Source: Verrucomicrobiota bacterium (GTDB lineage: Bacteria; Verrucomicrobiota; Verrucomicrobiia; Limisphaerales; JACDHS01). Taken from it: DNA of 64,000 nt. The notes below the pieces were generated by a model. The model ran no database searches. It was not told the DNA's origin and worked only from the letters and a program-made list of their open reading frames with translations. Where the stretch lies: the NCBI GenBank assembly GCA_013820875.1, contig JACDHS010000008.1:277-64276 (forward strand), written 5' to 3'. The translations under genes were made by a program, and so were the position numbers. This document shows, one piece after another, positions 1 through 64,000 of the stretch; the stretch's first letter is position 1; every line of letters starts with the position of its first letter.

Positions 1-61
1 GGTTGGCGGAAGCGAGCCTTCTTTGGAGTTAAATTCCCTCGAAAATAAGGCGAAATGAAGA

Positions 62-136
62 TGGCTCCAGAGGTAGGGCTCGAACCTACAACCCCGCGGT
101 TAACAGCCGCGTGCTCTACCATTGAGCTACTCTGGA
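62..136 (-). tRNA. tRNA-Asn (GTT)
   Basis: Reverse complement TCCAGAGTAGCTCAATGGTAGAGCACGCGGCTGTTAACCGCGGGGTTGTAGGTTCGAGCCCTACCTCTGGAGCCA: D-arm, anticodon loop CTGTTAA, GTTCGAG T-loop, encoded CCA. Confidence 0.97.
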
Positions 137-464
137 ATCCGGTTTCCCCCGAAAGGGAGGCGTAATCTACAAATGAGATTTCCATGCGTCAACTGGTTTC
201 CTTGAAGTTTTCGCACGACCAACATATGATAGCCCGATCAAGCGCAGCGGAGCCCTCGGTTGCCTCCCTCAGCCCAGCCTCCTACCGGCTGAACTTTGAG
301 GATTAATCCTCGCGCCTTGAAGGGAAGCGAAGTCTATCGCGATTTGCTGGATTTGAGATTGCACGAGGCAAATCCCCTCTTTTGTTACCCCGGATTTCCT
401 CAAAACTGCCAAAAGTAAGGAAAACGGGCTGTTTATCCATTTTTTCGTTCTGTTTTAGAACCCT

Positions 465-801
465 GGTTGGCCAACTTGCCGTCAAAACAGAACGAAAAAG
501 TAGGTAGGTTGGCCAACGAGGTGTCTAAAACGGAACGAAAAAGTAGGTAGGTTGGCCAACGAGGTGTCTAAAACGGAACGAAAAAGTAGGTAGGTTGGCC
601 AACGAGGTGTCCAAAACAGAACGAAAAAGTAGGTAGGTTGGCCAACGAGGTGTCCAAAACAGAACGAAAAAACAGGTAGGTTGGCCAACGAGGTGTCCAA
701 AACAGAACGAAAAAACAGGTAGGTTGGCCAACGAGGTGTCCAAAACAGAACGAAAAAGTAGGTAGGTTGGCCAACCAGGTGTCTAAAACAGAACGAAAAA
801 G
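465..801. repeat. 43-bp tandem repeat array (7 full units plus partial) with GTTGGCCAAC palindrome
   Basis: Unit AAAACAGAACGAAAAAGTAGGTAGGTTGGCCAACGAGGTGTC(C/T) starts at 484, 527, 570, 613, 656, 699, 742, 785; an extra GGTTGGCCAAC at ~465. Confidence 0.97.
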
Positions 802-925
802 TTGCAATTCGCAATTTGAAGCGGAATCGAGTTCGTCTCGACACGAGGCTCCGCTACAGAGAGATTTCCTGTGAGTGATCGGCTATAGACTGAATGCCGA
901 CCACATTCTGATCTTCAAAATTTTT

Positions 926-1333
926 ATGGATAAAATACCAGTAACGGAGACTGCGGTGATCATCCGCACAGACTTTTCAGACGACCGACAATGGAGCAAC
1001 CTAAAGAGAATCGCGATGGATCCACCAGACCCGTTCCACGGCAATTTCGAATTTATTGAAAATAGCGCCTGTCAGGAAAAGGAACTGGAGGAGCTTCTCC
1101 AAATGTTGCCGAAGGACTATCCTCACCCTGTCCTCTTCGTGGCGGATGAGGAAGCGATGGCCGAAAAGGGTTTTCCTTGTCTCGTCGTTGATCTTTTGGA
1201 AACCAAAGGTCAGACATTCAGGGCGATCGCGCGGCAACTGGCTTCCATCGAAAACAACCTGAGCATCGCCAATATGGGCTTCGAGGAATTCGCGGATGCG
1301 GTGGATGCAGAAGGAGTATTTCGCGGGTTTTAA
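926..1333 (+). CDS. DUF6924-like conserved hypothetical protein
   Basis: Motifs IIRTDFSDDRQW and FRAIARQLASIENNLSIANMGFEEFADAVDAEGVFRGF typical of this family; ATG at 926 preferred over the track start. Confidence 0.7.
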   Translation: MDKIPVTETAVIIRTDFSDDRQWSNLKRIAMDPPDPFHGNFEFIENSACQEKELEELLQMLPKDYPHPVLFVADEEAMAEKGFPCLVVDLLETKGQTFRAIARQLASIENNLSIANMGFEEFADAVDAEGVFRGF

Positions 1334-1413
1334 AAAGCAGCTAACGCAGAGACTCGAGGTCACGGCGCGGCGAATCCTGCGTTAAGATCAAACTGCCGTC
1401 TTAAAAACAGAAA

Positions 1414-1437
1414 CCCTGCGGTTAAAAAACCGCAGGG
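1414..1437. terminator. Hairpin between convergent genes, likely bidirectional terminator
   Basis: CCCTGCGGTT-AAAA-AACCGCAGGG stem-loop between the 3' ends at 1333 (+) and 1466 (-). Confidence 0.5.
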
Positions 1438-1465
1438 GGTGTGACCGAAAAAAACCACCTGTTAC

Positions 1466-1876
1466 TTACCAGCGCACATAACCCGAGTGCCTCGTAGAGT
1501 GACCATGGCTGGGGCGGTGATGACTGTAGCCCGGATTGGAATGGCCATAACCGTGACGCGGATAGCTGTGGCCATAACCGCCGTGATACCTGGGTTGCAC
1601 AACCACCGTGGGAGGACAAACCGGTGCGTAAACTGGCTGCTGATAGACCGGTGCGTAAACTGGCTGCGGATAAACAGGTTGATAGACCGGCCGATAAACG
1701 GGTCGGTACACCGGCGCAGGCGCAACATACACTGGGGTCGCACAAACTGGCGCCGCATACACTGGGGCGTAATGCCGGTGAGAGTTGCCGAAGGAGACAC
1801 TGAATGCCACGCCGGCTTTTGAAGTTGCAACTCCAACACTGAGAACTGCCAGAGCTACTAATATTGTTTTTTTCAT
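1466..1876 (-). CDS. Secreted low-complexity Pro/Val/Tyr-repeat (PVY) protein with His/Gly tail
   Basis: Signal peptide MKKTILVALAVLSVGVATSKA, repeated PVYxxPVY, C-terminal HGYGHS repeats. Confidence 0.75.
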   Translation of the reverse strand: MKKTILVALAVLSVGVATSKAGVAFSVSFGNSHRHYAPVYAAPVCATPVYVAPAPVYRPVYRPVYQPVYPQPVYAPVYQQPVYAPVCPPTVVVQPRYHGGYGHSYPRHGYGHSNPGYSHHRPSHGHSTRHSGYVRW

Positions 1877-1938
1877 ACTTCGTTTTTGGTTCGGTTATCC
1901 GTTCCTTCAAGAATAGACGAAGCGACACTTTGATTTCT

Positions 1939-2952
1939 TCAAATGGATTCTTTCCCTGGAAAATATTTGCTGGTTTCGAAAAGGTTAAGTGCTGGCAGGC
2001 GCGACTTGAGTTGATCTGAGAGGGCTTTGACTTCGGTTCGGCTGCGCCGCGTCAGGAAAAAGTTTAAAAACCGGAACGGTGGTGTCACGAGATGGATTAA
2101 GTGATTCGTCTCGATCAGACCCGCATCGGTGATGTGGTAGAATGCGTAGCCGAAATCTCGAAGCATATCCGCGAAGGCTGGTTCTTGTTCAAACAACACT
2201 TCAACGATGAGGTCGGGCCGGTGCCTGGAGAGGGTCTGCTCTCCGCCATCGAAGAAGGCTTGTTCGTGGCCTTCAATGTCCACTTTGATAAAGGCTGACC
2301 CTGCGATTGGATTCTGTTCAATGTAATCATCCATCGAACAGGTCTGCACCTCGATGGAATCCGTCTGCACAGTGTAGTCGGGCTGGAAATTTTCTGTGAG
2401 CGAAGCGCTCATGTCGGATTCACTCAGGTGAAGGGTCGCGGAGCCAGTGCTGTCGGAGATGGCGTATGGTTCGCACCGGATGTTCTGCGCCTGGTTGACG
2501 GAAATGTTCTTCTGAAAAGTGGCGTAGTTTTTTGGATTTGGCTCAAAGCTGATGATCCGGAGGCGCGGGTGCAACGTTCCCAGTGCCAGTGAAAAAAAGC
2601 CGATGTTCGCTCCAATATCGAAAAAGGTTTCTCCCGTTTCCGCAAGGGTCTCCAGGAGCGAACGGGTAATCGGTTCATAAAAGTCGCCACCATGCCAAAA
2701 CAATTGGAAGCTCAGGTAATTGTCATCTGGCTTCGTGAGTTTGAACCCGGAACGGTTGCGGAACTGAATCGAAACAGCGCGATTCTGGAAGCAACCTTCG
2801 CTGGTGCGAATTCCGAGGCGGCGGAGGTATTGTTTGCTGCGGGGCAGTGCCTGGGCGATTTCCGAAGTGCATCTCCCAATGTTTTTCTTCAACAGTGCTT
2901 TCATGGTTGTGACAGGCGAGTGAACAAACGCCGCTTCCATTGAAACGAGCAA
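1939..2952 (-). CDS. FkbM family SAM-dependent methyltransferase
   Basis: FFDIGANIGFFS, SFEPNP and FIKVDIEGHE motifs. Confidence 0.9.
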   Translation of the reverse strand: MLVSMEAAFVHSPVTTMKALLKKNIGRCTSEIAQALPRSKQYLRRLGIRTSEGCFQNRAVSIQFRNRSGFKLTKPDDNYLSFQLFWHGGDFYEPITRSLLETLAETGETFFDIGANIGFFSLALGTLHPRLRIISFEPNPKNYATFQKNISVNQAQNIRCEPYAISDSTGSATLHLSESDMSASLTENFQPDYTVQTDSIEVQTCSMDDYIEQNPIAGSAFIKVDIEGHEQAFFDGGEQTLSRHRPDLIVEVLFEQEPAFADMLRDFGYAFYHITDAGLIETNHLIHLVTPPFRFLNFFLTRRSRTEVKALSDQLKSRLPALNLFETSKYFPGKESI

Positions 2953-3265
2953 ATGGTCTTGGTTTTTTCTTCGCCATTCTCCACCTGTAGAACAGGTCTG
3001 CGATCGGGGAAAGTTAAACGCTACCCGATTGCGCTTTAGTGGGATTGAGTAATCTGGAGCGAGAGCAGACCTCTCTGCTATCGGGTTTTACAGCTTTGCG
3101 GCTGTTCTAAAAATGAAAGCGAAACACTTCTTATTATAATCGCGAGACATCATTGTAATGCGCCCGTTGTTCTTTGTTGTATATCGTAAGCACGAAGGAC
3201 AGATTCATGCGTTGGACTACGATGAAAACTAAATTTCCATTTCCAGTGGCGGCTATCTCGACACC

Positions 3266-3793
3266 ATGAAACTGAAATCTGCAACCGTGTGGTGGCTGGT
3301 GGCTCGAGGATTGTTGGCGCTGCATGCGCTTTTTGCTTTTATCGCGTGGTTCAATCTTCCTGAGCGCATCCCGACCCACTTTGGCATGGGAGGCGAGGCT
3401 GATGCCTGGAGCGGTCGTTCATTATGGACATGGTTTATGTTTGTCGCGATTTCACTCGGGTTTCATCTGTTGTTTTCTTTGCTCATCCTGCCTGGCGCTC
3501 TCCGTTTTTGGAACATCCCGGAAAAGGAACGATTTCTCCGGCTCACTCCTGAGCAGCAGAGGCCTGTTGTGGAACTGAAGCGTTCTTTCGCTGGCGCTGC
3601 GACGGTCTGCCTCACGGTGGTGATGTTGGCGTTGCAGATCGGGATTTATTTGACGGCGCAAGGTCATACCAAAGGGCTGCCCTGGTACATTCAGATTGCG
3701 CTGTTCGGCCCGGCGATTGGTTTAGTCATCGGAGTATTTTTTTGGATGAACGCCATGGAGCGTGTCATTGTAAAGGCATCTAGCTCGGAATAG
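3266..3793 (+). CDS. DUF1648 (SdpI-like) membrane protein
   Basis: LPERIPTHFGMGGEADAW motif with four hydrophobic segments. Confidence 0.8.
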   Translation: MKLKSATVWWLVARGLLALHALFAFIAWFNLPERIPTHFGMGGEADAWSGRSLWTWFMFVAISLGFHLLFSLLILPGALRFWNIPEKERFLRLTPEQQRPVVELKRSFAGAATVCLTVVMLALQIGIYLTAQGHTKGLPWYIQIALFGPAIGLVIGVFFWMNAMERVIVKASSSE

Positions 3794-3817
3794 TTCTGAA
3801 CACTGAATACTTTTTCC

Positions 3818-5299
3818 ATGTTCCCCGTAATCCTCAGCATCGACCTGGGCACAACCGGGAATCGCGCGATTATTTTCGATCGTGAAACGAACGTCGTGGC
3901 GGCGAGTTACCGTGAGTTCAAACAAATCTTCCCTCAGCCAGGCTGGGTGGAACACGACGCCGCAGAGATTTGGGCCAGCACACGCCGGGTCATTGCCGAA
4001 GCTGTGCAGCAGGTCGATCCAAAACGTATTGTCGCGATTGGTTTAACCAACCAGCGCGAAACCGTTGTCGCATGGAACCCAAAAACCGGCGAGCCAATCC
4101 ACAACGCAATCGTCTGGCAGGACCGGCGAACGTCCGCCCGTTGCGCAGAACTGAAGCGCGCGGGCATTGAGAAGGAAATCCGCGACCGAACCGGTCTGCT
4201 CGCCGATCCCTATTTCTCCGCCACCAAGATTGAATGGCTTCTCCAGAATGTTCCCGGTGCGAAAGACGCCATCTTCGGCACGATTGATTCCTGGATTCTT
4301 TGGAACCTCAGCGGGGGCAAAGTGCATGCCACTGACGTGAGCAATGCTTCGCGCACGATGCTGTTCAACTTGGAAACCTGCGATTGGGATGATCGGTTGC
4401 TCGATTTGTTTGGGGTTTCTCGATCGAGTTTGCCGGAGGTTCACGCCAGTTCCGGGGAGATCGCCGCGTTGGATCCGGAGTTGTTCGGGTTTTCCGCGCC
4501 TATCTGTGGTGTCGTCGGCGACCAGCAAGGATCCATGTTTGCGCAGGGATGTTATGAGCCGGGGATCGTCAAGAACACCTATGGCACTGGATTGTTCATG
4601 ATGATGAATACCGGCGCAGCGCGACCGATTGAGGAAGGGCTGCTCACGACTGTCGCATGGAAAATCGGGGGCGCCGTCGAATACGCCATCGAAGGGAGCG
4701 TGTTCACCGGCGGCGCCGCCATTCAATGGTTGCGCGATCAGTTGGGGATTGTGAAATCCGCGTCTGAAACGGAAGCGCTCGCTGCCAGTCTTGCGAGCAA
4801 TGAAGACGTCTATTTTGTCCCGGCATTGACCGGCCTGGGAGCGCCTCACTGGGATCCGGAAGCGCGCGGCACAATCATAGGGATTACTCGAGCGACCCGC
4901 CGCGCGCATCTCGCTCGCGCAGTGCTGGAAGCCATCGCCTATCAAACGCGCGATTTGACCGACCTGATGTGTCGAGCCACCGGCGCGCGTCTCCGCAAGT
5001 TGCAGGTGGACGGTGGCGCGTGTGCCAATAATTTCCTGATGCAGTTCCAATCGGATGTGCTCGATGCCCCGGTGGAGCGTCCGAAGATTATTGAAACGAC
5101 TGCCCTGGGAGCCGCGGGGCTGGCTGGTTTGGCGGCCGGGCTCTGGCCAAACCGAGAAGAGTTCATGAGACATCGGCGGGTGGAACGAACGTTCGAGCCG
5201 CACATGGATTCAGTAGAGCGCGACCGACTTTTTGCGAGATGGCAGAATGCCGTGCAACGCTCCCGCCATTGGGCCAGCGATCCAGCGCCAGGGATGTAG
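3818..5299 (+). CDS. glpK: Glycerol kinase
   Basis: IDLGTTGNRAI, GLTNQRETVVAW, IVWQDRRT, TDVSNASRTML, GDQQ, KNTYGTG, DGGACANNFLMQFQSD motifs. Confidence 0.96.
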   Translation: MFPVILSIDLGTTGNRAIIFDRETNVVAASYREFKQIFPQPGWVEHDAAEIWASTRRVIAEAVQQVDPKRIVAIGLTNQRETVVAWNPKTGEPIHNAIVWQDRRTSARCAELKRAGIEKEIRDRTGLLADPYFSATKIEWLLQNVPGAKDAIFGTIDSWILWNLSGGKVHATDVSNASRTMLFNLETCDWDDRLLDLFGVSRSSLPEVHASSGEIAALDPELFGFSAPICGVVGDQQGSMFAQGCYEPGIVKNTYGTGLFMMMNTGAARPIEEGLLTTVAWKIGGAVEYAIEGSVFTGGAAIQWLRDQLGIVKSASETEALAASLASNEDVYFVPALTGLGAPHWDPEARGTIIGITRATRRAHLARAVLEAIAYQTRDLTDLMCRATGARLRKLQVDGGACANNFLMQFQSDVLDAPVERPKIIETTALGAAGLAGLAAGLWPNREEFMRHRRVERTFEPHMDSVERDRLFARWQNAVQRSRHWASDPAPGM

Positions 5300-5706
5300 C
5301 CATGACCCTTTGGTCAGGACAACACTTGGAAGAAATCTCTACTTCAACCTGAGTGTAATCGTGGTTGCTGCACCGATGTTCTGTAAACCTTCCAACTTCT
5401 AACCTCAATGCACTGAATTAAACCACCCACTGTATGAGTAACAAGACTAACGAAAAGATGGAATGCACCGAAATGAACTTTATTGGCAATCGCCTGGCCA
5501 GTTGCCTTGACCTGGTTGGCCCGGATAAGAAAACCATTCGCGATAAATATCTCGTTGGCGATCCGCGCGATTGTCCGTTCGGATCTTCCGATGAAATGAA
5601 GCGGCGCGGTTTCGTTGGTATCTACGAAAAACAAACCGCCCATAGGATCTCCGGACCGAAGCTCAGTTTCCTCTTGAAAAAAGCCACCGCTGAATGGTGA
5701 GCGGCA

Positions 5707-5770
5707 GGGGGACAGTGTTCAGTATTCAGTTTTTTGACGTCTGAATACTGAACACTGAATACTGTCCCCC
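5707..5770. repeat. Intergenic imperfect inverted repeat (REP-like, CTGAATACTGAACACTG motif)
   Basis: GGGGACAGTGTTCAGTATTCAG...CTGAATACTGAACACTGAATACTGTCCCC; the same CTGAACACTGAATACT occurs at 3796-3811. Confidence 0.75.
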
Positions 5771-5831
5771 CTTGTTTCCCTGACGGTGCTTTCATAGTCG
5801 CGCCGTTACGGTTTCGGCGCGAGCTTTCAGC

Positions 5832-6665
5832 ATGCGAGCGATTTGGAAAGGTTCCATCAGTTTCGGGCTCGTTAATATCCCGGTAGGCCTCTACTCCGCC
5901 ACACGGCCCAGCAGCCAAATCAAATTGCGCATGCTGCGTAAAGGCGATCTCAGCCCGATCAAATACAAACGAGTGGCTGAAACCGACGACAAGGAAGTCG
6001 CCTGGGAAGAAATCATCAAAGGTTACGAATACGACAAAGACCAATTCATCGAAATCACCGAGGAAGATTTCCAGCGGGTGAATGTGGACGCCACCCAGAC
6101 TGTGGATATCAAAGAGTTTGTCGAACTGGATGAGATCGACCCGATGTTTTTCGATCAACCTTACTTTCTCGCGCCGGAAAAGGGGGGCGACAAAGCTTAC
6201 ACGTTACTCCGCGAGGCCCTCGCCAAAAGCGGGAGGGTTGGCATTGCCAAAGTCGTCATCAAAACCCGCGAACATCTCGCTGCGGTCAAACCCCTGGGCA
6301 AAGCGCTCGTCCTCGAATTGATGCACTTCGCCGAAGAACTTGCCGATCCGCAGGAGTTAAAACTGCCCGATGGCGAAGTCGGCAAAAAAGAACTCGTAAT
6401 GGCTGAGTCGCTCATTGAGCAGATGAGCGACAAATGGGATGCGCAAAAATATAAGGACGAATACCGCGATCAACTCGTGAAGTTGATTGAAGAAAAAATC
6501 AGCGCCGGTGGCGTAGTGACCGCCCCCCAGGCGAAAGCCCGCAAACCGACCAATGTTGTTGACCTGGTTTCAGTCCTGCAAGAGAGCTTGAATCAGACCA
6601 CCAAAAGCAAAGAAAAGAAGCCAGCCAAAGCACCCGGCAAAAAAACGAAGCGCAAAGCGGCGTGA
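5832..6665 (+). CDS. ku: Non-homologous end-joining protein Ku
   Basis: MRAIWKGSISFGLVNIPVGLYSA N-terminus, IDPMFFDQPYFLAP, VVDLVSVLQESL and a basic C-terminal tail. Confidence 0.96.
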   Translation: MRAIWKGSISFGLVNIPVGLYSATRPSSQIKLRMLRKGDLSPIKYKRVAETDDKEVAWEEIIKGYEYDKDQFIEITEEDFQRVNVDATQTVDIKEFVELDEIDPMFFDQPYFLAPEKGGDKAYTLLREALAKSGRVGIAKVVIKTREHLAAVKPLGKALVLELMHFAEELADPQELKLPDGEVGKKELVMAESLIEQMSDKWDAQKYKDEYRDQLVKLIEEKISAGGVVTAPQAKARKPTNVVDLVSVLQESLNQTTKSKEKKPAKAPGKKTKRKAA

Positions 6666-6688
6666 TTGCGGTTCCTCAGGGAGTGCAA

Positions 6689-6720
6689 ACCGCTAATCTG
6701 CGCTAACGAACGCTAATCCC
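6689..6720. repeat. ACCGCTAATC-type short-period REP-like motif
   Basis: ACCGCTAATCTGCGCTAACGAACGCTAATC; related copies at ~23696, ~23805-23835 (inverted) and ~51076. Confidence 0.65.
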
Positions 6721-6935
6721 GGGAGATTGCGGAAGATGTCGAACGATAGCTCCTCTAATCTCCGCAAAAACGTCTCAGATCAGGCCCTTGGCTCACACTT
6801 GGTGAGAAAGCGCTTGCTCCTGTCCAAACAGCCAAGGCAGCATTGTTTTAGCCAATGGATGCCCAGTTGACCGTCCAATGTTATCGTTCACTACGAATCG
6901 CCCGGGACACCAGGCTGCCGGATCATTTTATTTGA

Positions 6936-7949
6936 ATGAAAGACAATCTGCCCATCATTGATATGCACGTGCATATCGTCGGCAACGGAAGTGGCGGCAC
7001 AGGCTGCTGGGTGCGGGCGTCGAGGACACGTCGGCTACTGCAAACCTTCATGTGTCGGCACATCGGCTTGAAGGGGAGTGACCTTGAAGGAGATTTGGAC
7101 CGGCTTTACATCGAGGAACTTCTCAAGCAGGTGCTTGGTTCATCGTTGGATGCCATCGTGATTTTGGCGATGGAGCGAGTTTACGATTCGCAAGGAAAGT
7201 GCCTGGAGGATCACGGAACCAGCTATGTGCCAAACGATTATGTCCTCGCGCTGGCCCGGAAGCATCCGGAGTTTTTGCCTGCCGTCTCGATTCACCCGGC
7301 TCGCCCGGATGCCTTGGAGGAGCTGGAACGGTGTATTGCCGAAGGCGCAGTGATGATGAAGTGTCTGCCTTCGGTTCAGAACATTGATTGTCGCGATCGT
7401 CGTTACACGAAATTTTGGGAGCGGATGGCTGAAGCGGGCTTGCCGTTGCTGTCACACACCGGCACGGAGTTCACGCTGGAGGTGATTCGTCCCGAGTTCG
7501 CAGATCCCGCCATTCTTTCCTGGCCCCTTGAGTGTGGCGTCACGGTGATCGCGGCGCATTGTGCGACCAGGTGCGGATTGTTTGACCGGCAATTCTTTCA
7601 TGCCTTCTCCGAAATGACCCGCAGGTATCCTCGTCTATATGGAGACGTCAGCGCGTTCAATACCCCGATGCGCGGCAGCGTGGTTCCGGCTTGCCTGGAA
7701 GAACCGCTTTTGTCTCGCCTCGTTCATGGCAGCGATTACCCGGTTCCGGTTTTTGGCCATTGGGCCTGGATGCGCGATTTGATTGATTGGGAGGTTTTTC
7801 GAAAATGGGAACGCCAATCGAATGTTCTGGAACGTGATTATCAGATCAAACGAGCGATGGGTTTTCCGCCTGAAACATTTACCCGCATTAACGGTCTCCT
7901 GCCTGCGAAGGCTCCCCGACAGGCTGGCGCAGTTATTTCAAAACCCTGA
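6936..7949 (+). CDS. Amidohydrolase family (amidohydrolase_2-like) protein
   Basis: IIDMHVH, LLSHTG, VIAAHC and HGSDYP metal-binding motifs. Confidence 0.9.
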   Translation: MKDNLPIIDMHVHIVGNGSGGTGCWVRASRTRRLLQTFMCRHIGLKGSDLEGDLDRLYIEELLKQVLGSSLDAIVILAMERVYDSQGKCLEDHGTSYVPNDYVLALARKHPEFLPAVSIHPARPDALEELERCIAEGAVMMKCLPSVQNIDCRDRRYTKFWERMAEAGLPLLSHTGTEFTLEVIRPEFADPAILSWPLECGVTVIAAHCATRCGLFDRQFFHAFSEMTRRYPRLYGDVSAFNTPMRGSVVPACLEEPLLSRLVHGSDYPVPVFGHWAWMRDLIDWEVFRKWERQSNVLERDYQIKRAMGFPPETFTRINGLLPAKAPRQAGAVISKP

Positions 7950-7999
7950 CAGGCAAACGAGTTGCGTCTGGAGGTTTTGCCATCTTTCTCCAGGAATGG

Positions 8000-8242
8000 T
8001 CACTGACCTGCCGCTTCCGCCGCGCGGAATTCCACGACATGGATGTTCGGCGCTTTCGCTCGTCTGGCGGTCAGCTCAGTTTGTAATTGGGCGAGGTTCT
8101 TCACCTTCTTTTGCAACTCGATGAGGGCGGCCTTGGCTTGGATGTAATCGAAAGTTTCTGATGACGTGATCAATCGTTCCACCATCTGGCGGGTTTCGCT
8201 GATGTTGCGCAGGGCAATGTCAATGGGATCTGAGTTCTTCAA
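8000..8242 (-). CDS. Small coiled-coil hypothetical protein
   Basis: 80-aa ORF with amphipathic helical pattern filling an intergenic gap; TTG start. Confidence 0.55.
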   Translation of the reverse strand: MKNSDPIDIALRNISETRQMVERLITSSETFDYIQAKAALIELQKKVKNLAQLQTELTARRAKAPNIHVVEFRAAEAAGQ

Positions 8243-8331
8243 AAGCAGGAATTATATATCGGCTTTGTCGCAGTCGCTCAAATCAAAAAGAAAGGAGTGG
8301 AAGGGTTGAATTGGTTGGGAAGTGTCCGCAT

Positions 8332-8984
8332 GCGGAACATCAAATTGGAATCCGGAGCGTTTTCACCATGCAACAATGCAACAATTCACTCCAGATGTTT
8401 GAACTCCACGCGCAGGTCGTTTGCGTCGCAATGCAGGATGGCGACGACTCGCGGATCGTTGAAACGCTTTTTGCCGGCGGAACCGGGATTCAGGAAGAGG
8501 GTCTTGCCGATCATCTGGTTGAAGGGCTTGTGGGTATGGCCGAAAACAACGACGTCGGGTTTGGCAAGAAGGAGCCTGCGCTGGAACGTTTCTGAAGGAT
8601 TATGAATATCCACGATGTGATGGATCATGAATTTGCGCCCGGCGAGTTCGATGACTTCGGTTTCGCGTAACGGCAGGCCATCATCGGTGTTGCCATAGAC
8701 GGCAGTCACCGGCGCGATCTGCTCTAATTCAACGATGATATTGGATCGGCCGACATCGCCCGCATGAAGGATGTGATCCACACCGGCGAAAAGTTTTTCG
8801 ACCTGCGGATCAAACCAATTGTGCGTATCAGAAATGACGCCGATCTTCATGTAGCTGGACATGAATCCAAGTAAAGACGGAGAGAGACGTGAATTGCACG
8901 AATTTTCACGAATGGGGAAAGGAGGGTTACATGGATGAATGGTTGCATGGTGAAAACGCTCCGGATTCCAATTTGATGTTCCGC
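8332..8984. repeat. Perfect 43-bp inverted repeat pair (8332-8374 / 8942-8984) bracketing one gene
   Basis: GCGGAACATCAAATTGGAATCCGGAGCGTTTTCACCATGCAAC and its exact reverse complement; imperfect homology extends outward (GTTGGGAAG at ~8314 / ~9003). Confidence 0.9.
8386..8850 (-). CDS. Metallophosphoesterase (YfcE/MJ0936 family)
   Basis: MKIGVISDTHN, HAGDVG, GNTD, FGHTHKP, LNPGS calcineurin-like motifs; start reassigned to ATG 8850. Confidence 0.92.
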   Translation of the reverse strand: MKIGVISDTHNWFDPQVEKLFAGVDHILHAGDVGRSNIIVELEQIAPVTAVYGNTDDGLPLRETEVIELAGRKFMIHHIVDIHNPSETFQRRLLLAKPDVVVFGHTHKPFNQMIGKTLFLNPGSAGKKRFNDPRVVAILHCDANDLRVEFKHLE

Positions 8985-9175
8985 CTTGCAGGCGCTTCCC
9001 AACTGTGCCAGCCATTGAACTATGTAACTCCTCCTTTCTCCATTCGTGAGAATTCCTGTAATTCGTGTCTTAATTAACACCCCTTTTCCGATGCAAACTT
9101 TGCTTCCGCGAATTATGATGCATCTGCCTTGGTTTGAATATTGGCAGTGCGCGCAGTGTCCAAGGCTTGTCTTTT

Positions 9176-11470
9176 ATGTCGCCCCAATATTTTCGTGTCG
9201 CAAAGGTTTTCGCAGTCTTTGCCTTTGTTTTAGTTCACGGTTTCGTTGCTGCTGGCGCTTTTGGTGATCCTCGTGGTTTCCTGGTGAATCAACAGGTCTC
9301 CGAAACGGTTGTCTATCCGGGAGTCAAATACATCCGGGCCGATGGTTCTCACCTGGGGCTGCCCATGGTCACTCATGTTGTGACGGTTGATATGACCGAT
9401 CCCGGTGTGAAGCTCCAGATGCTACCGGGAGAACGCCTGGTCACAGCCTCTTCCGGCCAGTTCTTTCGCCGTTCACGGGTTTCCCATATGCAACAGGACA
9501 ACAACGCGCTCGTGGCGATCAACAGCGCCTTTTTCGACATCAGCGCCACCATGGCCCCGAGCGGGTTGCATGTGCGGGATGGCATGATGTTGCGTCAACC
9601 GGCGACCGGGAATCCGAGCTTTGCCGTGACTGAGGACGGCCTGGCTTTCATTAATAGTTTTGGGTGGAGCCGGAACGTCCGCTATGGGACAGGCACCGCT
9701 GCGTTGCAGGGTGTCAATAACAACATAATCGGCGACAACAACATAGCCTTGTATCAGTATCCATGGGACCGAAGTCCTGCGACCAATGCCGCATTCATCA
9801 ACGGGCGTGCGGTGACAGAAGTCGTGATCGGGAAAGTAGCTTTTACAAAATCGTCGGGCGGAACTCAGCGGCACCTGCTTCGAGGCAAGGTGTTGGAAGT
9901 TCGTAACAACAAAGGTTCTGTCGGGTTGAACGCCACCAATTATGTCCTGACTGCCACCGGGACATCTCGAAGTTTTTTGCAGCAGATGACCGTTGGTTCG
10001 ACGGTGGATGTGGATTGGCTACTGAGCAGTGTGCCGAGCGGCATCAATTGGAGTCGCATCAGCGAAGTGGTTTCCGGCAACAATCTTTTGATCGTCAATG
10101 GCGTTCTCCAGAACGGCAGCGGCAGTCATTGGGAATCGCGTCATCCGCGGAGTGTGGTCGGTATCAACGAGAGCCAAACCAAGGTGCTCTTTTTGTTGGT
10201 GGAAGGGCGTCAGAGTGGGCGGGCTGAAGGAATGAGCCTCGATAGTGTGCGCAATTATGTATCGCACATGGGTGTTTACAACTGTTTGGAACTCGATGGC
10301 GGTGGATCGTCTGCGATGGCTGGGCGTATCAATGGCAATAATGTGCTTCTCAGTACCCCGTCGGATGGTTCAGAGCGCTACGTCCCCTCGGGTCTCGGTG
10401 TGGTGGCTGTTCCCGAAATGGCCAATCCGTTTTTCCAAAACGTGCGTGTGAGCACTGGGCATGACATGGCGGCGATCAGTTGGGAAACGCCTGAGCCGGC
10501 AATCTCCTACTTGCTGTACGGCAAGGAGGGATATGACATCGAATCCATTCGGAACCAAGTGCCATCCAAAAGGCACACGATTTTTCTCTCCGGTCTGGAA
10601 TCTCATACGCTCTATTTCGCGCGAATGGCAGCGGAAACCGGTGCAGGAACACAAACGTCTCAGAGCCAGCAGTTCACCACCAGTTTCGAAGTGGTGGTGG
10701 ATGATGCCCAGGCCGCTTTCGACGGAACATGGAGCACTGGCGCATTTGAAGTTCCCTACGGCCCAAGCTACCGCTGGAGCAATGTGGACATCGCGAGCAG
10801 TCCAACGCGGACGGCGACGTTTCGCCCGAATCTTCCAGCCAGCGGTCACTACGATTTGTACGTGTGGTTTACGCCGGGAGGCAATCGCACGACCGAGGCG
10901 CGCTACGACATCAAAAACCAGGCAGGAACGCAGGTGTTGACGCAATCCCAGCGAACGGGTGGAAATAATTGGACACTGTTGGCCAGCAACATGGCCTTTG
11001 ATTCAGGAACAAACGGCTTCGCCAAAGTGCGCAATGACTCGACGGTGGGAACTGTCGTGATTGCGGACGCTTTCCGATGGGTGTTGAACAGCCCCGCGCC
11101 CATGCCACATGGAGAGGTGCCAACATGGTGGCGTGAACATTTCTTTGGGGTAAATGCTCCAGACGCTTCCACTGATGTGGATGAAGACGGTTATTCGATT
11201 TACGAGGAATACATTTGGGGAACGGTTCCCGATGACTCGACCTCTTCGCCGAGGACTATTTTCGAACAGACGCAAGGGGGTGGCTTCCAACTCACTTTCT
11301 CGCCAGTTCGCGCGGATCGAGTTTACCGAATCGAAGCCAGCACGGACCTGGATAGTTGGACAACATTCAATGTGCCTCTACAGGAAGTGAACGGACAGGG
11401 CATTGTTAATCTGCCGGTTGAATCCGGGTTGGGGCAACGGTATTATCGCCTCCGGGTCGCACTTCCGTAA
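9176..11470 (+). CDS. Secreted phosphodiester glycosidase (NAGPA-like) with Fn3-like and golvesin-like domains
   Basis: Signal peptide; VAINSAFFD, HPRSVVG, VEGRQ, LELDGGGSS motifs; later VVDDAQAAFDGTWSTG...YDLYVWFTPGGNR golvesin-like module. Confidence 0.85.
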   Translation: MSPQYFRVAKVFAVFAFVLVHGFVAAGAFGDPRGFLVNQQVSETVVYPGVKYIRADGSHLGLPMVTHVVTVDMTDPGVKLQMLPGERLVTASSGQFFRRSRVSHMQQDNNALVAINSAFFDISATMAPSGLHVRDGMMLRQPATGNPSFAVTEDGLAFINSFGWSRNVRYGTGTAALQGVNNNIIGDNNIALYQYPWDRSPATNAAFINGRAVTEVVIGKVAFTKSSGGTQRHLLRGKVLEVRNNKGSVGLNATNYVLTATGTSRSFLQQMTVGSTVDVDWLLSSVPSGINWSRISEVVSGNNLLIVNGVLQNGSGSHWESRHPRSVVGINESQTKVLFLLVEGRQSGRAEGMSLDSVRNYVSHMGVYNCLELDGGGSSAMAGRINGNNVLLSTPSDGSERYVPSGLGVVAVPEMANPFFQNVRVSTGHDMAAISWETPEPAISYLLYGKEGYDIESIRNQVPSKRHTIFLSGLESHTLYFARMAAETGAGTQTSQSQQFTTSFEVVVDDAQAAFDGTWSTGAFEVPYGPSYRWSNVDIASSPTRTATFRPNLPASGHYDLYVWFTPGGNRTTEARYDIKNQAGTQVLTQSQRTGGNNWTLLASNMAFDSGTNGFAKVRNDSTVGTVVIADAFRWVLNSPAPMPHGEVPTWWREHFFGVNAPDASTDVDEDGYSIYEEYIWGTVPDDSTSSPRTIFEQTQGGGFQLTFSPVRADRVYRIEASTDLDSWTTFNVPLQEVNGQGIVNLPVESGLGQRYYRLRVALP

Positions 11471-11589
11471 GAGCCTGTCTGAAAATGGGTGGAACGGGCT
11501 CCAAGGCAATAAAGGCCCAGACCTCGACAAGAACAGGCGAGGCAAAATATACCTTTTCTATAGGGTCAACCGTATTGAGTGAGTCGCTT

Positions 11590-13038
11590 ATGAGCCAATT
11601 CCGACCGAGTGTCAGTTATAGTTTCACCGTGCGCCTTTGCATCGAAAACAGGCCCGGCCGACTGGCCGAGGTGTTGAAAGTAATTGCTGCAAAACGAGGT
11701 GATCCCGGCGCAGTGGACGTCGTCCAGGCCGACCGCAATCTCAAAGTGCGCGATCTCACCGTGAGTGCCCGTGACGAGAAACACGCGCAGGCCATCGTCC
11801 AGGCCATCAAGAAAGTTAAAGGGGTCACCATTCGGAACGTCTCTGACCGCGTCTTTCTTCTGCACCTCGGAGGGAAAATCCGGATTCAAAATAAAATCCC
11901 GGTCAACACTCGCGACGCGCTTTCAATGGCCTACACACCTGGCGTCGCGCGCGTTTGCACCGCCATCGCCGAGGACAAACGCAAAGCACGCACCCTGACC
12001 ATCAAGCAGAACTCCGTCGCCGTCGTCAGTGATGGCTCCGCTGTTCTTGGCCTGGGCAACATCGGTCCCGAAGCCGCCATGCCGGTCATGGAAGGCAAAG
12101 CGATGCTGTTTAAGGAATTCGCCGATATCGACGCTTATCCCATCTGTCTGAGCACGCAGAACACCGAAGAAATTATCTCCGCAGTCAAATGGATGTCACC
12201 CGGTTTCGGCGCAGTCAACCTCGAGGACATCAGTGCGCCACGCTGTTTTGAAATCGAACAGCGTCTCAAAGACGAACTCGATATTCCTGTTTTTCACGAC
12301 GACCAACACGGCACAGCCGTAGTCGTGCTCGCAGCCACACTCAATGCGTTGAAACTCGTGGGCAAGAAACCGAGCCAGATTCGAGTGCTGATCATTGGCG
12401 CAGGTGCGGCAGGAGTTGCCATCGCCCGAATCCTCAAATCCGCGTGCGTGCGCGACATCCTTTGCTGCGACCGCGAGGGAATCATCAGCCGTAAACGTTT
12501 GCCGGATTTGAATACGAGTAAAGCCTGGCTCGCCCGGAACACAAATGGACGCAATTGCAGCGGCTCCATCGAGGACGCCGCGTCTGGTGCGCACATTGTA
12601 ATCGGTGTTAGCGGCCCGGGACTTTTTTCATTGCAGGCACTCAAGAAAATGGCCAAAGACCCGATTGTTTTTGCTCTCTCGAATCCCACTCCCGAGATCA
12701 TGCCCGAAGAGGCTGCGTCCCACGCGCGAATCATCGCCACTGGACGCAGCGATTATCCGAACCAGATCAACAACGTGCTGGCGTTTCCCGGCATTTTCCG
12801 AGGAGCGCTGGACTCAAGGGCTGTTGACATCAACGAAGAAATGAAACTTGCCGCGGCTTACGCGATTGCGGGTTGCATTGCCGAGGATGAACTCAGCGAG
12901 GAATACATCATCCCGAGCGTGTTCAACAAACAAGTGGTTCGCCGCGTGGCCCGTGCTGTTGAAGCCGCCGCCCATAAAAGTGGCGCCGTTAAGAATTCGC
13001 GGCGCGGTTCTGGCGGGAAACATTCCGTCTGCCCGTAA
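11590..13038 (+). CDS. NAD(P)-dependent malic enzyme with N-terminal ACT domain
   Basis: ACT-like N-terminus; [52 protein letters not shown] motifs. Confidence 0.93.
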
Positions 13039-13076
13039 CTGCAACTGGAGCGGTTTGTCCCGGTGACGGGAGACTT

Positions 13077-13117
13077 AATCATGTGGCAGAACATCGCGTC
13101 GCGCAGTTTCGGTTCAA
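13077..13117 (-). repeat. Displaced copy of the DUF1015 3' end (att-like)
   Basis: AATCATGTGGCAGAACATCGCGTCGCGCAGTTTCGGTTCAA encodes EPKLRDAMFCHMI on the minus strand, identical in protein to the end of 24014-25228. Confidence 0.9.
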
Positions 13118-13126
13118 TAAAGAGGT

Positions 13127-13243
13127 CGGGGAGACCGGCGGGAGCCGATCTTCAAGGATGACGCGGATCATCGTTGTTTTCTCAAGACGCTGGGAGAAGC
13201 GTGCCTGCAAACGGATTGACAGGTGCATGCCTTCTGCCTGATG
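13127..13243 (+). pseudogene. Relic of a REP-associated tyrosine transposase (RAYT, Y1/HUH family)
   Basis: Reads RGDRREPIFKDDADHRCFLKTLGEACLQTD*QVHAFCLM, matching the RG..R..IF.DD.D...FL..L.....W..HAYCLM.NH.H N-terminus; TGA at the conserved Trp position; breaks off before the HUH motif. Confidence 0.8.
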
Positions 13244-13310
13244 CACAAGGGGGTTTTAAAAACTCAAAACTGCCCATTGCAAACATTGAACCAGACAATA
13301 CACCGACTCC

Positions 13311-13418
13311 ATGACCGCCATCGCCGTCGAATTGGATCAAAAACTTCAAAGCCTGGATCCGGAAACGGCTGCGTCCGTCGAGCGGTTGGTGCGCGACGCA
13401 TTGCAACTGGCGGAAAAG
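13311..13418 (+). pseudogene. 5' half of a small antitoxin-like gene interrupted by an insertion
   Basis: MTAIAVELDQKLQSLDPETAASVERLVRDALQLAEK; its last 40 bp (13379-13418) recur exactly at 17020-17059. Confidence 0.55.
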
Positions 13419-13530
13419 GTTACACGCCAGGCAACCGTTGAAAGTTTGCTCGCTCCTTACGTTTCACTTCCATTCGATGACGCCGCCGCGCCCCAAATCA
13501 CTCATTCGATCGCACAACACACCTGGACGG

Positions 13531-15657
13531 CTATTGCGCCCATTTCACAGCGTCCGCTATGACGACGAAGCCTGTTGTGGTCCAGCAGCTCAGTTTTACC
13601 GTGTTGGTTCCAGCGTTCAGAGTGAATGTGCCCAGCAATCGCCATCCACCGCCGTTCGCTTGCTGGTTCTTGTTCACCGTCGTCGATCCTGTCGAGTGGT
13701 ACACAATATAGGGAGCGGTCGTGGAACGGTTGATGCCTTGCGACCACCATGCGCGAACGTTGTAGGAACCAGTGTTGGCAAGAGCAGCGGCCCATGTCGC
13801 CGGATCGCTCACCGCAGCCGTGTTGCGAAACCGGTAGTTCGTACCGTATTTGTCGGTAGCGCTCGTTCCCGTGCTCCAACTCGTCGCAACGGAAAATCCG
13901 GAATCCACGTTGTCCACAGTGGCGCTGACTTTAACCACGAGCGTAGCACTGGCGCTGGTCACACTGCCAGCGACGTTTGCGACCACGACGGAATAGTTGC
14001 CCTGATGCGATGGCTGCGCGTTGCTCCTCGTGTAACTGCTCCCCGTGGCGCCAGAAATATTCGCCCCGTTGAATCGCCATTGATACGTCAACGGCGCAGT
14101 GCCGGTAGCCACAACGCTGAACGTGGCCGATGAACCTTGCGCCACGGTTTGGGTGACAGGCTGGGTCGTGATGGACGGCGGCACATTCACAGTCAAAGCC
14201 GCATTGGCACTCGTCGCACTGCCGGCGACGTTGCTGACTACAACGGAGTAATTTCCCGCGTCGCCGCTTTGCACATTGCTTATTGTAAAGCTGGCGGCCG
14301 TTGCGCCAGAAAGGTTCGCGCCATTGAATCTCCATTGATAATTCAGCGGAGCCGTGCCGCTGGCCGAGACCGTGAAGGTCACACTCGAACCGGCAATTAC
14401 GGTTTGGCTGGATGGCTGCGTCGTGATCGATGGCGGCACATTCACAGTCAAAGCTGCATTGGCACTCGTTGCACTGCCTGCGGCATTGCTAACAACAACG
14501 GAGTAATTCCCGGCGTCGCCGCTTTGCACATTGCTTTTCATCAAGCTGGCGGCCGTTGCGCCGGAAATGTTCGCGCCATTGAATCTCCATTGATAAGTCA
14601 GTGGAGCCGTGCCGCTGGCCGTGACAGTGAAAGTGACATTCGCGCCGGCATTTACGGTTTGGCTGACAGGCTGCGTCGTAATGGACGGCGGCACATTGAC
14701 AGGCCAAAGGGGATCTTCGCTTTCTTCCCAGTTCGAGGAGCCATCAGTCCTGAGCCAGCAATAGCCGTCGCCATGACCGGTCGACCAATAACGAATGTTT
14801 CTATCCTGCAGGCGCTGGCGGATGGTGGCATCAATCACCTTATCGCCGTCGGTGATCAACGCTTTGGTGACGCCCGCCGCATCGAGGTAGGCTTCCCGGG
14901 TTGAGATGACACCCCCGGGGGCGCTGACACCGTGATGTCCGACTTTGAGCACCTGGCAATTGTTGATTTCGCCAGCATAGGGCCCCGCCAGGATCTCCAT
15001 TTCATTAAAACCCCAGGCATCGGCCTGCAACAAAATCGCTTTGCTGCCATACTGTATCTTGAGGACCAAAGAGGCTTCATTCGGACCACTCCAATCGTCG
15101 CTGCCACCGTTGACTTTGTAATTCTCCGGACTGAGGACGCGCACTTTAAGCGGCTTGCCGTCATGGGTGGTGTTGATGATATAGTTCCCGGCTACAAGTT
15201 TAGTGACCGCCAGACCGCGGTTGTTAGCCGCGTTCACCATGTTGTGGTAGTGAGTGCTGGTGGCATTGACAGCCCCTTTAGGATAATAAATTTGGGTGTT
15301 ATTGATATTGAATCCGCTGTTGAGGAAATTATTAATCCCGCCAATGTGATCCACATGCTCATGCGTGCCCACCAGGTATTTGATGCCGCCGCCAAACCCC
15401 AGTTCGTTCAATTTGTTTATCAGGGTGGTGTTATAGCCGTCGGGGATATCGACAACCATTTTGCTGTTGTCCGGAAGCTCGATCAGGAAACAATCACCCC
15501 TCCCAGTCCCGGCGGCGATCATGTGTATTTTCAGGAAGCCTGTGGCGGCGTGAACAGATGTAGTGGCGGCCAGCAAGCATGCAGTCAGAACTAGATAGTT
15601 GATGCACCTCTTCGAGGATGCCGCCATAACCGATAGAAGACTGAGTGCTTTTTTCAT
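13531..15657 (-). CDS. Secreted ComEC/Rec2-like metallo-beta-lactamase-fold hydrolase with three Ig-like repeats and a golvesin-like C-terminal domain
   Basis: Signal peptide, GDCFLI, THEHVDHIGG, NEASLVLK, LKVGHHG; three VNVPPSITTQP...YQWRFNG...YSVVVSN repeats; VDNVDSGFSV...ADAVKW module. Confidence 0.88.
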   Translation of the reverse strand: MKKALSLLSVMAASSKRCINYLVLTACLLAATTSVHAATGFLKIHMIAAGTGRGDCFLIELPDNSKMVVDIPDGYNTTLINKLNELGFGGGIKYLVGTHEHVDHIGGINNFLNSGFNINNTQIYYPKGAVNATSTHYHNMVNAANNRGLAVTKLVAGNYIINTTHDGKPLKVRVLSPENYKVNGGSDDWSGPNEASLVLKIQYGSKAILLQADAWGFNEMEILAGPYAGEINNCQVLKVGHHGVSAPGGVISTREAYLDAAGVTKALITDGDKVIDATIRQRLQDRNIRYWSTGHGDGYCWLRTDGSSNWEESEDPLWPVNVPPSITTQPVSQTVNAGANVTFTVTASGTAPLTYQWRFNGANISGATAASLMKSNVQSGDAGNYSVVVSNAAGSATSANAALTVNVPPSITTQPSSQTVIAGSSVTFTVSASGTAPLNYQWRFNGANLSGATAASFTISNVQSGDAGNYSVVVSNVAGSATSANAALTVNVPPSITTQPVTQTVAQGSSATFSVVATGTAPLTYQWRFNGANISGATGSSYTRSNAQPSHQGNYSVVVANVAGSVTSASATLVVKVSATVDNVDSGFSVATSWSTGTSATDKYGTNYRFRNTAAVSDPATWAAALANTGSYNVRAWWSQGINRSTTAPYIVYHSTGSTTVNKNQQANGGGWRLLGTFTLNAGTNTVKLSCWTTTGFVVIADAVKWAQ

Positions 15658-15825
15658 ATATAGTGGGTTTGATGGCGGCGCAGTGCCGCAGTGTTTATTG
15701 ATAACAGGGAATTCACTGGTTTTTATAACGGAGGTATGCCCGCGGTCAATACCCTCAAATTAGGGTGCTACCCCTTTTCGTGGTAAAGTGTAATACTGCT
15801 GGGCAATTCTCCCTTGTTTGTCCCA

Positions 15826-16938
15826 ATGAAATTAAAAACGGCAGTTTCAACGGCAATAGCCGCTACCATTCTTTCGGCATCTGCGGCCACGCTCAGTGAA
15901 GGAGACCCGGCTCCGAAACTATATGTTTCCAAATGGGTTCAGGGCGAACCGGTAAAAGCGTTTCAACCAGGAACCGTTTACCTTGTGGAATTCTGGGCGA
16001 CCTGGTGGACCCCTTGCAAGGAGGCACTGGCACACGTGAACCGCCTGCACCAAAAGTACAAAGACAAGGGACTGGTGGTGATTGGTCAAAACGTTAAGGA
16101 GCCACACGGAACCAACATTGAACCGTTTATCAAACGCATGGGCGAGCTGATGAGCTATCGCGTTGCACTCGATGAAGGCGCAACCAATCGGTTGTCCGGC
16201 AAAATGCAGGAGAACTGGTTGTACGCGGCCGAAGCAGGTATTCCGACAGCGTTCATTATCGATAAGAAAGGCAACATCAGCTTTATCGGTCATCCCGAAG
16301 AAATCGATGAGCAACTCATCGAGCAAGTTCTGGCGGGCACTTTCGACCCGAAGAAGAGGGCTCTCGACCGGGAGGCCACGGCAGCCAAAGCCGAAGAGTG
16401 GGAGACGCACAACGAATTGGGCAGGGCAGCCTGGAAAGCCAAACAGTGGGACAAAGCAATGAGCGAGATTGACCAGATGGAGAAACTCTTTCCTCATAAA
16501 CGCGCCCTCACCCAGTGTCTCCGCATTACGGTTTTCATCCGCAAGGAGGACTTCGAAGCCGCCAGCAATCTGGCGCTCCAACTTAGCAATGACAACCGGG
16601 AGGATCCCTTTCTACAGCACCGCGTAGCCCAGACCATCGCGAATCAGGCGCGGTTAAAATACCGAATAGAAGGTTTCGAACGCGATTTGATTTTTGAGGG
16701 CGCCACCAACAACATCATTCTCAAAACGGCCGATCTGCTCATGGAACGCGCGATTAGCCTGATGAAAGGACCAGAGCCTGAATTCCTCCATACGCAAGCT
16801 CAGCTCGCGTTCCTGCAGGGCAAAAGAGAGAAAGCCATCCAACTGGCCACCGAGGCCGTGGGCCTGGCCGAGCCGGGGATCAAGGACCAGTTCGCCGAGG
16901 CGCTGGAGAATTTCAAGCAGGATAGACTGCCGCAATAG
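15826..16938 (+). CDS. TlpA/redoxin-family protein with helical C-terminal region; atypical WxxC site
   Basis: Signal peptide, GDPAPKL, VEFWATWWTPCK, GIPTAFIIDKKG; the first Cys of CxxC is Trp (TGG). Confidence 0.85.
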   Translation: MKLKTAVSTAIAATILSASAATLSEGDPAPKLYVSKWVQGEPVKAFQPGTVYLVEFWATWWTPCKEALAHVNRLHQKYKDKGLVVIGQNVKEPHGTNIEPFIKRMGELMSYRVALDEGATNRLSGKMQENWLYAAEAGIPTAFIIDKKGNISFIGHPEEIDEQLIEQVLAGTFDPKKRALDREATAAKAEEWETHNELGRAAWKAKQWDKAMSEIDQMEKLFPHKRALTQCLRITVFIRKEDFEAASNLALQLSNDNREDPFLQHRVAQTIANQARLKYRIEGFERDLIFEGATNNIILKTADLLMERAISLMKGPEPEFLHTQAQLAFLQGKREKAIQLATEAVGLAEPGIKDQFAEALENFKQDRLPQ

Positions 16939-17019
16939 GAATACCTGAAACGTGACGGAGAGCGTCGAGCCATCCGCACACGCCGCCGGCTGAATTCCTC
17001 GAAGCCGTTAGGGGTCACC

Positions 17020-17128
17020 CGAGCGGTTGGTGCGCGACGCATTGCAACTGGCGGAAAAGAAGGCAACAGCCGTTCAAAATCCTGCCGCGATTTCCGTCCA
17101 TCAGTCTCACATCGCGACAAACTTCTAA
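17020..17128 (+). pseudogene. 3' half of the small interrupted gene (see 13311)
   Basis: Starts with the duplicated 40 bp and reads ERLVRDALQLAEKKATAVQNPAAISVHQSHIATNF*. Confidence 0.5.
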
Positions 17129-17214
17129 ACGCCATTTGCGCACGCTTTGGAGACGCTTTCGTTCGTTTTACTGTTGTTGAACCGGAGGGAAATCCGGAAT
17201 TCCCGAAGAAGCAA

Positions 17215-17272
17215 AACCACGGATGGACACAGATAAAACCCTGCTCTTCTGAATCTGTGTCCATCTGTGGTT
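17215..17272. repeat. Palindromic REP-like element (CCACGGATGGACACAGAT type)
   Basis: AACCACGGATGGACACAGAT...ATCTGTGTCCATCTGTGGTT inverted pair. Confidence 0.75.
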
Positions 17273-17292
17273 TCTCAATTCCTAAAATTCTG

Positions 17293-17374
17293 CCCTTTGG
17301 GATTCGGGAACGACGACGGGCGCGCAAACGGACGGCGCTTTGACTTCACGAAAAGGTAAAGCGGGCTTTGAAAA
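17293..17374 (+). repeat. Cassette-boundary repeat R1 (~80 bp)
   Basis: CCCTTTGGGATTCGGGAACGACGACGGGCGCGCAAACGGACGGCGCTTTGACTTCACGAAAAGGTAAAGCGGGCTTTG. Confidence 0.95.
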
Positions 17375-17432
17375 TGGAGCTTCGTCAAATCTGCCGTTGA
17401 TTCATGGCGCAATGACGTTAAAATGACGTGTC

Positions 17433-17690
17433 ATGAAAACGCTTCCCAAGATGGAGATTAACGACGATCTCGAAGCCCAAATCGCTCAAGGGATGGAAAT
17501 CTCGGATTTGTGCAAAGCCGACGTCATTCGACAGGCGTTGAAGATTGGCCTGCCGCAGTTTGCCGCGCGTTTTCAGCCCGCTCCGCTTTGGTTGGAGGAA
17601 CGCATCCGCGAAGCTCTCGCGGAACCCGCCGAGCCTGTGACCCCGTCCCAATTTGACCGAACCATGAAAGCCATCGCCGATGGCCGCTAA
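17433..17690 (+). CDS. Putative antitoxin (RHH-like N-terminus)
   Basis: 85 aa, KADVIRQALKIGL helix pattern, overlaps the downstream toxin start; TTGATT-N17-TAAAAT-like promoter upstream. Confidence 0.7.
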   Translation: MKTLPKMEINDDLEAQIAQGMEISDLCKADVIRQALKIGLPQFAARFQPAPLWLEERIREALAEPAEPVTPSQFDRTMKAIADGR

Positions 17691-18011
17691 ACTGGTTGTC
17701 CATCCGCATTCTATCGCCGCGTGCGTCATTACCGCGACCGCATCGGTATTCAAGACGCCCGCTCCCAAACTGCGATCCGGTTTGTTCGCGCTGTGCGCGA
17801 TCTGGTGCCCCGACTGTTGGAAAATCCGGGGCGCGGCCATCCGGCGCGTTTTGAAGCACTGGATCTGGCTGACATCCTTCGGGTTTCCGTGCCGGGCTTT
17901 GCCGTGTTCGCCCTCTTCTATCGTTGGGACGGAGAAACTCTCACGGTGATCACTTTGGAGCACACCGCCCAGGATTTGCCATCTCGTCTCGCCGCCGTTC
18001 TTGAGAAATAG
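17680..18011 (+). pseudogene. RelE/ParE-family toxin with a 1-bp frameshift
   Basis: ATG 17680 frame gives MAAKLVVHPH; the body (VRHYRD...LLENPGRGHP...FALFYRWDGETLTVITLEHTAQDL) is offset by one base near 17708. Confidence 0.75.
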
Positions 18012-18032
18012 CACGAAAGAAAAGAACAGAAT

Positions 18033-18115
18033 CCCTTTTGGATTCGGGAACGACGACGCGCGCGCAAACGGTCGGCGCATTGACTTCACGAAAATGTAAT
18101 GCGGGCTTTGGAAAA
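18033..18115 (+). repeat. Cassette-boundary repeat R2
   Basis: CCCTTTTGGATTCGGGAACGACGACGCGCGCGCAAACGGTCGGCGCATTGACTTCACGAAAATGTAATGCGGGCTTTGGAAAA. Confidence 0.95.
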
Positions 18116-18137
18116 CGCACGATTGACTGGCGTTTTA

Positions 18138-18291
18138 TGGAGTGCGGTGGCAGAGCGCAGCGGCGACACCGCTTTGGGTTGGCGTGGACCGCCGGGGAAA
18201 TCTCTCCGCTGCAAAACATCTCACGCTCTTTCCCCCCGGCTCCGCCGTTTCCCAAAGCGCCGTCGCCGCTGCGCTCTGCCGGCGCACTCCA
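18138..18291. repeat. REP doublet (REPIN-like)
   Basis: TGGAGTGCGGTGGCAGAGCGCAGCGGCGACACCGCTTTGGG...CCCAAAGCGCCGTCGCCGCTGCGCTCTGCCGGCGCACTCCA; a related doublet lies at 38964-39089. Confidence 0.85.
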
Positions 18292-18305
18292 AATACGCAC
18301 CACCC

Positions 18306-18388
18306 CACTTTGGGGTTCGGGAACGACGACGGGCGCGCAAGCGGACGGCGCTTTGACTTCACGAAAAGGTAAAGCGGGCTTTGGAAAA
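18306..18388 (+). repeat. Cassette-boundary repeat R3
   Basis: CACTTTGGGGTTCGGGAACGACGACGGGCGCGCAAGCGGACGGCGCTTTGACTTCACGAAAAGGTAAAGCGGGCTTTGGAAAA. Confidence 0.95.
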
Positions 18389-18403
18389 CGCTTGTTTCGA
18401 TTC

Positions 18404-18709
18404 TTAATCTTTTCTTTTGCTCAGTTCCTTACGAATCCAATTTGGTTCTCTTCGCAAATCCAACACGGCCAGGACCTGCGTCTCCGTTGCAGTTTCCCGA
18501 TAGTAAATGCCGAATGGAAACCGGTCAGCCAGTCGCCTGAAGAAACCAAAATGGCGGGAGTGAATTCCGTGATAAAGCGCCAAACTTTCAATGTCAGCCA
18601 CCAATGAGTCAGCGCAGTAATCTCCGATGCCGGGCTCTTGAGCGTCGTAGAAGTCACGCGCCTGCTCGATATCTGCGGCGGCTTCGGCCAGAACCACGAC
18701 TCTTCTCAT
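18404..18709 (-). CDS. RelE/ParE-family toxin
   Basis: VVVLAEAAADIEQARDFY...FPFGIYY...VLAVLDLRREP pattern; ATGA overlap with the antitoxin. Confidence 0.88.
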   Translation of the reverse strand: MRRVVVLAEAAADIEQARDFYDAQEPGIGDYCADSLVADIESLALYHGIHSRHFGFFRRLADRFPFGIYYRETATETQVLAVLDLRREPNWIRKELSKRKD

Positions 18710-18924
18710 GGTTTGCGTTTAGCGAGACGTTTTTTCAGTTGCGCTAGCGTTAGAAATTCACCCCGCCCTGCTGCAACTTTGGCCATGCGCTGATCGAGAA
18801 TCTTTTTGTGCCAGGCGGGCGATTCCACTTTGTCCGGAGTGCGAGCCATCGAACGCCAGAGTAATTCCATGGCCTGAAGTCGTTCAGTGGCACTCATCCG
18901 TTCAATTTCGCCTGCTCCAATCAT
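18706..18924 (-). CDS. Addiction-module antitoxin component
   Basis: ERLQAMELLWRSM...SPAWHKKILDQR pattern; coupled to the ParE toxin. Confidence 0.85.
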   Translation of the reverse strand: MIGAGEIERMSATERLQAMELLWRSMARTPDKVESPAWHKKILDQRMAKVAAGRGEFLTLAQLKKRLAKRKP

Positions 18925-18980
18925 GCTGCAAAATTACTTCCTCCTTTTGCGAGCGGCAAGCCAATCGCTCGACGAATTCA

Positions 18981-19053
18981 GATTCAGGAACGACGACGGG
19001 CGGGTAAACGGACGGCGCTTTGACTTCACGAAAATGTAAGCGGGCTTGGGAAA
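18981..19053 (+). repeat. Cassette-boundary repeat R4
   Basis: GATTCAGGAACGACGACGGGCGGGTAAACGGACGGCGCTTTGACTTCACGAAAATGTAAGCGGGCTTGGGAAA. Confidence 0.93.
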
Positions 19054-19100
19054 TGGAGACTGATGTTGCAACCCAACCTCCAGAATCGTAACTTCCGGCT

Positions 19101-19319
19101 ATGAGCTATCTAACGGTTGAAGTCGAAATCGACCACGGGCGCGTTTCAGCCAAAGGCGCGGAAACATTGCCGGAGAAAGCATCCGGCTTGCTCACGATTC
19201 TAAATCCTCCCGCCCTTTCCCAGCCACGTCCCATCGGTTTGGCCAAAGGTCAATTTACTGTGCCGGAGGATTTCAACGCGCCGCTGCCGGAAGACGTGTT
19301 GCGAACGTTTGAAGGCTAA
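19101..19319 (+). CDS. VapB-like antitoxin
   Basis: C-terminal RPIGLAKGQFTVPEDFNAPLPEDVLRTFEG typical of PIN-associated antitoxins; TAATG overlap with the toxin. Confidence 0.85.
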   Translation: MSYLTVEVEIDHGRVSAKGAETLPEKASGLLTILNPPALSQPRPIGLAKGQFTVPEDFNAPLPEDVLRTFEG

Positions 19320-19702
19320 TGAGGATTCTGCTCGATACCTGCGAGTTCCTCTGGCTCGTCTCCGGCGACGCAAAATTGTCATCATATGTCGCCTCGGCGG
19401 TTCGCGACCCGCAAAATCAGGTTTTTCTCAGCGTGGTTTCGTTTTGGGAAATTTCCATCAAACACGCCATCGGCAAACTTCCGTTGCCGCAGCCACCTTC
19501 TATCTTTGTGCCGCAGCAACGCGACAAACATTTGATCATGCCAATGGCATTGGATGAAGCCGCCGTCTCGCAATTGAGCGGCCTACCGACTCTGCATCGC
19601 GATCCGTTCGACCGCATGTTAGTTTGCCAGGCGCAAGCGCACGGTCTGATGTTCGCTTCATCCGATCCACTCATCAAACAGTATCCGGTTACGCTGCTTT
19701 AA
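19319..19702 (+). CDS. vapC: VapC-family PIN-domain toxin
   Basis: MRILLDT, SVVSFWEISIK and HRDPFDRMLVCQA motifs. Confidence 0.93.
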   Translation: MRILLDTCEFLWLVSGDAKLSSYVASAVRDPQNQVFLSVVSFWEISIKHAIGKLPLPQPPSIFVPQQRDKHLIMPMALDEAAVSQLSGLPTLHRDPFDRMLVCQAQAHGLMFASSDPLIKQYPVTLL

Positions 19703-19713
19703 GGGCAGTTACA

Positions 19714-19792
19714 CCCTTTGGGACCCGGGAACGACGACGGGCGCACAAACGGTCGGCAAATTGACTTTACGAAAATGTAAAGCGGGCTTTGG
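19714..19792 (+). repeat. Cassette-boundary repeat R5
   Basis: CCCTTTGGGACCCGGGAACGACGACGGGCGCACAAACGGTCGGCAAATTGACTTTACGAAAATGTAAAGCGGGCTTTGG. Confidence 0.93.
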
Positions 19793-19834
19793 CTTTGCGT
19801 TTCCAAAAATATTCGTAAGAATGGCTCAAAATTT

Positions 19835-20545
19835 ATGGGCCTTTTCGACTTCTTTCGCAAACCAAAGTCTGAACTCGACTCGTTGACGGAGGAATGGAAC
19901 CAGCGATTATTTCCTGGCGGCAAACAAGAGATACTCTATGGAGCAAAAATTGTCGTCCAAATCAGCAATGGAAAATTGAGTGAGATAGAAGCTGCAAAAG
20001 TTTTTGCGATGGCGAAGTCACGATACACGCTCGCATCAACTGCATTCAATGGGACAACAAAATTGGGGCCAAAACTGGAGGAGATGTCGGCGTGAACAAT
20101 AGCCGATTCTGAGGACAAATTAAGCGCTCCAGAGGCGGCCCGAATTATCTACTACGTGATGTTTTGTAAGGTTGATTCTTCGCTGGAAACTCCCATTACA
20201 ATCAAAAATTTTCTCGAAGGAGGATTCGGTTCTGATTCTTTTGGTTGTGCCTCTGACGAAATCCCCTCTGCAATTGGAGAGTTCGGATTTGATCCAACTA
20301 ACCCGATTCCAGTTCGCGGCATTGTTTCCAGTAACATTTATTTGGAACGGCTGCTTACAAGCGAAGGGAAGAAAGTTGACTATAAGCGAAATGGTTCGCT
20401 GATTGTTCCCAACATCTCCGGTAACATTGACGAATACGAAATTAGTCAGAATGGTCGTCCGTTGTGTAAATTGTATATCAGTCCCTACAACCAGCGAATT
20501 TCAGGACGACCGCCGCGTGGTTTTATTCTTTTTCAGGAAGATTAG
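19835..20545 (+). pseudogene. AT-rich hypothetical gene split by one in-frame TGA
   Basis: ORFs 19835-20095 and 20156-20545 share a frame, with only TGA 20093-20095 between them; C-terminal GEFGFDPTNPIPV...YLERL...YKRNGS...NIDEY block looks like a conserved domain. Confidence 0.65.
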
Positions 20546-20593
20546 GCTAAATGCCGTTACAACTCAGCAGGAGGCTGAAAACCCAAATCAATC

Positions 20594-21223
20594 ATGTTTA
20601 ACTTTTTCAAAAAGGATTTGAGCGAAATTAGCGACACCAAATATCAGATGCTGGCTATGCTTGTTCTTTCCAACACGACAGGTTCGGCGATGGCGTTGGC
20701 GGCAAGTTCCCCTAAACGCGATCCGAAGACTGCGTATTTCGTTATTCTTGAGACGTTGGCCTTCGCAACGTGTCTGGTGGAAATGTGTGCCCAACGGAAG
20801 TTCAAATTCACGGATGGGCATCAAGCTCTTGCCATGATCCAAACTTTGCAAAAACACTATGGGAAATTTTCAAAAATGGGCGAAATCAAAATCGAAGATG
20901 GCACTTTCGATCCTTCCCTATTTGAGGGTGCTGCTTCCGATGAGTTTCTCGAACGGGTGTTGTTTTATGCCGCTCGTGATTATCAGGGCTTGGGCATTAC
21001 CGAAGAAATGTTCGATGAATTTTGCAAAGCGACTGGCCAATACGCTCGATTGCTAAAGAATTCCGACCTGAATATGGCAACCGCGATGTACCAAGCAACA
21101 ATTTTTGGAGTGCTCGGCGATCAAGTGACAAACGAATATTACAATTTTCTCCTGCAGAACACGGATGAGATTAAAGATCGTTTGGTTAAGAAAATTGAGC
21201 GCCTCTTCAAGCAAGATATCTGA
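20594..21223 (+). CDS. AT-rich hypothetical protein
   Basis: 209-aa open frame starting MFNFFKK; no family recognised. Confidence 0.7.
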   Translation: MFNFFKKDLSEISDTKYQMLAMLVLSNTTGSAMALAASSPKRDPKTAYFVILETLAFATCLVEMCAQRKFKFTDGHQALAMIQTLQKHYGKFSKMGEIKIEDGTFDPSLFEGAASDEFLERVLFYAARDYQGLGITEEMFDEFCKATGQYARLLKNSDLNMATAMYQATIFGVLGDQVTNEYYNFLLQNTDEIKDRLVKKIERLFKQDI

Positions 21224-21276
21224 ACAATCCCAAACAAAATGACGTTTCTGGTCTCTCGATAAATCACGAAAGCTTG

Positions 21277-21972
21277 TCAATGTATCTCCGCTTGAAACTC
21301 GAAGCAACCGTTTGGGTCCATCACAACAAATTTATCGAGATCGTGTGATTCAATTACGATTTTTGTAAACCACTTTGGCTTTTTCCAAAACCACACACAG
21401 TCTCCGCGAAGAGTCTCTGACCTCCAGAGAAGTTCTGCTTTACATAGAGACAATGTATCCACAAGAACAAGCCAAGTCTCGTCGTAATGGAAAAAGTTGC
21501 TGGCATTCAACCTTTGGGTTTTGGTGACAATTATTTCCTTAGCTTTTTTGAGCCAGTAATCATCTTGTTGGTCGGCTGTATAACCTTGGAAAAACTGAGA
21601 GTTCAGAGCGCTTTGATTCTTTAATTCTTGGGAACTGTTTCCACTCTCAACCAAATAAGGCGTTGAATCGAAAGGTCGCTTTGCGTGAACCCTTCGCTCT
21701 TCGAGTCGGGGATTAGCAATCCTCGACGCTTCGATTCCAATTGTTCGCCCAGCCATTCGCAATTTGAAATCAGGATTTATTTCTGTGGTGTGGGTAATCT
21801 CCAAAGGAAAAGCGTGCATGTTTTCTGAAGCAGCGAATAGAAACTTATTGATCTGCAATCTTTCACAACGAAGTCTGTTCGGCAACTTGTTGGCCAAACA
21901 ACAGTCTGCTTTCAGTTTAGTAAGCAATTCATCGAGGGAATCAGCGGTTAAATACGGTTTTGGATCATTCAT
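21277..21972 (-). CDS. Hypothetical protein, possible PD-(D/E)xK nuclease fold
   Basis: AT-rich 231-aa ORF containing NPDFKL...IGIEASR. Confidence 0.55.
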   Translation of the reverse strand: MNDPKPYLTADSLDELLTKLKADCCLANKLPNRLRCERLQINKFLFAASENMHAFPLEITHTTEINPDFKLRMAGRTIGIEASRIANPRLEERRVHAKRPFDSTPYLVESGNSSQELKNQSALNSQFFQGYTADQQDDYWLKKAKEIIVTKTQRLNASNFFHYDETWLVLVDTLSLCKAELLWRSETLRGDCVWFWKKPKWFTKIVIESHDLDKFVVMDPNGCFEFQAEIH

Positions 21973-22327
21973 AGTTCGGAATCTTTCAATATCTCCCAAG
22001 CCAGAAGTTCTTTCACCAAACTCTGAATTGAGTCAGATGGTCCGTCAGGGAGGCAAGGGAGTGTGAGCAAAGTGGGTGCCACGAATTTTGACCACCTAAC
22101 TGGAAGATTTAAGCCGATGAAGTCAATTATCGAATAGCGCTGATAGAATCGGTTACAAATTAACCTCTTCAGCTCTGCCTTATGAATTAAGAGGCATCAC
22201 CTAAACAGTAAGTTTGTAAGAGCTACTTTCCCCATTCTTCCCTCCCTTTTTTTGAGGGTTTCGTATCAGCCGTTTTTCATCCGAACGACCGGAACCTTGA
22301 CTGTCAAAGTGCGGGCCAACGCCAGGC

Positions 22328-22513
22328 CTATTCTTCGAGCACCGCCAGAATTTCCATTCGCACCTGGTGATAGGGTTCCGATTGCCGTTCGAAATCGGTG
22401 ATCGTTCGCGCGATTCGGCGGGTGATCTCATCGGCTCGCTCGGGATTCCGTTTCGCCAGCGAGGTGAGCAGCGCATGGTCGATGACGCCTTCACGGAACG
22501 AAACCATTCGCAT
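22328..22513 (-). CDS. Small hypothetical protein divergent from the wHTH gene
   Basis: C-terminal 61 codons of track ORF 22328-22846 look helical; start uncertain. Confidence 0.35.
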   Translation of the reverse strand: MRMVSFREGVIDHALLTSLAKRNPERADEITRRIARTITDFERQSEPYHQVRMEILAVLEE

Positions 22514-22670
22514 GGACGGAATGAACGCATGCCGTTTCAATGTGGGGGCTCTGCCGCATAAATGCGGCGTTCCGGGCGCGCGGAGGAACGCCGCCTTCAG
22601 GTGCCTTCGGGCGGCAGTATCGGCGTCTTCCGAGCTTGCGGAAATGAGATACGATTTAGAAGATGCCCGC

Positions 22671-23024
22671 ATGGCCCAGGAACATTCGCCTAAAACAATT
22701 CCGCTCAAGGTTCGCCGATGGAAGACGGATGACGTGTTTCTCATGTTGAAGGATCCATTCAGGCAACAGATCCTGCGGTCGCTCGCAAACGGCGAAGCGA
22801 AAACGGGGATGGAACTGAACGCCGCTTCAGGACGGACACGCCACACCTACCTCAAACACCTGACGGCGCTGTGTAAGGTCGGACTCCTGGTTAAAAAGGA
22901 GAACCAAAATGATCGTCGACTACTTCTTTACGGTTTGGCTCCAGGCGTCAGCGTGTGTAACACGGACGATGGCATGACGATGGACTTCGGTTGCTGCATG
23001 CTGCGGTTTGCCCAATTGAAATAG
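22671..23024 (+). CDS. Winged helix-turn-helix (ArsR/MarR-like) DNA-binding protein
   Basis: LKDPFRQQILRSLANGEAKTGMELNAASGRTRHTYLKHLTALCKVGLL...DRRLLLY pattern. Confidence 0.75.
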   Translation: MAQEHSPKTIPLKVRRWKTDDVFLMLKDPFRQQILRSLANGEAKTGMELNAASGRTRHTYLKHLTALCKVGLLVKKENQNDRRLLLYGLAPGVSVCNTDDGMTMDFGCCMLRFAQLK

Positions 23025-23200
23025 GGCCAGGATAGCAGCATTTCACGGATAAACAGTTCGGGCGCTTTCTGCCGCCAGAAATGCGGCGGCACTTTGGGTT
23101 CACCCGCTGTTGCACGGAATTGTTTTCAGCAAAGGTTGGGCGAACCGAAATCCGGGGCGCTCCGAGGGCTTGCAAGCTAGGTAAACCCGTTTTCGTCCCA

Positions 23201-23520
23201 TTTTGCTGAAAAATAAGTTAACGAACACCTGCGCTAACCCTTCTTTCCGGAAGAAAAAGTTAACGACCTCATGTGATGAAGGATCTTTATGGAAAGAAAA
23301 GTTAACGAATGGCCTGCCGAAGGTTGGTTTATGGAAAAATTAGTTAACGATCACACACAACGAGTGCCTTTTCCGGAAGAAAAAGTTAACAAATGCATGC
23401 GAGAACCCATTATTCCGGAAATAAAAGTTAACGACGGCATGTGATGAAGGATCTTTACGGAAACAAAAGTTAACGATGGCATGTGATGAAGGATCTTTAC
23501 GGAAACGAAAGTTAACGAAA
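23201..23520. repeat. 42-bp-period array: 8 GTTAAC-centred conserved motifs with 19-bp variable linkers
   Basis: GTTAAC at 23217, 23259, 23301, 23343, 23385, 23427, 23469, 23511; conserved TTT(C/A)(C/T)GGAA-N-AAAGTTAACGA. Confidence 0.95.
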
Positions 23521-23760
23521 TTTCTGTTTAGAGACTTTTGGAGGGCGGAAAAGCGCCGAAATCCATGTATTCGGCGGTTTTTTTGTCAGGAATTGACGTG
23601 AAATGTGTGTTTACGAGTTTTTGCAGTGTGTTTTGGCGGTGCTTTTCGGGTTAGTGGGCTTTCGTTGGAATGATCTCAAATCCGGCAGTTCAATACCGCT
23701 AATCTACGCTAATGACCGCTAATCAGAGGGGGGATTGCGAAGAAGGCCGATTGAAAAGCC

Positions 23761-23851
23761 AACCACCTGTTGGGTGAAGTCCTTGTTTCGCCTAACCACT
23801 TCTCTATTAGCGATTATCAGCGCAGATTAGCGGTTAACTGCGGTTTTTAGG
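23761..23851 (-). repeat. ~90-bp dispersed element, copy 1
   Basis: Reverse complement aligns by eye to 51059-51149 with about 9 mismatches and 2 indels. Confidence 0.85.
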
Positions 23852-24013
23852 TTGAATTGAAAATGGAAACGAAGCCGCCATTCCGCGCCGGAGAAGTAAT
23901 GCATCCTGGCGCAAGTTCCACCCCGTTGTTGGTAATCCATTGTTCCTGTCATCAATGGTGATCTGCTGGGCACACGCGTAAGGACGACGTTTATGGAGTG
24001 CCTTTTTTCCAGG

Positions 24014-25228
24014 CTAAATCATGTGGCAGAACATTGCGTCGCGCAGTTTGGGTTCAAACCAGGTGCTTTTAGGCGGCATGATTCCACCGGCGTCGGAGAT
24101 GCTCATTAAATCTTCGATGCTCGTGGGGAACATGGAAAACGCGCAGGCGTAATCGCCGTTGTTCACCAGTTTTTCCAACTCGGCTGTTCCGCGGATGCCA
24201 CCGACGAAGTTGATGCGCTTGCTCGTGCGCGGATCATCGATGCCAAAGATCGGGTCGAGGACATGTTTTTGCAGGAGCGTGACGTCGAGTTGCTCGATCG
24301 GATCCGTTGTGGTGGCGAATTCCGGGCGGAAATGGAGCGTGTGCCATTGGCCTTTGATGAAGAGTCCGAGTTCGTGTTTGCGCGTCGGTTTGGCAGCGCC
24401 GTTCGGCTGGATGATGAAAACGGCATCAAGTTTCTCGAGCACCTGTTCGACTGTAAGCCCATTCAAATCTTTCAGGACGCGGTTGTAGGGCAGAATCTGC
24501 ATTTGGTTGTGTGGAAAAATCACCGTCAGGAATGAGCCGCTGTTCCCGGCTCCTTTGCGGGATTGATACACCCGGCCTGCGGCAGCACTGCGATGATGTC
24601 CATCGGCAATGTAGAGGAATGGGATCTTCTGAAATTCACTTTCAATCTGCGCAATCATCTCAGGTTCGTTTACCACCCAGGCGGTGTGGCGGACGCCATC
24701 CGGCGCGGTGAGATCCATGTTTGGCATCTCTGCGGTTTTCCTGGTTGCCAGTTCATTGAGCGCATCCACTGCACGATAGGTGAGAAAGACCGGGCCGGTT
24801 TGTGAATTCAACGCTTCAATGTGGCGAACGCGATCATCCTCTTTATCCGGGCGCGTGAATTCGTGCTTCTTGATGATGTCGTTCAGGTAATCTTCGCAAC
24901 TCGCGGCGGCGACCAGGCCGATCTGGCTGTGGTTGCCCATGATCTGGCGGTAGAAATAGAAGCAGGCTGTTTCGTCCTGGCGCAGGGCGCCTTGTTGAAT
25001 CAGGCGATCGAAGTTTTCTTTGCCTTTGGCATAAACTTCGGGCGAGTGAACATCCGTTCCAGCAGGCAGATCGATTTCCGGTTTGCTGACGTGCAGAAAG
25101 CTGAGTGGATTATCTTTAGCCATATCGCGGGCTTCCTCGGATGACATGACATCATAAGGGAGTTCGCAGATTTTATCGGCCAATTCAGGTTTGGGGCGGA
25201 GCGCGGGGAACGGTTTAATAATCGCCAT
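24014..25228 (-). CDS. DUF1015 family protein
   Basis: MAIIKPFPALRP, ELPYDV, HEFTRPDKEDDR, YIADGHHRSAAA, MPPKSTWFEPKLR motifs. Confidence 0.93.
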   Translation of the reverse strand: MAIIKPFPALRPKPELADKICELPYDVMSSEEARDMAKDNPLSFLHVSKPEIDLPAGTDVHSPEVYAKGKENFDRLIQQGALRQDETACFYFYRQIMGNHSQIGLVAAASCEDYLNDIIKKHEFTRPDKEDDRVRHIEALNSQTGPVFLTYRAVDALNELATRKTAEMPNMDLTAPDGVRHTAWVVNEPEMIAQIESEFQKIPFLYIADGHHRSAAAGRVYQSRKGAGNSGSFLTVIFPHNQMQILPYNRVLKDLNGLTVEQVLEKLDAVFIIQPNGAAKPTRKHELGLFIKGQWHTLHFRPEFATTTDPIEQLDVTLLQKHVLDPIFGIDDPRTSKRINFVGGIRGTAELEKLVNNGDYACAFSMFPTSIEDLMSISDAGGIMPPKSTWFEPKLRDAMFCHMI

Positions 25229-25491
25229 AAAGTCGCGCGAAGATACAAAATGACAGTTGGAACGCAAATGGTTCGTTTCTCCTTTGAGCATTTTTATGGA
25301 GCGTTCCAGGGATTGAATCGCTCAGAACTGAGCAAATCAGTTTCTCCATTAGAGCTAATTACATTCATTACCGAGGACGTTTTCACTTGCGACTAATCTA
25401 ATACGGGGCTTAAATAACAATGTAATTGGGCATGAGCCCTACAGATGGTTATCGAATACTGCATGAATAAACTTCAACTGGTGAGGGTTTC

Positions 25492-26220
25492 TTGAGCCGC
25501 CCTTATTCTCCTCGATCACAACAATCGAGTTCTTTCGTCCGCGTAAACGGGAAGATCCGCGCCCGGGAAGTGCGCCTGATTGGGCACGACGGTCAGCAAC
25601 TCGGAGTCGTATCTCTGAGCGATGCATTGAACATCGCTCGTCAACAAGGTGTGGATCTCGTTGAAATCGCGTCGAACGCGACCCCGCCCGTCTGCAAGGT
25701 GATTGACTTCGGGAAATATCGTTACGAATTGTCGAAGAAGGAAAAGGAATCCAAGAAGCACCAGCACGGCAACAAGGTTAAGGAAGTCCAGCTCAGCCCG
25801 AAGATCGATCCGCATGATTTCGCAACGAAGCTCCAGCATGCCGTTGATTTCTTGTGCGACGAAATGAAGGTGAAAGTCACTCTTCGCTTCCGCGGCCGGG
25901 AAAATGCCCACAAGGAAATCGGTTTTCAGCAGGTGAACAATTTTATCCGCGATGTCTCGCCCTTTGCCCAACCTGATGCGCCGCCGAAGCTAATTGGCAA
26001 AGGCATCAACGTGATGCTGAGTCCATTGCCGAAGAACAAACGCGCCAAAAATCCGAAGGAGGCTGAGGCAGATGAGAGTCCTGAGGTCGTGGAAGAGCCG
26101 GTGCAGAAGAAAGAGGTCAAGCCACCCAAAGCCAAAAAGGTGGTGCCGGTCACTGCTGCTGAAGAATCATCGGCCCCCGAGTTTGCCAATACCCCGTTCT
26201 CTGATTTGGAGCCGAAGTAA
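25492..26220 (+). CDS. infC: Translation initiation factor IF-3 with C-terminal extension
   Basis: RVNGKIRAREVRLI, DLVEIA...PPVCKVIDFGKYRY, KVTLRFRGRE; non-ATG (TTG) start. Confidence 0.96.
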   Translation: MSRPYSPRSQQSSSFVRVNGKIRAREVRLIGHDGQQLGVVSLSDALNIARQQGVDLVEIASNATPPVCKVIDFGKYRYELSKKEKESKKHQHGNKVKEVQLSPKIDPHDFATKLQHAVDFLCDEMKVKVTLRFRGRENAHKEIGFQQVNNFIRDVSPFAQPDAPPKLIGKGINVMLSPLPKNKRAKNPKEAEADESPEVVEEPVQKKEVKPPKAKKVVPVTAAEESSAPEFANTPFSDLEPK

Positions 26221-26289
26221 CCCACCGAGGGGGCAGGTTTAAGGTTCGGAGTTGGACTTGGAACTTTGAACCTGAAACTTTGAACTTCC

Positions 26290-27720
26290 TCAGGCTTGCT
26301 TGATTTGCTTCACGAGGTCTGGGAAGCGGCAGTTCTCGCAGATGGCGTTCGAATGTTCACAGAAATCGCGCACAATCTGCAAGAGACCCTGCTGGGCAGC
26401 GGCGGATTTCAACAACCCATTTTTGTTTCCTGACAGCAATCGTTTGCGGGCCAGCTTAAGCACCGAATTGTCTTCCGCCATGGGCCATTCAAAATAGCGG
26501 TTTTCTGCAGCCCGCTGCATTACCTGGTTTTTACCTGCTACCGACCGGATCCAGAACCAGGGCAGCACGACGTTTATTGCCAGATCGGTGGCGCGATTCT
26601 CTCCAATCAAAGTTTGCTCTGTTTCAAACCCCGCGGAGCTGAAGGTCCAGTGTTTGGCCCAAAAAATATCTTTATCGTTCTGCAGAACTTTCAACAGTGA
26701 TGGCAGAAGTTCCTTTTCCGGTTTGGCGGTGGCAAACCAGTTTTCCAGGCGATGAAAGAAATCGGGTGAACTGAGCCAATGCGCGGCCAGGGCGAGGCGT
26801 CGTTGCGGATGATTCGCGGGACGGATCCCAGCCAGTTTCCAAACGTTTTTCGGCAAACTGAATTCCGCCAGGCTTTCGCGTTCGCGCCACCAGATATTCC
26901 AGAGTTGTTGCACGTAGCTATTCGCGCCAGAACGGCCAGGTAATTCGCCGGGCAACAAACCGCTGATCCCGAGAAGGCGCGCCTGCATCTGGAGAAGATT
27001 GGGAGCATCACTGGTCAAGGCGGGCAGGCATTCTGCGATGCGTTGCATCGGCCAGGTATTATGTTTATAGCCGAGAGCGCGAAAGGCGCTTTCCCAGAAT
27101 GCTTGCGTCCAGCCGACCTGCCGTGAGCGAAACTCTATTTCCTTCGATTTTCGTTGGAATCGAACAAGGGCTGCCTGCCGGAGGAGGTCGCCGAGTTTAT
27201 CCGATTCCAACGCACAAAGCGGCGCGCAACAATTACCGCTCAGTTCCTTCGGCCAGCCCTGGGCCGGTTCGGTCCCGAGCCATTCTGCAAGTTCAGGGAG
27301 CGAGGCATCCAGGATGTTGCCGAGAGTGAGGACCGGGAACGGCATCGGCAGGTTTTCGCCTGACCAGATGACGTGAAGGATGACATTCCTGAAATTGGGG
27401 TTGGAATGATGCCCGTGATCGCGCCAACCGCGATGCGTCAGGTCCAGTTCGATATCGCCCGTTTTAATCTCCCCGCCGATTTTGATCACTGCATTGCGAA
27501 AATCCGGGCCCGGTTCGCTGTTCCAAAAACCAGGATGAAGCACCTGGAGCGTTTTGCCGTCCAAGGTTTGCATGGCATCGCGCTTCAACCGTTGATGATG
27601 CCAGATGACTTGTAGCAGGCGCTCGGGAGGCGCGGCGCCAACTTCCTGTAGCGTAGTGAATGGCAAGTGTTCGTAGCGCCATTGTGCATAAAGGTTTGTT
27701 CCCAGGAGAGACACGACCAT
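26290..27720 (-). CDS. DUF2851 family protein
   Basis: ERLLQVIW, PGFWN...GPDF..A, GDIELD...W..HGH...NF.NVILHV, RPANHPQRRLA motifs. Confidence 0.88.
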   Translation of the reverse strand: MVVSLLGTNLYAQWRYEHLPFTTLQEVGAAPPERLLQVIWHHQRLKRDAMQTLDGKTLQVLHPGFWNSEPGPDFRNAVIKIGGEIKTGDIELDLTHRGWRDHGHHSNPNFRNVILHVIWSGENLPMPFPVLTLGNILDASLPELAEWLGTEPAQGWPKELSGNCCAPLCALESDKLGDLLRQAALVRFQRKSKEIEFRSRQVGWTQAFWESAFRALGYKHNTWPMQRIAECLPALTSDAPNLLQMQARLLGISGLLPGELPGRSGANSYVQQLWNIWWRERESLAEFSLPKNVWKLAGIRPANHPQRRLALAAHWLSSPDFFHRLENWFATAKPEKELLPSLLKVLQNDKDIFWAKHWTFSSAGFETEQTLIGENRATDLAINVVLPWFWIRSVAGKNQVMQRAAENRYFEWPMAEDNSVLKLARKRLLSGNKNGLLKSAAAQQGLLQIVRDFCEHSNAICENCRFPDLVKQIKQA

Positions 27721-27991
27721 GCTTTTCAGCGGATGGAAGCACAAAGTCAAGCCGCGCCTGTAGAGAAGGGGTGTTTTTAAGCAGGTGAATGCTGCCGACA
27801 GCACATATTGAATTGGCGGAAGCCAAACGCAACTTCAACCATTTTGAACGAAGCGAAAGCAATTTTGTCGTGTTTATATCCAAGTCTGGCTTGGCGATTG
27901 GCAAAAAAGAGACTCGAAACAGGTTCAAATTCAATTGAAATAGAAATTTCATTGGCGCATCCCGGTGTGCCCCTTAAATTGTGCCCCCTAA

Positions 27992-28960
27992 ATGTCAGGT
28001 AATGGATACATGATCGAAGTCTCAAACCTCACCAAGCGATACGCCGGTCATGTCGCCATCTCCAATCTCTCCTTCACCGTCGAACGCGGCGAGATTGTTG
28101 GGCTGCTTGGGCCAAATGGGGCAGGGAAGTCCACCACCATGCGTATCTTATCCTGCTTTATGCCGGCAACCTCCGGAACGGCGCGGGTGGCAGGCCTGGA
28201 TGTTTTTCATGACGCAGACGAAGTGCGCCGTCGGATTGGCTTCATGCCGGAGAATAACCCGCTCTATACAGAAATGCGGGTTCGGGAGTACGTGAAGTTT
28301 CGTGCCCGCATTAAAGGGCTTTACGGCGCTAAAATGCGCGACCGCGTGGACACCGTCCTGCAACAGTGTGGCCTGACCGATGTTACAAAGAAGATGATTG
28401 GTGTGTTGTCGAAAGGGTATCGGCAACGGGTTGGATTGGCTGACGCCCTGGTCCATGAACCGGAACTGATTATTCTCGACGAGCCGACCATTGGGCTGGA
28501 TCCCGACCAGATTCGTTCCGTGCGCCAGTTGATTAAGGATCTCGGCAAGAAACACACCGTTCTTATTTCCAGCCATATCCTGCCTGAGGTGGAAATGACC
28601 TGCAGCCGTGTCCTCATCATGCGCGGCGGCCACATCCTGGCGGCAGACAGTCCGGCGAACCTCGAGAAAGCGCTTAGTCACGAGAACCAGATCGTTGTCG
28701 AGCTTGCCGCACCCATCGAAGACCTTACGATCTGCTGGGAACAGATGGCCGAGGTGGAACATTTCGATATCGCGCCGATTGATTCCGATTACTTCCGTTG
28801 CTCGCTCACCCCGGTGAACGGAGCGGATATCCGCCCGCAAATCTTCAACATGGTGAAAGAGCGTGGCTGGACGTTGCGTGAACTGTCGCGCAGCCGCTAT
28901 TCGTTGGAAGACATTTACGTGCGCGTCACCCGTCCTCAAAGTGAGGAGGAACTTTACTGA
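27992..28960 (+). CDS. ABC transporter ATP-binding protein (GldA-like)
   Basis: GPNGAGKST Walker A, LSKGYRQRVGLA, ILDEPT. Confidence 0.95.
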   Translation: MSGNGYMIEVSNLTKRYAGHVAISNLSFTVERGEIVGLLGPNGAGKSTTMRILSCFMPATSGTARVAGLDVFHDADEVRRRIGFMPENNPLYTEMRVREYVKFRARIKGLYGAKMRDRVDTVLQQCGLTDVTKKMIGVLSKGYRQRVGLADALVHEPELIILDEPTIGLDPDQIRSVRQLIKDLGKKHTVLISSHILPEVEMTCSRVLIMRGGHILAADSPANLEKALSHENQIVVELAAPIEDLTICWEQMAEVEHFDIAPIDSDYFRCSLTPVNGADIRPQIFNMVKERGWTLRELSRSRYSLEDIYVRVTRPQSEEELY

Positions 28961-29709
28961 TGAGAGTTTTCTTTACCCTCACCCGGCGCGAGTTGGCTGG
29001 CTTTCTCGTTTCCATTGCCGGGTATGTCATCATTGCGATGGCGGTGTTTCTCATGGGGCTTAGTTTTTCCGTGCTGGTTGGAAAACTGGAAGTGCCAACG
29101 CCGATGCCGATTGTGGAACTCTTCTACATGACCCCCTTCTTTTGGTTGATCCTGATCTTGTCGGTGCCAGTCATCACGATGCGTTTGTTCGCTTTGGAAA
29201 AGTATTCCGGCACCTACGAAACTTTGATGACGACTCCGGTGGGTGATTGGCAGGTTGTTCTGGCGAAGTTCACCGCTTCCCTGATCTTCTATATGCTGAT
29301 GTGGATCCCGCTGATTGGATGCATGTATGTGTTGAGCCGTTACTCGAACGATGCCGCGGCTTTTAATTGGGTTAGTATTGGCACGACGTATCTGGGGATC
29401 TTTTTAGTCGGAGCCCTGTTCATGTCGGTGGGGCTGCTCGCTTCCTCTCTCACGCGCAACCAAATCGTGGCAGCGATGGTGAGCCTGGCATTTACGGTGA
29501 GCGTGTTTCTGCTCAGTTTTGCCGGTGAAAAATTCGGCATGGAAACCGATTGGATGAACGAAGCCTTACGGTATGTCGCCATGGTTGATCACATGCAGGA
29601 TTTCGCGCGCGGCATTGTGGACACACGCCAGGTTGCGTTCTATTTAACCCTCAGCTCATTCTTTTTGTTCCTCACTTACCGCGTGGTGCAAAGCCGACGT
29701 TGGAAATAA
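28960..29709 (+). CDS. ABC-2 permease (GldF-like)
   Basis: ITMRLFALEKYSGTYETLMTTP, SSLTRNQIVAA, DFARGIVDTR; six hydrophobic segments. Confidence 0.92.
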   Translation: MRVFFTLTRRELAGFLVSIAGYVIIAMAVFLMGLSFSVLVGKLEVPTPMPIVELFYMTPFFWLILILSVPVITMRLFALEKYSGTYETLMTTPVGDWQVVLAKFTASLIFYMLMWIPLIGCMYVLSRYSNDAAAFNWVSIGTTYLGIFLVGALFMSVGLLASSLTRNQIVAAMVSLAFTVSVFLLSFAGEKFGMETDWMNEALRYVAMVDHMQDFARGIVDTRQVAFYLTLSSFFLFLTYRVVQSRRWK

Positions 29710-29710
29710 A

Positions 29711-31219
29711 ATGGCCACAAAACCTAAACCCAGTTTCTCTCCCGCACGCCGGTTCGCGATTTTGCTCAATGTCGTTCTTTCAGCTATGGCGTTGCTGGTG
29801 CTCGTTGGGATGGCGAATTATCTCTCCGCGGGTTATTACAAAAGGCTGCAACTCGCCGAAAACTCCCGCGTGGAACTCTCCCCGCAAACCCGAAAGGTTT
29901 TGCAAAGCATCACCAACAATGTGGATGTCACGCTGTTTTATGATGTCGAAATGGAGGAAGAACTTTACACGCTTTCTTCGGAACTGCTGAAGGAATACAG
30001 CCTGGTCAATCCCCGCATCAAAGTCCGGACCCTGGATTATACCCGTTTTCCAGGTGACGCCGCGTTGTTCCTGGCCAAATACCGGCTTGATGCAATGAAG
30101 GATCGCAACCTGATCCTTTTCGATTCCAACGGCCAGACGAAAATCGTTAATCAAACTCAACTCTCTGACTACGACGTCAACGCTGTCTTGCGTGGTGATA
30201 CAAAGGAATTCCGGCGGAACGCTTTTCGCGGCGAGATGATGTTTACCCCGGCGGTTTTTACAGTCAGTTACCCGCGCAACCTCAAGGCATATTTCCTCTG
30301 GGGCCATGGCGAACATGATCCCGACAACACATCGCATGATTACGGCTATGCAAAATTCGCCGCGGTATTGAAAGACGAGAACAATACGGATTGGGAAAAG
30401 CTGACACTATCGGCAACAAATGATGTCCCTGCCGATTGCCAGCTTCTGATCATTGCCGGGCCGAGGTCGGCCCAGTTTACTGAGAATGAATTGGAGTCCC
30501 TGGACCGTTATTTAACTCGTGGCGGACGGATGTTCGTCCTGATGAACAATTTGAAACACGGTCCTGCCTCGGGGATTGAACAGTTGCTGATGAAATGGGG
30601 TGTTGAAGTGGCGGAAAACATCGTTCTCGATGGCGAAAACACCACTAGCGGGCACGATATTCTCACCACCCAGATTAATCCCACCCATCCTGTCACAAAA
30701 ACGATGTTCAGCGAAGGTTTGCGGGTGCAACTGGTGTTGCCTCGCTCCGTTACGCCTGCGCTGGATGTCTCCAGAAGTGCGGACGCGCCGAAAGCTGAAA
30801 TTCTTGCCGCCAGCGGCACGAATGCCGTTGGACATTTTGTTATCAAGGGCCAGGGAACAGTGGATACCCAGGAGAAAACAGGCGCGTTCGGTCTCATCGC
30901 AGCGGTGGAGCAGGGGGGGATCAAAGGAGTTTCTGCCGAACGCGGTTCCACTCGCATCATTGTCATCGGCGATTCGCTTTGCTTGAACAATCAACTGCTT
31001 GATTCAGCGGCGAATCATTATTTCGCCGTGTTCGCGATCAATTGGCTGCTCGCTCAACCAAGCCTGCTTTTGGAAGGACTTGGTCCGCGTCCGATCAAAG
31101 AATACAAACTGACCATGAGCACTGCTGAAATGCGCAAGGTGCGATGGGTTCTGATGGCTGGCATGCCGGGCGCTGTTCTTGCATTTGGCGGGCTGGTTTG
31201 GCTGCGCCGCCGCAGTTAA
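29711..31219 (+). CDS. GldG-family ABC auxiliary component
   Basis: N- and C-terminal TM anchors, YFLWGHGE, IIAGPR, IVIGDS motifs. Confidence 0.88.
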   Translation: MATKPKPSFSPARRFAILLNVVLSAMALLVLVGMANYLSAGYYKRLQLAENSRVELSPQTRKVLQSITNNVDVTLFYDVEMEEELYTLSSELLKEYSLVNPRIKVRTLDYTRFPGDAALFLAKYRLDAMKDRNLILFDSNGQTKIVNQTQLSDYDVNAVLRGDTKEFRRNAFRGEMMFTPAVFTVSYPRNLKAYFLWGHGEHDPDNTSHDYGYAKFAAVLKDENNTDWEKLTLSATNDVPADCQLLIIAGPRSAQFTENELESLDRYLTRGGRMFVLMNNLKHGPASGIEQLLMKWGVEVAENIVLDGENTTSGHDILTTQINPTHPVTKTMFSEGLRVQLVLPRSVTPALDVSRSADAPKAEILAASGTNAVGHFVIKGQGTVDTQEKTGAFGLIAAVEQGGIKGVSAERGSTRIIVIGDSLCLNNQLLDSAANHYFAVFAINWLLAQPSLLLEGLGPRPIKEYKLTMSTAEMRKVRWVLMAGMPGAVLAFGGLVWLRRRS

Positions 31220-31228
31220 TCGCTCTCG

Positions 31229-33067
31229 ATGAATTATAAATCGACATGGTTGCTCTTGCTCTTCGCTGGTGCGTTGTTCGTTTTCGTTGTCTTTGTCGAG
31301 CGCCCCTTCCGTGAAACGCGCCAGATGCAGGCTGACACTCGCCTGCTTCCATCTCTCACCTTTAGCAACCTGACGGCCATACAGATTCGTCCTGCCGGGC
31401 GGTTCGACATTTTTGTGGAGAACACAAATGATGCGTGGCGGCTGATCAAACCAATTGATTACCCGGCCAACGCCGAATTCATCGAAGTGCTGATTGCAAA
31501 TCTTGCTTCTCTCCAATGGCACACGCGCATCACTGCCGACGAATTGAAGCAGCGTCCCAATGCCCAGGAGGAGTTCGGCATGAGCACGCCTCAATTTACG
31601 CTCAAGATTCAGACGAAAGATTCTGAGCATAACATCCTGGTCGGCAGCAAAAGCGTCATGGGCAATGAAGTCTTCGTGCAATTTGTGGGCGGCGACAGTT
31701 TATACCTCGTTGACTCCGCATGGATGGATTTCCTCCCGCGCCGCCCGGAAGACTGGCGTGATCCGGCGGTCTTTCCTGCTGCGATTCTCAGTGTCACCGG
31801 CATAGATGTCCGTGCTGGAACCCGTGGATTGAAGCTCGATGTGAATCCCACCAATCAGCTTTGGCGGATGACGCGGCCGATCGAGGCCCGAGCGGATAAT
31901 GCCAAGATTATTTCTCTACTCACAAACCTTGCTGCGATGCGCATATCGGCTTACGTCGCCGAGGAAACAGAGTTGGACCTGGAGCAGTTTGGCCTGCCCA
32001 ACACCTCCGGCACGCCTCCGCAACTGGAGCTTTCATTTTTTCAGGGAACCAACCTGCTGTCGGGGTTGCAGATTGGAAACAGCCTGACCAACGCTCCGGA
32101 GTTCATCTTCGCCAAATATCTAGAGCGAGATGCTGTCTTCGTTGTGCCAAAAGCTCCTTTCGATGCATGGCTGGTGCCCCTGGCGGAATTCCGTAATCGT
32201 CGTCTGACCCGTTTCAGCACGAACCAACTTGAGCGCTTCGACGTCCGTGGCAGTAAACATTTTTCAATCGTTCGCCACCCAAAAGGTAAATGGGACGTGG
32301 CGCAGGCGGAAACCTTTACGGCCGATGCCGAATCCATCAACGACCTTCTGTTTGCTCTTTCAAACGTGCAGGTGACGTTCGAGAACGATGTCGTCACCGA
32401 TTTCAGTTCCTTTGGTCTCGTGAATCCCGTCCTGGACTACACCATCTCAGGCCACATGACCAACGCGATTCGTGGACACATGGAAATCATCCAGGAACAG
32501 CTTCGCTTCGGCACCAATGAAACCGGCAAAGTGTTCGTGCGCAGAAACGACGAATCGCGCGTTTACTCCATTCATCCGCAGGAGTTTTCCCTGTTCCCAC
32601 ATTCCGCCTGGCAATTGGCTGACAAACAGGTCTGGAATTTCACCGTCAGCAATGTCGTGAGTGTCCTCATTGAGCAGCACGGAAAAAGTCGGAAATTACT
32701 GCGTCGTGGCGAAAACGAATGGTCTGTGGCACCGGGTTACGAGGGAATCATCAACCCGTTTCTCATCGAGGAAGCGATGCATCGTCTTGGAAAGCTGAAT
32801 GCAGTCTTCTGGACTGCTCGTGGTGAGTTGCCGAACGATCCTTATGGAATCAAACAGAATGATTTTCGTCTCACCATTGAAATACAACGGGACGGCAAAA
32901 CCGAACTGCTCCCGCTGGGTTTCGGGGATTTTTCGGAATTCAAGATGCCTTACGCCTCGACTATCCTGAAAGACCAGCCAGTGGTGTTTGAATTTCCGCT
33001 CGCATTATACCTTGAATTCATTCGCCGGGATTTGAGTATTGTCCCGGCGCCTTTGCCGCCGCAATAA
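31229..33067 (+). CDS. DUF4340 domain protein
   Basis: N-terminal TM, repeated W....P...RAD...I..LL..L and EFGL..P modules following GldG. Confidence 0.82.
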   Translation: MNYKSTWLLLLFAGALFVFVVFVERPFRETRQMQADTRLLPSLTFSNLTAIQIRPAGRFDIFVENTNDAWRLIKPIDYPANAEFIEVLIANLASLQWHTRITADELKQRPNAQEEFGMSTPQFTLKIQTKDSEHNILVGSKSVMGNEVFVQFVGGDSLYLVDSAWMDFLPRRPEDWRDPAVFPAAILSVTGIDVRAGTRGLKLDVNPTNQLWRMTRPIEARADNAKIISLLTNLAAMRISAYVAEETELDLEQFGLPNTSGTPPQLELSFFQGTNLLSGLQIGNSLTNAPEFIFAKYLERDAVFVVPKAPFDAWLVPLAEFRNRRLTRFSTNQLERFDVRGSKHFSIVRHPKGKWDVAQAETFTADAESINDLLFALSNVQVTFENDVVTDFSSFGLVNPVLDYTISGHMTNAIRGHMEIIQEQLRFGTNETGKVFVRRNDESRVYSIHPQEFSLFPHSAWQLADKQVWNFTVSNVVSVLIEQHGKSRKLLRRGENEWSVAPGYEGIINPFLIEEAMHRLGKLNAVFWTARGELPNDPYGIKQNDFRLTIEIQRDGKTELLPLGFGDFSEFKMPYASTILKDQPVVFEFPLALYLEFIRRDLSIVPAPLPPQ

Positions 33068-33068
33068 G

Positions 33069-36000
33069 ATGACAAAAAAGAAGCCCAGTCGTTTCTGGCG
33101 CATCATGCGCCTCATGTTTCGATGGAGTCGCATTGCGGTTTGGCTGCTCCTTTTGGCGATCATCGTCGCAGTCATCTACGTCAATTCAATCGGTCTCCCC
33201 AGTTTCTTGAAAGAACCGCTCCTGGCGGAGTTGCGCGAGCGCGGTTGGGACGTGGAATTCAGCCGCATGCGCTGGCGATGGTTCCGGGGCATCGTCATCG
33301 AGAACGCTACTTTCTCGCCGGTGGATAAGGACTCTCAGTCTAGATTTTCTACGACTGAGGCAGAGTTGAACGTCGATTTTTCGCGGAAAAAAGATTCCAG
33401 GGTCACATTGAAATCGATTTTGATTCGCGAAGGCGAATTCACGGCCACCCTTGAGACCAACACTCCTCCGCTACTGTTGGAAAAAATCCAGGCGACAATT
33501 CATTTCCTGCCAGACGATCGGCTACTGATCCAACCGTTCGAAGCGCAGTTTCGGGGAATTCATTTTCAACTCTCCTGCGACCTCACCAATGCTTCCGCGC
33601 TTAAAGAATTAAGCTTTCTCTTGCCGGAAAAGAAACCGGCTGACGCATCTGAGACGGCGGTGAAAAAGTGGCTTGAGATGGTCCAGGAAATCCAGTTTGC
33701 TGACGAACCGGAAGTGACTCTGACGGCATCGGGCGATCTGCGCGACTGGCAAAAAATGACGGCAGAATTGAAGGTCGGAACCGCAGGGGCAAAGACGCCA
33801 TGGGGACGGTTCGAAGGAGTCGGTTTTCTCGGGGAAATGAATCCGCGCGGCACGACGAATCCACCTCTCTTCGGCCTTCAATTGAGCGCTACTGATTCGC
33901 GCACCCGTTGGGGCAGTGTGAAGGATTTGAATAAACGATCGCAGTTTTCACTTTCTGATTTGCGCACCAATGTTTTGGAGTGTGAATTCGCCTTGAGCGG
34001 CAACCAGTTTCGCACACGTTGGATCACGGAAAACGCCACCAATATACTGCGCTCTGGCAAAGCCCAAATCTCCGGGACAACGGCGCTCTCGTTGACGAAC
34101 TTCCTCCCGCTGGCCGCGGCAACACAGGTGCAATTGCGTCAAACCAACCTGCGTTTGCAGAAGCCAGGTTCAAGTAATGTGATCAACGCCGCGCTTCACC
34201 AGGCGGATTTCGCCGTCGCTTACGATCCTGTCCGGCCAAATGCGATGGACAATGTGGAAGAGTTTGGCTTTTGGACAAACCTCCAGCCGTTCACTGTGAG
34301 TGGGCGCTTCGATTTTGGCCGCGTGAAAGATCAGCAAATCAATCTTGAGAAACTTCTCGTCTCGGGCGATTGGGCCTGGCCCCGCGTGGAACTCATGGAT
34401 GTTCAAAGCTCCTTGTATGGCGGCGAATCTGCCGTCCGCGGAAACCTTGATGTTGTCACCCGCGAGCTCGCGCTAAATGTCACCAGTAGTTTTGATGTGA
34501 AGAAGATTTCCTCATTGCTGCCTCCTGCTGGTCAACGTGTCATGGCAGATCTGGCCTGGAAAAAACCGCCGCGTGCAGAAGGGGATATTCGGATTATTTT
34601 ACCGGCATGGACCGATGCGCAACCAGACTGGCATCAGGAAATTCTGCGAACCTTGCAACTCAATGCCCGCGTTCGAATAGAGAATGGCAGTTACCGGAAA
34701 ATTCCCGCCACCCTGGCGAGCACTGATCTTCATTACTCGAACAGGGTTTTGCGTTTGCCGAACATTCATCTAGTGACACCTACAAGCGAAGCGAAGCTGA
34801 GTCTCCTCGCTGATGAACGCACGCACACCTTCGAGGCGCATTTTGATGGGACCATCGATCCGAGACCTATTCGTTCTCAACTCGATCCAGAGCAACAGGA
34901 ATGGCTGGACCAGGTTTCATTTGTTAAACCGCCTAAACTCGAAGCGCGTCTCCGCGGTGGGTGGGACGATGTCCGATCGCTCAGCGCTGAAGGCCGTTTT
35001 TCCGCGGAAGAGTTTACCGTTCGTGGCGTGGACTTCTCTTCCGTTGATTCAACATTGAACTACACCAATTTCGTGGCGCGATTCGATGACCTTTTGTTGA
35101 AGCGCAACGACAAGCAAATTGCCGCCGATCGCATCACTCTTCATACCAACCGGATATTCTTCGACAATGTTGCGAGCACACTCGATCCAATGCTGGTGGC
35201 GGACATCATTGGCGAGGAGGTTGTTGAGGTGCTGTCCCCGTATGTCTTTGCTGAACCGCCCCACGTTTTGCTCAATGGCAGTCTTGGCCTGCAGACCATC
35301 GACGATGCAGACATGCGTTTCCAGATTGCTGGAGGAAAATTTCAATGGGGATTGCTCCATGCCGATTCCGGTTCGGGCGAGGCAAACTGGATTGATGAAA
35401 CGCTTACACTGACCAATTTGCACGCGATGGCCTACGGTGGAGGCACCTTGGCTGGAAACGCATTTCTTGATTTTTCGCCCCAGGTGAGAGCCGATTATCG
35501 CCTCGATGTCACCTTCACAAACGTGGATGTGCAATCGGCTGTTCTTAGCCTCAATGGCACCAACGAAGTCGAAGGGTTGTTGAACGGAGCTTTGACGGTT
35601 AATTTTGCTGACACCACCGGCTTGCACACCTGGCAGGGATATGGCCGGGGCGAACTGACCGACGGATTGATCTGGGAAATGCCGGTCTTTGGAATCTTTA
35701 CACCGGTCCTGAATGCCATCGTGCCCGGACTCGGCAAAAGCCGCGCTCGCTCCGCCACCGCTGATTTCATCATCACAAACGGCGTTGCCTTCTCGGACGA
35801 TTTGGAAATTCGTTCCTCCGGCTTTCGCATGCAATACCGAGGCACATTGTCTCACGAACTGGAGATCAATGCGCGCGTCATCGCCGAGCCGTTGCGCGAC
35901 ACCTGGGTCGTGGGCAAACTCCTCAGCACAGCACTGCTGCCGCTCAGCAAACTCTTCGAATACAAAGTCACCGGCCCGGCGCACGACCCCCAAATGAAAC

Positions 36001-36116
36001 CGGTGTATGTGCCCAAAGTACTGATGATGACATTGCGCCCCTTCAAAACCATCAAGGGACTTTTGCCCGACGACGACAAAGACGAAATTCAAGCAGTGCC
36101 AATCCTGGCGCCCTAA
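33069..36116 (+). CDS. AsmA/YhdP-like large periplasmic protein
   Basis: N-terminal TM, long beta-rich body, AsmA-like C-terminus (ADFIITNGVAFSDDLEI...MQYRG...EYKVTG...DP). Confidence 0.8.
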   Translation: MTKKKPSRFWRIMRLMFRWSRIAVWLLLLAIIVAVIYVNSIGLPSFLKEPLLAELRERGWDVEFSRMRWRWFRGIVIENATFSPVDKDSQSRFSTTEAELNVDFSRKKDSRVTLKSILIREGEFTATLETNTPPLLLEKIQATIHFLPDDRLLIQPFEAQFRGIHFQLSCDLTNASALKELSFLLPEKKPADASETAVKKWLEMVQEIQFADEPEVTLTASGDLRDWQKMTAELKVGTAGAKTPWGRFEGVGFLGEMNPRGTTNPPLFGLQLSATDSRTRWGSVKDLNKRSQFSLSDLRTNVLECEFALSGNQFRTRWITENATNILRSGKAQISGTTALSLTNFLPLAAATQVQLRQTNLRLQKPGSSNVINAALHQADFAVAYDPVRPNAMDNVEEFGFWTNLQPFTVSGRFDFGRVKDQQINLEKLLVSGDWAWPRVELMDVQSSLYGGESAVRGNLDVVTRELALNVTSSFDVKKISSLLPPAGQRVMADLAWKKPPRAEGDIRIILPAWTDAQPDWHQEILRTLQLNARVRIENGSYRKIPATLASTDLHYSNRVLRLPNIHLVTPTSEAKLSLLADERTHTFEAHFDGTIDPRPIRSQLDPEQQEWLDQVSFVKPPKLEARLRGGWDDVRSLSAEGRFSAEEFTVRGVDFSSVDSTLNYTNFVARFDDLLLKRNDKQIAADRITLHTNRIFFDNVASTLDPMLVADIIGEEVVEVLSPYVFAEPPHVLLNGSLGLQTIDDADMRFQIAGGKFQWGLLHADSGSGEANWIDETLTLTNLHAMAYGGGTLAGNAFLDFSPQVRADYRLDVTFTNVDVQSAVLSLNGTNEVEGLLNGALTVNFADTTGLHTWQGYGRGELTDGLIWEMPVFGIFTPVLNAIVPGLGKSRARSATADFIITNGVAFSDDLEIRSSGFRMQYRGTLSHELEINARVIAEPLRDTWVVGKLLSTALLPLSKLFEYKVTGPAHDPQMKPVYVPKVLMMTLRPFKTIKGLLPDDDKDEIQAVPILAP

Positions 36117-36290
36117 AAAGCGCGGCGCCTGACGCGTTCTGTTTCTGTCAGCCCAATTTTCAATTTCCCAAAGATTTCAAATTGTAGTTGAAACCACGCA
36201 TGACCGTTGATGCTCCGGCAAAGCATTTATGAGCACAATATCGGCAAGGCTGCGGAAGAACTGCAAATCGAAAAAGAATGGGCAGTGAGT

Positions 36291-37568
36291 TTACTTGGAC
36301 TCGCCGTTGACCACATCTACCGGAGCGCGCCCCACGAAGAATTCTTTGGTTTCCCCGTTTACCGCCAGGATCACGGAGGACTGCTTAATCTCGAGGCATT
36401 TGATTCCCAGGAATCCTTCGGCAAGTTTTAGCTGCTGTTCCTCTCCTTCGCTGAGGGTGAGGTCGTTGATCAAAGCGCTACTATTCTTTCCGAAGAAAAT
36501 GCCTTTCAGAATGACTGTCGTGGGCCTGGACGCTGGTTGCGGTTGCGGTGCTTCGGCGACCAACTCAGACGGTTGAGCGTTGGTTTGAGTGGCGGGTTGA
36601 ACCATAGGAACGGCAGGTTTAACAGCCGAGGTTTGCTTCGGAAGGGGCGAGTCGCTGATTTGCCTGATTAGATCAGCGCTCTGAAGCCTCCGATTTGTCC
36701 CCTTGTAAAGCCACTGCAGAATCCTGTTAAAACCGTAGCCGGACTCGACCTCGATCAATATATTTTGCTGCCCCACAGTGTAGAGATTTTTGCGAATCGA
36801 AGTTCTCACATGGGCTGCATTCTCATGTTCCATCAACTGGTATGCGACGAGTTCGCAAAAGCCTTCGACAGTATCCCGATCAATTGCGTTTGCCCTCTCG
36901 AACGGCAGGTTTTCATGAATCCATACGTGTGCTAATTCGTGAGCAATAGTTGACTTGATTTTGATTTCGGGAAAGCCATTGGCTACATAAATGTCATGCT
37001 GATAGCGCAGTTGTGTTCCCGCCGGTTGCTTGCTTCTTTCTGAGAGTTTTATTTCCTTATCCTCAGCATCAAAACACTTAGTCATGGTAAGTCCGACGAT
37101 GCTGGCCTGCTGCGGATTGAATCTCAGTTCCAATAAATCGTATAAAGTCGCGCTGCTGACCAGGGAAACCGTTACGTTTGATATCGCGAAATTCATTTTG
37201 AAACGCCAGAAGGCCCGATTGAGATCGACCGTGGTCTGGTAAGCCAGTCTATCCATCTCTTCGTAGGCGAATATCGCGGCTTGAAAATCTCGATCGCAGA
37301 AAAGCCGGTTGTCATCATACGTTTTGGAACCTTTCAGCGCAGGAAGCATGCAGACGAAGCATTGAGGAGCGTTGTCGATGCAGTGATGGCAGATATTTCG
37401 CTGGAAGCTTCCGTCGTATGAACTCAAGGAGACAACCTTCCTGCTATCCCTGCGACAGGATTCGCAGATATTGTCAGAGAATCCCCGTGGAGAAAGCGCC
37501 AGGAACAAAACCAGGACAACGATCTTCAGGAGTCGGGGAAGATATCTAATCACGTGGGCAAGGTTCAT
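36291..37568 (-). CDS. Secreted protein DA1-like zinc metallopeptidase
   Basis: Signal/TM, Cys pairs (CESC, CHHC, CFVC), IAHELAHVWI and VEGFCELVAY. Confidence 0.78.
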   Translation of the reverse strand: MNLAHVIRYLPRLLKIVVLVLFLALSPRGFSDNICESCRRDSRKVVSLSSYDGSFQRNICHHCIDNAPQCFVCMLPALKGSKTYDDNRLFCDRDFQAAIFAYEEMDRLAYQTTVDLNRAFWRFKMNFAISNVTVSLVSSATLYDLLELRFNPQQASIVGLTMTKCFDAEDKEIKLSERSKQPAGTQLRYQHDIYVANGFPEIKIKSTIAHELAHVWIHENLPFERANAIDRDTVEGFCELVAYQLMEHENAAHVRTSIRKNLYTVGQQNILIEVESGYGFNRILQWLYKGTNRRLQSADLIRQISDSPLPKQTSAVKPAVPMVQPATQTNAQPSELVAEAPQPQPASRPTTVILKGIFFGKNSSALINDLTLSEGEEQQLKLAEGFLGIKCLEIKQSSVILAVNGETKEFFVGRAPVDVVNGESK

Positions 37569-37681
37569 AACTTCTTTTTCCGTCCGTGCAAGGTTTTACA
37601 GAAAGATATTGTTCCTTCGGACGCCAGGCCCAATTTGCAATTTGCATTTCTTAATTTTCACTTTTCAATATCTCTACACAA

Positions 37682-38932
37682 ATGAGCATCGTTTCTCCTG
37701 ACCAAGTTTCCGAAATCGTCGCCTCCACTTGTCCTGCCAGGGATTACCGCGACAAAAAGGTGTTGCTCATCGTCCCGGATGGCACACGCACCGCGCCGAT
37801 TGGCTTGATGTTTCAGACTTTGTTCCAGCAGCTCGGTGAAGCGGTGCGGAATATGGATGTGCTGATCGCGCTTGGAACGCACCAACCGATGAGTGAAACG
37901 GCCATCTGCGAGCGACTGGATATTTCTGAAACCGAACGGCGCGACAAATATAAGAAAGTCCGTTTCTTCAACCACGCCTGGGATGATCCCGATGCGCTCC
38001 GCAACATCGGCGCCATCACTGCCGATGAAATCTCGAAGCTTTCCGGCGGCTTGTTCGCCATGGATGTGCCGGTTGAAATCAACAAGCTCGTCTATGATTA
38101 CGATCAACTCATCATCATCGGGCCGGTGTTTCCCCACGAAGTAGTCGGATTCTCTGGCGGAAATAAATACTTGTTCCCGGGCATCAGCGGCCCGCAAATC
38201 TTGAACTTCTTCCATTGGCTCGGCGCGGTCGTCACCAACCCGATGATCATTGGAAACAAATGGACCCCGGTTCGCGCCGTGGTGGATCGGGCCGGCGCAA
38301 TGGTCAGTGTGCCGAAACTTTGCTTCTCGCTTGTTGTGGATGGCAAAGAGTTGGCCGGCGTTTTCGCCGGTTCACCGGAATCGGCATGGGACCAGGCAAG
38401 CGAACTGTCGCGTCAACGCCACATTCTCTACAAGGACAAGCCGTTCCACACCATTCTCTCCTGTGCGCCGACAATGTATGACGAGATTTGGACCGCTGGG
38501 AAATGCATGTACAAGCTTGAGCCAGTGCTGGCTGATGGCGGCGAACTGATTATTTACGCGCCGCACGTTTCAGAAGTTTGCGTGACGCATCATGAAACGA
38601 TCATGGAGGTCGGCTATCATTGCCGCGATTACTTCCTGAAACAGTGGGATAAATTCAAGGATTACCCATGGGGAGTCATCGCCCATTCAACGCACGTCCG
38701 CGGCATCGGCACGTATGAAAACGGTGTGGAAAAGTGCCGGGCCCATGTAACGCTCGCCACGCAAATACCTGAAGAGGTTTGCAAAAAAATCAATCTCGGC
38801 TATCGCGATCCGAACAGCATCCGGATCGAAGATTACGCCGATCGCGAAGACGAAGGCGTCCTGCTGGTCCGAAAAGCCGGAGAAATGCTTTACCATTTGA
38901 AACAGCAACCCAAGTGGGCTGGCGGCCAGTAG
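37682..38932 (+). CDS. Lactate racemase (LarA)-superfamily protein
   Basis: VPDGTR, IALGTHQPM, FNH, PHEVVGFSGGNKYLFPG, FHWLG motifs. Confidence 0.85.
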   Translation: MSIVSPDQVSEIVASTCPARDYRDKKVLLIVPDGTRTAPIGLMFQTLFQQLGEAVRNMDVLIALGTHQPMSETAICERLDISETERRDKYKKVRFFNHAWDDPDALRNIGAITADEISKLSGGLFAMDVPVEINKLVYDYDQLIIIGPVFPHEVVGFSGGNKYLFPGISGPQILNFFHWLGAVVTNPMIIGNKWTPVRAVVDRAGAMVSVPKLCFSLVVDGKELAGVFAGSPESAWDQASELSRQRHILYKDKPFHTILSCAPTMYDEIWTAGKCMYKLEPVLADGGELIIYAPHVSEVCVTHHETIMEVGYHCRDYFLKQWDKFKDYPWGVIAHSTHVRGIGTYENGVEKCRAHVTLATQIPEEVCKKINLGYRDPNSIRIEDYADREDEGVLLVRKAGEMLYHLKQQPKWAGGQ

Positions 38933-38963
38933 GCGACATTTTCGCTCCTCGCTGTTTTCGCAT

Positions 38964-39089
38964 TTTGGACTGCGCTGGCAGCGCGCAGCGGCGACAGCGC
39001 TTTCGGGCGTATAAAGCACCAGGAAATTGAAAACTCCGCATTGGGCGTCCGAAAGCGGTGTCGCGCTTCGCTTGCCACCGCAGTCCAAA
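38964..39089. repeat. REP doublet
   Basis: TTGGACTGCGCTGGCAGCGCGCAGCGGCGACAGCGCTTTCGG...CCGAAAGCGGTGTCGCGCTTCGCTTGCCACCGCAGTCCAA. Confidence 0.85.
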
Positions 39090-39306
39090 TTCGTCTCCTC
39101 GTCACCGGATAATCTGTGTTGGTCGAATATTGCCCGTCTTCAACGAGGTTCGGCCAACATGGTCCGGATTTCGGTGCGAAACCCAAAGTAATCATCTAAA
39201 CTGAGGAAGGTGGACGGATGGAAACGAAGACCGCAGATTGACACCGCCCCGACACCGTCGAACTTTGGTTTTGTGCTTACGGACTGGCAGGACGGGAGAA
39301 CGATCA

Positions 39307-40224
39307 ATGGCTTTTCATTTCAAACGAGGCGAAGGAGTGGCGGTTGGCATTCATCGCCTTTTGCAGGAGCAAGTGGATTGTTCCATCCAACGCTTCGCTG
39401 AATGCATTCACCCAGGCGATTCCGTCCATGCGGTCCGCAAAAATATAAAAAAAATTCGAGCAATACTGACGCTGGTGCGCCCGCATTTTGAGAGCAAGGC
39501 TTATCGTCGCGAAACGGAAATACTCCGGGAAATTTCCAAGTTGCTTGCGCCGGTCCGTGACACCCAGGTACACCTGCAAACACTGAAAAGCCTTGCCGCC
39601 CATCTCAGAATAAAGCGCGGGGACAAATCTTTTGCAGCCATCGAACACCTGCTTGAGATGGAATGTAGAAAGGTGCGGAAAATATTCTTTTCAACGCACG
39701 AAGATCGCAAAGCAACGAAACTGCTTAAAGCGGCAAAGAAGGGCATCGCAGGGTTGAAAATCGTCAAGCAGAAGGGCGATTGGAAACTATTGAGCCATGG
39801 AATTAGGGATACCTATAAATGTGGGAAAAAGGGATTGCTCACTGGGCAAGAGGAGGGTGGGGCGGAAGAGTTCCACGAATGGAGGAAGTCGGTAAAACGT
39901 TTGTGGTATCAAATGCGTTTGCTATCCCCGGCATGGCCGGTGGTGATCCAAGCGCTAAATGACGAACTCGGACGCCTCGGCGAAGATCTTGGGATTGATC
40001 ACGATTTGTTCGTTCTTCGAACAATTATCGAGGAACTGCCCGCATCGGCGCTATCCGTCAAACAACGGGAATATTTATTTCGCTTGATAGCAAAACGTCA
40101 GGGTGAACTGCGCCGGGAAGCGCTGAGTCTGGGCAAAAGAATTTATTACGAAAGTCCGGCCCAGTTCTGTAAACGCGTAGGTCAGTATTGGGAGGCATGG
40201 CGCGGCGACCTGGAATGCGTTTGA
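39307..40224 (+). CDS. CHAD domain protein
   Basis: VHAVRKNIKKIRA, APVRD, FHEWRKSVKRLWY, LGIDHDLFVL motifs. Confidence 0.9.
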   Translation: MAFHFKRGEGVAVGIHRLLQEQVDCSIQRFAECIHPGDSVHAVRKNIKKIRAILTLVRPHFESKAYRRETEILREISKLLAPVRDTQVHLQTLKSLAAHLRIKRGDKSFAAIEHLLEMECRKVRKIFFSTHEDRKATKLLKAAKKGIAGLKIVKQKGDWKLLSHGIRDTYKCGKKGLLTGQEEGGAEEFHEWRKSVKRLWYQMRLLSPAWPVVIQALNDELGRLGEDLGIDHDLFVLRTIIEELPASALSVKQREYLFRLIAKRQGELRREALSLGKRIYYESPAQFCKRVGQYWEAWRGDLECV

Positions 40225-40228
40225 TTTC

Positions 40229-40417
40229 TCAACCGATTAGCAACCATTGATCTCGGCACAGCGGTAAGCGCCCGGACAAAGGTGGAAAAACGATTTCACG
40301 AAACGGCACTACAATGATACGCCCTTCCACACGGTCGAAATAGCCCAGTTCAAAGTCCCCGCGCGAAAACTCCTCATCCCAACAGATGCGATTCAACAGT
40401 TCATGTATCGGCGCCAT
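40229..40417 (-). pseudogene. Truncated DUF504/MJ1316-domain protein
   Basis: MAPIHELLNRICWD...ELGYFDRVEGRIIVVPF matches the family N-terminus, then degenerates into unrelated sequence. Confidence 0.6.
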
Positions 40418-40464
40418 AAGGGCTTCGCGTTGTGCTCGCGGTTCTACCTTGCCATGGCTGGTGT

Positions 40465-41256
40465 TCAGGTCTCGCGCGGCTCACGATTTTTTTGGAGATA
40501 AGGCGCAAACAATTCGATCGGCAGCGGAAGCACCGCCAGGGTGGTGCGTTCGTTGGAGACATCACCAATCGTTTGAAGAAAGCGCAATTGAAGTGCGATC
40601 GGTTGTTTTGCAATTCTTTCGCCCGCCTGCACCAGCCTTTCTGCCGCCTGGTATTCGCCTTCCGCATGGATGACTTTTGCCCGGCGTTCCCGTTCCACTT
40701 CGGCTTGTCGCGCCATTGCACGCCGCATCGTTTCGGGCAACGAGACATCGCGGATTTCCACCGCCGTTACTTTCACCCCCCACGGATCGGTCTGACGATC
40801 AATGATCTCCTGGAGCTTGCGATTGATTTTGTCACGTTGGGATAGCAGTTCGTCCAATTCCGCCTGGCCCACGACACTGCGCAACGTGGTTTGCGCGATC
40901 AATGAGGTGGCACGGAGAAAGTTTTCCACTTTTACGATGGCGGCTTCGGCGTCCATCACCCGAAAATAAACCACCGCATCCACACTCACCGGCACGTTGT
41001 CACAGGTCATCATGTCTTGCTTGGGCACGTCCACCGTCACCACGCGCAAATCCACTCGCACCATTTTGTCCACGATGGGGATGAGGAGGATCAGGCCCGG
41101 TCCTTTGGCGCACAGCAGTTTGCCCAACCGAAACACCACCCCGCGTTCGTATTCACGCAATATGCGAACTGCGGCAGGCAGGATCACTGCGATCAAAACA
41201 ATCAATGGTATCAACCAGGAGAGCCAGCCTCCGAATTGTTCTACAATAGCTTCCAT
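40465..41256 (-). CDS. Slipin (SPFH/stomatin-like) protein
   Basis: [51 protein letters not shown]. Confidence 0.95.
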
Positions 41257-41264
41257 AATTCACC

Positions 41265-42536
41265 TCAGGTTTTTGGTTTTACTTTTAAGGTCAGCCCTTC
41301 GATGCCAATGATTTCCACCAGTTGGCCGGCTTCGACAGGGTTCTCGCTGACTGCATTCCAAATCTCGCCCTCAACAAACACTGTGCCGCTCTGCTGGTTA
41401 ATGAGGGTCTCCGCTTTCGTGATTTTGCCGAGCAATGTTTCCCTCCCGGCACGCACGGGTCGCAATTGCGCCCGCAATCCGGCGCCCATCATGAAAAGGA
41501 AAAACACGGCCGTGAGAAGCGCGCCGGGAATGATGAAGCGCAGTGGCACGCGGAAGGCAGGCGTGTCAAATAACATCATGCTCCCGAAAATAAATGCGGC
41601 AATACCGCCTGCTGTCAGGAGGCCAAAAGAGGGCGTGAAGATCTCGGCAATGAACAGCGCCACGGCCAGTACCAGCAAAGCGATGCCAGCGATATTCACC
41701 GGCAGGACCGCCGCCATATAGAGAACGAGGATCAGCGCAATGGCGCCGACTACTCCAGGAAAAATCGCTCCTGGATTACCCAACTCGCCCAGGATGCCGT
41801 AAATGGCCACCAACATCAGGATGAACATCACCTCCGGCCGCCAGAACATCTGGAAAAACCTTTCCCGCAGCAGCATCGGTATCTCCCGGACTTTTGCCGA
41901 AGCGGTCTGGAGTTGATGGTCGTCCACCTGGCGACCGTCGAGTTTTTCCAATAGCTCGGGAAGATCCAGGGCAATGAGGTCAATGACGTTTGTTGCCAAC
42001 GCAGTTTCAGCAGTGATGGCAGCACTTTCCCGCACCGCCGACTTCGCCCACTCGATATTGCGACCGCGTTTTTTGGCAATCGTTTCGATGTAACTGACGG
42101 CAAAGTTAACCATCTTTTCTTTCATCACCTCATCCGCCTGGCCGCCGCCCAGGGCGACAGGATGGGCAGCGCCGATGCCGGTATCGGGTGCCATGGCCGC
42201 GACATGCGCCGCCAAGGTGATGAAAACTCCTGCGCTGCCCGCGTAAGCTCCGGCAGGAGCGACATAAACCACTACCGGCACTTTCGCGCCATAAAATGCG
42301 CGGACAATGTCTTTGGTGGAATCAAGCAGCCCTCCGGGTGTGTCGAGTTGAATGATGAGACACTGGAAATTTTGCTCGGCAGCCGCATCGATTGATCGCG
42401 AAATGTAATCAGCCGTCGCCGGACTGATCGGCCCCTGGATATGAATGATGCCGACTTCCGCAGCTTCGGCATCCACTTTGGGCCAGAAGAAGACGAGTCC
42501 CAACAGCAAACTCAAAAGCCAGCCCCTGGTGCGCAT
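41265..42536 (-). CDS. NfeD-family membrane-bound serine protease
   Basis: LDTPGG, AGSAG, AAMAPDTGIGAAHPV, TM bundle and C-terminal VEGEIWNA OB domain. Confidence 0.93.
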   Translation of the reverse strand: MRTRGWLLSLLLGLVFFWPKVDAEAAEVGIIHIQGPISPATADYISRSIDAAAEQNFQCLIIQLDTPGGLLDSTKDIVRAFYGAKVPVVVYVAPAGAYAGSAGVFITLAAHVAAMAPDTGIGAAHPVALGGGQADEVMKEKMVNFAVSYIETIAKKRGRNIEWAKSAVRESAAITAETALATNVIDLIALDLPELLEKLDGRQVDDHQLQTASAKVREIPMLLRERFFQMFWRPEVMFILMLVAIYGILGELGNPGAIFPGVVGAIALILVLYMAAVLPVNIAGIALLVLAVALFIAEIFTPSFGLLTAGGIAAFIFGSMMLFDTPAFRVPLRFIIPGALLTAVFFLFMMGAGLRAQLRPVRAGRETLLGKITKAETLINQQSGTVFVEGEIWNAVSENPVEAGQLVEIIGIEGLTLKVKPKT

Positions 42537-42732
42537 AATGCGTTTTCCAATCTCCAAAATTCCGCAGTTTCCTGAAATCAATTCAACCAATCATTGATGT
42601 GTGTTGGTGTAAATGAGGCAGAAAGCATGATTTTATGTTGGTTCTTTTCACCTCGCACCGCTCAAGCATCGGCTCACGCCAAGAGTCGAAACTTCAAATT
42701 GCGGTTGAGCTTACAAAACTGGGGCGGGAACC

Positions 42733-43182
42733 TCACAAATCGAAGCCTAGTTGTTCTTGTGTTGTGCTTGCAGGCGGGAGCGGTTGGGGATTCGGATACT
42801 CTGGAGGCAAAGGTTTTTCTGGTTCTGCAATTTTCTTGAAGAGTTTTGCCCGTTGTTCTCCCAGGGTTCGCGCGTCGGCTGGCATTTTTAGCATATTCAG
42901 AGCGTCTTGCGCCCCTTGCACTTTGCGCTGAGCGGCTAAGGTCAGCCACTTGCACGCTTCCGCCAAATCCCAGTCCACGCCAACACCATTGCTGAACGCG
43001 AGTCCTATATGCAATTGCGCCCGGCTATGTCCCTGCTGAGCGGCCCGTAAATACCACTCTGTTGCCACAGAAATGTTGCGCATTGTTCCGTGCCCCATCT
43101 CATAGCAGTAACCAAGCTGAAATTGAGCTTCCGCGTCGCCGCTTTCCGCGCGCGAACCCCACATATGGCACAAATCGTTCAT
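42733..43182 (-). CDS. Sel1-repeat protein
   Basis: AESGDAEAQFQLGYCY..G.G and AAQQGHSRAQLHIG...G.GV repeats. Confidence 0.85.
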   Translation of the reverse strand: MNDLCHMWGSRAESGDAEAQFQLGYCYEMGHGTMRNISVATEWYLRAAQQGHSRAQLHIGLAFSNGVGVDWDLAEACKWLTLAAQRKVQGAQDALNMLKMPADARTLGEQRAKLFKKIAEPEKPLPPEYPNPQPLPPASTTQEQLGFDL

Positions 43183-43631
43183 GGGAATGGCGCCGATATT
43201 AGATCCTTTCAAAAACTCCGACAAGAATCATGTGTCGAAACGGGTGTGATTGAAAGATCTGAGGGAAATTCTTCACCCACTTTTAATCACCGCCCGATTC
43301 TTCAGGTGAATTATTTTGCCCCTCAGGGATTTACGACGCTATAGAGATGGGGCGGAAGTGGGGGGGGGACGATGGCCGAGATGCCTGGTATTTCTCGGAA
43401 ACAAGGCTGATGTAAGAAGGGCGAGGCTTGTATTTCTCCGAAGAGGGCAGCTTGCCGGGGTGGGATTTCAAACGACTGAGATGGAAGGGGTGCGTATGCA
43501 CAAACGGAGCGCGGCGTAACCGCAGAGCGGTTCGTCTCATTTATAGTTCTGGCTTGTCCGTAGGATCAGCCGCAGCACGTGAGTTTTGGGAGCGATATTC
43601 GGATTCCCATCGCTATAATTCCGTGGAGGTT

Positions 43632-45017
43632 TTAGGGGCTTCTTGGCCGTGTCAGGAGAGAACCAATCGCGGCGAGGCCCAGTGCGAGCGCGCCCAATGC
43701 CGCCACAGGTTTGGCAAGTGTCAGCGCTTTGGTTTTCGTCGAGCCATACTGCAGTCGATGGCGGGTGCGCCGTTCAAACTGTTCCCATTTCATGATGGCT
43801 TTTCCGGGCATTTGGACGCCGAGCCCTTTCATGAGTTCCGGCATGGCATTGCGCAACACGGGATGGCCAGGAATGAAATAAACCCGGGAATCGTTTTTGT
43901 ATTGGGGCTTCGCGGAATCGTCAAAAACAACGTAAGGCCCTTCCTTCAGATGCTCTTCAAAAGCGGGATCATCCGCCTCTCCAATCATGATTGTCGGAGT
44001 TCCACGGGCCCAGATCACTTTGTTCAGATCGCCCCGCGCCAACATGCTGTCGAGCACGCTTTTCACATGGCCTATGGTTCCGGCAAGCGTGACTTTCTTT
44101 CCGACAATGAAATTGATTGGCAAATAATCGAAGCCCTCGTGCCCTGGCCAGGCAGGAAACGAAACTTCATCGATGGGAACTCCGCGGAATTCAATCGGCT
44201 CGCGCACTCCCAAACCGCGTTCCTCCGCTTCGCGTGCAAACTCCAGCTTCCGCCAATCGCGCTGCAGCAATCGCGCAATCGCCACATCCGTCGCCACGGG
44301 ATCCGTCGAGGCCAGGATGCAACCACACCAGCGCGGCACATTCGCGATCGGACCGTCACCTTCGCCGCAAATCAGCGCATCAACAACGCACAAGGTGGGC
44401 CGAGTCACCGTCATAATGTCCATGAACCGGCCGATCATGTCTTCATCGCCGTGGTTGTGTTCGCGCCAGTTCTGATTCACCGCGCCGACCCAATTTTTTA
44501 ACGCGCCGCTGATCGGCTCGATGTGATGATTTTTCGCCTTCGGCACATTGATGATTACATCGGCATTGAGCAGCGGGGTTGGCAACGGAGCATGATTCAC
44601 CACGCGTCCATCTGGAATTTGAACGGTTCGGTTCGGCACATCATCGCTGCCGAGGTCGATTAGTTCTGCGCCTTCCTTCTTTGCGACGGCAGCCATACCG
44701 GTAATCTTCATGCACTCGAGGGAATTGAAGAACCCGCCGCTTGATTCAGCGACGATGACCCGGCGGGCTTTCGCTTCTTTGCAGAGTCGAATAAGCGCGC
44801 CGACCACGAGCGGATCCGTCGTGCAACCTTCTTCCGCGGAATAATAAACTGTTTGATTGGGTTTAATCAGCACGGTAGCGCCGGGTGGAATAAATTGTGA
44901 AATCCCGCCGATCTCCAGCAGTGCCGCTTCGACCAGCGCCAATACCCGCTCTTGTGAACGATGCTTTTCTTTTGTATGCGCGATTGCAACCACAGCCCCA
45001 CCTTCATTTTTCATCAT
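43632..45017 (-). CDS. DUF362-domain (putative Fe-S) protein
   Basis: VLIKPN, TTDPLVV, IINVPKAKNH, GALKNWVG, VDALICGEGDGP, ASTDPVATD; start reassigned to ATG 45017. Confidence 0.88.
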   Translation of the reverse strand: MMKNEGGAVVAIAHTKEKHRSQERVLALVEAALLEIGGISQFIPPGATVLIKPNQTVYYSAEEGCTTDPLVVGALIRLCKEAKARRVIVAESSGGFFNSLECMKITGMAAVAKKEGAELIDLGSDDVPNRTVQIPDGRVVNHAPLPTPLLNADVIINVPKAKNHHIEPISGALKNWVGAVNQNWREHNHGDEDMIGRFMDIMTVTRPTLCVVDALICGEGDGPIANVPRWCGCILASTDPVATDVAIARLLQRDWRKLEFAREAEERGLGVREPIEFRGVPIDEVSFPAWPGHEGFDYLPINFIVGKKVTLAGTIGHVKSVLDSMLARGDLNKVIWARGTPTIMIGEADDPAFEEHLKEGPYVVFDDSAKPQYKNDSRVYFIPGHPVLRNAMPELMKGLGVQMPGKAIMKWEQFERRTRHRLQYGSTKTKALTLAKPVAALGALALGLAAIGSLLTRPRSP

Positions 45018-45298
45018 GCCTCCCTGTTTGATTTCGCTGCCATCGTCGTGAAGCAGCATCACACCAATGCATTCAAATTCGCCGCGAGGTACCCTGTTGT
45101 CTATAGGGACTGCCAACGTAATCTGCGGATAATTGGAATCCGCTATCCGAAATGGGTAGCAGACGAGGTGACGAGGCTCCATTTAACGACGTTGGTCAGA
45201 ACTTCCTGACGTCAGCTGCTACTTCGGTGATCTAGCGTATTATGCAAAGGATAAGGTGAGCAACTGAAAGCCTGTGAGATTCCCCAGTTCGTCAACAA

Positions 45299-45805
45299 TT
45301 AAGGATCGGATGAACAGCTGACACGTCGATGTTGATTACTTCTAACCGAACGGTTTCGAGCAGTTCGGGCAAAGGCTTTGAACATTTTATGAACAGTGTT
45401 TGCCTCGTCCTTTAGATCGTGCTCCCAGATACGAACGACTGTCCAACCCGCTTTACGAAGCGCTCGGCTCACGGCGCGATCTCGCTCCATATTTCTTTCC
45501 AGTTTTGCCGACCAAAAAGCTGATCGTGTCAATGGGATATGTCCATGCCGTCGACAGCCGTGCCAAAAGCAACCATCCAAGAATAACGCTAGACGCTCAC
45601 GTTTCCAGACGAAGTCTGGGCGTAGGTGCCCATGTTGAACCGGTGGATTCGGTCCACGCAATGTCAATCGGATATGCCGACGCCATCCTCGCATCTTATT
45701 GGCGCGAAGGATCGATAACATGCGTTGCTCGGTACTCAGGTTGCCTTGCGAACGAATGGAAGCCATCAATTGTGAGCGCTTCGAGGTCGTGAAGATGTCT
45801 GCCAT
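45299..45805 (-). CDS. vsr: Very-short-patch repair endonuclease
   Basis: MADIF...RSQLMASIRS...TE, RPDFV, FLDGCFWHGC, WSAKLERNMERD, WEHD. Confidence 0.93.
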   Translation of the reverse strand: MADIFTTSKRSQLMASIRSQGNLSTEQRMLSILRANKMRGWRRHIRLTLRGPNPPVQHGHLRPDFVWKRERLALFLDGCFWHGCRRHGHIPLTRSAFWSAKLERNMERDRAVSRALRKAGWTVVRIWEHDLKDEANTVHKMFKAFARTARNRSVRSNQHRRVSCSSDP

Positions 45806-45823
45806 TGTGTTCTGGATTGTAAA

Positions 45824-46963
45824 CTAACAAACCAAAGCGAATTCTATAAAATCGGCATCCCTTTGCTTCCATGCCTCTTCGTGTTTCTCAAAGAATGCGC
45901 GTTGCTCTGCAGAACATTTTAAGCCTCGATTCAACAGTTTGAAAATTTTATTAATGTAATAACGAAATGCAGGCTCAATTGTAGCTTCATCATAACCGTG
46001 GGTATAGATGCCGAGTTTCGGACAGGCAAACAGCCAGGCGTTATCTCCACGATGTTTTATGAAATCTCCCCCTTGCTGTAATGGGCCAAAATCTTTCAAA
46101 AGAAATTGATCCAGTTCAGTGGTGTACTGTTTTGGGGTGTTGCCGGCTTTCTCCACAACGCGAATTTCTTTTTCATCGATCATTTCTGCAGTGAGGAGAT
46201 CGCCTTCGTCGAGTATCGGTCCCTGAAATAGTAAACCGACCGACGCTGCCTCGTTAAGGCGATTGAATACAAATAAAAGCCGAGGCACGTCATCTAGATT
46301 GTCTGTTTCAAGTAACTTTTCGAAAAAGTCTTTTTGAACGTCGCTAAGAGTAGATTGAAATGCTGGCATCGAGACGGCGGTGAAGTGGGTATTCTCGATT
46401 TCTTCAGAGCTGGATTTACGTGATCGAGGCACCAGCAAGGCGAACGTTGTAAAATTGTTTGGGTTCGCAGTTTTCTTTTCCAGAATTGAATACATTCCAT
46501 CATCTTGAATTTGGTCGGGGGCGATCAAGGCAGCATCTTGCATCGGATCTTCGATGAAGGTTTTCAAAGCTGCGACGGTTGATTCGCACGGTTTTAGGGC
46601 AGCTTTGAATTGCTTAAGAAAATGCGAGCACTGTTGTTTTGCTACTTTTACACAACAAATCCGTTTGATCTTACTAGGATCCGACCTGCGCGTTATGAAC
46701 CAGAATTGGATGCATCCCGGCCAAATGTCAACCAATCGACATCTTCGTTCCAGAAGGTGTTCCCAAACATTAGTATCCCGGATCTCACCTTTATGAGAAT
46801 TCCACACGGGGGTAGCCAAAGGTTTGCAATCTTCGACTAGTAGGTCGCCAATTCTTGCAAATGCTGTATATGAATCAATATCCGCGTCTGGGAAGCGTTT
46901 GATTACTGCAAGACCAGTCTGGGATGTCCGTCCTTCATATGACAGGATAGAGGGGATGTTCAT
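45824..46963 (-). CDS. Uncharacterised AT-rich protein in the methyltransferase operon
   Basis: 379-aa ORF whose ATG overlaps the upstream TGA (ATGA at 46960-46963); no family recognised. Confidence 0.8.
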   Translation of the reverse strand: MNIPSILSYEGRTSQTGLAVIKRFPDADIDSYTAFARIGDLLVEDCKPLATPVWNSHKGEIRDTNVWEHLLERRCRLVDIWPGCIQFWFITRRSDPSKIKRICCVKVAKQQCSHFLKQFKAALKPCESTVAALKTFIEDPMQDAALIAPDQIQDDGMYSILEKKTANPNNFTTFALLVPRSRKSSSEEIENTHFTAVSMPAFQSTLSDVQKDFFEKLLETDNLDDVPRLLFVFNRLNEAASVGLLFQGPILDEGDLLTAEMIDEKEIRVVEKAGNTPKQYTTELDQFLLKDFGPLQQGGDFIKHRGDNAWLFACPKLGIYTHGYDEATIEPAFRYYINKIFKLLNRGLKCSAEQRAFFEKHEEAWKQRDADFIEFALVC

Positions 46964-48102
46964 TTCTTCGCCCCTTTTTTTATGCATTTTGAACATACCT
47001 CAGCGATCTGCTCTAGCAGTTCTGAAACTTTTGATGTTATCTCTTCGGCTGGAAGCCCCTTGATCCAAGCTAAAAATAGTCGTGCTTTGTCCTCTGCTGC
47101 GCGCAACGCCCTTTTCTCATTCATCATTGCTACCACCTGCTCCAACTTTGTTCCTTTCGATTCCTTGAGTAAGCTCCACGCTTCTGAATCCCGTCTTGCG
47201 CGAATCATTGGTTCAACCTGTTTCAGGTTTTGAAACCCATCTTGTTGCGCCATCAAGTGAAAAAACATTCTTTTGGTATCAGGCAACTCGGTCGCGTTTA
47301 ACTGAGACCGCCCTTTCATTGCTTTGTTTCGGAATTCCCAGAAGTAGACGAATTGTTCTTCTACGACTTGGCGGTGTTTATAGTGTGCATCCTCCGTTTT
47401 CGATGATGAAACAAACTCGTTGGCGATTTGGAGTGTCTCAAGCCATTGGTTAGCTATCGATTCGGACATCGCAAATACTTCAGCGATTTCAGCGAGTGCC
47501 TTTTCATGTGTTAGCTTTGACTTAAGGCAAGCAGTGTAATAGTCCTCGACAACCTTGGCCTTGGCCCCAAACGGCCAAGGTATTTTAAGGTCTGGAACAA
47601 AATTTGCCTCTGCGAGAATTTTGAGCCGTTGTTTCTCATTCAAGTCCGTTGTTTTAATCACCCAAACTGGTATGCGATCTAATACTTGGGGCTGTTGCTG
47701 CTTTTTTCGTTCGAATCGCCGTCTCAGCAAATGGCTGGCAAAAAAGCGACGGTTTCCATCCAGTAGCGTTGCATCATCTAATATGATCATTGGAACCCGC
47801 ACTCCATTCCTTTCTATTGAGCGGGAAAGGCTGTCGAGTTCGTGAATTGGGAGGCTGGTGACAAAATCCACCACCCTTTCAAAAGGTATCTCGGCAAGCT
47901 TCTTTTTTTCTATGCGCTCGAGGCGATCAAACGTGAATTTGGTTCGATCGTTTTCTGGCCAGTAGGTGATTTTCGACAAAGGCAGTTCGGTAGGATATAC
48001 AGTTATCCATTCATCGTGGAACAGCTCTGTTTTCGGCTTCAGCCCCTTTGTAGATACGATAGCAGAATCGATCTTTTTCGTTAGGGTTTTGAGTTTTGAC
48101 AT
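46960..48102 (-). CDS. ParB N-terminal-domain protein with HTH-like segment
   Basis: LSRSIERNGVRVPMII...LLDGNRR; later LAEIAEVFAMSESIANQWL helix-turn-helix pattern. Confidence 0.78.
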   Translation of the reverse strand: MSKLKTLTKKIDSAIVSTKGLKPKTELFHDEWITVYPTELPLSKITYWPENDRTKFTFDRLERIEKKKLAEIPFERVVDFVTSLPIHELDSLSRSIERNGVRVPMIILDDATLLDGNRRFFASHLLRRRFERKKQQQPQVLDRIPVWVIKTTDLNEKQRLKILAEANFVPDLKIPWPFGAKAKVVEDYYTACLKSKLTHEKALAEIAEVFAMSESIANQWLETLQIANEFVSSSKTEDAHYKHRQVVEEQFVYFWEFRNKAMKGRSQLNATELPDTKRMFFHLMAQQDGFQNLKQVEPMIRARRDSEAWSLLKESKGTKLEQVVAMMNEKRALRAAEDKARLFLAWIKGLPAEEITSKVSELLEQIAEVCSKCIKKGAKK

Positions 48103-48150
48103 GTATTTAAATCCAGTTTTCCTAGCCTAACTTCCCGCGCATCAAAAAAA

Positions 48151-49479
48151 TCAGCACACAGGACGTATTTTCAACGCGGCAAATCCCTTGCGTAGGCCAC
48201 CAGCTTTTCCCAACCAAGCACAGTCCGCTTCCCTGCCAGTATTCTCGCGCATGAAATAGGGATTCAAAGTCGTGCGTGGCCGATTTCTTAATTTTTCCAA
48301 AATCTCACGATTTGCACACAGAACTTCACCGCAATAGCGAATTTTATTCCTGCTGCTTATCATTCTTCGAATTGCCGCCCCGATTGCACTACCTAGCCCT
48401 ACTGGCGTGGCGTTGCCGATTTGTCGATATTGCTCGCCAATTGCGCCTGCAAAACGCCATTCATCGGGAAAACCTTGGATCCGAGCGCACTCTTGGACGC
48501 TTAACGGTCTGTCTTCAGCAGGGTGACACAGCATAGTTGCGCGACTTCTAGGGTTGTTGATGATTGTCGGTGCAGGCTCATTCCATGCTAATCGTCGTAA
48601 GAAGCCACATCGCCCTCCCCAAGAATGATAAGCACCACCGATTGCTTGGGCTTGAAGCTCAGTCGGCAGGGCTCGCCAATTTGCTCCAGCAGGAATGCGT
48701 CGCAAATATTCGAGATTTACTTCATTGAAAGGCTGATAAACAGGTTCATTTTCATTCAAATCGGCAACTGCAGTCTGAAAGTCCACCCATGGGTGCAGGC
48801 CATCGCTGCCATTCTCAGCATGAGTGGCCACTGGCCAGATGCTTGAACCGTCGCGTGCCCCTATAATAACGAAACGTTCTCGTTTTTGCGGAACTCCGAA
48901 ATCGGCCGCGTTTAATGTGCCCCAAGTAGCGCAGTAGCCTGTTTTTTCACAGAAAGCTTTTAAATCCTCAAGGATACGCCGGAAAGCAGAACCATATTCC
49001 TCGGACGGCTTTAGAGGCGGAAAACCTGGGCCACGTTCTGCTAAAGGTCGATGCTTCAGTGCTGCAGATAAGAGCCCCTTCACGTTTTCAATAACGAAAT
49101 AGCGTGGTTGAAGCAATGCGACTGCATTGAACATAATGTCGAACCCTGAGGCTCTTTCGTCCTTCAAAGAAAGTCTCTTGCCAGCAGTGCTAAACGGTTG
49201 GCACGGTGGAGCACCGGCCAAAATACCTATGCTTCCGACCTTAAGGCGTGCCTGTTTTATGATTTTTGCGCACGCATATTCAACGTTGTTTTCCGTCAGT
49301 GGTTCGGAGAAAACAACCAAGGGGCGTCCTTTCTTTGCGTGCTGGTTCAATTCAATTGTTTCTAGGGCGGCCTTATTGCAATCGGCAACGGCGCGAAGAG
49401 AAAATCCGGCAGCTTCCAAACCGAGATCTAACCCTAGCGCACCAGAAAAAAAAGATACAATTGTTTGCGGCTTTGACAT
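48151..49479 (-). CDS. DNA (cytosine-5)-methyltransferase
   Basis: FFSGALGLDLG, PPCQPFS, ENVKGL, QKRER, RIQGFP, QIGNATP motifs. Confidence 0.96.
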   Translation of the reverse strand: MSKPQTIVSFFSGALGLDLGLEAAGFSLRAVADCNKAALETIELNQHAKKGRPLVVFSEPLTENNVEYACAKIIKQARLKVGSIGILAGAPPCQPFSTAGKRLSLKDERASGFDIMFNAVALLQPRYFVIENVKGLLSAALKHRPLAERGPGFPPLKPSEEYGSAFRRILEDLKAFCEKTGYCATWGTLNAADFGVPQKRERFVIIGARDGSSIWPVATHAENGSDGLHPWVDFQTAVADLNENEPVYQPFNEVNLEYLRRIPAGANWRALPTELQAQAIGGAYHSWGGRCGFLRRLAWNEPAPTIINNPRSRATMLCHPAEDRPLSVQECARIQGFPDEWRFAGAIGEQYRQIGNATPVGLGSAIGAAIRRMISSRNKIRYCGEVLCANREILEKLRNRPRTTLNPYFMRENTGREADCAWLGKAGGLRKGFAALKIRPVC

Positions 49480-49900
49480 TTATTTGTTGGTTCTAACAGA
49501 ATCGGTTCCCATCATAGTTTTAAAGTAAATTGTGGATCAACGTTGAGGAAAAGCACGTTTCCTAGTCATTTGTCTTCCAGTTTGTTGGGTTTCTTGTTGC
49601 TGGGCAAAGCGTCATTAGAATTTACGCTTTCTCGTTCAGATGGTCACGCTGACCATACATAGCAGGTTTTACGTATCAAAGATATTTCCATTGATAAACT
49701 CTGGAACGGAGTGTTTAGCGCCTTTGGCATTTTATAAGTCCCAAAATCAAGCCTACAGGGCCGATAAATGCCAGGAGCGGGGCAGGGATGAGATTGTTGA
49801 AAATGTACGGGTTGTTTCCCGAGCTCTACATGGGACTGCCGGGTTGTCCGACGGAATTGAACTTTGAGATTGCCATTCTTTTTAGGCGGACTGGTTGCCG

Positions 49901-50143
49901 CTACTTCTTTCGCTTGAAAAGGAAGCCTTGAGTTTTTTCGAAAGAAAAAAAGCCAACAGCTTCCCAGCCATCATCGCCCAACCTGCTAAGCCGGTCAGGA
50001 TCAAGATGGGATGAGCCGCTCCGGTAGTAGGTCGTATACTCCCATTGCGTGCGTTTCTCTTGGACAGCAGCGATTGTGAGGATCAGAAGGGCACTCAAGA
50101 CTGCGCCGGTTACCAGGCTTCGAATGTTTACGTTATGTTTCAT
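49901..50143 (-). CDS. Small exported DUF4177-like protein
   Basis: Signal/TM followed by QWEY...LGDDGWEAV...FLFKRKK. Confidence 0.75.
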   Translation of the reverse strand: MKHNVNIRSLVTGAVLSALLILTIAAVQEKRTQWEYTTYYRSGSSHLDPDRLSRLGDDGWEAVGFFSFEKTQGFLFKRKK

Positions 50144-50496
50144 CTATGTGGTCTTCCCGTGGTGAATTTCTGTGAAGCATTGACAATGTCGGATGCTTCT
50201 CTGGTCTGACGTGGGGGGATCGGGATTATTCGAGGCTGTGGTCGACTCACCCGGAAACGCACGCAGCGGAGAGTTAATCCTCGTCTGGTTTTTATGCGAC
50301 GAGGGACGGCATGTTCGGTTGGAATGGGAGAAAGATGGTTCGGGAAAGCTGCTTGGAACCGGTCGGAAAGCACGTTTGGCGCGTGATTTTCCGATCGGGT
50401 TGTCGGAATGGATTGTTACAGGGAAATAAACAGGGTGTCGCTTCGTCATACTTTCCGTTCCGCGGACACTTTTCTCCCCTGCGTTATTGGCTCCAT

Positions 50497-50888
50497 ATTT
50501 CTCGGGGAAAAAGGTCTGATTCACGACCGGATGGCCATTTTTTTCGGCGGAAAAGTTCAGATCAATAGGTGTTCATGGCTTTTTCCGCCGAAAAAAATCA
50601 AGTGCATAAGGTGATAACGACTTTTTTCGGCCGAAAAAACGAAATCAACAGGTGTTCATGACTTTATCCGGCGGAAAAAACCATTGTCATAAGGTGTTCA
50701 TGACCTTTTTCGCCGGAAAAAACCGATGTCATAAGGTGATAACGACTTTTTTCGCCGAAAAAAACCAAATCAATAGGTGTTCATGACTTTTTCCCGCGAA
50801 AAAAACCGATGTCATAAGGTGTTCATGACTTATTTCGCCGAAAAAACCCGAATCAACAGGTGTAGGTGACTTTTTTTGCGGGAAAAAA
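50497..50888. repeat. 41/42-bp-period array of 8 units with T/A-tract palindromes
   Basis: AGGTG at 50567, 50609, 50650, 50692, 50734, 50775, 50817, 50858; unit approximates AGGTGTTCATGACTTTTTTCGCCGAAAAAAACCGATGTCATA. Confidence 0.93.
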
Positions 50889-51058
50889 TGGCAGTCTGGT
50901 GCTGTTTCCGGTTGTAACGGCCTTTAAGGCAGAGGTTTACGAACCGTCTGGAGGTTTTTCGCTGTTTTCGGTGGAATAGAAAGGCGGCTTCTGATCTGGT
51001 CTTTGCTTTGTTCCGGAGGAGTCCATTCTTCCGGGGTATTTCGCCAATGAAGATTGAT

Positions 51059-51149
51059 CCTAAAACCGCAGTTGAACCGCTAATCTTCGCTGATAGTCGC
51101 TAATGGAGAAGTGAATGTGCGAAACAATGACTTCAACCAACAGGTGGTT
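51059..51149 (+). repeat. ~90-bp dispersed element, copy 2
   Basis: CCTAAAACCGCAGTTGAACCGCTAATCTTCGCTGATAGTCGCTAATGGAGAAGTG...GCGAAACAATGACTTCAACCAACAGGTGGTT; see 23761. Confidence 0.85.
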
Positions 51150-51312
51150 CAAAGATCCAAACGAAGGCAAAAGTCAGGGAGGAGAGTTAGAGTTGTAGAG
51201 TCGCAGCCCGCACGCCGGACCTTCAATAATCCGACAACGTCAACAATTCCAACTGAACTGGTTGACTTGGGGAAACGATGAAAATTGTTCCGGTGGACTG
51301 TTCGGGGAGGTC

Positions 51313-51652
51313 GAAAAACGCGTATTTCTCGTGATTTCCCTTCGGGCGGACAGGTGAATTACGTAATTGACGTGTTTTCATGAAGGGAAATTCCGTGAAT
51401 TACGTAATTCACGACTCCGCCCGACGGGCGAGGTGGTGAATTCTGTAATTCACGTGTCCGCCCGACGGGCGGAGAGGCCAAATACGTAATTCACGTGCTC
51501 GCACGACGGGCGGAGACGTCAATTACGTAATTCTCGTCCTCGCCCGACGGGAGAAGTGGTGAAATACGTATTTGTCGTGTTTTCCTGAAGGGAAACTCCG
51601 TGAATTACGTAATTCACGACTCCGCCCGATGGGAAATCACGAGAAAAACGTG
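51313..51652. repeat. 41-bp-period array built on the palindrome GTGAATTACGTAATTCAC
   Basis: TACGTA core or variant at 51319, 51360, 51401, 51442, 51483, 51524, 51565, 51606; linkers are a second hairpin (CGCCCGACGGGCG or TTTCCTGAAGGGAAA). Confidence 0.95.
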
Positions 51653-51835
51653 TTGTCTGCTGTTGTAAGTCGCTGCGAGGGAAGGGGATATTTGCTTTTA
51701 ACCACGCATGGAAAGGATTAACCGAGCGCGGCGTAGCTGCAAAAGCGCTTTTACAACGGAAGAGGGGGATTGGCATTGGTTTATTCCGTTCGCATCTGCG
51801 AAATTGGACCGGGTTTTAGAGCCAGCCGAGAGGCG

Positions 51836-53038
51836 TTAGATTATGATTAACTCGTCTGTTCTATCGTGGAATTTCGTTAGCACTTCTGCGCCAGTTTTTG
51901 TCACCAGCACCATGTCGCAATGGCGAGCGCCGCCAAATCCTTCCTCGTAAAAGCCGGGTTCGACATTGAAGACCATGCCTTCCTCCAAAACGTCCGTTGA
52001 TTTCGGATGCAGCATTGGCGGTGCGCTGTGATTGATCGCAGCGAAGCCAACCCCATGGCCAGTGGGATGCTTGAACTCTTTTCCAAACCCCCGCTCTTTC
52101 ATTGTCTCGCGGGCAGCGCGATCCACTTCGCTTGCCTTCACACTAGGTTTGATTTTTGCGAGGGCGGCATCGCGCGCTTCGAGCAGCGCGTCCAAAATGT
52201 TCTGCTTTCGATCATCCGCTTTGCCGAGAATATAGGTTCGCGTGATGTCAGTCCAAAAACCATCGGCGTAGGAGTTACAGTGGATCAAAACGAAATCGCC
52301 GTCCGCTAACCGGCGGGAACGCGACCATTGATAAGCGGCGGAGGCATCGGCGGCGTTTGGACCTGACATGCAATAGACAAATCCATCGGCCCGCAGAATG
52401 TTTTCATTCTCGGGAACGCTGAGCGGCGTGCGAAAGAAATTTGCCAACTCCGTTTCCTTGAGGTCGGGACGTATGTTCTTTTTGCCGACGACATAGGCTT
52501 GTTCTGCAATTGCGCAGGCGCTACGAAGGCGCGTGATTTCGCCGGGCGTAAGGGTAGTTCGGAGCGTGCTAATCAGAGCATCCGCTGAAACCAACTTTGC
52601 ACCATAAGATGCCTGCTCCACCATTTCTTTGATGATGGGTGCGAAGGAGTGCATGGAGGCATAGCTGCAAGGCTGGTATTGATCTTCGCTTTCGAAGCCG
52701 ATCTTTCCGTTGCTGAAAAGGTTCAGGCTGGTCGCGATTTCCACGAGAGGTGCTCGGGCCGACTCTGCTTTCTTTTTAATTTCCTCCAGTGACCCACCGG
52801 AGAACGTACGGACCTCGTCAGCCCAACTCTGTTTCGCGAGCACCTTTTCATCTTCGGGCACGATCAAAATAATTTTCCCATCGCGGGTGGCGAGCGCGAT
52901 TGAACTGCCTATGACCGGCCAATATCCTGAAAGCAGCAGGACGTTCGATGGAAAGCAGCAAGCCACTGCATCCAGTTGCGCTCTCTCCAATGCTTGTTGG
53001 ATCCGTGTTACGCGTTCATTGTCGCGGTGGATTGTCAT
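51836..53038 (-). CDS. M24 (Xaa-Pro) peptidase family protein
   Basis: DITRT, HPTGHGVG and VFNVEPGFY pita-bread motifs plus a creatinase-like N-domain. Confidence 0.9.
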   Translation of the reverse strand: MTIHRDNERVTRIQQALERAQLDAVACCFPSNVLLLSGYWPVIGSSIALATRDGKIILIVPEDEKVLAKQSWADEVRTFSGGSLEEIKKKAESARAPLVEIATSLNLFSNGKIGFESEDQYQPCSYASMHSFAPIIKEMVEQASYGAKLVSADALISTLRTTLTPGEITRLRSACAIAEQAYVVGKKNIRPDLKETELANFFRTPLSVPENENILRADGFVYCMSGPNAADASAAYQWSRSRRLADGDFVLIHCNSYADGFWTDITRTYILGKADDRKQNILDALLEARDAALAKIKPSVKASEVDRAARETMKERGFGKEFKHPTGHGVGFAAINHSAPPMLHPKSTDVLEEGMVFNVEPGFYEEGFGGARHCDMVLVTKTGAEVLTKFHDRTDELIII

Positions 53039-54360
53039 ACCGGTTCCGTTTCATCGCGCTTGCCTGTTGAAGGATCGTTTTGCCCCCAATGTTCCGGCGG
53101 ATGCTTGAGGATTTCAGGATCCCATTCCCCCGTGAGTGTCAGTGGACCATTCGGCAGCAGTGGCTGATAACTCCATTGCTGGATCAGTTTTTTATAAGCA
53201 GTCCCTACTTTCCGGATATTGCGGTCGAGATCGAAGAGCCCGAGAGAATTGACATTGCCATTGTTTTCCCGGAGCGCCGTGTCCCAGTCCACCTGGTCAG
53301 TGAGGCTATACCAGGTCATGCCGCAAATAGGCACGCCATCGTGGCGAAGCTTCTGGATGTTACGCCATGTCTTCCAAAGCCAGCGTTCGGACTCGGGTTC
53401 GATGTGATTCGTTTCGGTGTGCATGATGGGCAGGTTATAGCGCTTGTGGTAGTCACGTGTAATCACGTAGTAGCCGAATGTCTCCCCGCCAAAGACTCGA
53501 GTCTCTGGATCAACCAGCAAGTGTTCATTGGTGGTGTAGTAATCATTTCCCATGACGCAATGTTCCCGCAGATTTTTGCCCATGAAGAAATCGTATTCCT
53601 TGCCAGTCATCCCATTGTCGCGCAGGTACTCATACATGCCCGAACTCACGCGGCGGCCGTAGTTCAAGTCGAGTGAAAGGAAGCGGCGCTCGTTGAGCAT
53701 TTCCGCTTCGTCCACCAAATCGGGAGATGCTGGGTGTGTAAACTCGGAAGATTCGCTTTGGATGAAAAGGGCATCTGGTCGGACGTTGAGGATCGCAAGC
53801 ATGGCTTCCACGTTCGCCTGTACCAGGTGCTTGAGTGCAGTGACAAATCCACGGTGCGTCTGCAAACGTTCATTCCACCATCCAAAATAGGCGCTGAACT
53901 CTGCCGCGATGTAGATTTCGTTGACCGGAGTATAAAAGCGTACCCAGGGGTAGCGTTCGGCAAAGGCGCGAGCGAATTCGGCAAAGCACTTTGGAAAATC
54001 GGGATTCTGGAAATTTTCAAGCCAATCGGGAACACCGAAGTGACAAAGTTCGACAATCGGCACGATTTTCAACCGATGCATTTCCGGGAAAACCATGTCC
54101 GTCCAGGACCAGTCGTAGCGCCCCGGGCCCAGGTGCATTTTATAATACGGCGGACCATAGCGAAGGTAGTGGATGCCAAGTTCACAGGTCAGTTTCAGGT
54201 CAGTGCGCCAGCAATCATAGTGCCGGCACTTCTCCATTTCATCCACCCGCTCCCGGCCTTTGCTCGTTTCGATCGTCGGATAGCTGCACTCGATTCCAGT
54301 CGCGAAAATGAAGCGTTGCGTAGCAGGGTTTTGGGTCTGATTGGGCTTAAAGTATTTCAT
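53035..54360 (-). CDS. Family 1 glycoside hydrolase-like protein
   Basis: FIFATGIECS, LCHFGVP, YTPVNE (acid/base), MHTETN (nucleophile), WYSLTDQVDW. Confidence 0.88.
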   Translation of the reverse strand: MKYFKPNQTQNPATQRFIFATGIECSYPTIETSKGRERVDEMEKCRHYDCWRTDLKLTCELGIHYLRYGPPYYKMHLGPGRYDWSWTDMVFPEMHRLKIVPIVELCHFGVPDWLENFQNPDFPKCFAEFARAFAERYPWVRFYTPVNEIYIAAEFSAYFGWWNERLQTHRGFVTALKHLVQANVEAMLAILNVRPDALFIQSESSEFTHPASPDLVDEAEMLNERRFLSLDLNYGRRVSSGMYEYLRDNGMTGKEYDFFMGKNLREHCVMGNDYYTTNEHLLVDPETRVFGGETFGYYVITRDYHKRYNLPIMHTETNHIEPESERWLWKTWRNIQKLRHDGVPICGMTWYSLTDQVDWDTALRENNGNVNSLGLFDLDRNIRKVGTAYKKLIQQWSYQPLLPNGPLTLTGEWDPEILKHPPEHWGQNDPSTGKRDETEPV

Positions 54361-54797
54361 CGTGTTTCGATTTGGATCAGGGCGAGCCCGGTTTCGGGAT
54401 CCACGGCCCGTCGTAAGTGCCGGGGAGATTCAGTCAACATAACCTCGAGGGTGGGCATCACGTGCGCCTCAAGCAAATGGCCGCCATGCGCTGTGCCATC
54501 TATCTTACCCACGACGATATGCGCATGGACTTTGGGTTCATTGTCCTTCAAGGAAATATCACCCGTGAGCGAGAGAACTTCCACCTGTTCGCGAATGGCA
54601 ATTCGGTTGTAATCCTTTTTTTCTAAAACGAAGAACCCAAGGGTGAGATCTGAAAAAGCGCCTATGCCCGTGAATTGGGTTGCGCTCAAGCGTTGTTCCC
54701 GGGCGAAACAATCCAGGTTCGACATCACCTCGTCCCCTTTATCAAAAATTAACGCCCACGTTTTCTGTGGGGCGTCATTAATGAGTTTTGCTTTCAT
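54357..54797 (-). CDS. PPC-domain (DUF296) protein
   Basis: FTGIGA, EVLSLTGDIS, HAHIVVG...AHGGHL...PTLEV. Confidence 0.92.
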   Translation of the reverse strand: MKAKLINDAPQKTWALIFDKGDEVMSNLDCFAREQRLSATQFTGIGAFSDLTLGFFVLEKKDYNRIAIREQVEVLSLTGDISLKDNEPKVHAHIVVGKIDGTAHGGHLLEAHVMPTLEVMLTESPRHLRRAVDPETGLALIQIETR

Positions 54798-54848
54798 GGT
54801 TCACGCCTGTTCATAAAATTCCCTCACAGTTTCCAATAAGCCGGCGAG

Positions 54849-57800
54849 CTAATGACGGCTCTTTCGATTCCACAAAAACGAAAATATGCCAGCGACCGCT
54901 CCAACGGTGGCTCCGACTGCATTTGCCGCTACTTCAACAAAGGACCTCCTCGGTTTTGCTGGGTAAAACCGGTTTGTTTGGATGGGTGTTTTCCGGTCTT
55001 TGGCGCGTTCTGTCGCGTCTTCTCGCAAGCCCATCTGCAGCACTTGAGCGGTGTGCAATGCTTTGCGTCCGGCTAGTTGAGAGATCTGCTCACGGCAACT
55101 GAAACCATCGGCTATGACCAGAGTCGTTTCGTCGGCTTGGCGAACTCTCGGCAGCAGCACGCGTTCGCCACAGGCCACCGAAACATCATACTTTTCCTTC
55201 TCAAATCCGAACGATCCGGCCATGCCGCAACAACCAGAGTCGAGGATTTCAAAATCGAGCCCCATCTTCTCTAAAACTTTCTCCTCACAATGCATTTTCA
55301 TGATTGCCTTGTGATGGCAGTGGCCCTGGATGATGGCTTCGCGATGGAGCTTTGGAATCTGGAAGTGCGGCGCTTTCTTTTCTAAAAATTCACTGAGTGT
55401 GTAGGTGTTTTCTTGCAGCCGCCGCGCATCTTCCACCATGTGGAAAAGTCCACGTAATTCCTCGCGGAAAACAGAAACGCAACTCGGCTCCAAACCAACG
55501 ACGGGAATTCCTTCGGCAATTTCGTCGTGCAAGTTATCGAGCACCTGTTGCAACAGATGCTTCGCGGTTTTCAACATGCCGAAGTCGTAAAGTGGTCGGC
55601 CGCAACAAAGCATTTTCTCTGGAATGATGACATGGAAACCGGCCGCTTCCAAAACGGCAACGGCAGCTTTGCCAATATCAGGATGAAAAAAATTGGTGAA
55701 GGTATCGGGCCAAAGCAACACCTTCGCTTTTCCCTTGTTCCGTGGTGTGCGCTTTCCGAACCATGCGCGAAATGTTTCTTCCGCAAACTTCGGCATTTTG
55801 CGTTCGGGTGCAATTCCGCCGGAAACCTTCATCAACGAACTGAACGGTCTGGATTGCGTAAAGAAATTTGCAACTTTTGGCATTTGCGACGCCATTCGCG
55901 CCCACCAGTAAATCAGCCCCATTGCGTAAGCGCTGCTTGGGCGTAACCGGCCTTTGTAGTAATGTGCAAAAAATTCGGCTTTGTAGGTCGCCATGTCCAC
56001 ATGCACCGGGCAATCCGATTTGCACCCTTTGCAGGCAAGGCAAAGGTCGAGCGATTCTTTGACTTCGTCACTGCGCCAGCCACTTTTCAAAACATCGCCG
56101 TTCAGCATTTCCCAGAGCAATCGTGCGCGGCCACGAGTGGTGTGTTTTTCCTCTTTGGTCACCATGTAGCTGGGACACATTGTGCCATCTTCTTCGCGCC
56201 GACATTTTCCAACACCGACGCATCGTTCCATCGCATAAGGAAAACTGCCGTGATCATTCGGATATTTAAAATGCGTCTCGAGCTGTGGCGGATTGTAATC
56301 TGCACCGTATCGCAAATTTTCATCCACACGATACGGATGAACCACCTTGCGCGGGTTCATCTTGTTTTGCGGATCCCAGATCGCTTTGAACTCTTCAAAA
56401 GCTCGAACCATTTCGTGGCCGTACATAATAGGCATCATCTCGGCACGTGATTGCCCATCGCCATGCTCGCCGGAAAGTGACCCGCCATGGCTGACGACGA
56501 GGTGCGCGGCTTCATGCACAAAGTCGCGATACTTCTTGATGCCGTCTTTTGTCTTCAGGCCAAAATCGATTCGCGTGTGCACGCAACCACCCGCGAAATG
56601 GCCGTAGAGCGAGCAGGCGTATCCGTACTTGTTGAACAGTCCGCGCAGGTCACGAAGGTATTGACCAAGTTTCTCTGGCGGCACCGCTGAATCTTCCCAA
56701 CCTTCCCACGCGTCGTCATCAGGTCCGCGATGGGCCGTTGCCCCCAAACTCGACTCGCGAATTTCCCAAATTTTCTGCTGCTCTGATTGTTGTTTTAATA
56801 ATTTGATATTCGGAGAGTCGCCATTGCGCTTCAAAGCCTCGATCATTTCACGTGATTTCTCATCTGCTTCCCGGTGTGAGTCAGCGCCAATCTCAACCAG
56901 GAGCCATCCATTCCCTTCCGGCAGAATGGGAAGATCTTCGACGTGCAATCCGCGACTCCGCATGTTGTCGATCAACACATCATCGATTCCTTCAAGGCCC
57001 GTCGGCTTAAACTTCGAAATTTCAGCAACTGCATCGCCAGCCGTATAAATGTCGGGATAACCGAGTAACAACAAGTAAGTGACAGACGGTTTGTGCAACA
57101 GGTGAACGGTGGCTTGCAGAACGGTCGCGCAGGTTCCTTCCGTTCCAACAAGTGCCCGGGCCACATTGAAACCATTCTCGGGCAGCAACTGGTTCACTGC
57201 ATAGCCAGATACCTTTCGCGGCAACTTCGGAACGCGTTGACGGATCAAATCCGCGTACTTGTCGCGAAACGCTTTTAGATGCTTATAGATTTCAGCCGGC
57301 CGGCCACCGCGCCTGATAATTTCCGCAAATTGCAAATCGTTGGTCGGACCAACTGTCATCCGGCAGCCATCATAAGTAAGAATATCGAGTTCGACGACCT
57401 GGTCTGAAGTGCGCGCGCCATTCCCGTAAAATTGCCCCATTGCTGAATGCACACCGCAGGCGTTGTTGCCGATCATTCCCCCGATCGTGCACCACTGGTG
57501 GGTGGAGGGATCGGGGCCGAACCTTAACTGAAATGGTTTAGCCGCATCCTGGAGATGATCGAGGACCACCCCCGCCTGGACCCGGGCGAGCTTGCTCACA
57601 GGGTCGAGGTCAATGACTCGATTCATGTATTTAGAAAAATCGAGAATGACGGCGACGTTGCAGCATTGCCCGGCAAGGCTCGTTGCACCGCCGCGACAGG
57701 TAATCGGTGCGTCAAATTCGCGGCAAAGAGCCACTGTCTCGATTACATCTTCTTCGTCGTGCGGAATGATAATGCCAATGGGAACCTGCCGATAATTCGA

Positions 57801-57926
57801 ACTGTCGGTGGCGTAGAGCGCGCGACTGCCCTCATCGAAACGAACCTCACCTTTTATTTTACGACGAAGACGCGTTGCAAGAGCGTCAGCCTCGTTGCGT
57901 AGCGGTTTTTCAAAGCGCTGTTTCAC
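54849..57926 (-). CDS. FAD-linked oxidase with C-terminal Fe-S/CCG domains (YdiJ/GlcD-like)
   Basis: RGGATSLAGQ, GPDPST, GGMIGNNACG, SLSGEHGDG, CLACKGCKSDC, CCGRP, CCGMAGSFG. Confidence 0.92.
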   Translation of the reverse strand: MKQRFEKPLRNEADALATRLRRKIKGEVRFDEGSRALYATDSSNYRQVPIGIIIPHDEEDVIETVALCREFDAPITCRGGATSLAGQCCNVAVILDFSKYMNRVIDLDPVSKLARVQAGVVLDHLQDAAKPFQLRFGPDPSTHQWCTIGGMIGNNACGVHSAMGQFYGNGARTSDQVVELDILTYDGCRMTVGPTNDLQFAEIIRRGGRPAEIYKHLKAFRDKYADLIRQRVPKLPRKVSGYAVNQLLPENGFNVARALVGTEGTCATVLQATVHLLHKPSVTYLLLLGYPDIYTAGDAVAEISKFKPTGLEGIDDVLIDNMRSRGLHVEDLPILPEGNGWLLVEIGADSHREADEKSREMIEALKRNGDSPNIKLLKQQSEQQKIWEIRESSLGATAHRGPDDDAWEGWEDSAVPPEKLGQYLRDLRGLFNKYGYACSLYGHFAGGCVHTRIDFGLKTKDGIKKYRDFVHEAAHLVVSHGGSLSGEHGDGQSRAEMMPIMYGHEMVRAFEEFKAIWDPQNKMNPRKVVHPYRVDENLRYGADYNPPQLETHFKYPNDHGSFPYAMERCVGVGKCRREEDGTMCPSYMVTKEEKHTTRGRARLLWEMLNGDVLKSGWRSDEVKESLDLCLACKGCKSDCPVHVDMATYKAEFFAHYYKGRLRPSSAYAMGLIYWWARMASQMPKVANFFTQSRPFSSLMKVSGGIAPERKMPKFAEETFRAWFGKRTPRNKGKAKVLLWPDTFTNFFHPDIGKAAVAVLEAAGFHVIIPEKMLCCGRPLYDFGMLKTAKHLLQQVLDNLHDEIAEGIPVVGLEPSCVSVFREELRGLFHMVEDARRLQENTYTLSEFLEKKAPHFQIPKLHREAIIQGHCHHKAIMKMHCEEKVLEKMGLDFEILDSGCCGMAGSFGFEKEKYDVSVACGERVLLPRVRQADETTLVIADGFSCREQISQLAGRKALHTAQVLQMGLREDATERAKDRKTPIQTNRFYPAKPRRSFVEVAANAVGATVGAVAGIFSFLWNRKSRH

Positions 57927-58233
57927 GAGGTGTCATTCGTTAAGATGTTTCCCCCGCCTGATGGCTCTGGGCTTACGACGATCCTCCAGGGAATCAGTAT
58001 TGCGCCGCCGTGAAACGTACGCAAAGACGATGATGGCTAAGAGACACAAGAGAAGGACTGGAATTATCCAAGTTTGAAACATACACCGCCTTTCAACCAT
58101 TAAACCAAACGAAAGACTTCCTGAGCCTTTCCTCCTGCTCTTGTTCTATCCGAACCAAATGCCCCAGACGACCACGGTCGGGAAAAGCACCAATGGGATT
58201 AACCATGTGTGCAGTCATAAAACCGGCATCTCC

Positions 58234-59988
58234 TCAGATCAGTTCCCGCACTTTGTCTTCAAGGATTGTCGTCGCAATTTTCATACGCCTCGGTTGCCCT
58301 CGAGCGAGTGACTTGGCGAACTTGGCCGCTTGCGAGGCTTCGATTGTTGCGGGCATCGGCGGTTCAAATGGATCAACGACAGCCTCGACGATGACCGGTC
58401 CCGGAGTTGCTAAAGCTTCGTCCAAAATATCGCCGCATTCGGCAGGATCTTCGATGGTGAACCCGGTGCCACCGCAGGCCTCGGCGATTCCGACGAAATC
58501 GATCGGCTCCAACTCGCAGCCATATTCCGGGTTTCCGAGAAACACCATTTGCTCCCATTTGATCTGCCCGAGTGTGTTGTTTTTAATGATCACTACCTTG
58601 ATGGGAAGCTTGTATTTAACCGCGGTGACGAATTCGGACATTAGCATGGAGAATCCACCGTCGCCCACGAAGGCGATGCACTGGCGTTCGGGATGCGCGA
58701 TTTGAGCGGCAATCGTGTAGGGCAATCCGTTGGCCATTGTAGCGAGCGTGCCCGACAACGAATACATCTGCCCAGCCTTCACTTTCATTTGTCGCGCAAA
58801 CCAGGTGGCGATCGTGCCGCTATCACATGAGACAATGGCATTTTCCTGCAATCGCTTTCCGAGTTCCCATGCCACCACCTGAGGTTTCATCGGCATGTCC
58901 TGTCGAGTGCCGCGTTCTTCCATCAATTCCCACCAACTCTCCATTCCCTTCTGCGCTTCTTCCAGAAAATCGCTCTCCTTGTTCTTGCGCAGCAGCGGCA
59001 GCAATTTTTGCAACGTGCGTTTGGTGTCGCCCGCCAAACCAACTTCGATCGGGTAACGCAAACCAATTCGGGCAGGATCAATATCAATCTGCACGCCGCG
59101 CGCTTTCCCGGGCTTTGGTAGAAATTCGATATAGGGAAACGAGGTCCCAACCATCAAGAGCGTGTCACAATTTTCGATGGCCTCTTGCGACGGTTTAGTG
59201 CCGAGCAATCCAATCGTGCCGGTGGTGTACGGGCTGTCATCCGGAACACAGGCTTTGCCGAGTAGTGCCTTGATGATGGGTGCCTGCAGTTTTTCCGCGA
59301 GAGCAATCAACTCATCGCTAGCGTGGAGTGCGCCGCGTCCGGCGAGTATCGCAATTTGTTTACCGGAATTCAAAACCTCCGCCGCCCGAATCAAATCCTG
59401 ATCTGTCGGAAGACCAGCTCGTGACGCAAAGACATTTGTGTCCATTCCTTTGACGTTCCGCTTCGAGCGAAAACCAGACTTTACGGACTCCGACTGGGTA
59501 TCCACCGGGAAATTAATGTGAGCCACGCCGCGACGAGCGATGGCGGTGCGGCATGCCAGGTGAATGACATTCTCAACGTGCTCTGGTCCCATGATGCGCG
59601 TGTTGTAAACGGCGACATCCATAAAGACGCGATCCAGTGGGATGTCCTGTTGCGCATGGGTGTCGATCAGGTCGTGGTAATGATGCCCGGTGATCGCGAG
59701 CACCGGTTGCCCGTCGAATTTGGCATCATACAAACCATTCAGAAGATGAATGCCTCCGGGCCCGGAAGTGGCGAGGCAAACGCCAAGCTTCCCGGTGTAC
59801 TTCGCGTAACCGCATGCCATGAACGCTGCCGATTCCTCATGGCGCACCTGCACAAATTTTATTCTTTTCTTACATTTGCGCAGGGATTCCATAATCCCGT
59901 TGATGCCGTCGCCGGGGAGTCCAAAGATAACTTCAACGCCCCAATCACAAAGTGTTTCGACCAGAATATCTGCTGCTGTAATTGCCAT
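58234..59988 (-). CDS. ThDP/FAD-dependent pyruvate oxidase/dehydrogenase (PoxB-like)
   Basis: FGLPGDGIN, VRHEESAAF, SGPGGIHLLNGLYDA, GDGGF...NN ThDP motif; start reassigned to ATG 59988. Confidence 0.9.
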   Translation of the reverse strand: MAITAADILVETLCDWGVEVIFGLPGDGINGIMESLRKCKKRIKFVQVRHEESAAFMACGYAKYTGKLGVCLATSGPGGIHLLNGLYDAKFDGQPVLAITGHHYHDLIDTHAQQDIPLDRVFMDVAVYNTRIMGPEHVENVIHLACRTAIARRGVAHINFPVDTQSESVKSGFRSKRNVKGMDTNVFASRAGLPTDQDLIRAAEVLNSGKQIAILAGRGALHASDELIALAEKLQAPIIKALLGKACVPDDSPYTTGTIGLLGTKPSQEAIENCDTLLMVGTSFPYIEFLPKPGKARGVQIDIDPARIGLRYPIEVGLAGDTKRTLQKLLPLLRKNKESDFLEEAQKGMESWWELMEERGTRQDMPMKPQVVAWELGKRLQENAIVSCDSGTIATWFARQMKVKAGQMYSLSGTLATMANGLPYTIAAQIAHPERQCIAFVGDGGFSMLMSEFVTAVKYKLPIKVVIIKNNTLGQIKWEQMVFLGNPEYGCELEPIDFVGIAEACGGTGFTIEDPAECGDILDEALATPGPVIVEAVVDPFEPPMPATIEASQAAKFAKSLARGQPRRMKIATTILEDKVRELI

Positions 59989-60310
59989 GATTGCTCCTTT
60001 TAAACGGAAAAGCTGGTGACCGATGTTCAGAGTTAACGTCGGCATTGTTTGGGGGCTGGGCAACGCGCTTATCCCCTGATTCTCGGTTGGGGGGGAACCT
60101 CTTTCTGCACTTAAATACCGATAGGCCCTCAAGAGGTTGCCACATGGCTTGAGGCATCCGGAGTCAGTAAAAACCGCAGTTCTGTAAAGTGGTGAAAATG
60201 GAACGAAGCAGGCGTAAAGCCGCACACCTGATTCGGGAACAAACCGAGTTATTCTTTCTCGTCGACAGCCTTAAGGTTGTTCCTGAGGCAACTTCACTTC
60301 ACGGAGAGAA

Positions 60311-60787
60311 ATGGAACGACGAACTTTTTTACAAATTGCGATCGCCACAGGAGGGTTGGTCACCGCTGCAATTGTTGCAATTCCCGTCATCGGCACTGCA
60401 TTGTCGCCGGTGCTGCGACGAGAATCCGGCGAGTTGTGGCAGCCAATTGGCGCATTGGAAAATTTCCCGATCGGCCAAATGACGAGGGCAAACGTCACTG
60501 TTCCACGCGATGACTGGTCGCAAACGCTTCGTGAAAAAGGGCTGTATGTCCTGCGCTCATCCAATGCCGAACTGATCGTCTTCTCGCGCAACTGCACCGA
60601 CCTGAGCTGCCCGATTGTGTGGGACGAAGGGAGTAACTGCTTTTTCTGTCCGTGCCACGGTGGAATTTTTTCACGTCAAGGCGACCCGATGAAGGGTCCA
60701 CCTAAGCGGGCGCTTTACCGTTACGCAGCGCGTGTGCGCAATGACACTGTGGAAATCGATTTAAGATCAGTTCCGCCGATGGCTTAA
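60311..60787 (+). CDS. Rieske iron-sulfur subunit (QcrA/PetA-like) with CTDLSC box I
   Basis: Tat-like MERRTFL plus TM helix; CTDLSCP and CPCHGG boxes; GPPKRAL. Confidence 0.9.
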   Translation: MERRTFLQIAIATGGLVTAAIVAIPVIGTALSPVLRRESGELWQPIGALENFPIGQMTRANVTVPRDDWSQTLREKGLYVLRSSNAELIVFSRNCTDLSCPIVWDEGSNCFFCPCHGGIFSRQGDPMKGPPKRALYRYAARVRNDTVEIDLRSVPPMA

Positions 60788-60796
60788 GGAAAAACT

Positions 60797-62209
60797 ATGG
60801 CGAAACGATGGCGCACATGGATTTCGGATCGGTTCGGGTTGCGCCGGGTGTATGAAGGGACACTGAATCGCCGCGTCGCCAAGAGCTCATGGTATTACGG
60901 CGATGGCGCCACGCTGACATTTCTCCTGGGGGTGTTGGTGGTGACGGGAATGTTCATGTCGCTCACCTACACGCCATCGCCTGATGGCGCCTATGAAAGT
61001 ATTCGATTTATCACCGAAAAGCAGGTGCTCGGATGGTTTGTGCGCGGACTGCACTATTGGGCGGCGGGAATGATGGTGGTGATGCTCTTCTTCCATTTGT
61101 TCCGCCAGATCCTCGTCGGAGGCTACAAGTTTCCTCGCGAAGGCACATGGCTGATTGGAGTCATTCTTTTTTTCGCAATTATCCTCATGTCGTTCACCGG
61201 GTACTTGCTGCGATGGGATGAACGATCGATTTATGCGCTGAAGGTGGCGCAGCATATGTTCTCTCGTTTGCCGTGGATTGGAGAGAGTGTTGTCGTTTTT
61301 ATCCAGGGAGGAACGGAACCCGGCGCAACAACGTTGACCCGGCTCTACGCCGTTCACGTAATTTTTGTGCCGGTGCTGTTGGGACTTTTTGTCATCTGGC
61401 ACATCTACCTTGTCATTATTCACGGGGTCACTTCACAAGAGGAACGGAATCAACCCATTTATACCGCTTCGCAGCAACGTCAACTTTATCGAGCCCAGGC
61501 GCGTTCCCGTGAGAAAGGCGAAAACTTCTTCCCGATGACTGTCTTCAAATCGGGGCTCATGGCCACGATTGTTTTTGCGATCGTTCTGACGCTCACGCTC
61601 ACTCTCGGCCCGCAGCGCCTCTATCCAGAGGCTGATCTCACCACGATTTCACGACCCATTGAGGAATGGTGGTTCTATTGGTACAGCGGTTTGATCGCGC
61701 TTTTGCCAAATACGATTGCGCCCTGGTTCGTTGTCATTTTTCCGATCGTGCTGTTCATCATTCTGATCTTGCTGCCGTTCATCGACCGCAGCCCCTGGCG
61801 CGGTTTTAAAAAACGGTTGTGGCCGCCGATTGTCGTCGGGATTTGTGTCATCGGAATTCTTTACCTCACCGATTTGCGCAGGCGCTCCCCCTGGACAGGG
61901 TGGCCGGACTCTGAACCTCCACCAGTTCCCGCAGGCGTGGTATTGTCACCGGAAGCGGAGCAGGGCAGGCAGTTGTTCGCGCAATACGGCTGTAACAGTT
62001 GCCATCCGATTTCGGGTCACGGCCGAAAAGTGGCCGTTGATTTCGGGCAAATTGAACGACGCCTTTCGCAGGATTACATTCGCGACTACATCCTGCAGCC
62101 GCCTGAAGGCATTGCCATGCCGGGTTATCGGGGTCGGATGTCGGCACAAGATCTTGAGCGAATCGTCGAGTTCGTTCTCGTGGCCCAAACCTTTCCGCGC
62201 AGCCAATGA
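60797..62209 (+). CDS. Cytochrome b fused to a C-terminal cytochrome c
   Basis: YTPSPDGAYES, LHYWAA, FHLFR, TGYLLRWD, YAVH, IWH heme-b ligands; CNSCH...AMP heme-c. Confidence 0.93.
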   Translation: MAKRWRTWISDRFGLRRVYEGTLNRRVAKSSWYYGDGATLTFLLGVLVVTGMFMSLTYTPSPDGAYESIRFITEKQVLGWFVRGLHYWAAGMMVVMLFFHLFRQILVGGYKFPREGTWLIGVILFFAIILMSFTGYLLRWDERSIYALKVAQHMFSRLPWIGESVVVFIQGGTEPGATTLTRLYAVHVIFVPVLLGLFVIWHIYLVIIHGVTSQEERNQPIYTASQQRQLYRAQARSREKGENFFPMTVFKSGLMATIVFAIVLTLTLTLGPQRLYPEADLTTISRPIEEWWFYWYSGLIALLPNTIAPWFVVIFPIVLFIILILLPFIDRSPWRGFKKRLWPPIVVGICVIGILYLTDLRRRSPWTGWPDSEPPPVPAGVVLSPEAEQGRQLFAQYGCNSCHPISGHGRKVAVDFGQIERRLSQDYIRDYILQPPEGIAMPGYRGRMSAQDLERIVEFVLVAQTFPRSQ

Positions 62210-63195
62210 AAGCTCCGCAAATTCGAACGGCCATTGCGCTCATGACAGCCACGCTGTTGTGCGGCTGCGGCGGAGAACATTTTCAATCCGTGCTTCACCC
62301 GGCCAGTCCTGAAGCAGGCGAGATTTCCCGGCTCTGGTGGTTCATGCTCGCAGTTTGCGGCACCGTTTTTGTCATTGTCATTGCGCTTTTGATTGTTGCG
62401 ATTGGAAGGCGCGGCAATCGCAAGCCGCAGGCGCCAGGGGGCGACGCCAAATTCGTGTTGATCGGAGGGATGCTGATTCCGGGAATCATTTTGTTCGTGC
62501 TGCTCATTTACTCCATCAGCGCAAAGGTCGTGCTCACGGGCGACGAACGAAACCTCACCATTCAAGTGATTGGTCACCAATGGTGGTGGGAAGTGCGCTA
62601 TCCCAATCAGGACATCGTCATTGCGAACGAAATCTACATCCCGGTCGGCGAACCGGTTCGTCTTCAATTGAAATCCGCCGATGTGATTCACAGTTTTTGG
62701 GTGCCAAACCTGCACGGCAAAATGGACATGCTGCCGGAACACATCAACACGTTTTGGATTCGCGCCGACAAGCCCGGCGTATATCGCGGCCAATGCGCGG
62801 AATTCTGCGGCGCACAACATGCATGGATGGCTTTTGAAGTCGTTGCGCTTTCGACAAATGATTTTCAACAGTGGGTTTCTGAACGCCGCAAACTAGCCGT
62901 CGAACAGGTGGCATCCGCGGAACGCAAATTCTCCCACGAAGTCTATATGCGCGTCGGTTGCGGCCAGTGCCATGCGATAAAAGGCACTTCTGCCGTCGCA
63001 CAGATCGGCCCCGACCTCACGCACTTCGGCAGTCGCCGAACCATTGGCGCGGGTTTGATGACCAACAATACGGAGACCCTGACACGCTGGATTCTCGCTC
63101 CGCAAAAGATGAAACCCGGCAATCTCATGCCGCACACGAAACTGACCGATGAAGAACTTCAGGAACTGGTCGCTTATTTGACTTCATTGAAATGA
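62206..63195 (+). CDS. ctaC: Cytochrome c oxidase subunit II with cytochrome c domain (caa3-type)
   Basis: Lipoprotein signal (LLCGC), GHQWWW, DVIHSFWVP, CAEFCGAQHAWM CuA site, CGQCH. Confidence 0.94.
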   Translation: MKAPQIRTAIALMTATLLCGCGGEHFQSVLHPASPEAGEISRLWWFMLAVCGTVFVIVIALLIVAIGRRGNRKPQAPGGDAKFVLIGGMLIPGIILFVLLIYSISAKVVLTGDERNLTIQVIGHQWWWEVRYPNQDIVIANEIYIPVGEPVRLQLKSADVIHSFWVPNLHGKMDMLPEHINTFWIRADKPGVYRGQCAEFCGAQHAWMAFEVVALSTNDFQQWVSERRKLAVEQVASAERKFSHEVYMRVGCGQCHAIKGTSAVAQIGPDLTHFGSRRTIGAGLMTNNTETLTRWILAPQKMKPGNLMPHTKLTDEELQELVAYLTSLK

Positions 63196-64000
63196 CAACG
63201 CGCCCGTTAACCGAATTTGAGAAAACCTGGAGTCCGGGTGTCAGCCGGGCTGCGCGCTGGTTTGCGGTGGTTAACAACCAACCGCTCGGAAAACGTTACA
63301 TGCTGACTGCCTTCGTCTTTTTTACAATCGGCGGTGTTCTTGCCCTGCTGATGCGCGTTCAACTGACTGTTCCCGAAAACAACCTGATCGACCCGCACGT
63401 TTTCAATCAGCTCTTCACGATGCACGGCTCGACGATGATGTTTCTCTTTGCGGTGCCATTCCTGGAAGGACTCACGCTCTACATTCTGCCGATGATGATT
63501 GGTTCGCGCGACGTTGCCTTTCCGCGTCTCACCGCGTTCAGTTACTGGACCTACCTGTTTGGAGGGATCCTTTTCTATTCGAGCTTCCTGTTCGGAACCG
63601 TTCCGGATGCCGGATGGTTTGCCTATACGCCGCTTTCCGGGCCGCGCTATTCCGGCCTGGGCGTGGACTTCTGGCTGCTTGGTTTGAGCCTGGTAGAAAT
63701 CGCTGGAATCACTGCCGGCGTGGAAATCGTCGTCACGATTTTGAAGCTCCGGGCACCCGGCATGACGATCAGCCGCATGCCGCTCTTCGTCTGGGCGTTG
63801 CTTGTGACCGGCGTGATGATTTTGTTCGCCTTCACGACACTGCTCGTAGCCACGGTATTACTTGAGATGGATCGCTCAATCGGCACGCGATTCTTTGATT
63901 CTGCCGCCGGGGGAAACAGTCTGCTCTGGCAACATCTCTTCTGGTTCTTCGGCCACCCGGAAGTTTACATCATGTTCCTTCCGGCAACCGGCATCGTCTC
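63192..64000 (+). CDS. ctaD: Cytochrome c oxidase subunit I (partial, runs off the window)
   Basis: Own translation from ATG 63192: FTMHGSTMMFLF, GWFAYTPLS, WQHLFWFFGHPEVY; absent from the track because it has no stop in the window. Confidence 0.95.
   Translation, partial: MTTRPLTEFEKTWSPGVSRAARWFAVVNNQPLGKRYMLTAFVFFTIGGVLALLMRVQLTVPENNLIDPHVFNQLFTMHGSTMMFLFAVPFLEGLTLYILPMMIGSRDVAFPRLTAFSYWTYLFGGILFYSSFLFGTVPDAGWFAYTPLSGPRYSGLGVDFWLLGLSLVEIAGITAGVEIVVTILKLRAPGMTISRMPLFVWALLVTGVMILFAFTTLLVATVLLEMDRSIGTRFFDSAAGGNSLLWQHLFWFFGHPEVYIMFLPATGIV

Follow-up and report, generated by a model that had tools for sequence, protein, structure and literature searches.

The window, the whole stretch of DNA that we analyzed (64 kb of an uncultured Verrucomicrobia genome), contains four tandem repeat arrays at 465–802, 23195–23530, 50497–50888 and 51312–51652, whose neighboring genes encode DUF6924, an ArsR-like wHTH, DUF1015 and an M24 peptidase. 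These arrays are real and non-coding. TRF reported array 1 at 465–802 (period 43 bp, 7.9 copies, 94% matches), array 2 at 23242–23518 (42 bp), array 3 at 50561–50888 (41/42 bp, plus a higher-order period of 125 bp) and array 4 at 51354–51636 (41 bp), and unit listings aligned in register gave eight units per array in all four. The positions and periods that a previous sequence-only reading had given (43, 42, 41/42 and 41 bp) were borne out by these analyses, and its cores were confirmed in register: GTTGGCCAAC in array 1, GTTAAC in array 2, TCATGA/TTTTTCGCCGAAAAA in array 3 and GTGAATTACGTAATTCAC in array 4. The cores far exceed chance (0/100 shuffles matched), and each is restricted to its own array within the 64-kb window. 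By autocorrelation over lags of 5–120, arrays 1–4 were the only periodic loci in the window, at lags of 41–43 or multiples thereof. All six frames of arrays 2–4 are interrupted by stops, and no Rfam family matched the arrays even at permissive thresholds. The units of arrays 2–4 are distinguishable from each other, and these arrays are 100% identical in another assembly, array 4 also in a third. No similarity to the array sequences was detected among 72,556 plasmid and 50,697 phage records.

Array 1 (no strand assigned) comprises eight 43-bp units, the first spacing being 42 bp; this copy number comes from the window's assembly alone, and two other assemblies break within the array. It lies between tRNA-Asn (62–136, minus strand) and the DUF6924 gene (875–1333, plus strand). 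Pairwise identity among the inner units is 94–100%, and the unit consists of GTAGGTAGG followed by the palindrome GTTGGCCAAC, plus two A-tracts. An inverted arm to the left of the array (441–459, no strand assigned) matches the end of the last unit (782–800) perfectly in reverse complement; blastn-short aligned 441–459 with 800–782 at 19/19 positions, and the inverted repeats I3 and I5 agree with this. This arm and the first GTTGGCCAAC core together form a founder palindrome of ~60 bp. A minus-strand ORF overlapping the array (482–844) was rejected as an artefact of the repeat.

Array 2 (plus strand) is composed of eight units of exactly 42 bp with ~70% identity, in which a conserved module, TTTcCGGAAanAAAAGTTAACGA, is joined to a variable remainder and the run AAGTTAAC is invariant (p<0.0005). 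The array starts 171 bp past the stop codon of the small wHTH gene (22644–23024, plus strand), has on its 3′ side a terminator-like hairpin carrying a T-run (~23545–23590), and is located at the right edge of a ~15-kb block missing from the closest relative. Array 3 (minus strand) has eight clear and ~2 decayed units of 41/42 bp, which form a higher-order repeat of 125 bp (42+41+42), and its unit combines AGGTGTTCATGAC with the hairpin TTTTTTCGCCGAAAAAA. When reverse-complemented, array 3 shows homology to array 2 (24/42 ungapped, p=0.002; gapped z=8.8), and the two arrays form one family in opposite orientations. The description of the arrays as unrelated in sequence fails for this pair. A half-unit of R5, an array of the relative with one dyad per 21.0 bp, resembles the array 2/3 hairpin (p=0.007), and arrays 2, 3 and R5 have a common orientation with respect to the upstream gene.

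Array 4 (no strand assigned) contains eight 41-bp units and a five-unit higher-order repeat. The unit carries a 20-bp palindrome, CGTGAATTACGTAATTCACG, and a 5–6-bp hairpin, CGCCCGACGGGCG, the latter appearing as TTTCC-TGA-AGGGAAA in variant units. The dyad axes recur every 20.5 bp, so that each unit reads the same in reverse complement. In the closest relative, R1 is a homologue of array 4 (z=12.5); the flanks are unrelated, the sites non-orthologous, and the two arrays are placed in opposite orientations with respect to their upstream genes. They are 56–63% identical in species that differ by 16% in the protein of one conserved enzyme; this divergence looks slower than neutral decay, which would count against a selfish-repeat reading. 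A covariance model of the array 4/R1 unit found nothing beyond these two arrays in the 1.33 Mb searched.

Among the dyad cells scored, 76% were paired as against 37–52% in slid controls, and 41 had changed on both sides as against 4–16 in slid controls, a number reached in none of 500 shuffles. The palindrome passes through the series AAAAACGTTTTT > AAATACGTATTT > AATTACGTAATT. Dyad mismatches of the G.T and A.C types are balanced in the array 4 family (25 vs 21), and the array 4/R1 unit scores equally on either strand. The units change by symmetric, palindrome-preserving substitutions without a strand bias pointing to RNA. Together with the lack of an Rfam match, this strand neutrality speaks against the structured small-RNA precursor that had been proposed.

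A period of 41–43 bp was found in 9/9 arrays of the window and 70.7 kb of the closest relative (135 kb), which contained no other long-period non-coding repeats. In contrast, 1/47 arrays in 3.3 Mb of other genomes had this period (Fisher p = 1.3e-9). The unit length is common, to within 1 bp, to at least six sequence families without detectable mutual similarity; to this extent the arrays are unrelated in sequence, and the earlier view that geometry rather than sequence is conserved was upheld for unit length. A length of 41–43 bp corresponds to approximately four DNA helix turns (4 × 10.5). The exact period is kept within families, at 41 bp in arrays 4 and R1, 41–42 bp in arrays 2, 3 and R5, and 43 bp in R3 and its second locus. 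The periods of related arrays from other Limisphaerales are 21–22 bp (two turns). All nine arrays carry at least one dyad per unit with arms of 5–13 bp and are, in all cases, strictly head-to-tail direct repeats. The class was seen in two genomes among the 81 Limisphaerales sampled and is restricted to one lineage.

The genome of the relative stems from a different study, and its arrays have 9, 7.3, 4.8, 3, 2.5 and ~2 copies. The figure of ~8 copies thus holds for the four arrays of the window but not for the class, in which copy number ranges from 2 to 10, a ceiling that may be partly technical because assemblies built from short reads tend to be interrupted there. The association with accessory islands and a tRNA likewise applies loosely in the window but not in the relative, where the arrays sit among housekeeping genes. 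Arrays occur at a density of ~1 per 15 kb and belong to many families; six of the nine start 20–354 bp past a stop codon, and the other three are located in divergent promoter regions.

In young arrays, neighboring units are identical and similarity declines with distance, old arrays contain higher-order repeats of 3, 5 and 4–5 units, and the most diverged units are always those at the edges. Arrays grow through in-register block duplication, and the families disperse within and between genomes. Low-copy arrays of 2–3 units, apparently young, are also present. R3 has a second locus (R3b) of ~2 units at a distance of 32 kb; it lies in a promoter region, and the corresponding region of the window has no such units. 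When the arrays were masked, R3b was the only extra occurrence of units in the 135 kb covered, which represents parts of the genomes. Array position was not conserved in the one orthologous comparison possible. The array flanks share no common motif, and the boundaries fall at no fixed phase of the unit. The sequence-only reading had overlooked both the partial homology of the arrays and their dispersal in the manner of mobile repeats. Old arrays are conserved unevenly, and some non-palindromic runs, AAAAGTTAACGA and AGGTG among them, are invariant; this is compatible with recognition of specific sequences and thus with a possible function. The conservation is position-specific (VMR p<=0.002), but because duplicated units share their ancestry, the unevenness statistic is inflated.

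One cognate binder per array had also been suggested, and both candidates are unsupported. The wHTH beside array 2 has an ArsR-like match only below threshold, and the 380-aa 'ParB-HTH' protein, encoded inside a Dcm-Vsr restriction-modification cluster, has no Pfam match and hits only TIGR00180 (40 residues, E=0.06). With arrays this dense (~1 per 15 kb) and of many families, it is implausible that each has a binder of its own. No ParA/ParB, Rep or recombinase gene was found anywhere in the window, which leaves a role in partition, replication or recombination unsupported; searches for cas genes, and for ToxN-like or other processing genes near the arrays, were also negative. At 13121–13246 (plus strand), the window contains the remnant of a gene for a RAYT-like Y1 (HUH) transposase, which has an in-frame TGA and is truncated ahead of the HUH motif. 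The full-length proteins among its 2192 relatives match PF01797 and resemble NF047646 (REP-associated tyrosine transposase) more than IS200. This relic is a dead fragment that is single-copy in the 1.28 Mb of Limisphaerales DNA searched and is not flanked by array units, and it provides a circumstantial candidate for the enzyme family mobilizing hairpin repeats. No intact candidate enzyme gene was found in the 135 kb examined. A MITE-like element is present in the same intergenic regions as the arrays.

Among known repeats, the arrays are similar to the REP clusters and BIME-2 of Enterobacteria and Pseudomonas, which are short extragenic palindromes mostly just 3′ of genes, fall into several unrelated families per genome and are patchy over lineages. 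REPs are mostly downstream of genes, and their large clusters often reiterate the unit and flanking DNA in tandem (PMC3733652), as in our arrays; the six arrays that start after a stop codon support a REP-like placement. REPs are characterized by an imperfect palindrome of ~20–40 bp capable of forming a stem-loop, to which the dyads in every unit of the nine arrays correspond. As for REP-like tags, a GTAG motif (GTAGGTAGG) precedes the palindrome of array 1 on its 5′ side, and CGTG or CGTC occurs at the palindrome ends of arrays 4 and R1, where it is base-paired whereas the REP tag is unpaired; arrays 2, 3 and R2–R5 lack the GTAG/CGTC tag. The head-to-head or tail-to-tail arrangement predominates in REPs and head-to-tail is rare (PMC3733652), unlike the strictly head-to-tail arrays. 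Dispersed singletons and inverted doublets are absent from the 135 kb, where units occur almost only in arrays. The arrays therefore lack two defining features of REPs, singleton dispersal and inverted pairing, and a lock of the period at 41–43 bp across families has not been described for REP clusters. The relic in the window recalls the RAYT (TnpA-REP) transposases, but the DNA examined yielded no intact cognate RAYT with units at its flanks.

In the sopC centromere of plasmid F, a type Ia partition site, a 43-bp direct repeat occurs 12 times, and every copy contains a 16-bp inverted repeat to which SopB binds (PMC3177203). The arrays share with it the tandem arrangement, the pitch, a similar copy number and total length, and a repeat centered on an inverted repeat. 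The geometry matches, but the centromere-like nature once proposed for the arrays is not supported: sopC adjoins sopAB on a plasmid and is the binding site of SopB, a member of the ParB family, whereas the arrays have neither a par operon nor a plasmid or phage relative; they are chromosomal, lie in a housekeeping context and, at ~1 per 15 kb, have at least six different cores. Minisatellites or VNTRs such as the MIRUs of Mycobacterium tuberculosis are likewise non-coding, intergenic and tens of bp in unit length, and show slippage or unequal exchange, higher-order blocks and decayed edge units. Strain-to-strain differences in copy number also characterize VNTRs; the other assemblies compared here either agree with the window or break within the arrays. 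Unit lengths vary among MIRU-type loci (roughly 40–100 bp), which are not known to be palindrome-based, whereas the period of the arrays is fixed across unrelated families with a dyad in every unit. Iterons (R6K, P1, F, pPS10) are also phased direct repeats at integral helical turns, a pitch comparable to that of the 21–22-bp arrays of other Limisphaerales and, within R5, of the 21-bp half-units, but the arrays are not accompanied by a rep gene, an AT-rich unwinding element or DnaA boxes, and their palindromic units are twice as long as the asymmetric iterons (17–22 bp). A CRISPR array was rejected because whole units repeat, including the 'linkers', and the variable parts recur as higher-order repeats. 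A toxI-like antitoxin (~36-nt repeats upstream of a ToxN-family gene) was also rejected, as the neighbors differ and there is neither an RNA strand signal nor an Rfam match.

The reading that we tentatively prefer is that the arrays are selfish, non-coding palindromic minisatellites of one lineage, similar to REP clusters or BIMEs. The 41–43-bp unit would carry one or two hairpin-capable dyads, and unit families would spread to new intergenic sites, becoming common to genomes at non-orthologous positions. Arrays would expand and shrink via in-register slipped-strand or unequal exchange in blocks of 1–5 units and decay inward from the edges, and symmetric double substitutions may maintain the palindromes at the DNA level. 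The units might be mobilized by a hairpin-specific enzyme, for which a RAYT-like Y1 transposase is the leading candidate. Most likely, the arrays neither serve a locus-specific function in the cell nor have a dedicated binder encoded by a neighboring gene. The selfish-repeat model alone leaves the common length, within 1 bp of 42 in six families, unexplained. A constraint may hold the unit at 41–43 bp (four turns, or in some families two ~21-bp half-units), for example by keeping successive dyads on one helix face for cooperative binding of the mobilizing enzyme or an abundant host protein. The four-turn unit length is apparently undescribed; no account of such period-locked unrelated families was found in the literature searched, in agreement with the earlier suggestion of an undescribed class.

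An unlikely alternative is that the arrays are functional, with palindromes serving as phased docking sites for a dimeric DNA-binding protein whose dimers would occupy one face of a scaffold of ~100–400 bp, be it a sopC-like centromere, an iteron-like element, a regulatory sponge or an organizer of the nucleoid or supercoiling. The geometry is indeed that of sopC of plasmid F (PMC3177203). The spacing equals 4 × 10.5 bp, or two turns in other Limisphaerales, the cores of old arrays are invariant (VMR p<=0.002; longest invariant run in array 2, p<0.0005), and dyad symmetry is maintained in DNA without RNA strand bias. However, no ParA/ParB, Rep or other partner gene lies beside any array, and at least six unrelated cores in 135 kb would need many binders or one that is blind to sequence. 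Non-conserved positions in the sole orthologous comparison, copy numbers of 2 to 10, the absence of plasmid or phage relatives and the inflated unevenness statistic also weigh against docking sites, and 41 and 43 bp deviate from 4 × 10.5 in opposite directions, which on geometric grounds would give different 3D paths. It is quite improbable that the common length is instead set by a clade-specific ruler enzyme, a hairpin-specific nuclease, transposase or integrase that would cut or copy units of fixed length, for example by rolling-circle copying of a minimal two-hairpin single-stranded circle or by staggered cuts ~42 bp apart and fill-in, and would turn any local or captured sequence into arrays of equal period. 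Consistent with such an enzyme are the agreement of six unrelated families within 1 bp, the two ~21-bp hairpin modules in several families (dyads every 20.5 bp in array 4 and 21.0 bp in R5), the confinement of the class to two of the 81 Limisphaerales sampled, the apparently young arrays of 2–3 units and the RAYT-like Y1 relic. Yet no intact candidate gene exists in the 135 kb examined, the boundaries and flanks show neither a fixed unit phase nor a common motif, the exact period within a family is also predicted by simple inheritance, and growth resembles ordinary slippage or unequal exchange.

We consider it very doubtful that the arrays act as RNA, that is, as 3′ untranslated regions or small-RNA precursors that would stabilize the upstream mRNA, terminate transcription or be processed into units as in the type III toxin-antitoxin toxI. 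REPs are thought to work partly in this way (PMC3733652), 6/9 arrays begin 20–354 bp past a stop codon, array 2 is bounded by a gene on one side and by the terminator-like hairpin and its T-run on the other, at least one hairpin is possible per unit, and arrays 2, 3 and R5 are oriented alike with respect to the upstream gene. Nevertheless, Rfam yielded no match, the mismatches of the array 4/R1 family are balanced, its unit is strand-neutral and its two arrays differ in orientation with respect to their upstream genes; moreover, GTTAAC and GTTGGCCAAC are too short for stable RNA hairpins, three arrays are in divergent promoter regions, and a ToxN-like or processing gene is absent nearby. A coincidence of periods or an assembly artefact has next to no probability. 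Near-identical repeats are indeed assembled unreliably from short reads, and array 1 is interrupted in two other assemblies. However, the units of arrays 2–4 are distinguishable and the arrays identical across independent assemblies, the same class is present in a second genome from a different study, and the period was shared by 9/9 arrays as against 1/47 elsewhere (p = 1.3e-9).

Tandem Repeats Finder detected the palindrome-bearing arrays of the window as array 1 at 465-802 (period 43 bp, 7.9 copies, 94% matches), array 2 at 23242-23518 (42 bp, 6.6 copies, 70% matches), array 3 at 50561-50888 (41/42 bp, 7.9 copies, 73% matches) and array 4 at 51354-51636 (41 bp, 6.9 copies, 71% matches), with a higher-order period of 125 bp in array 3 (87% matches). 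When the decayed edge units were added in an in-register listing, each array comprised eight units. A sliding autocorrelation at lags of 5-120 over the whole 64 kb returned arrays 1-4 as the only periodic loci, all at 41-43 bp or multiples thereof, and the array cores, which occur far above chance, are absent elsewhere in the window. The in-register listing also confirmed the cores named in the sequence-only reading, and the four arrays at a 41-43 bp pitch are real. Its further claim that about eight copies are common to the arrays holds for the window but not for the class, which ranges from 2 to 10 units. An NCBI metagenome contig carries arrays 2-4 with 100% identity, and a contig of another project does the same for array 4. 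Array 1 is interrupted by contig breaks in two other assemblies, and the window's assembly is thus the single source for its copy number.

Stop codons are present in 6/6 frames of arrays 2-4, while the nearly open minus strand of array 1 is due solely to the absence of stop triplets from its unit there. The ORF at 482-844 on this strand is a frame-cycling low-complexity artefact without a family match, and a coding repeat was therefore rejected for all four arrays. No Rfam family matched the arrays at gathering or permissive thresholds, a known RNA family was accordingly rejected, and searches of viral, plasmid and phage sequences gave no matches to them. Array 1 is flanked by tRNA-Asn (minus strand) and by a DUF6924 gene (plus strand). 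Array 2 begins 171 bp past a small winged-helix gene, with a terminator-like hairpin next, and converges on a DUF1015 gene. For arrays 3 and 4, the neighbours are an M24 peptidase gene on one side and a Dcm-Vsr cluster on the other.

Relatives were sampled by protein anchoring and by a contig walk along the closest relative. Among 80 loci of other Limisphaerales anchored on DUF1015 (1.16 Mb), a 41-bp array was found in the closest relative only (MAG GCA_046597605.1, whose DUF1015 protein is 84% identical to that of the window), and two more distant genomes carry 21-22 bp arrays. The walk along 70.7 kb of the closest relative revealed five arrays and no other long-period repeat: R1 (41 bp, 9 copies), R2 (43 bp, 3 copies), R3 (43 bp, 7.3 copies), R4 (43 bp, 4.8 copies) and R5 (42 bp, 2.5 copies). 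No close verrucomicrobial orthologue of the M24 peptidase or of an FGGY kinase was found in the genome collection searched, so the orthologous-site tests failed for arrays 1, 3 and 4, and the loci from these tests were reused as background. The pooled background of 3.3 Mb contained 47 tandem arrays (period ≥15 bp, ≥2.5 copies), a single one of which, a coding acidic repeat, falls within 41-43 bp. The sequence-only reading had named the genome-wide lack of an excess at 41-43 bp, of a ~8-copy mode and of an association with islands or DNA-binding genes as the outcome that would make the shared pitch a coincidence; in our sample, 9/9 arrays of the two genomes have this period vs 1/47 in the background (Fisher p = 1.3e-9). 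Thus, the period lock is real and lineage-restricted. Short-read contigs repeatedly end within arrays, and the apparent ceiling of ~8-10 units may therefore be partly technical. A search of genome contigs for the two-unit hairpin pattern CGCCCNNNGGGC...CGCCCNNNGGGC gave only chance matches in GC-rich genomes, and a metagenome scan yielded a single near-identical contig, chimeric or circularly permuted.

The 21-22 bp arrays consist of 9-12 copies of a hairpin unit of the TTCCC-loop-GGGAA type and were found in other Limisphaerales genomes (L023:16440-16690, L023:3985-4258 and L064:3616-3829). The L064 array is homologous to the first L023 array (z=6.3) at a non-orthologous position. These arrays appear to represent the two-turn equivalent of the four-turn arrays.

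To compare the arrays with each other, we used a rotation-free alignment on both strands against shuffles. Relatedness was detected between array 4 and R1 (z=12.5), between array 2 and array 3 in reverse complement (z=8.8), and between the first half-unit of R5 and the hairpin of arrays 2 and 3 (p=0.007). The earlier description of the arrays as unrelated in sequence therefore fails for arrays 2 and 3, but at least six families remain: 4/R1 (41 bp), 2/3/R5 (41-42 bp), R3 with its second locus (43 bp), and array 1, R2 and R4 on their own (43 bp each). The second locus of R3 comprises ~2 units in a promoter region 32 kb off, and its counterpart in the window does not have it. Arrays 4 and R1 also have variant units in common, at non-orthologous positions. 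Homologous flanks or defined element ends were sought and rejected, as the flanks of these two arrays are unrelated and array boundaries fall at different unit phases. The period is almost exactly inherited within a family and agrees within 1 bp across families. Detectable ancestry does not explain the period agreement between families.

We aligned 16 units of arrays 4 and R1 without gaps and scored their two-dyad structure. On this structure, 76% of cells are paired vs 37-52% with slid partners, and 41 cells are changed on both sides vs 4-16 in the slid controls, a value reached by 0/500 shuffles. The main palindrome forms a series, AAAAACGTTTTT to AAATACGTATTT to AATTACGTAATT, in which every step is a symmetric double change; AAAAACGTTTTT occurs in R1 variant units, with close variants in the edge units of array 4, AAATACGTATTT is one array 4 unit, and AATTACGTAATT is the array 4 core. 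In R1, a CG centre of this palindrome was replaced by TA. G.T mismatches balance A.C mismatches (25 vs 21), and both strands of the unit give equal scores, offset by 20-21 bp. These results indicate that the symmetry belongs to the DNA and not to an RNA read from one strand. It could reflect selection on a hairpin, a cruciform or the site of a dimeric binder; hairpin-templated correction of quasi-palindromes, a mutational process already known, could account for it equally well. Conservation varies along the units of old arrays, where AAGTTAAC and AGGTG are among the invariant runs; the statistic for this unevenness is inflated by the common ancestry of duplicated units. The unit-identity matrices display neighbour duplication in young arrays, higher-order blocks of 3, 5 and 4-5 units in old arrays, and the most diverged units at the edges, a pattern characteristic of in-register slippage or unequal exchange.

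The best fit, and the likeliest of the readings considered, is a REP-cluster/BIME-like class of selfish palindromic minisatellites, named after repetitive extragenic palindromes (REPs). The arrays are extragenic, mostly shortly after stop codons, belong to several families per genome that disperse within and between genomes, are reiterated in tandem and share their neighbourhood with a MITE-like element; REPs are reported with extragenic placement, several families, dispersal, tandem reiteration and MITE co-residence (PMC3733652). In contrast to REPs, two defining features fail: no dispersed singletons of the array units were found within 135 kb (the window plus 70.7 kb of the closest relative), and the arrays are strictly head-to-tail. 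The geometry also matches sopC, the centromere of plasmid F, which consists of 12 x 43 bp (PMC3177203), but the partner genes and replicon type do not. The cognate binders proposed in the sequence-only reading were not supported by database searches: the winged-helix protein beside array 2 has a sub-threshold ArsR/SmtB-like match, and the supposed ParB-HTH protein has no Pfam match and one 40-residue match at E=0.06. No transposase, recombinase, partition or replication-initiator gene was found in the window, except for a dead fragment at 13121-13246 (plus strand). This fragment is a pseudogene of a Y1/HUH transposase resembling the REP-associated tyrosine transposases (RAYTs), with an in-frame TGA and an end before the HUH motif. 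Pfam, NCBIfam, PHROGs and PDB gave no direct placement, and it was placed through full-length members of the 2192 relatives of its 50-residue RAYT-like sequence. These belong to PF01797, match the RAYT model at 1e-12 to 1e-14 (below its cut-off) and IS200 at ~1e-3, are closest to NF047646, and carry the HUH and catalytic tyrosine motifs. No second sequence of this kind occurs in 1.28 Mb of sampled Limisphaerales DNA, and the relic has no array units at its flanks; it lends a hairpin-transposase link circumstantial backing. A small antitoxin-like ORF starts at ~13313 downstream of it.

Several other identities and common features were rejected. Outside the arrays, the core hexamers show no avoidance (observed/expected 0.7-1.25), which does not fit a restriction-site decoy or methylation target. 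A-tract curvature is not a common feature, as arrays 4, R2, R3 and R4 contain no A-tracts, and two dyads half a period apart occur in arrays 4, R1 and R5 only. A CRISPR array, a type III toxin-antitoxin system and an iteron origin were rejected as well.

The four-turn unit may arise from a constraint holding dyads on one helical face, from a minimal unit of two hairpins (~2 x 21 bp) as in arrays 4, R1 and R5, or from an enzyme with a ruler. A far-reaching reading, which we regard as unlikely, is that a small Limisphaerales clade measures DNA length, with arrays of near-arbitrary sequence created at or filtered to a four-turn unit of two ~21-bp hairpin half-units; ~1 array per 15 kb would then amount to several hundred arrays per genome. 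A hairpin-specific Y1/HUH enzyme handling minimal two-hairpin single-stranded units could serve as the ruler, or else an abundant dimeric protein binding cooperatively to successive dyads along one helix face; with the latter, the arrays would form a structural system of the whole genome and not junk. If the lock were genome-wide, it would parallel, in bacteria, the length-constrained satellites of eukaryotes, in which length tracks protein-DNA structure and not sequence, and would point either to an undescribed, ruler-based way of making tandem repeats or to a protein reading helical phase at hundreds of loci. The more ordinary reading, a new REP-like family in Verrucomicrobia, would still extend the known forms of hairpin repeats to strictly head-to-tail, period-locked arrays. 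In the papers searched, REPs, sopC and an overall excess of tandem repeats between prokaryotic genes are described, but no period-locked multi-family class. Besides the period lock and its lineage restriction, the analysis established homologies between arrays, a series of symmetric substitutions, the absence of an RNA strand bias and the RAYT-like relic. In practice, the arrays cause breaks in the short-read assemblies of a soil and freshwater lineage that is abundant and uncultured, give spurious ORFs such as 482-844, and could be used as strain markers.

The MITE-like element is ~155 bp long, with 29-bp terminal inverted repeats composed of three CGCTAAT(C) motifs at 10-bp spacing. A full copy is located at 23695-23849, 165 bp to the right of array 2, an inverted partial copy (88 bp, 89% identical) at 51062-51149 between arrays 3 and 4, and a fragment at 6688-6718 past a Ku gene. 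Logan short-read contigs end exactly at two of these copies (6718 and 23810). In a metagenomic contig (MWWI01004766.1), which is circularly permuted or chimeric, window position 51115 is joined to 52624 and the contig ends overlap by ~127 bp; misassembly at the MITE-like repeat probably accounts for this structure.

The homologue of the window gene at 8386-9015 is the immediate neighbour of DUF1015 in the closest relative, so that the stretch from ~9.0 to 24.0 kb of the window, which has array 2 at its edge, is non-syntenic. This ~15-kb block (9016-24013) splits the DUF1015 and metallophosphatase genes, neighbours that are apparently co-transcribed in the relative, and contains a malic enzyme, a NAGPA/Golvesin protein, an Ig-repeat protein, toxin-antitoxin cassettes and orphan genes; no integrase was found in it. 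The 255-bp tandem repeat at 14144-14702 (2.2 copies, 87% matches) lies within the gene of a 708-aa Ig-domain protein and was excluded from the array class as an ordinary coding domain repeat. The M24 peptidase (51836-53038) and FGGY kinase (3818-5299) have their best matches, at 57-58% identity, in Armatimonadota, Acidobacteriota, Gemmatimonadota and Actinomycetota (Solirubrobacterales), and both may have been acquired horizontally. The minus-strand cluster at 45299-49479 encodes, in order, a Dcm C5-methyltransferase, a 380-aa protein without a family, a 390-aa protein with a weak prephenate-dehydratase-like (PDT) match, and Vsr, and looks like a restriction-modification or defence cluster without a recognisable endonuclease. 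A hairpin with 21-bp arms (AAACCACGGATGGACACAGAT) and an 18-nt loop is located at 17214-17273, where the toxin-antitoxin cassette region starts, and a perfect 17-bp inverted repeat at 5713-5757 lies upstream of the Ku gene.

Follow-up and report, generated by a model that had tools for sequence, protein, structure and literature searches.

A DUF1015 gene in the window (the whole stretch of 64,000 nucleotides that was analysed) has its 3′ end present twice, as direct repeats that bound a 10.9-kb mosaic insert devoid of recombinase genes. On balance, we lean towards homology-anchored capture of chromosomal DNA from a foreign source, of which the repeat would be the footprint, and away from a site-specific mobile element. 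This reading draws on the anatomy of the locus, on the absence of a recombinase, on similar footprints at other loci and on the allelic differences between the repeat copies. Events of this type are already known. The features of the locus are listed in Table 1.

Table 1. Features of the DUF1015 locus and its downstream region (window coordinates).
Feature	Position	Strand	Evidence or remarks
YfcE-family phosphodiesterase, native downstream neighbour of DUF1015	8386..8850	-	TIGR00040, E 4.5e-27
Second extra segment, no flanking repeat	9134..13038	+	two genes
NAGPA/Golvesin_C secreted protein	9134..11470	+	Pfam
ACT-domain malic enzyme	11485..13038	+	Pfam
Distal orphan DUF1015 3′ end	13071..13117	-	43/47 against the proximal copy; AAG at the stop position
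Repeat-bounded insert, 10.9 kb, mosaic without recombinase	13118..24010	.	Pfam, NCBIfam and PHROGs scans of ORFs
Relic of REP-associated (IS200-like) transposase N-terminus (presumed family)	13127..13243	+	translation; in-frame stop; abuts the distal repeat
Perfect 40-nt direct repeat, copy 1	13379..13418	+	inside a small antitoxin-like ORF starting at 13311
Secreted protein: metallo-beta-lactamase, three Ig domains, Golvesin_C	13531..15657	-	Pfam
TlpA-like thioredoxin with TPR repeats	15814..16938	+	Pfam AhpC-TSA, Redoxin, TPR
Perfect 40-nt direct repeat, copy 2	17020..17059	+	with copy 1, brackets a 3.6-kb two-gene module
80-nt direct repeat, five copies	17295..19795	+	between toxin-antitoxin cassettes and one REP-type palindrome
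ParE cassette	17721..18011		within the 80-nt array
Unstab_antitox pair	18404..18924	-	within the 80-nt array
VapB/PIN cassette	19101..19702		within the 80-nt array
Low-GC block, four orphan ORFs (86, 129, 209 and 240 aa)	19835..21999	.	GC 0.42-0.47
ArsR/SmtB-like winged-helix regulator	22398..23024	+	sub-cutoff match to NCBIfam NF033788 (E 3e-6)
Tandem array, 42-nt period	23201..23518	.	repeat search
Proximal repeat copy	24011..24057	-	last 13 DUF1015 codons, TAG and ~3 nt; contiguous with the intact ORF
DUF1015 gene (target), 425 aa	24014..25291	-	Pfam PF06245, E 2.5e-101

The DUF1015 gene end is duplicated

The repeat search identified a 47-nt direct repeat with 43 identical positions (91%) and a spacing of 10,940 bp between the copies. 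The longest perfect run within the pair is 18 nt, and by our own estimate a 43/47 match is expected by chance in 64 kb at a level of ~1e-12. The coding part of each copy spans 41 nt (13077-13117 and 24017-24057, minus strand) and translates to EPKLRDAMFCHMI. Within it, the copies differ at two positions (CCG/CCC and GCG/GCA), both of which are synonymous third positions, and only the right copy, which is the genuine DUF1015 terminus, carries the TAG stop. Beyond the stop the similarity persists for ~6 nt; at the inner side it breaks off sharply. The initial annotation had reported the repeat spacing, the shared gene end, the synonymous mismatches and the stop restricted to the right copy, and all of these were confirmed by the repeat search and by reading the sequence. 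It had named scattered further copies of the repeat as evidence against its view; a search of the whole 5.7-Mb assembly returned exactly two copies of the 47-mer, and no third copy of the DUF1015 end was found.

DUF1015 is divergent from infC (25492..26220), and its orthologues in a same-genus genome (G001) and on a metagenome contig (L132) share 84% amino acid identity with it. Its last 45 nt form the most conserved 3′ block, with a mean pairwise identity of 88% over ~160 loci. At both coding differences the distal orphan copy has the G001 state (CCG and GCG). The only tRNA or tmRNA gene found as a candidate target was an unrelated tRNA-Asn at 62-136, and inspection by eye revealed no convincing palindrome of a Dif/Xer-type site within the repeat.

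The genome is a MAG of 239 contigs, and the duplication might in principle have arisen during assembly, if two strain variants of the region downstream of DUF1015 had been threaded serially. An independent Logan assembly (run SRR11719875) contains DUF1015 with 204 nt of the island end, as well as the interior between 18.35 and 23.7 kb, and it breaks 204 nt past the DUF1015 stop; however, the sequence at this break is a multi-copy hairpin and not the repeat. Moreover, the two copies share only 47 imperfect bases, fewer than typical final k-mers, the inner joint has no shared sequence, and the same anatomy is present in four further assemblies from different projects. We regard an assembly artefact as very improbable.

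Native neighbourhood of DUF1015

The ATG of the phosphodiesterase gene is located 5 nt past the DUF1015 stop in G001, and in L132 the phosphodiesterase match begins 15 nt past the DUF1015 coding end. In these two closest relatives, the YfcE-like phosphodiesterase is thus the native neighbour of DUF1015, and the window therefore contains ~15.2 kb of extra DNA at this junction, in at least two pieces. The second piece consists of the NAGPA and malic enzyme genes. DNA comparison with the 8 nearest genomes gave no match for either gene. Of 12 relatives, 11 lack the ACT-malic enzyme, and no repeats were found at the borders of the segment. An empty site with the malic enzyme directly beside DUF1015, as predicted by the initial annotation, was seen at none of the ~190 related DUF1015 loci checked.

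In most other Limisphaerales, DUF1015 is followed by a CDF transporter gene. This gene adjoins DUF1015 in ~15 of 25 loci; in the remaining ~10, ordinary genes unrelated to one another's cargo are not shared, and 0.7-5.7 kb of such unrelated genes separate the two, such that the downstream junction of DUF1015 is variable. Congener synteny is of little use as an island detector, since the blocks shared with G001 are only 1-4 kb long.

The repeat-bounded insert is a mosaic

In scans against Pfam, NCBIfam and PHROGs, none of the ORFs of the insert had a tyrosine or serine recombinase domain, and its 10.9 kb contained no excisionase, relaxase, conjugation or phage genes. The earlier description of extra DNA bounded by repeats at the DUF1015 3′ end, without an integrase, is thus borne out. 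Its designation as one 11-kb island is not, since the segment combines genes orthologous to those of a congener, a nested insertion flanked by 40-nt repeats and a cassette array. Overall, the insert is made up of core-like genes, nested repeat-flanked inserts, toxin-antitoxin cassettes and low-GC orphan genes, with a GC content of 0.42-0.47 around 19.5-22.5 kb as compared to 0.53-0.58 across most of the rest.

The transposase relic next to the distal repeat was assigned to its presumed family from its N-terminal motif; its 47-aa fragment has no match in Pfam. Similar relics are found on contigs C120 and C81, and a search for an intact paralogue of the RAYT (REP-associated transposase) returned only relics. 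The perfect 40-nt repeat that brackets the neighbouring two-gene module occurs only twice in the genome. Most of this module (14046-17007) shares 81% nucleotide identity with contig C82 of G001, where it lies in a different context, and the alignment ends 13 nt short of the second 40-nt repeat copy. The thioredoxin gene travels with the metallo-beta-lactamase/Golvesin_C gene in both G001 and another genome (G004). The insert thus includes genes with 81% identity to the congener, a level typical of the genome and close to the 74-78% measured in the flanks (DUF1015, infC and phosphodiesterase genes).

All full-length copies of the 80-nt repeat in the genome are confined to the cassette array, with two partial matches on other contigs. 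Two interpretations of this repeat were rejected. As an attC site of an integron, it folds no better than shuffled sequences on either strand (z ~0); as the last codons of a gene, it shows no codon-position bias and equal conservation on either side of the putative stop. No Rfam matches were found in the region 8-26 kb. The four ORFs of the low-GC block match no family in Pfam, NCBIfam or PHROGs and nothing in the relatives. The ArsR/SmtB-like gene is 126 aa long in the version of the gene caller, and arrays related to the 42-nt-period array are present on several contigs of one further genome (G005).

Recurrence of the footprint

Among the 160 DUF1015 loci surveyed, a second DUF1015 end, in direct orientation and downstream of the gene, was found in four other Limisphaerales genomes (L088, L105, L111 and L203), where the two ends bound 0.2-2.9 kb of unrelated sequence. 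No recombinase domain is present in the scanned cargo of L088, L105 and L111, and the insert of L203 is a short REP-type palindrome. The orphan copy of L111 abuts the native CDF gene; that of the window is followed by the accessory malic enzyme gene. Repeat lengths in these other genomes range from 41 to 80 nt, and both the inner boundaries and the cargo differ. Recombinase domains are also absent from the scanned cargo of ten loci that have inserts between DUF1015 and its neighbour. At a further locus (L099), the junction between two convergent genes is simply duplicated in tandem.

The footprint is not restricted to DUF1015. It is also observed at argG (with three stacked ends in L201), CDF and other genes, and in the genome studied here on contigs C61, C1, C175, C118 and C239. 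The C61 pair is a perfect 76-nt repeat (76/76) with copies 607 bp apart, in which identity ends at the stop codon (TAG in one copy, TAA in the other). Short repeats that occur in exactly two copies, 0.3-30 kb apart, in this genome are direct in 18 cases and inverted in none (p = 8e-6). The frequency of the footprint is ~0.1-0.5% of genes and ~3% of DUF1015 loci; in a comparison within the same loci, it was present at 4 of 132 DUF1015 genes versus 5 of 1107 other ORFs (~7-fold, Fisher p = 0.01).

These data bear on an alternative origin, in which an integrative element comparable to a CIME (cis-mobilisable element) brought a replacement DUF1015 end, its tyrosine or serine recombinase was lost or acted in trans, and more DNA accreted at the site. 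Such a decayed element would account for the att-like anatomy, which is of the classical kind in that the insert sits at the 3′ end of a conserved gene whose terminus is restored, for the toxin-antitoxin cassettes, low-GC foreign block and small winged-helix regulator in the insert, and for the ~7-fold enrichment at DUF1015. It is difficult to reconcile with 10.9 kb that lack every class of mobility gene sought and include core-like genes, with the short unrelated cargo and the missing common inner boundary of the other DUF1015 duplications, and with the many unrelated genes that show the same footprint. Of only four PF00589 matches in the genome, two are Xer-sized and none lies on the DUF1015 contig, and no integrase-bearing element was found in the scanned cargo at the DUF1015 site of ~160 loci. 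Overall, this origin seems unlikely. The initial annotation had proposed DUF1015 as an integration hotspot served by an integrase in trans: the hotspot persists as a moderate enrichment, but nothing supports the trans-acting integrase, given the few PF00589 matches outside this contig and the variation of cargo and boundaries.

The two copies behave as alleles

The repeat copies were compared for 14 gene-end pairs, five of which are DUF1015 ends. Differences between copies fall predominantly at the third codon position (9, 12 and 49 at positions 1, 2 and 3; 49 of 70), and the differing codons comprise 45 synonymous and 19 non-synonymous cases (p = 5e-4 against 50%). At the window locus alone, both differences are synonymous, which are too few to carry statistical weight. 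The mostly synonymous differences indicate that the copies behave as two functional alleles. In all 14 pairs the outer repeat edge lies close to the stop, at most ~6 nt past it or ~20 nt ahead of it, and the inner edge is variable (41-115 nt), as would be expected if homology stops at the edge of the shared gene.

A synonymous bias would also be expected if the gene end had been duplicated in place and the functional gene had later undergone allelic replacement. The duplication could have occurred at insertion, by staggered-break end joining, giving a long target duplication, or by replication template switching, with the functional copy subsequently drifting or being replaced. Perfectly identical pairs do exist (the C61 pair and the inner 40/40 repeat), as does the tandem junction duplication of L099; a Ku gene is encoded nearby (5832..6665), and the orphan copy retains the G001 state at both differing sites. 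Nevertheless, random staggered cuts would not be expected to place the outer edge near the stop in 14 of 14 pairs without a run into the intergenic spacer, and even in the perfect C61 pair identity halts at the stop codon. The third-position bias requires an extra replacement step under this scheme. We consider in-place duplication quite improbable. The codon bias of the 14 pairs fits best with homology-assisted capture from the allele of a relative, which had been the second option of the initial annotation.

A model for homology-anchored capture

For the preferred capture reading, we infer the following donor, route of recombination and order of events. A fragment from a related member of the Limisphaerales, extending from 41 nt before its own DUF1015 stop to ~10.9 kb downstream, would have recombined with the resident DUF1015 via the short, highly conserved gene end. 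This could have proceeded either by circularisation followed by a single (Campbell-type) crossover, or by homologous pairing at the gene end with an illegitimate joint on the other side. The product would begin with the resident gene body and a gene end whose stop is functional, followed by the captured DNA and then by another, orphan gene end. The 40-nt-flanked module and the cassette array were probably added separately, and the malic enzyme and NAGPA genes would have been inserted between DUF1015 and the phosphodiesterase gene in another event. Since the malic enzyme gene, and not the phosphodiesterase gene, comes next after the orphan copy, capture needs at least one further, earlier insertion.

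The variable junction, the strong conservation of the DUF1015 end as an anchor and the core-like genes of the insert also favour capture. The host has genes for ComEC, DprA and Ku, which add little to the case for capture, as these genes are widespread. An argument against capture is that 41-47 nt of imperfect homology is short for RecA-dependent recombination. The donor arrangement was not seen among 160 DUF1015 loci, in which close relatives are poorly represented and none of which has island content nearby, and the search for closer relatives among metagenome contigs returned a best DUF1015 match of 84% amino acid identity.

Implications

The analysis separates two look-alikes, a mobile island with attachment sites and chromosomal DNA captured via a short shared gene; if the second were taken for the first, the malic enzyme, along with several core-like genes, would wrongly be labelled as mobile-element cargo. 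As a tentative extension, which we hold to be possible but doubtful, gene gain in Limisphaerales may routinely follow a route that needs no integrase, with highly conserved gene ends serving as landing pads and each capture leaving a spare allele of the gene end. If true, this route would explain the stacked 3′ ends (three at argG, DUF1015 in five genomes, and CDF), the predominance of direct two-copy repeats in this genome (18 direct, 0 inverted) and perhaps the nested cassettes flanked by 40-nt and 80-nt repeats, and orphan gene ends would provide a readable, datable record of chromosomal transfer between uncultured bacteria. If the footprint is general, orphan gene ends could serve to count and date the gains of genes by recombination in uncultured Verrucomicrobiota, and highly conserved termini beside variable junctions could predict insertion hot spots.

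Comparison with known systems

The interior of the insert resembles integron arrays and CALINs (integrase-less clusters of attC sites) in that short serial direct repeats separate small cassettes, with toxin-antitoxin pairs in either orientation. Unlike in those systems, the 80-nt repeat lacks the hairpin fold of attC and has no relation to the outer DUF1015 repeat, and there is no IntI gene.

Integrative elements at the 3′ ends of protein-coding genes, and integrase-less CIMEs, are known, for example ICESt1 and ICESt3 at fda of Streptococcus thermophilus. As in these elements, the direct repeats correspond to the 3′ end of the target and the incoming copy restores the gene; further similarities are accretion in tandem at a single site and the occurrence of integrase-less elements. 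In contrast to CIMEs and ICEs, the footprint has no constant core, its cargo is unrelated between genomes, and no element with a cognate integrase was found in the scanned cargo of ~160 loci.

Further close parallels are Campbell-type integration and homology-facilitated illegitimate recombination (HFIR). In E. coli, a circle carrying a truncated lacZ end integrates by a single crossover and generates a gene-end duplication of 109-950 bp (PMC3240628). HFIR has been described in three competent species, S. pneumoniae, A. baylyi and P. stutzeri, and has also been linked to E. coli conjugation (PMC3240628). The locus shares with these processes a one-sided homology at a gene end, independence from a recombinase, and a product consisting of the gene, foreign DNA and a duplicated gene-end fragment of variable length. 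It differs from the experimental systems in the extent of homology (41-115 nt here versus 109-950 nt), and classical HFIR usually yields a deletion, whereas a duplication is observed here. Unlike those experiments, the present case is a natural footprint in uncultured Verrucomicrobiota.

Duplicated end of the DUF1015 gene

A repeat search of the window shows that the island (10.9 kb) lies between two direct copies of a 47-nt repeat, with 91% identity and a spacing of 10,940 bp. On the minus strand, both copies translate to EPKLRDAMFCHMI. Their 41 coding bases differ at two sites, CCC/CCG and GCA/GCG, each of which is synonymous. The right copy provides the TAG stop of DUF1015, while the left, orphan copy has AAG where the stop is expected and heads toward the 3′ end of a convergent malic-enzyme gene (stop at 13038). 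The spacing, synonymous differences and single TAG given in the initial annotation were all verified. The 47-mer is present at these two sites only in the 5.7-Mb assembly, and not in the many scattered copies that would have told against the initial annotation.

The Logan assembly of run SRR11719875, made independently, places DUF1015 and 204 nt of the adjoining island end on one contig, and a second contig spans about 18.35–23.7 kb of the window. The break between these contigs coincides with a multi-copy hairpin and not with the DUF1015-end repeat. The direct repeat is real, and it is very improbable that the arrangement is an assembly artefact.

Features of the window around the DUF1015 junction
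Feature	Position	Strand	Description
Ku (end-joining) gene	5832-6665		about 2 kb away from the variable junction
Inverted repeat around phosphodiesterase gene	8332-8374 and 8942-8984 (wider 8314-8380 and 8936-9003)		68 nt, 90% (self-comparison)
YfcE-family phosphodiesterase	8386-8850	same as DUF1015
Extra DNA relative to closest relatives	8851-24013		15.2 kb
Left (orphan) repeat copy	13071-13117
Island	13118-24010
REP-associated-transposase-like N-terminus relic			leftmost inside the repeats; 117 nt, in-frame stop
Small antitoxin-like ORF			after transposase relic; start only
Perfect 40-nt direct repeat	13379-13418 and 17020-17059
Secreted metallo-beta-lactamase/Ig/Golvesin_C protein, then TlpA-like thioredoxin-TPR protein	14046-17007		after antitoxin-like ORF start
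80-nt repeat	17295-19795		5 direct copies between ParE-type, Unstab_antitox-type and VapBC-type cassettes and one REP-type palindrome
Four orphan ORFs			right of cassette array; block GC 42-47% vs about 54% elsewhere
ArsR-like winged-helix gene, then tandem array	22398-23518		exact 42-nt period
Hairpin			right end of island, with 42-nt array
Right (proximal) repeat copy	24011-24057
DUF1015 gene	24014-25291	-	425 aa; PF06245, E 2.5e-101

Mosaic structure of the island

The island is a mosaic. Its beta-lactamase/Ig and thioredoxin gene pair shares 81% nucleotide identity with contig C82 of a genome of the same genus (G001), where the context is different. For DUF1015, infC and the phosphodiesterase gene on the flanks, identity to G001 is 74–78%, which puts the pair in a similar range; it is core-like for the genus rather than distant cargo. 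The perfect 40-nt repeat brackets this 3.6-kb two-gene module and splits the antitoxin-like ORF; the G001 alignment ends 13 nt short of the second copy. Every full-length genomic copy of the 80-nt repeat lies within the island array; other contigs carry two partial matches. Elsewhere, single or paired copies are found beside toxin-antitoxin pairs, on contig C130 of the window's own genome (L050 4521-4580) and in a genome of the same family (G003; L046, L047, L048). This repeat was rejected as an attC site, since its fold is not attC-like, and as a gene end, since codon-position bias is absent and conservation is equal on either side of the putative stop. Arrays resembling the 42-nt-period array are present on several contigs of a related genome (G005).

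Scans of the island ORFs against Pfam, NCBIfam and PHROGs showed no recombinase, excisionase, relaxase or phage domain, in agreement with the initial annotation, which had read the island as an integrase-less element. Genome-wide, PF00589 is matched four times; two of these matches are Xer-sized, and none falls on the window's contig. A decayed integrative element is an unlikely origin for the island.

Native neighbor of DUF1015

The malic enzyme, initially taken as the native flank, is not the ancestral neighbor. In G001, the DUF1015 stop is followed after 5 nt by the ATG of a YfcE-family phosphodiesterase, and in the other closest relative (metagenome contig L132, 84% amino acid identity) the phosphodiesterase match starts 15 nt past the DUF1015 coding end. 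The ACT-malic enzyme is absent in 11 of 12 relatives, the malic enzyme and the NAGPA/Golvesin gene have zero DNA matches in the eight nearest genomes, and the predicted empty site, in which DUF1015 would adjoin the malic enzyme, occurred at none of the approximately 190 DUF1015 loci examined for that pairing. No repeat was found at the borders of the 4.2-kb NAGPA-malic segment. DUF1015 is therefore separated from its former neighbor by at least two independent insertions. The inverted repeat around the window's phosphodiesterase gene is probably REP-like and not gene-specific, as a weaker relative (79%, 80 nt) is located on another contig.

Gene-end duplications in other loci

A second DUF1015 end (direct, downstream, at least 37/44 nt) was detected in four of the surveyed loci (80 from genomes and 80 from metagenomes). 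The inserts are 0.9 kb with one lipoprotein-like ORF (L088), 0.6 kb with one 190-aa ORF (L105), 2.9 kb with two paralogous 440-aa ORFs (L111), and about 0.2 kb with a REP-type palindrome (L203); where the cargo was scanned (L088, L105 and L111), it had no recombinase domain. A CDF cation-efflux gene is the native DUF1015 neighbor in most Limisphaerales, and the orphan end in L111 directly adjoins it. The junction downstream of DUF1015 is variable in general: in about 10 of 25 CDF-bearing loci, CDF is displaced by 0.7–5.7 kb of ordinary genes, including those for a PadR-VIT-PEP-CTERM protein, a GH92 glycosidase, a Gfo/Idh/MocA oxidoreductase, an ECF sigma factor, a pseudopilin-like protein, a TM2 zinc-ribbon protein and an amidase.

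Across the same 160 loci, orphan downstream 3′ ends were found for 4 of 132 DUF1015 genes, and among other ORFs (200 aa or longer) for 5 of 1107. The enrichment (odds ratio 6.9, p = 0.01) is an upper estimate because more flanking sequence is on hand for DUF1015. The proposal that DUF1015 is a hotspot thus holds as an enrichment, but the footprint, a duplicated gene end around inserted DNA, is not DUF1015-specific. Other cases include a CDF gene and argG (argininosuccinate synthase), which has two extra ends in series: its last 108–115 nt recur at +700 and +1465 (L201 19569-21034) and differ mainly at synonymous sites, indicating three serially stacked alleles of one gene end. In L099 (12337-12651), a short CDF/convergent-gene junction is tandemly duplicated, with orphan 3′ ends of both genes in a 227-nt spacer.

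The window's own genome contains 18 direct and 0 inverted strictly two-copy repeats (35–150 nt long, 0.3–30 kb apart, same contig; p = 8e-6). Those at 3′ ends of long ORFs are on C61 (perfect, 76 nt, 607 bp apart), C1, C175, C118 and C239; others are at 5′ ends or terminators, and the 18 include tandem paralogues. Several are orphan gene ends, 3′ or 5′. Contigs C34 and C40, among others, also bear such repeats. Synteny blocks shared with G001 (L033, L034, L044) are only 1–4 kb at about 70–80% nucleotide identity; either gene order is extremely fluid in this lineage, or the MAGs are partly chimeric.

Origin of the duplicated ends

Differences within 14 gene-end pairs number 9/12/49 at codon positions 1, 2 and 3; of the codons affected, 45 are synonymous and 19 non-synonymous. 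After an in-place duplication of the gene end upon insertion, a neutrally drifting orphan copy would have at most about half of its differences at third positions; the observed share is in excess of this half (p = 5e-4). Such a duplication is quite improbable. The excess indicates that the copies diverged mostly as working genes and are thus different alleles, although later allelic replacement could also explain the synonymous bias. In all 14 pairs, the outer repeat edge lies at most about 6 nt past or about 20 nt ahead of the stop (also at the stop in the perfect C61 pair, with TAG facing TAA), while the position of the inner edge is variable (41–115 nt). This pattern is expected if homology stops with the shared gene and starts wherever the incoming fragment ended. 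Within the 3′-terminal 600 nt of DUF1015, conservation is highest in the block formed by the last 45 nt (mean pairwise identity 88%); such an end, a good anchor right against a variable junction, would explain the DUF1015 enrichment.

The most likely history, as the initial annotation had suggested in part, is homology-anchored capture from a relative's allele. The NAGPA-malic segment would have been inserted first, about 10.9 kb from the chromosome of a relative would then have been captured at the DUF1015 end, and more repeat-flanked DNA would have accreted within it. This reading is weakened by the short homology, by accessory rather than native DNA after the orphan copy, by having only two informative differences at the window locus by itself, and by the donor arrangement (island content near DUF1015), which was not found in the 160 loci. 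ComEC, DprA and Ku are encoded in the genome and carry little weight for capture, being too widespread. Precedents for homology-anchored capture are E. coli, where a single crossover with a circular molecule carrying a truncated lacZ end produced end duplications of 109–950 bp, and three competent species in which homology-facilitated illegitimate recombination is known (PMC3240628).

What the first reader, a model, noticed from the sequence alone, without database searches (positions are those of the whole stretch)
17293..19792. Integron-like cassette array with non-attC ~80-bp repeats separating toxin-antitoxin and REP cassettes
Seen: five direct repeats (R1-R5) delimit four cassettes: an antitoxin/ParE pair (+), a bare REP doublet, an addiction-module/ParE pair (-) and VapBC (+). 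AT-rich orphan genes follow R5. Each cassette is tightly trimmed to the repeats. Established: integron attC sites need RYYYAAC/GTTRRRY boxes and a long palindrome, which these repeats lack, and no IntI is present. Inference: a distinct tandem-accretion platform that stockpiles TA modules (defence or addiction) by repeated insertion at one target.
Basis: partly seen in the sequence, partly recalled or inferred. Interest (0 to 1): 0.88.

Follow-up and report, generated by a model that had tools for sequence, protein, structure and literature searches.

The report
Repeat-led toxin-antitoxin cassette array, not integron
Five copies of an ~85-base non-palindromic sequence separate small toxin-antitoxin modules in a Verrucomicrobiota chromosome; the same sequence joins other addiction and defence genes in other genomes, so it looks like a cassette system that is not an integron and whose enzyme is unknown.

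Summary
Five direct copies of an ~85-nt element (R; 75-96% pairwise identity) delimit an antitoxin/ParE pair, a bare REP doublet, a reverse-oriented PF09720-antitoxin/ParE-like pair and VapBC. AT-rich orphan genes follow. R is not an attC site: it has no RYYYAAC/GTTRRRY boxes and no hairpin (fold z about 0, against -4 for a real attC control), no consensus fold over 22 copies and no Rfam hit. R is not a genome-wide REP: five array copies plus two partial copies elsewhere. No intact integron integrase was found in the genome.

R recurs in one other Verrucomicrobiales MAG and 13 metagenome contigs. There it joins HicAB, ParE/RelE pairs, an Mrr nuclease, a PADLOC candidate defence gene and orphans. 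Four modules recur between genomes with different neighbours. A solo R+TA unit sits between def and rpoN, where two relatives have 36-66 nt and no R.

Best reading: units of [R + cargo] accumulate head to tail by recombination at R. The enzyme is unidentified; this genome shows only two XerC/D-like tyrosine recombinases. Site-specific and homologous exchange cannot be separated. The array is decaying: ParE is frameshifted and a REP has invaded. I class it as a new variant of cassette/accretion arrays, of moderate to high interest.

The parts
16939..17290 (.). Left spacer between the TlpA-like gene and R1. Synteny with four relatives ends at about 17007. The spacer holds the right copy of a perfect 40-nt direct repeat (17020-17059) and a 21-bp-stem hairpin (17214-17273).
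17291..17382 (+). R1, junction repeat copy 1
17397..17424 (+). Sigma-70-like promoter of cassette 1 (TTGATT-16-TAAAAT); it lies outside R
17433..17690 (+). Cassette 1 antitoxin-like gene (85 aa, no Pfam family). 592 database proteins matched at E<=0.001, and the 120 best listed are 76-94% identical. A ParE gene follows it in the contexts read.
17680..18011 (+). Cassette 1 ParE toxin gene, broken by a 1-nt deletion near 17704; the PF05016 part is 17721-18011
18031..18121 (+). R2
18138..18291 (.). REP doublet (inverted 63-nt arms) of a genome-wide REP family; it is the only content of 'cassette 2'
18304..18396 (+). R3
18404..18709 (-). Cassette 3 toxin, 101 aa, ParE/RelE-like by context and by homologous cassettes (no Pfam hit)
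18706..18924 (-). Cassette 3 antitoxin, PF09720 / TIGR02574
18971..19060 (+). R4, whose left ~12 nt are atypical
19101..19319 (+). Cassette 4 VapB-like antitoxin (weak NF050009 match)
19319..19702 (+). Cassette 4 VapC, PIN domain
19712..19798 (+). R5
19835..21999 (.). Unit 5: four AT-rich orphan ORFs (19835-20095, 20156-20545, 20594-21223 on +; 21277-21999 on -). The right end of the unit is not defined.

Best explanation
The locus is an accretion array of small addiction/defence units. Each unit carries one copy of a portable, double-stranded, non-palindromic ~85-nt sequence (R) at its left end. A unit is [R + cargo]. Cargo is mostly a type II toxin-antitoxin pair in either orientation; elsewhere it is a nuclease, a candidate defence gene or orphan genes.

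Units join head to tail by recombination at R, so every internal junction is a full R. Units also occur singly, inserted just after the stop codon of a housekeeping gene.

Shown: the repeats and cassettes; the non-attC nature of R; its rarity in the genome; its presence at several loci in two genomes and in 13 metagenome contigs; sharp edges of R on both sides; reuse of the same modules with different neighbours; and one occupied-versus-empty site.

Inferred: that units move as [R + cargo], probably as circles; that insertion happens at R; and which enzyme acts. No recombinase is encoded nearby. The genome shows only two XerC/D-like tyrosine recombinases plus fragments of an IntI-type N-terminal domain. 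The array here is therefore either served in trans by host functions (Xer or RecA-type exchange between R copies) or is a fossil. It is visibly decaying: ParE is frameshifted, a REP has invaded, and R4 and R5 have diverged.
For: Repeats and cassettes.

Not attC:
- No RYYYAAC/GTTRRRY box in any copy.
- Single-strand fold z between -1.3 and +0.8 on both strands, against -4.1/-3.9 for attC of aadA1.
- Alifold on 22 copies gives -2.4/-4.0 kcal/mol.
- No Rfam match at E<=1.

Rarity and spread:
- Seven copies in the 5.7-Mb genome, five of them in the array.
- Present in 1 of 60 related genomes besides the window's own: G003, of another genus. Absent from the same-genus genome G001.
- G003 is the only genome outside the window's own that was hit in the species-representative collection.
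- 13 metagenome contigs carry it, with arrays of 2-3 copies spaced 280-730 bp.

Module reassortment:
- Cassette 1 is 89% identical in L051 behind a different left neighbour.
- REP+R3 is 87% identical in L048 and is followed there by a PDC-M02B gene.
- The PF09720/ParE-like cassette of G003 contig 365 is 82.5% identical to the middle cassette of L054, with other neighbours.
- R plus a downstream module is shared by L055 and L058 with unrelated upstream DNA.
- The same upstream hairpin module has three different downstream modules.

Cargo: HicAB, DUF2513, Mrr_cat, MBL-fold protein, IS110 fragment.

Empty site: def-rpoN is 862 nt with R+TA in G000, against 36 and 66 nt without R in L074/L075 and L073. 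R lies within about 30 nt of the def stop codon.

Not a cassette promoter: no sigma-70 match inside R, and cargo points either way.

Recombinase census.
Against: - No recombinase is linked to any R copy in about 100 kb of R-bearing contigs.
- Most R-bearing contigs are short, so their organisms are unknown. Part of the 'reassortment' could be differential deletion from one old array.
- No half-site marks either end of the window array.
- Variable sites in R fail the four-gamete test all along the repeat, with no single breakpoint. This fits homologous exchange or gene conversion better than one fixed crossover point.
- The same antitoxin/ParE pair sits in other genomes between other direct repeats: a 30-nt tRNA-Gly tail in L070, a 56-nt repeat in L066 and a different 65-125-nt repeat in L063-65. 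It also occurs without any repeat in L067. The repeat sequence itself may therefore be incidental.
Confidence: 0.5

Rival explanations
1. Graveyard of tandem integrative elements. R is the att site of a family of integrase-bearing islands that integrated repeatedly side by side. Deletions removed everything except the toxin-antitoxin modules, which resist loss, and the att copies.
For: In L070 the same antitoxin/ParE pair is the only content of a 785-bp insert flanked by a 30-nt duplication of the 3' end of tRNA-Gly(CCC), the classic integrase scar. The window also has a 47-nt repeat of the DUF1015 3' end bracketing 10.9 kb, and a perfect 40-nt repeat bracketing 3.6 kb, both without an integrase. 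Decay is visible.
Against: None of the 33 R matches found (29 distinct sequences) lies next to an integrase or a larger element. Cassettes are trimmed to within 10-55 nt of the genes again and again. A 190-nt REP-only interval lies between two full R copies in two genomes, with two different REP families. The solo unit at def-rpoN has a single R and no second att copy.
Confidence: 0.2
2. Homology-driven stacking with no dedicated site. R is a passive piece of DNA, a former target or flank, that hitch-hikes with cargo. Circles or linear DNA carrying R integrate by RecA-type crossover into a resident R (Campbell-type), which duplicates R each time. This relates to the 'insertion with long target duplication' described for restriction-modification genes.
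For: Four-gamete failures occur all along R. R has no structure, no boxes and no linked enzyme. Different repeat families do the same job in other genomes. Furuta et al. 2010 (PMC2853133) report 30-400-bp direct repeats around selfish gene units without mobility genes. Earlier scan notes describe similar 'scars'.
Against: In that literature the repeat is a unique local target found once in the empty site. Here R is absent from the empty def-rpoN sites and recurs at many loci. About 85 nt is short for efficient RecA exchange. R keeps sharp edges and a nearly invariant 29-nt core (TTGACTTCACGAAAATGTAAAGCGGGCTT) across genera, which suggests selection on the sequence.
Confidence: 0.2
3. R is a cis-acting functional element (insulator, terminator plus promoter, small RNA or operator) that such modules need. 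It is repeated because each module brings its own copy; recombination plays no part.
For: The right half of R is nearly invariant. It often lies 40-55 nt upstream of co-oriented cargo (cassettes 1 and 4, unit 5, L048, L053, L058). A weak inverted partial copy lies upstream of the reverse TA pair at def-rpoN (E=0.01 in 745 nt).
Against: R has no sigma-70 match, no fold and no Rfam family. Six of about 15 cargos point the other way. Cassette 1 has its own promoter outside R. One interval holds only a REP. The suggested coding tail (FGIRERRRARKRTAL*) belongs to no gene, and two copies carry an in-frame stop.
Confidence: 0.07
4. Assembly artefact: the order of cassettes is a chimera made by joining reads through an 85-nt repeat in a metagenome bin.
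For: The Logan assembly of the same run breaks inside R1, inside the REP and inside R3.
Against: That independent assembly reproduces R1(part)-cassette 1-R2-REP and R3(part)-cassette 3-R4-cassette 4-R5-unit 5 at 100% identity. R is shorter than a read, and similar arrays exist in other samples.
Confidence: 0.03

Closest known systems
Sedentary chromosomal integron arrays and CALINs (attC clusters without integrase)
   Same: Row of small, mostly promoter-independent cassettes, rich in toxin-antitoxin pairs, separated by one repeat family in one orientation. Cassettes are reused in other arrays. No integrase sits next to the array.
   Different: R has no R''/R' boxes, no imperfect palindrome and no single-strand hairpin. 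By the L055/L058 pair and the solo unit, the conserved repeat goes with the cargo on its right rather than ending the cassette on its left. No intact IntI was found in the genome, only three copies of an N-terminal SAM-like fragment and a 29-aa C-terminal match.
dif (pdif) modules of Acinetobacter plasmids and other Xer-dependent integrating elements
   Same: Small modules, often toxin-antitoxin pairs, bounded by recombination sites used by host XerC/D, with no enzyme in the module. Here XerC/D-like proteins are the only tyrosine recombinases detected in the genome.
   Different: pdif sites are 28 bp (11-6-11) and alternate in orientation. R is ~85 nt, always direct, and shows no convincing 11-6-11 site.
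Site-specific accretion of integrative elements and cis-mobilizable elements (CIMEs), as in streptococcal ICEs/IMEs
   Same: Tandem units separated by att copies. Units lacking their own integrase could be moved in trans.
   Different: Units here are 0.27-0.74 kb, with one of at least 2.2 kb, against tens of kb. No element with an integrase is known for R, and no half-sites were found at the array ends.
Insertion with long target duplication (Nobusato/Furuta/Kobayashi; PMC2853133)
   Same: Selfish addiction-type gene units flanked by 30-400-bp direct repeats with no mobility gene. The window also holds two such pairs (47 nt and 40 nt).
   Different: In that case the repeat is a unique local target present once in the empty site. 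R is absent from the empty site tested and is shared by many loci and genomes.
REP/BIME elements
   Same: Short non-coding repeats in intergenic DNA. A true REP doublet fills one interval.
   Different: R is not palindromic. It has 7 copies rather than tens to hundreds, and 5 of them are clustered in one direction.

Membership tests
Integron / CALIN | attC site with R'' (RYYYAAC) and R' (GTTRRRY) boxes | tested here: not met
   No such box in any of R1-R5 on either strand, and no box pair 40-130 nt apart anywhere in 17000-20000
Integron / CALIN | attC folds as an imperfect hairpin on one strand | tested here: not met
   DNA fold z from -1.3 to +0.8 for 10 strands. Alifold on 22 copies gives -2.4/-4.0 kcal/mol. 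Control attC of aadA1 gives z=-4.1/-3.9.
Integron / CALIN | IntI integrase with attI and Pc next to the array (complete integron only) | tested here: not met
   None in the window. Genome-wide, only two XerC/D-like proteins, three PF13495-only fragments and one 29-aa C-terminal match.
   IntegronFinder and its attC model are not available. Box, fold and Rfam tests were used instead.
Xer-dependent modules (pdif / IMEX) | 28-bp site: 11-bp XerC arm, 6-bp centre, 11-bp XerD arm, partly palindromic | tested here: inconclusive
   No fit found by eye in R. Canonical dif patterns give only scattered hits in the genome, and the host dif is unknown.
Xer-dependent modules (pdif / IMEX) | Sites alternate in orientation around modules | tested here: not met
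   All five copies, and all copies in other arrays, are direct
Insertion with long target duplication | The repeat equals a single-copy sequence of the empty site | tested here: not met
   Empty def-rpoN sites in L073-L075 have no R at E<=10. The main locus could not be tested because synteny ends at about 17007 in all relatives.
REP / BIME | Palindromic unit dispersed genome-wide | tested here: not met
   7 copies, no palindrome. By contrast the 18138-18291 doublet arm has 22 hits on 16 contigs.
Tandem integrative elements / CIME | An integrase-bearing member of the family using the same att | tested here: not met
   No integrase next to any of the 33 R matches found. The sample is limited to short contigs.
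Type II toxin-antitoxin modules (the cargo) | Adjacent small antitoxin and toxin genes with family domains | tested here: met
   PF05016, PF09720/TIGR02574 and PF01850. ParE is frameshifted. The cassette 3 toxin and VapB are assigned by context only.

The most novel reading that the evidence does not exclude
R is the recognition site of an undescribed gene-cassette capture system of Verrucomicrobiota. It would work on double-stranded, non-palindromic ~85-nt sites with an unlinked enzyme. It would be one member of a wide and so far unrecognised class of non-integron platforms that stockpile toxin-antitoxin and defence genes: a different repeat family does the same in L063-65, and unchecked scan notes report look-alike arrays in other phyla.
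Probability: 0.25. Interest if true: 0.85.

Novelty: new variant of a known kind. Interest (0 to 1): 0.62.

Why it matters
Integrons are the only well-understood system that files single genes into ordered chromosomal arrays. Here the same layout, with the same kind of cargo (addiction and defence modules), is built on a repeat that fails every defining test of an attC site, in a phylum where mobile elements are poorly known. If an enzyme acts on R, it would be a new site-specific tool and a new route of defence-gene exchange. If none does, the array is a clear case of selfish modules stacking by homology alone. That would bear on how toxin-antitoxin islands and defence islands form in general. 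The occupied/empty def-rpoN pair and the modules shared between genomes make the question testable.

Tried and rejected
- attC/integron: boxes, folds and Rfam all negative.
- Sigma-70 promoter inside R: none.
- R as the 3' tail of a gene (another first-reader note): the frame ending FGIRERRRARKRTAL* belongs to no gene. The 135-codon open frame before R1 is Arg-rich junk running through a REP hairpin, and some copies have in-frame stops.
- dif-like site: nothing convincing.
- IS110 link: the fragment next to R in L057 has no relative in G000.
- RAYT: only 17-40-aa relics in G000.
- Serine recombinase and Tn3, IS1, IS3 and IS4 seeds from R100: no hits. IS21- and IS66-like ORFs exist but are unlinked to R.
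- Homology of R to the L063 repeat, to the 40-nt and 47-nt repeats or to the tRNA-Gly tail: not above shuffles.
- Half-sites at the array ends: none.
- Empty site for the main locus: synteny ends at about 17007 in G001, G002, G004 and G005, and the right flank lies on another contig in G001.
- G003 versus G000 empty sites: no synteny.
- Protein search with a spurious ORF that spans R, to fish for more copies: no candidates.
- Strain variants: the exact proteins occur only in this one sample.
- Fixed crossover point: the four-gamete test is uninformative or against it.
Full report
**What is there.** The window is contig C126:277-64276 of a 5.7-Mb, 99%-complete Verrucomicrobiota MAG. It corresponds to GCA_020064125.1, sample SRR11719875. 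Its nearest named relatives are 'Verrucomicrobiales' and 'Limisphaerales' MAGs.

Five direct repeats lie at 17295-17374, 18035-18114, 18308-18387, 18975-19054 and 19716-19795, with start-to-start spacing of 740, 273, 667 and 741 nt. Aligned with copies from elsewhere, the conserved block runs for about 85-90 nt, from CCCTTTGGG to GGAAATGG. Its 29-nt core, TTGACTTCACGAAAATGTAAAGCGGGCTT, is almost invariant. Pairwise identity is 75-96%. I call the element R.

**The cassettes.**
- Cassette 1 has its own sigma-70-like promoter outside R (17397-17424), an 85-aa antitoxin-like gene and ParE.
- ParE carries a 1-nt deletion near 17704 compared with the intact 110-111-aa gene in L051, L066 and L067, so the toxin is broken.
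- Interval 2 holds only a REP doublet. Its arm has 22 hits on 16 contigs of the genome.
- Cassette 3 is on the minus strand. It pairs a PF09720 antitoxin with a 101-aa toxin that has no Pfam hit. The same pair type recurs next to R at three other places.
- Cassette 4 is a weak VapB match plus a PIN protein.
- After R5 come four ORFs with no hit in four libraries, at 42-46% GC.

An independent Logan assembly of the same run reproduces 17341-18283 and 18354-23704 exactly.

**What R is not.**
- It is not an attC site. No copy contains RYYYAAC or GTTRRRY on either strand.
- Single-strand DNA folds of both strands of all five copies give z from -1.3 to +0.8. The attC of aadA1 from plasmid R100, folded the same way, gives -4.1 and -3.9.
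- Alifold on 22 copies finds no consensus structure.
- Rfam gives nothing, even at E<=1.
- It is not a genome-wide REP. The genome has the five array copies plus two partial ones, at C130:13497-13582 and C34:14104-14142.
- It is not a sigma-70 promoter, and cargo points either way.
- It is not a gene tail. The frame that another first-reader note read as 'the last 20 codons of a protein' belongs to no gene in any context, and some copies carry an in-frame stop.

**Where else R occurs.** Among 60 related genomes, only G003 has it, on four contigs. G003 is of the same family but another genus, and is an uncultured Verrucomicrobiales MAG (CALJZV01). The same-genus genome G001 has none. A pattern scan of the species-representative genome collection hit only G003. 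A scan of JGI/ENA metagenome contigs hit 13 contigs.

An nhmmer profile finds 33 matches in all, giving 29 distinct sequences. These include arrays of two or three copies spaced 280-730 bp in L054, L055, L049, L048 and L026/L047.

Cargo next to R includes:
- HicAB;
- the PF09720/ParE-like pair;
- DUF2513;
- an Mrr-type nuclease;
- an MBL-fold protein;
- a PADLOC candidate defence protein (PDC-M02B, E=4e-114);
- an IS110 transposase fragment;
- orphan ORFs.

**Evidence that the units reassort.**
1. Window cassette 1 is 89% identical to L051:932-1347. There it follows a half R and a REP, with a different left neighbour.
2. REP+R3 is 87% identical to L048:2289-2035. There the next unit is the PDC-M02B gene, not cassette 3.
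3. The TA cassette between the two R copies of G003 contig 365 is 82.5% identical to the middle cassette of L054. It has R on both sides in both, but different neighbours.
4. L055 and L058 share one R variant plus about 190 nt downstream. Their upstream DNA is unrelated right up to AAACCTTTGGG. In L058 the shared block ends in a ~15-nt look-alike of the left end of R.
5. One upstream hairpin module precedes R in L054, L057 and L049, with three different downstream modules.

R therefore has sharp edges on both sides, and the DNA on either side assorts independently.

**An occupied and an empty site.** In G000, contig C130 carries R followed by a reverse-oriented, decayed PF09720/ParE-like pair, between the convergent genes def and rpoN. 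That spacer is 862 nt. In two relatives whose def proteins are 83% and 78% identical, the spacer is 36 nt (L074/L075) and 66 nt (L073), with no R at E<=10. R starts about 30 nt after the def stop codon, at the left edge of the insert, and there is no second full copy. Together with point 4, this says a unit is [R + cargo to its right]. The window then has five units for five repeats.

**Mechanism: what can and cannot be said.** No recombinase lies near any R copy.
- In G000, a motif search, an iterated profile search and IntI1, resolvase and transposase seeds from R100 find only two XerC/D-like tyrosine recombinases (C127:6287-7282 and C198:42737-43714).
- They also find three ~95%-identical copies of an ORF that is only the N-terminal SAM-like domain of an IntI-type integrase (PF13495). 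Each copy is followed by a 41-bp tandem array.
- One 29-aa C-terminal match and unlinked IS21- and IS66-like ORFs complete the list.
- No serine recombinase, no IS110 and no intact RAYT were found.
- I could not fit a dif-type 11-6-11 site into R.
- Common variable sites in R fail the four-gamete test all along its length. This leans towards exchange anywhere within R (homologous recombination or conversion), or recurrent mutation, rather than one fixed crossover.
- No half-sites mark the array ends.

Accretion of [R + cargo] units by recombination at R is thus supported by anatomy and comparison. Whether the exchange is site-specific or homologous is open, and so is whether it still happens in this genome.

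**A wider pattern.** The cassette 1 antitoxin matched 592 database proteins at E<=0.001. The 120 best listed are 76-94% identical, and a ParE gene follows it in the contexts read. Its surroundings differ from genome to genome:
- In L070 it is the only content of a 785-bp insert flanked by a 30-nt duplication of the tRNA-Gly(CCC) 3' end.
- In L066 it lies inside a 56-nt direct-repeat pair and is followed by the left half of R.
- In L063-L065 it is one of about eight TA cassettes in a 9-kb array punctuated by seven copies of a different 65-125-nt direct repeat. That repeat does not fold and is not alignable to R above chance.
- In L067 it has no flanking repeat.

The window itself holds a 47-nt repeat of the DUF1015 3' end bracketing 10.9 kb, and a perfect 40-nt repeat bracketing the MBL-Ig and TlpA genes, again without an integrase.

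The nearest published observation is 'insertion with long target duplication' of restriction-modification units (PMC2853133). There, however, the repeat is a unique local target, which R is not. Earlier notes of this scan, all unchecked, describe many look-alike arrays in other phyla with varied explanations. I use them as leads only.

**Verdict.** This is a non-integron, repeat-punctuated array of addiction modules with real evidence of modular reuse across genomes. 'One target' and 'a distinct platform' are not shown, the enzyme is unknown, and this copy is decaying. I rate it a new variant of cassette/accretion arrays, with interest 0.62.

Noticed in passing
window 13071-13117 and 24011-24057: A 47-nt direct repeat (91% identical) that copies the 3' end of the DUF1015 gene. 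It brackets the whole 10.9-kb variable region, including the R array. No integrase lies inside.
   Followed up: partly
window 13379-13418 and 17020-17059: A perfect 40-nt direct repeat brackets the MBL-Ig and TlpA-like genes and splits a small ORF that starts at 13311. Synteny with relatives ends about 13 nt before the right copy. Its similarity to R is not above chance.
   Followed up: partly
window 23201-23518 (after the wHTH gene at 22644-23024): About eight 42-bp tandem units with GTTAAC cores follow a small winged-helix gene, which has a weak Csa3-type HTH hit. Arrays with a 42-43-bp period lie downstream of the TlpA gene in G001, G002 and G004 too.
   Followed up: partly
G000 C220:38436-39240, C69:1616-2500, C56:34736-33870: Three ~95%-identical copies of a ~0.9-kb unit. 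Each has an ORF that is only the N-terminal SAM-like domain of an IntI-type integrase (44% identical to IntI1 residues 15-87; PF13495), followed by a 41-bp tandem array. A 29-aa match to the IntI1 C-terminus lies at C237:1589-1675.
   Followed up: partly
window 17680-17721: ParE of cassette 1 is frameshifted by a 1-nt deletion compared with intact copies elsewhere, while the antitoxin is intact.
   Followed up: yes
L063:6300-14100 (= L064, L065): A 9-kb array of about eight TA cassettes (PIN, Phd/YefM, BrnT, ParE, DUF1016 nuclease, DUF5615/DUF433) is punctuated by seven direct copies of another 65-125-nt repeat with no significant fold. The structure is identical in three samples.
   Followed up: partly
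L070:9899-9928 and 10714-10743: A 785-bp insert holding only the antitoxin/ParE pair is flanked by a 30-nt duplication of the 3' end of tRNA-Gly(CCC).
   Followed up: yes
window 13127-13243: Relic of a REP-associated tyrosine transposase (RAYT), with TGA where the family has Trp. Only 17-40-aa fragments of this family exist in the genome (C120, C81, C5).
   Followed up: partly
L038 (G001:C82) 9940-10024 and 10434-10518: At the locus downstream of TlpA, the sister species has its own 85-nt direct-repeat pair (98% identical) containing a terminator-like hairpin. The pair brackets one 136-aa membrane ORF.
   Followed up: partly
L026:1993-2190 and window 18122-18303: In two genera, a ~190-nt interval between two full R copies is filled only by a REP, and the REP family differs between the two.
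   Followed up: partly
G000 C130:14149-14184 (minus strand): A weak inverted partial copy of the R core (CTTCACGAAAAG...GCGGGCGTT) lies upstream of the reverse TA pair in the solo unit. It scores E=0.01 in a 745-nt search, and 11 of 500 shuffles did as well.
   Followed up: partly
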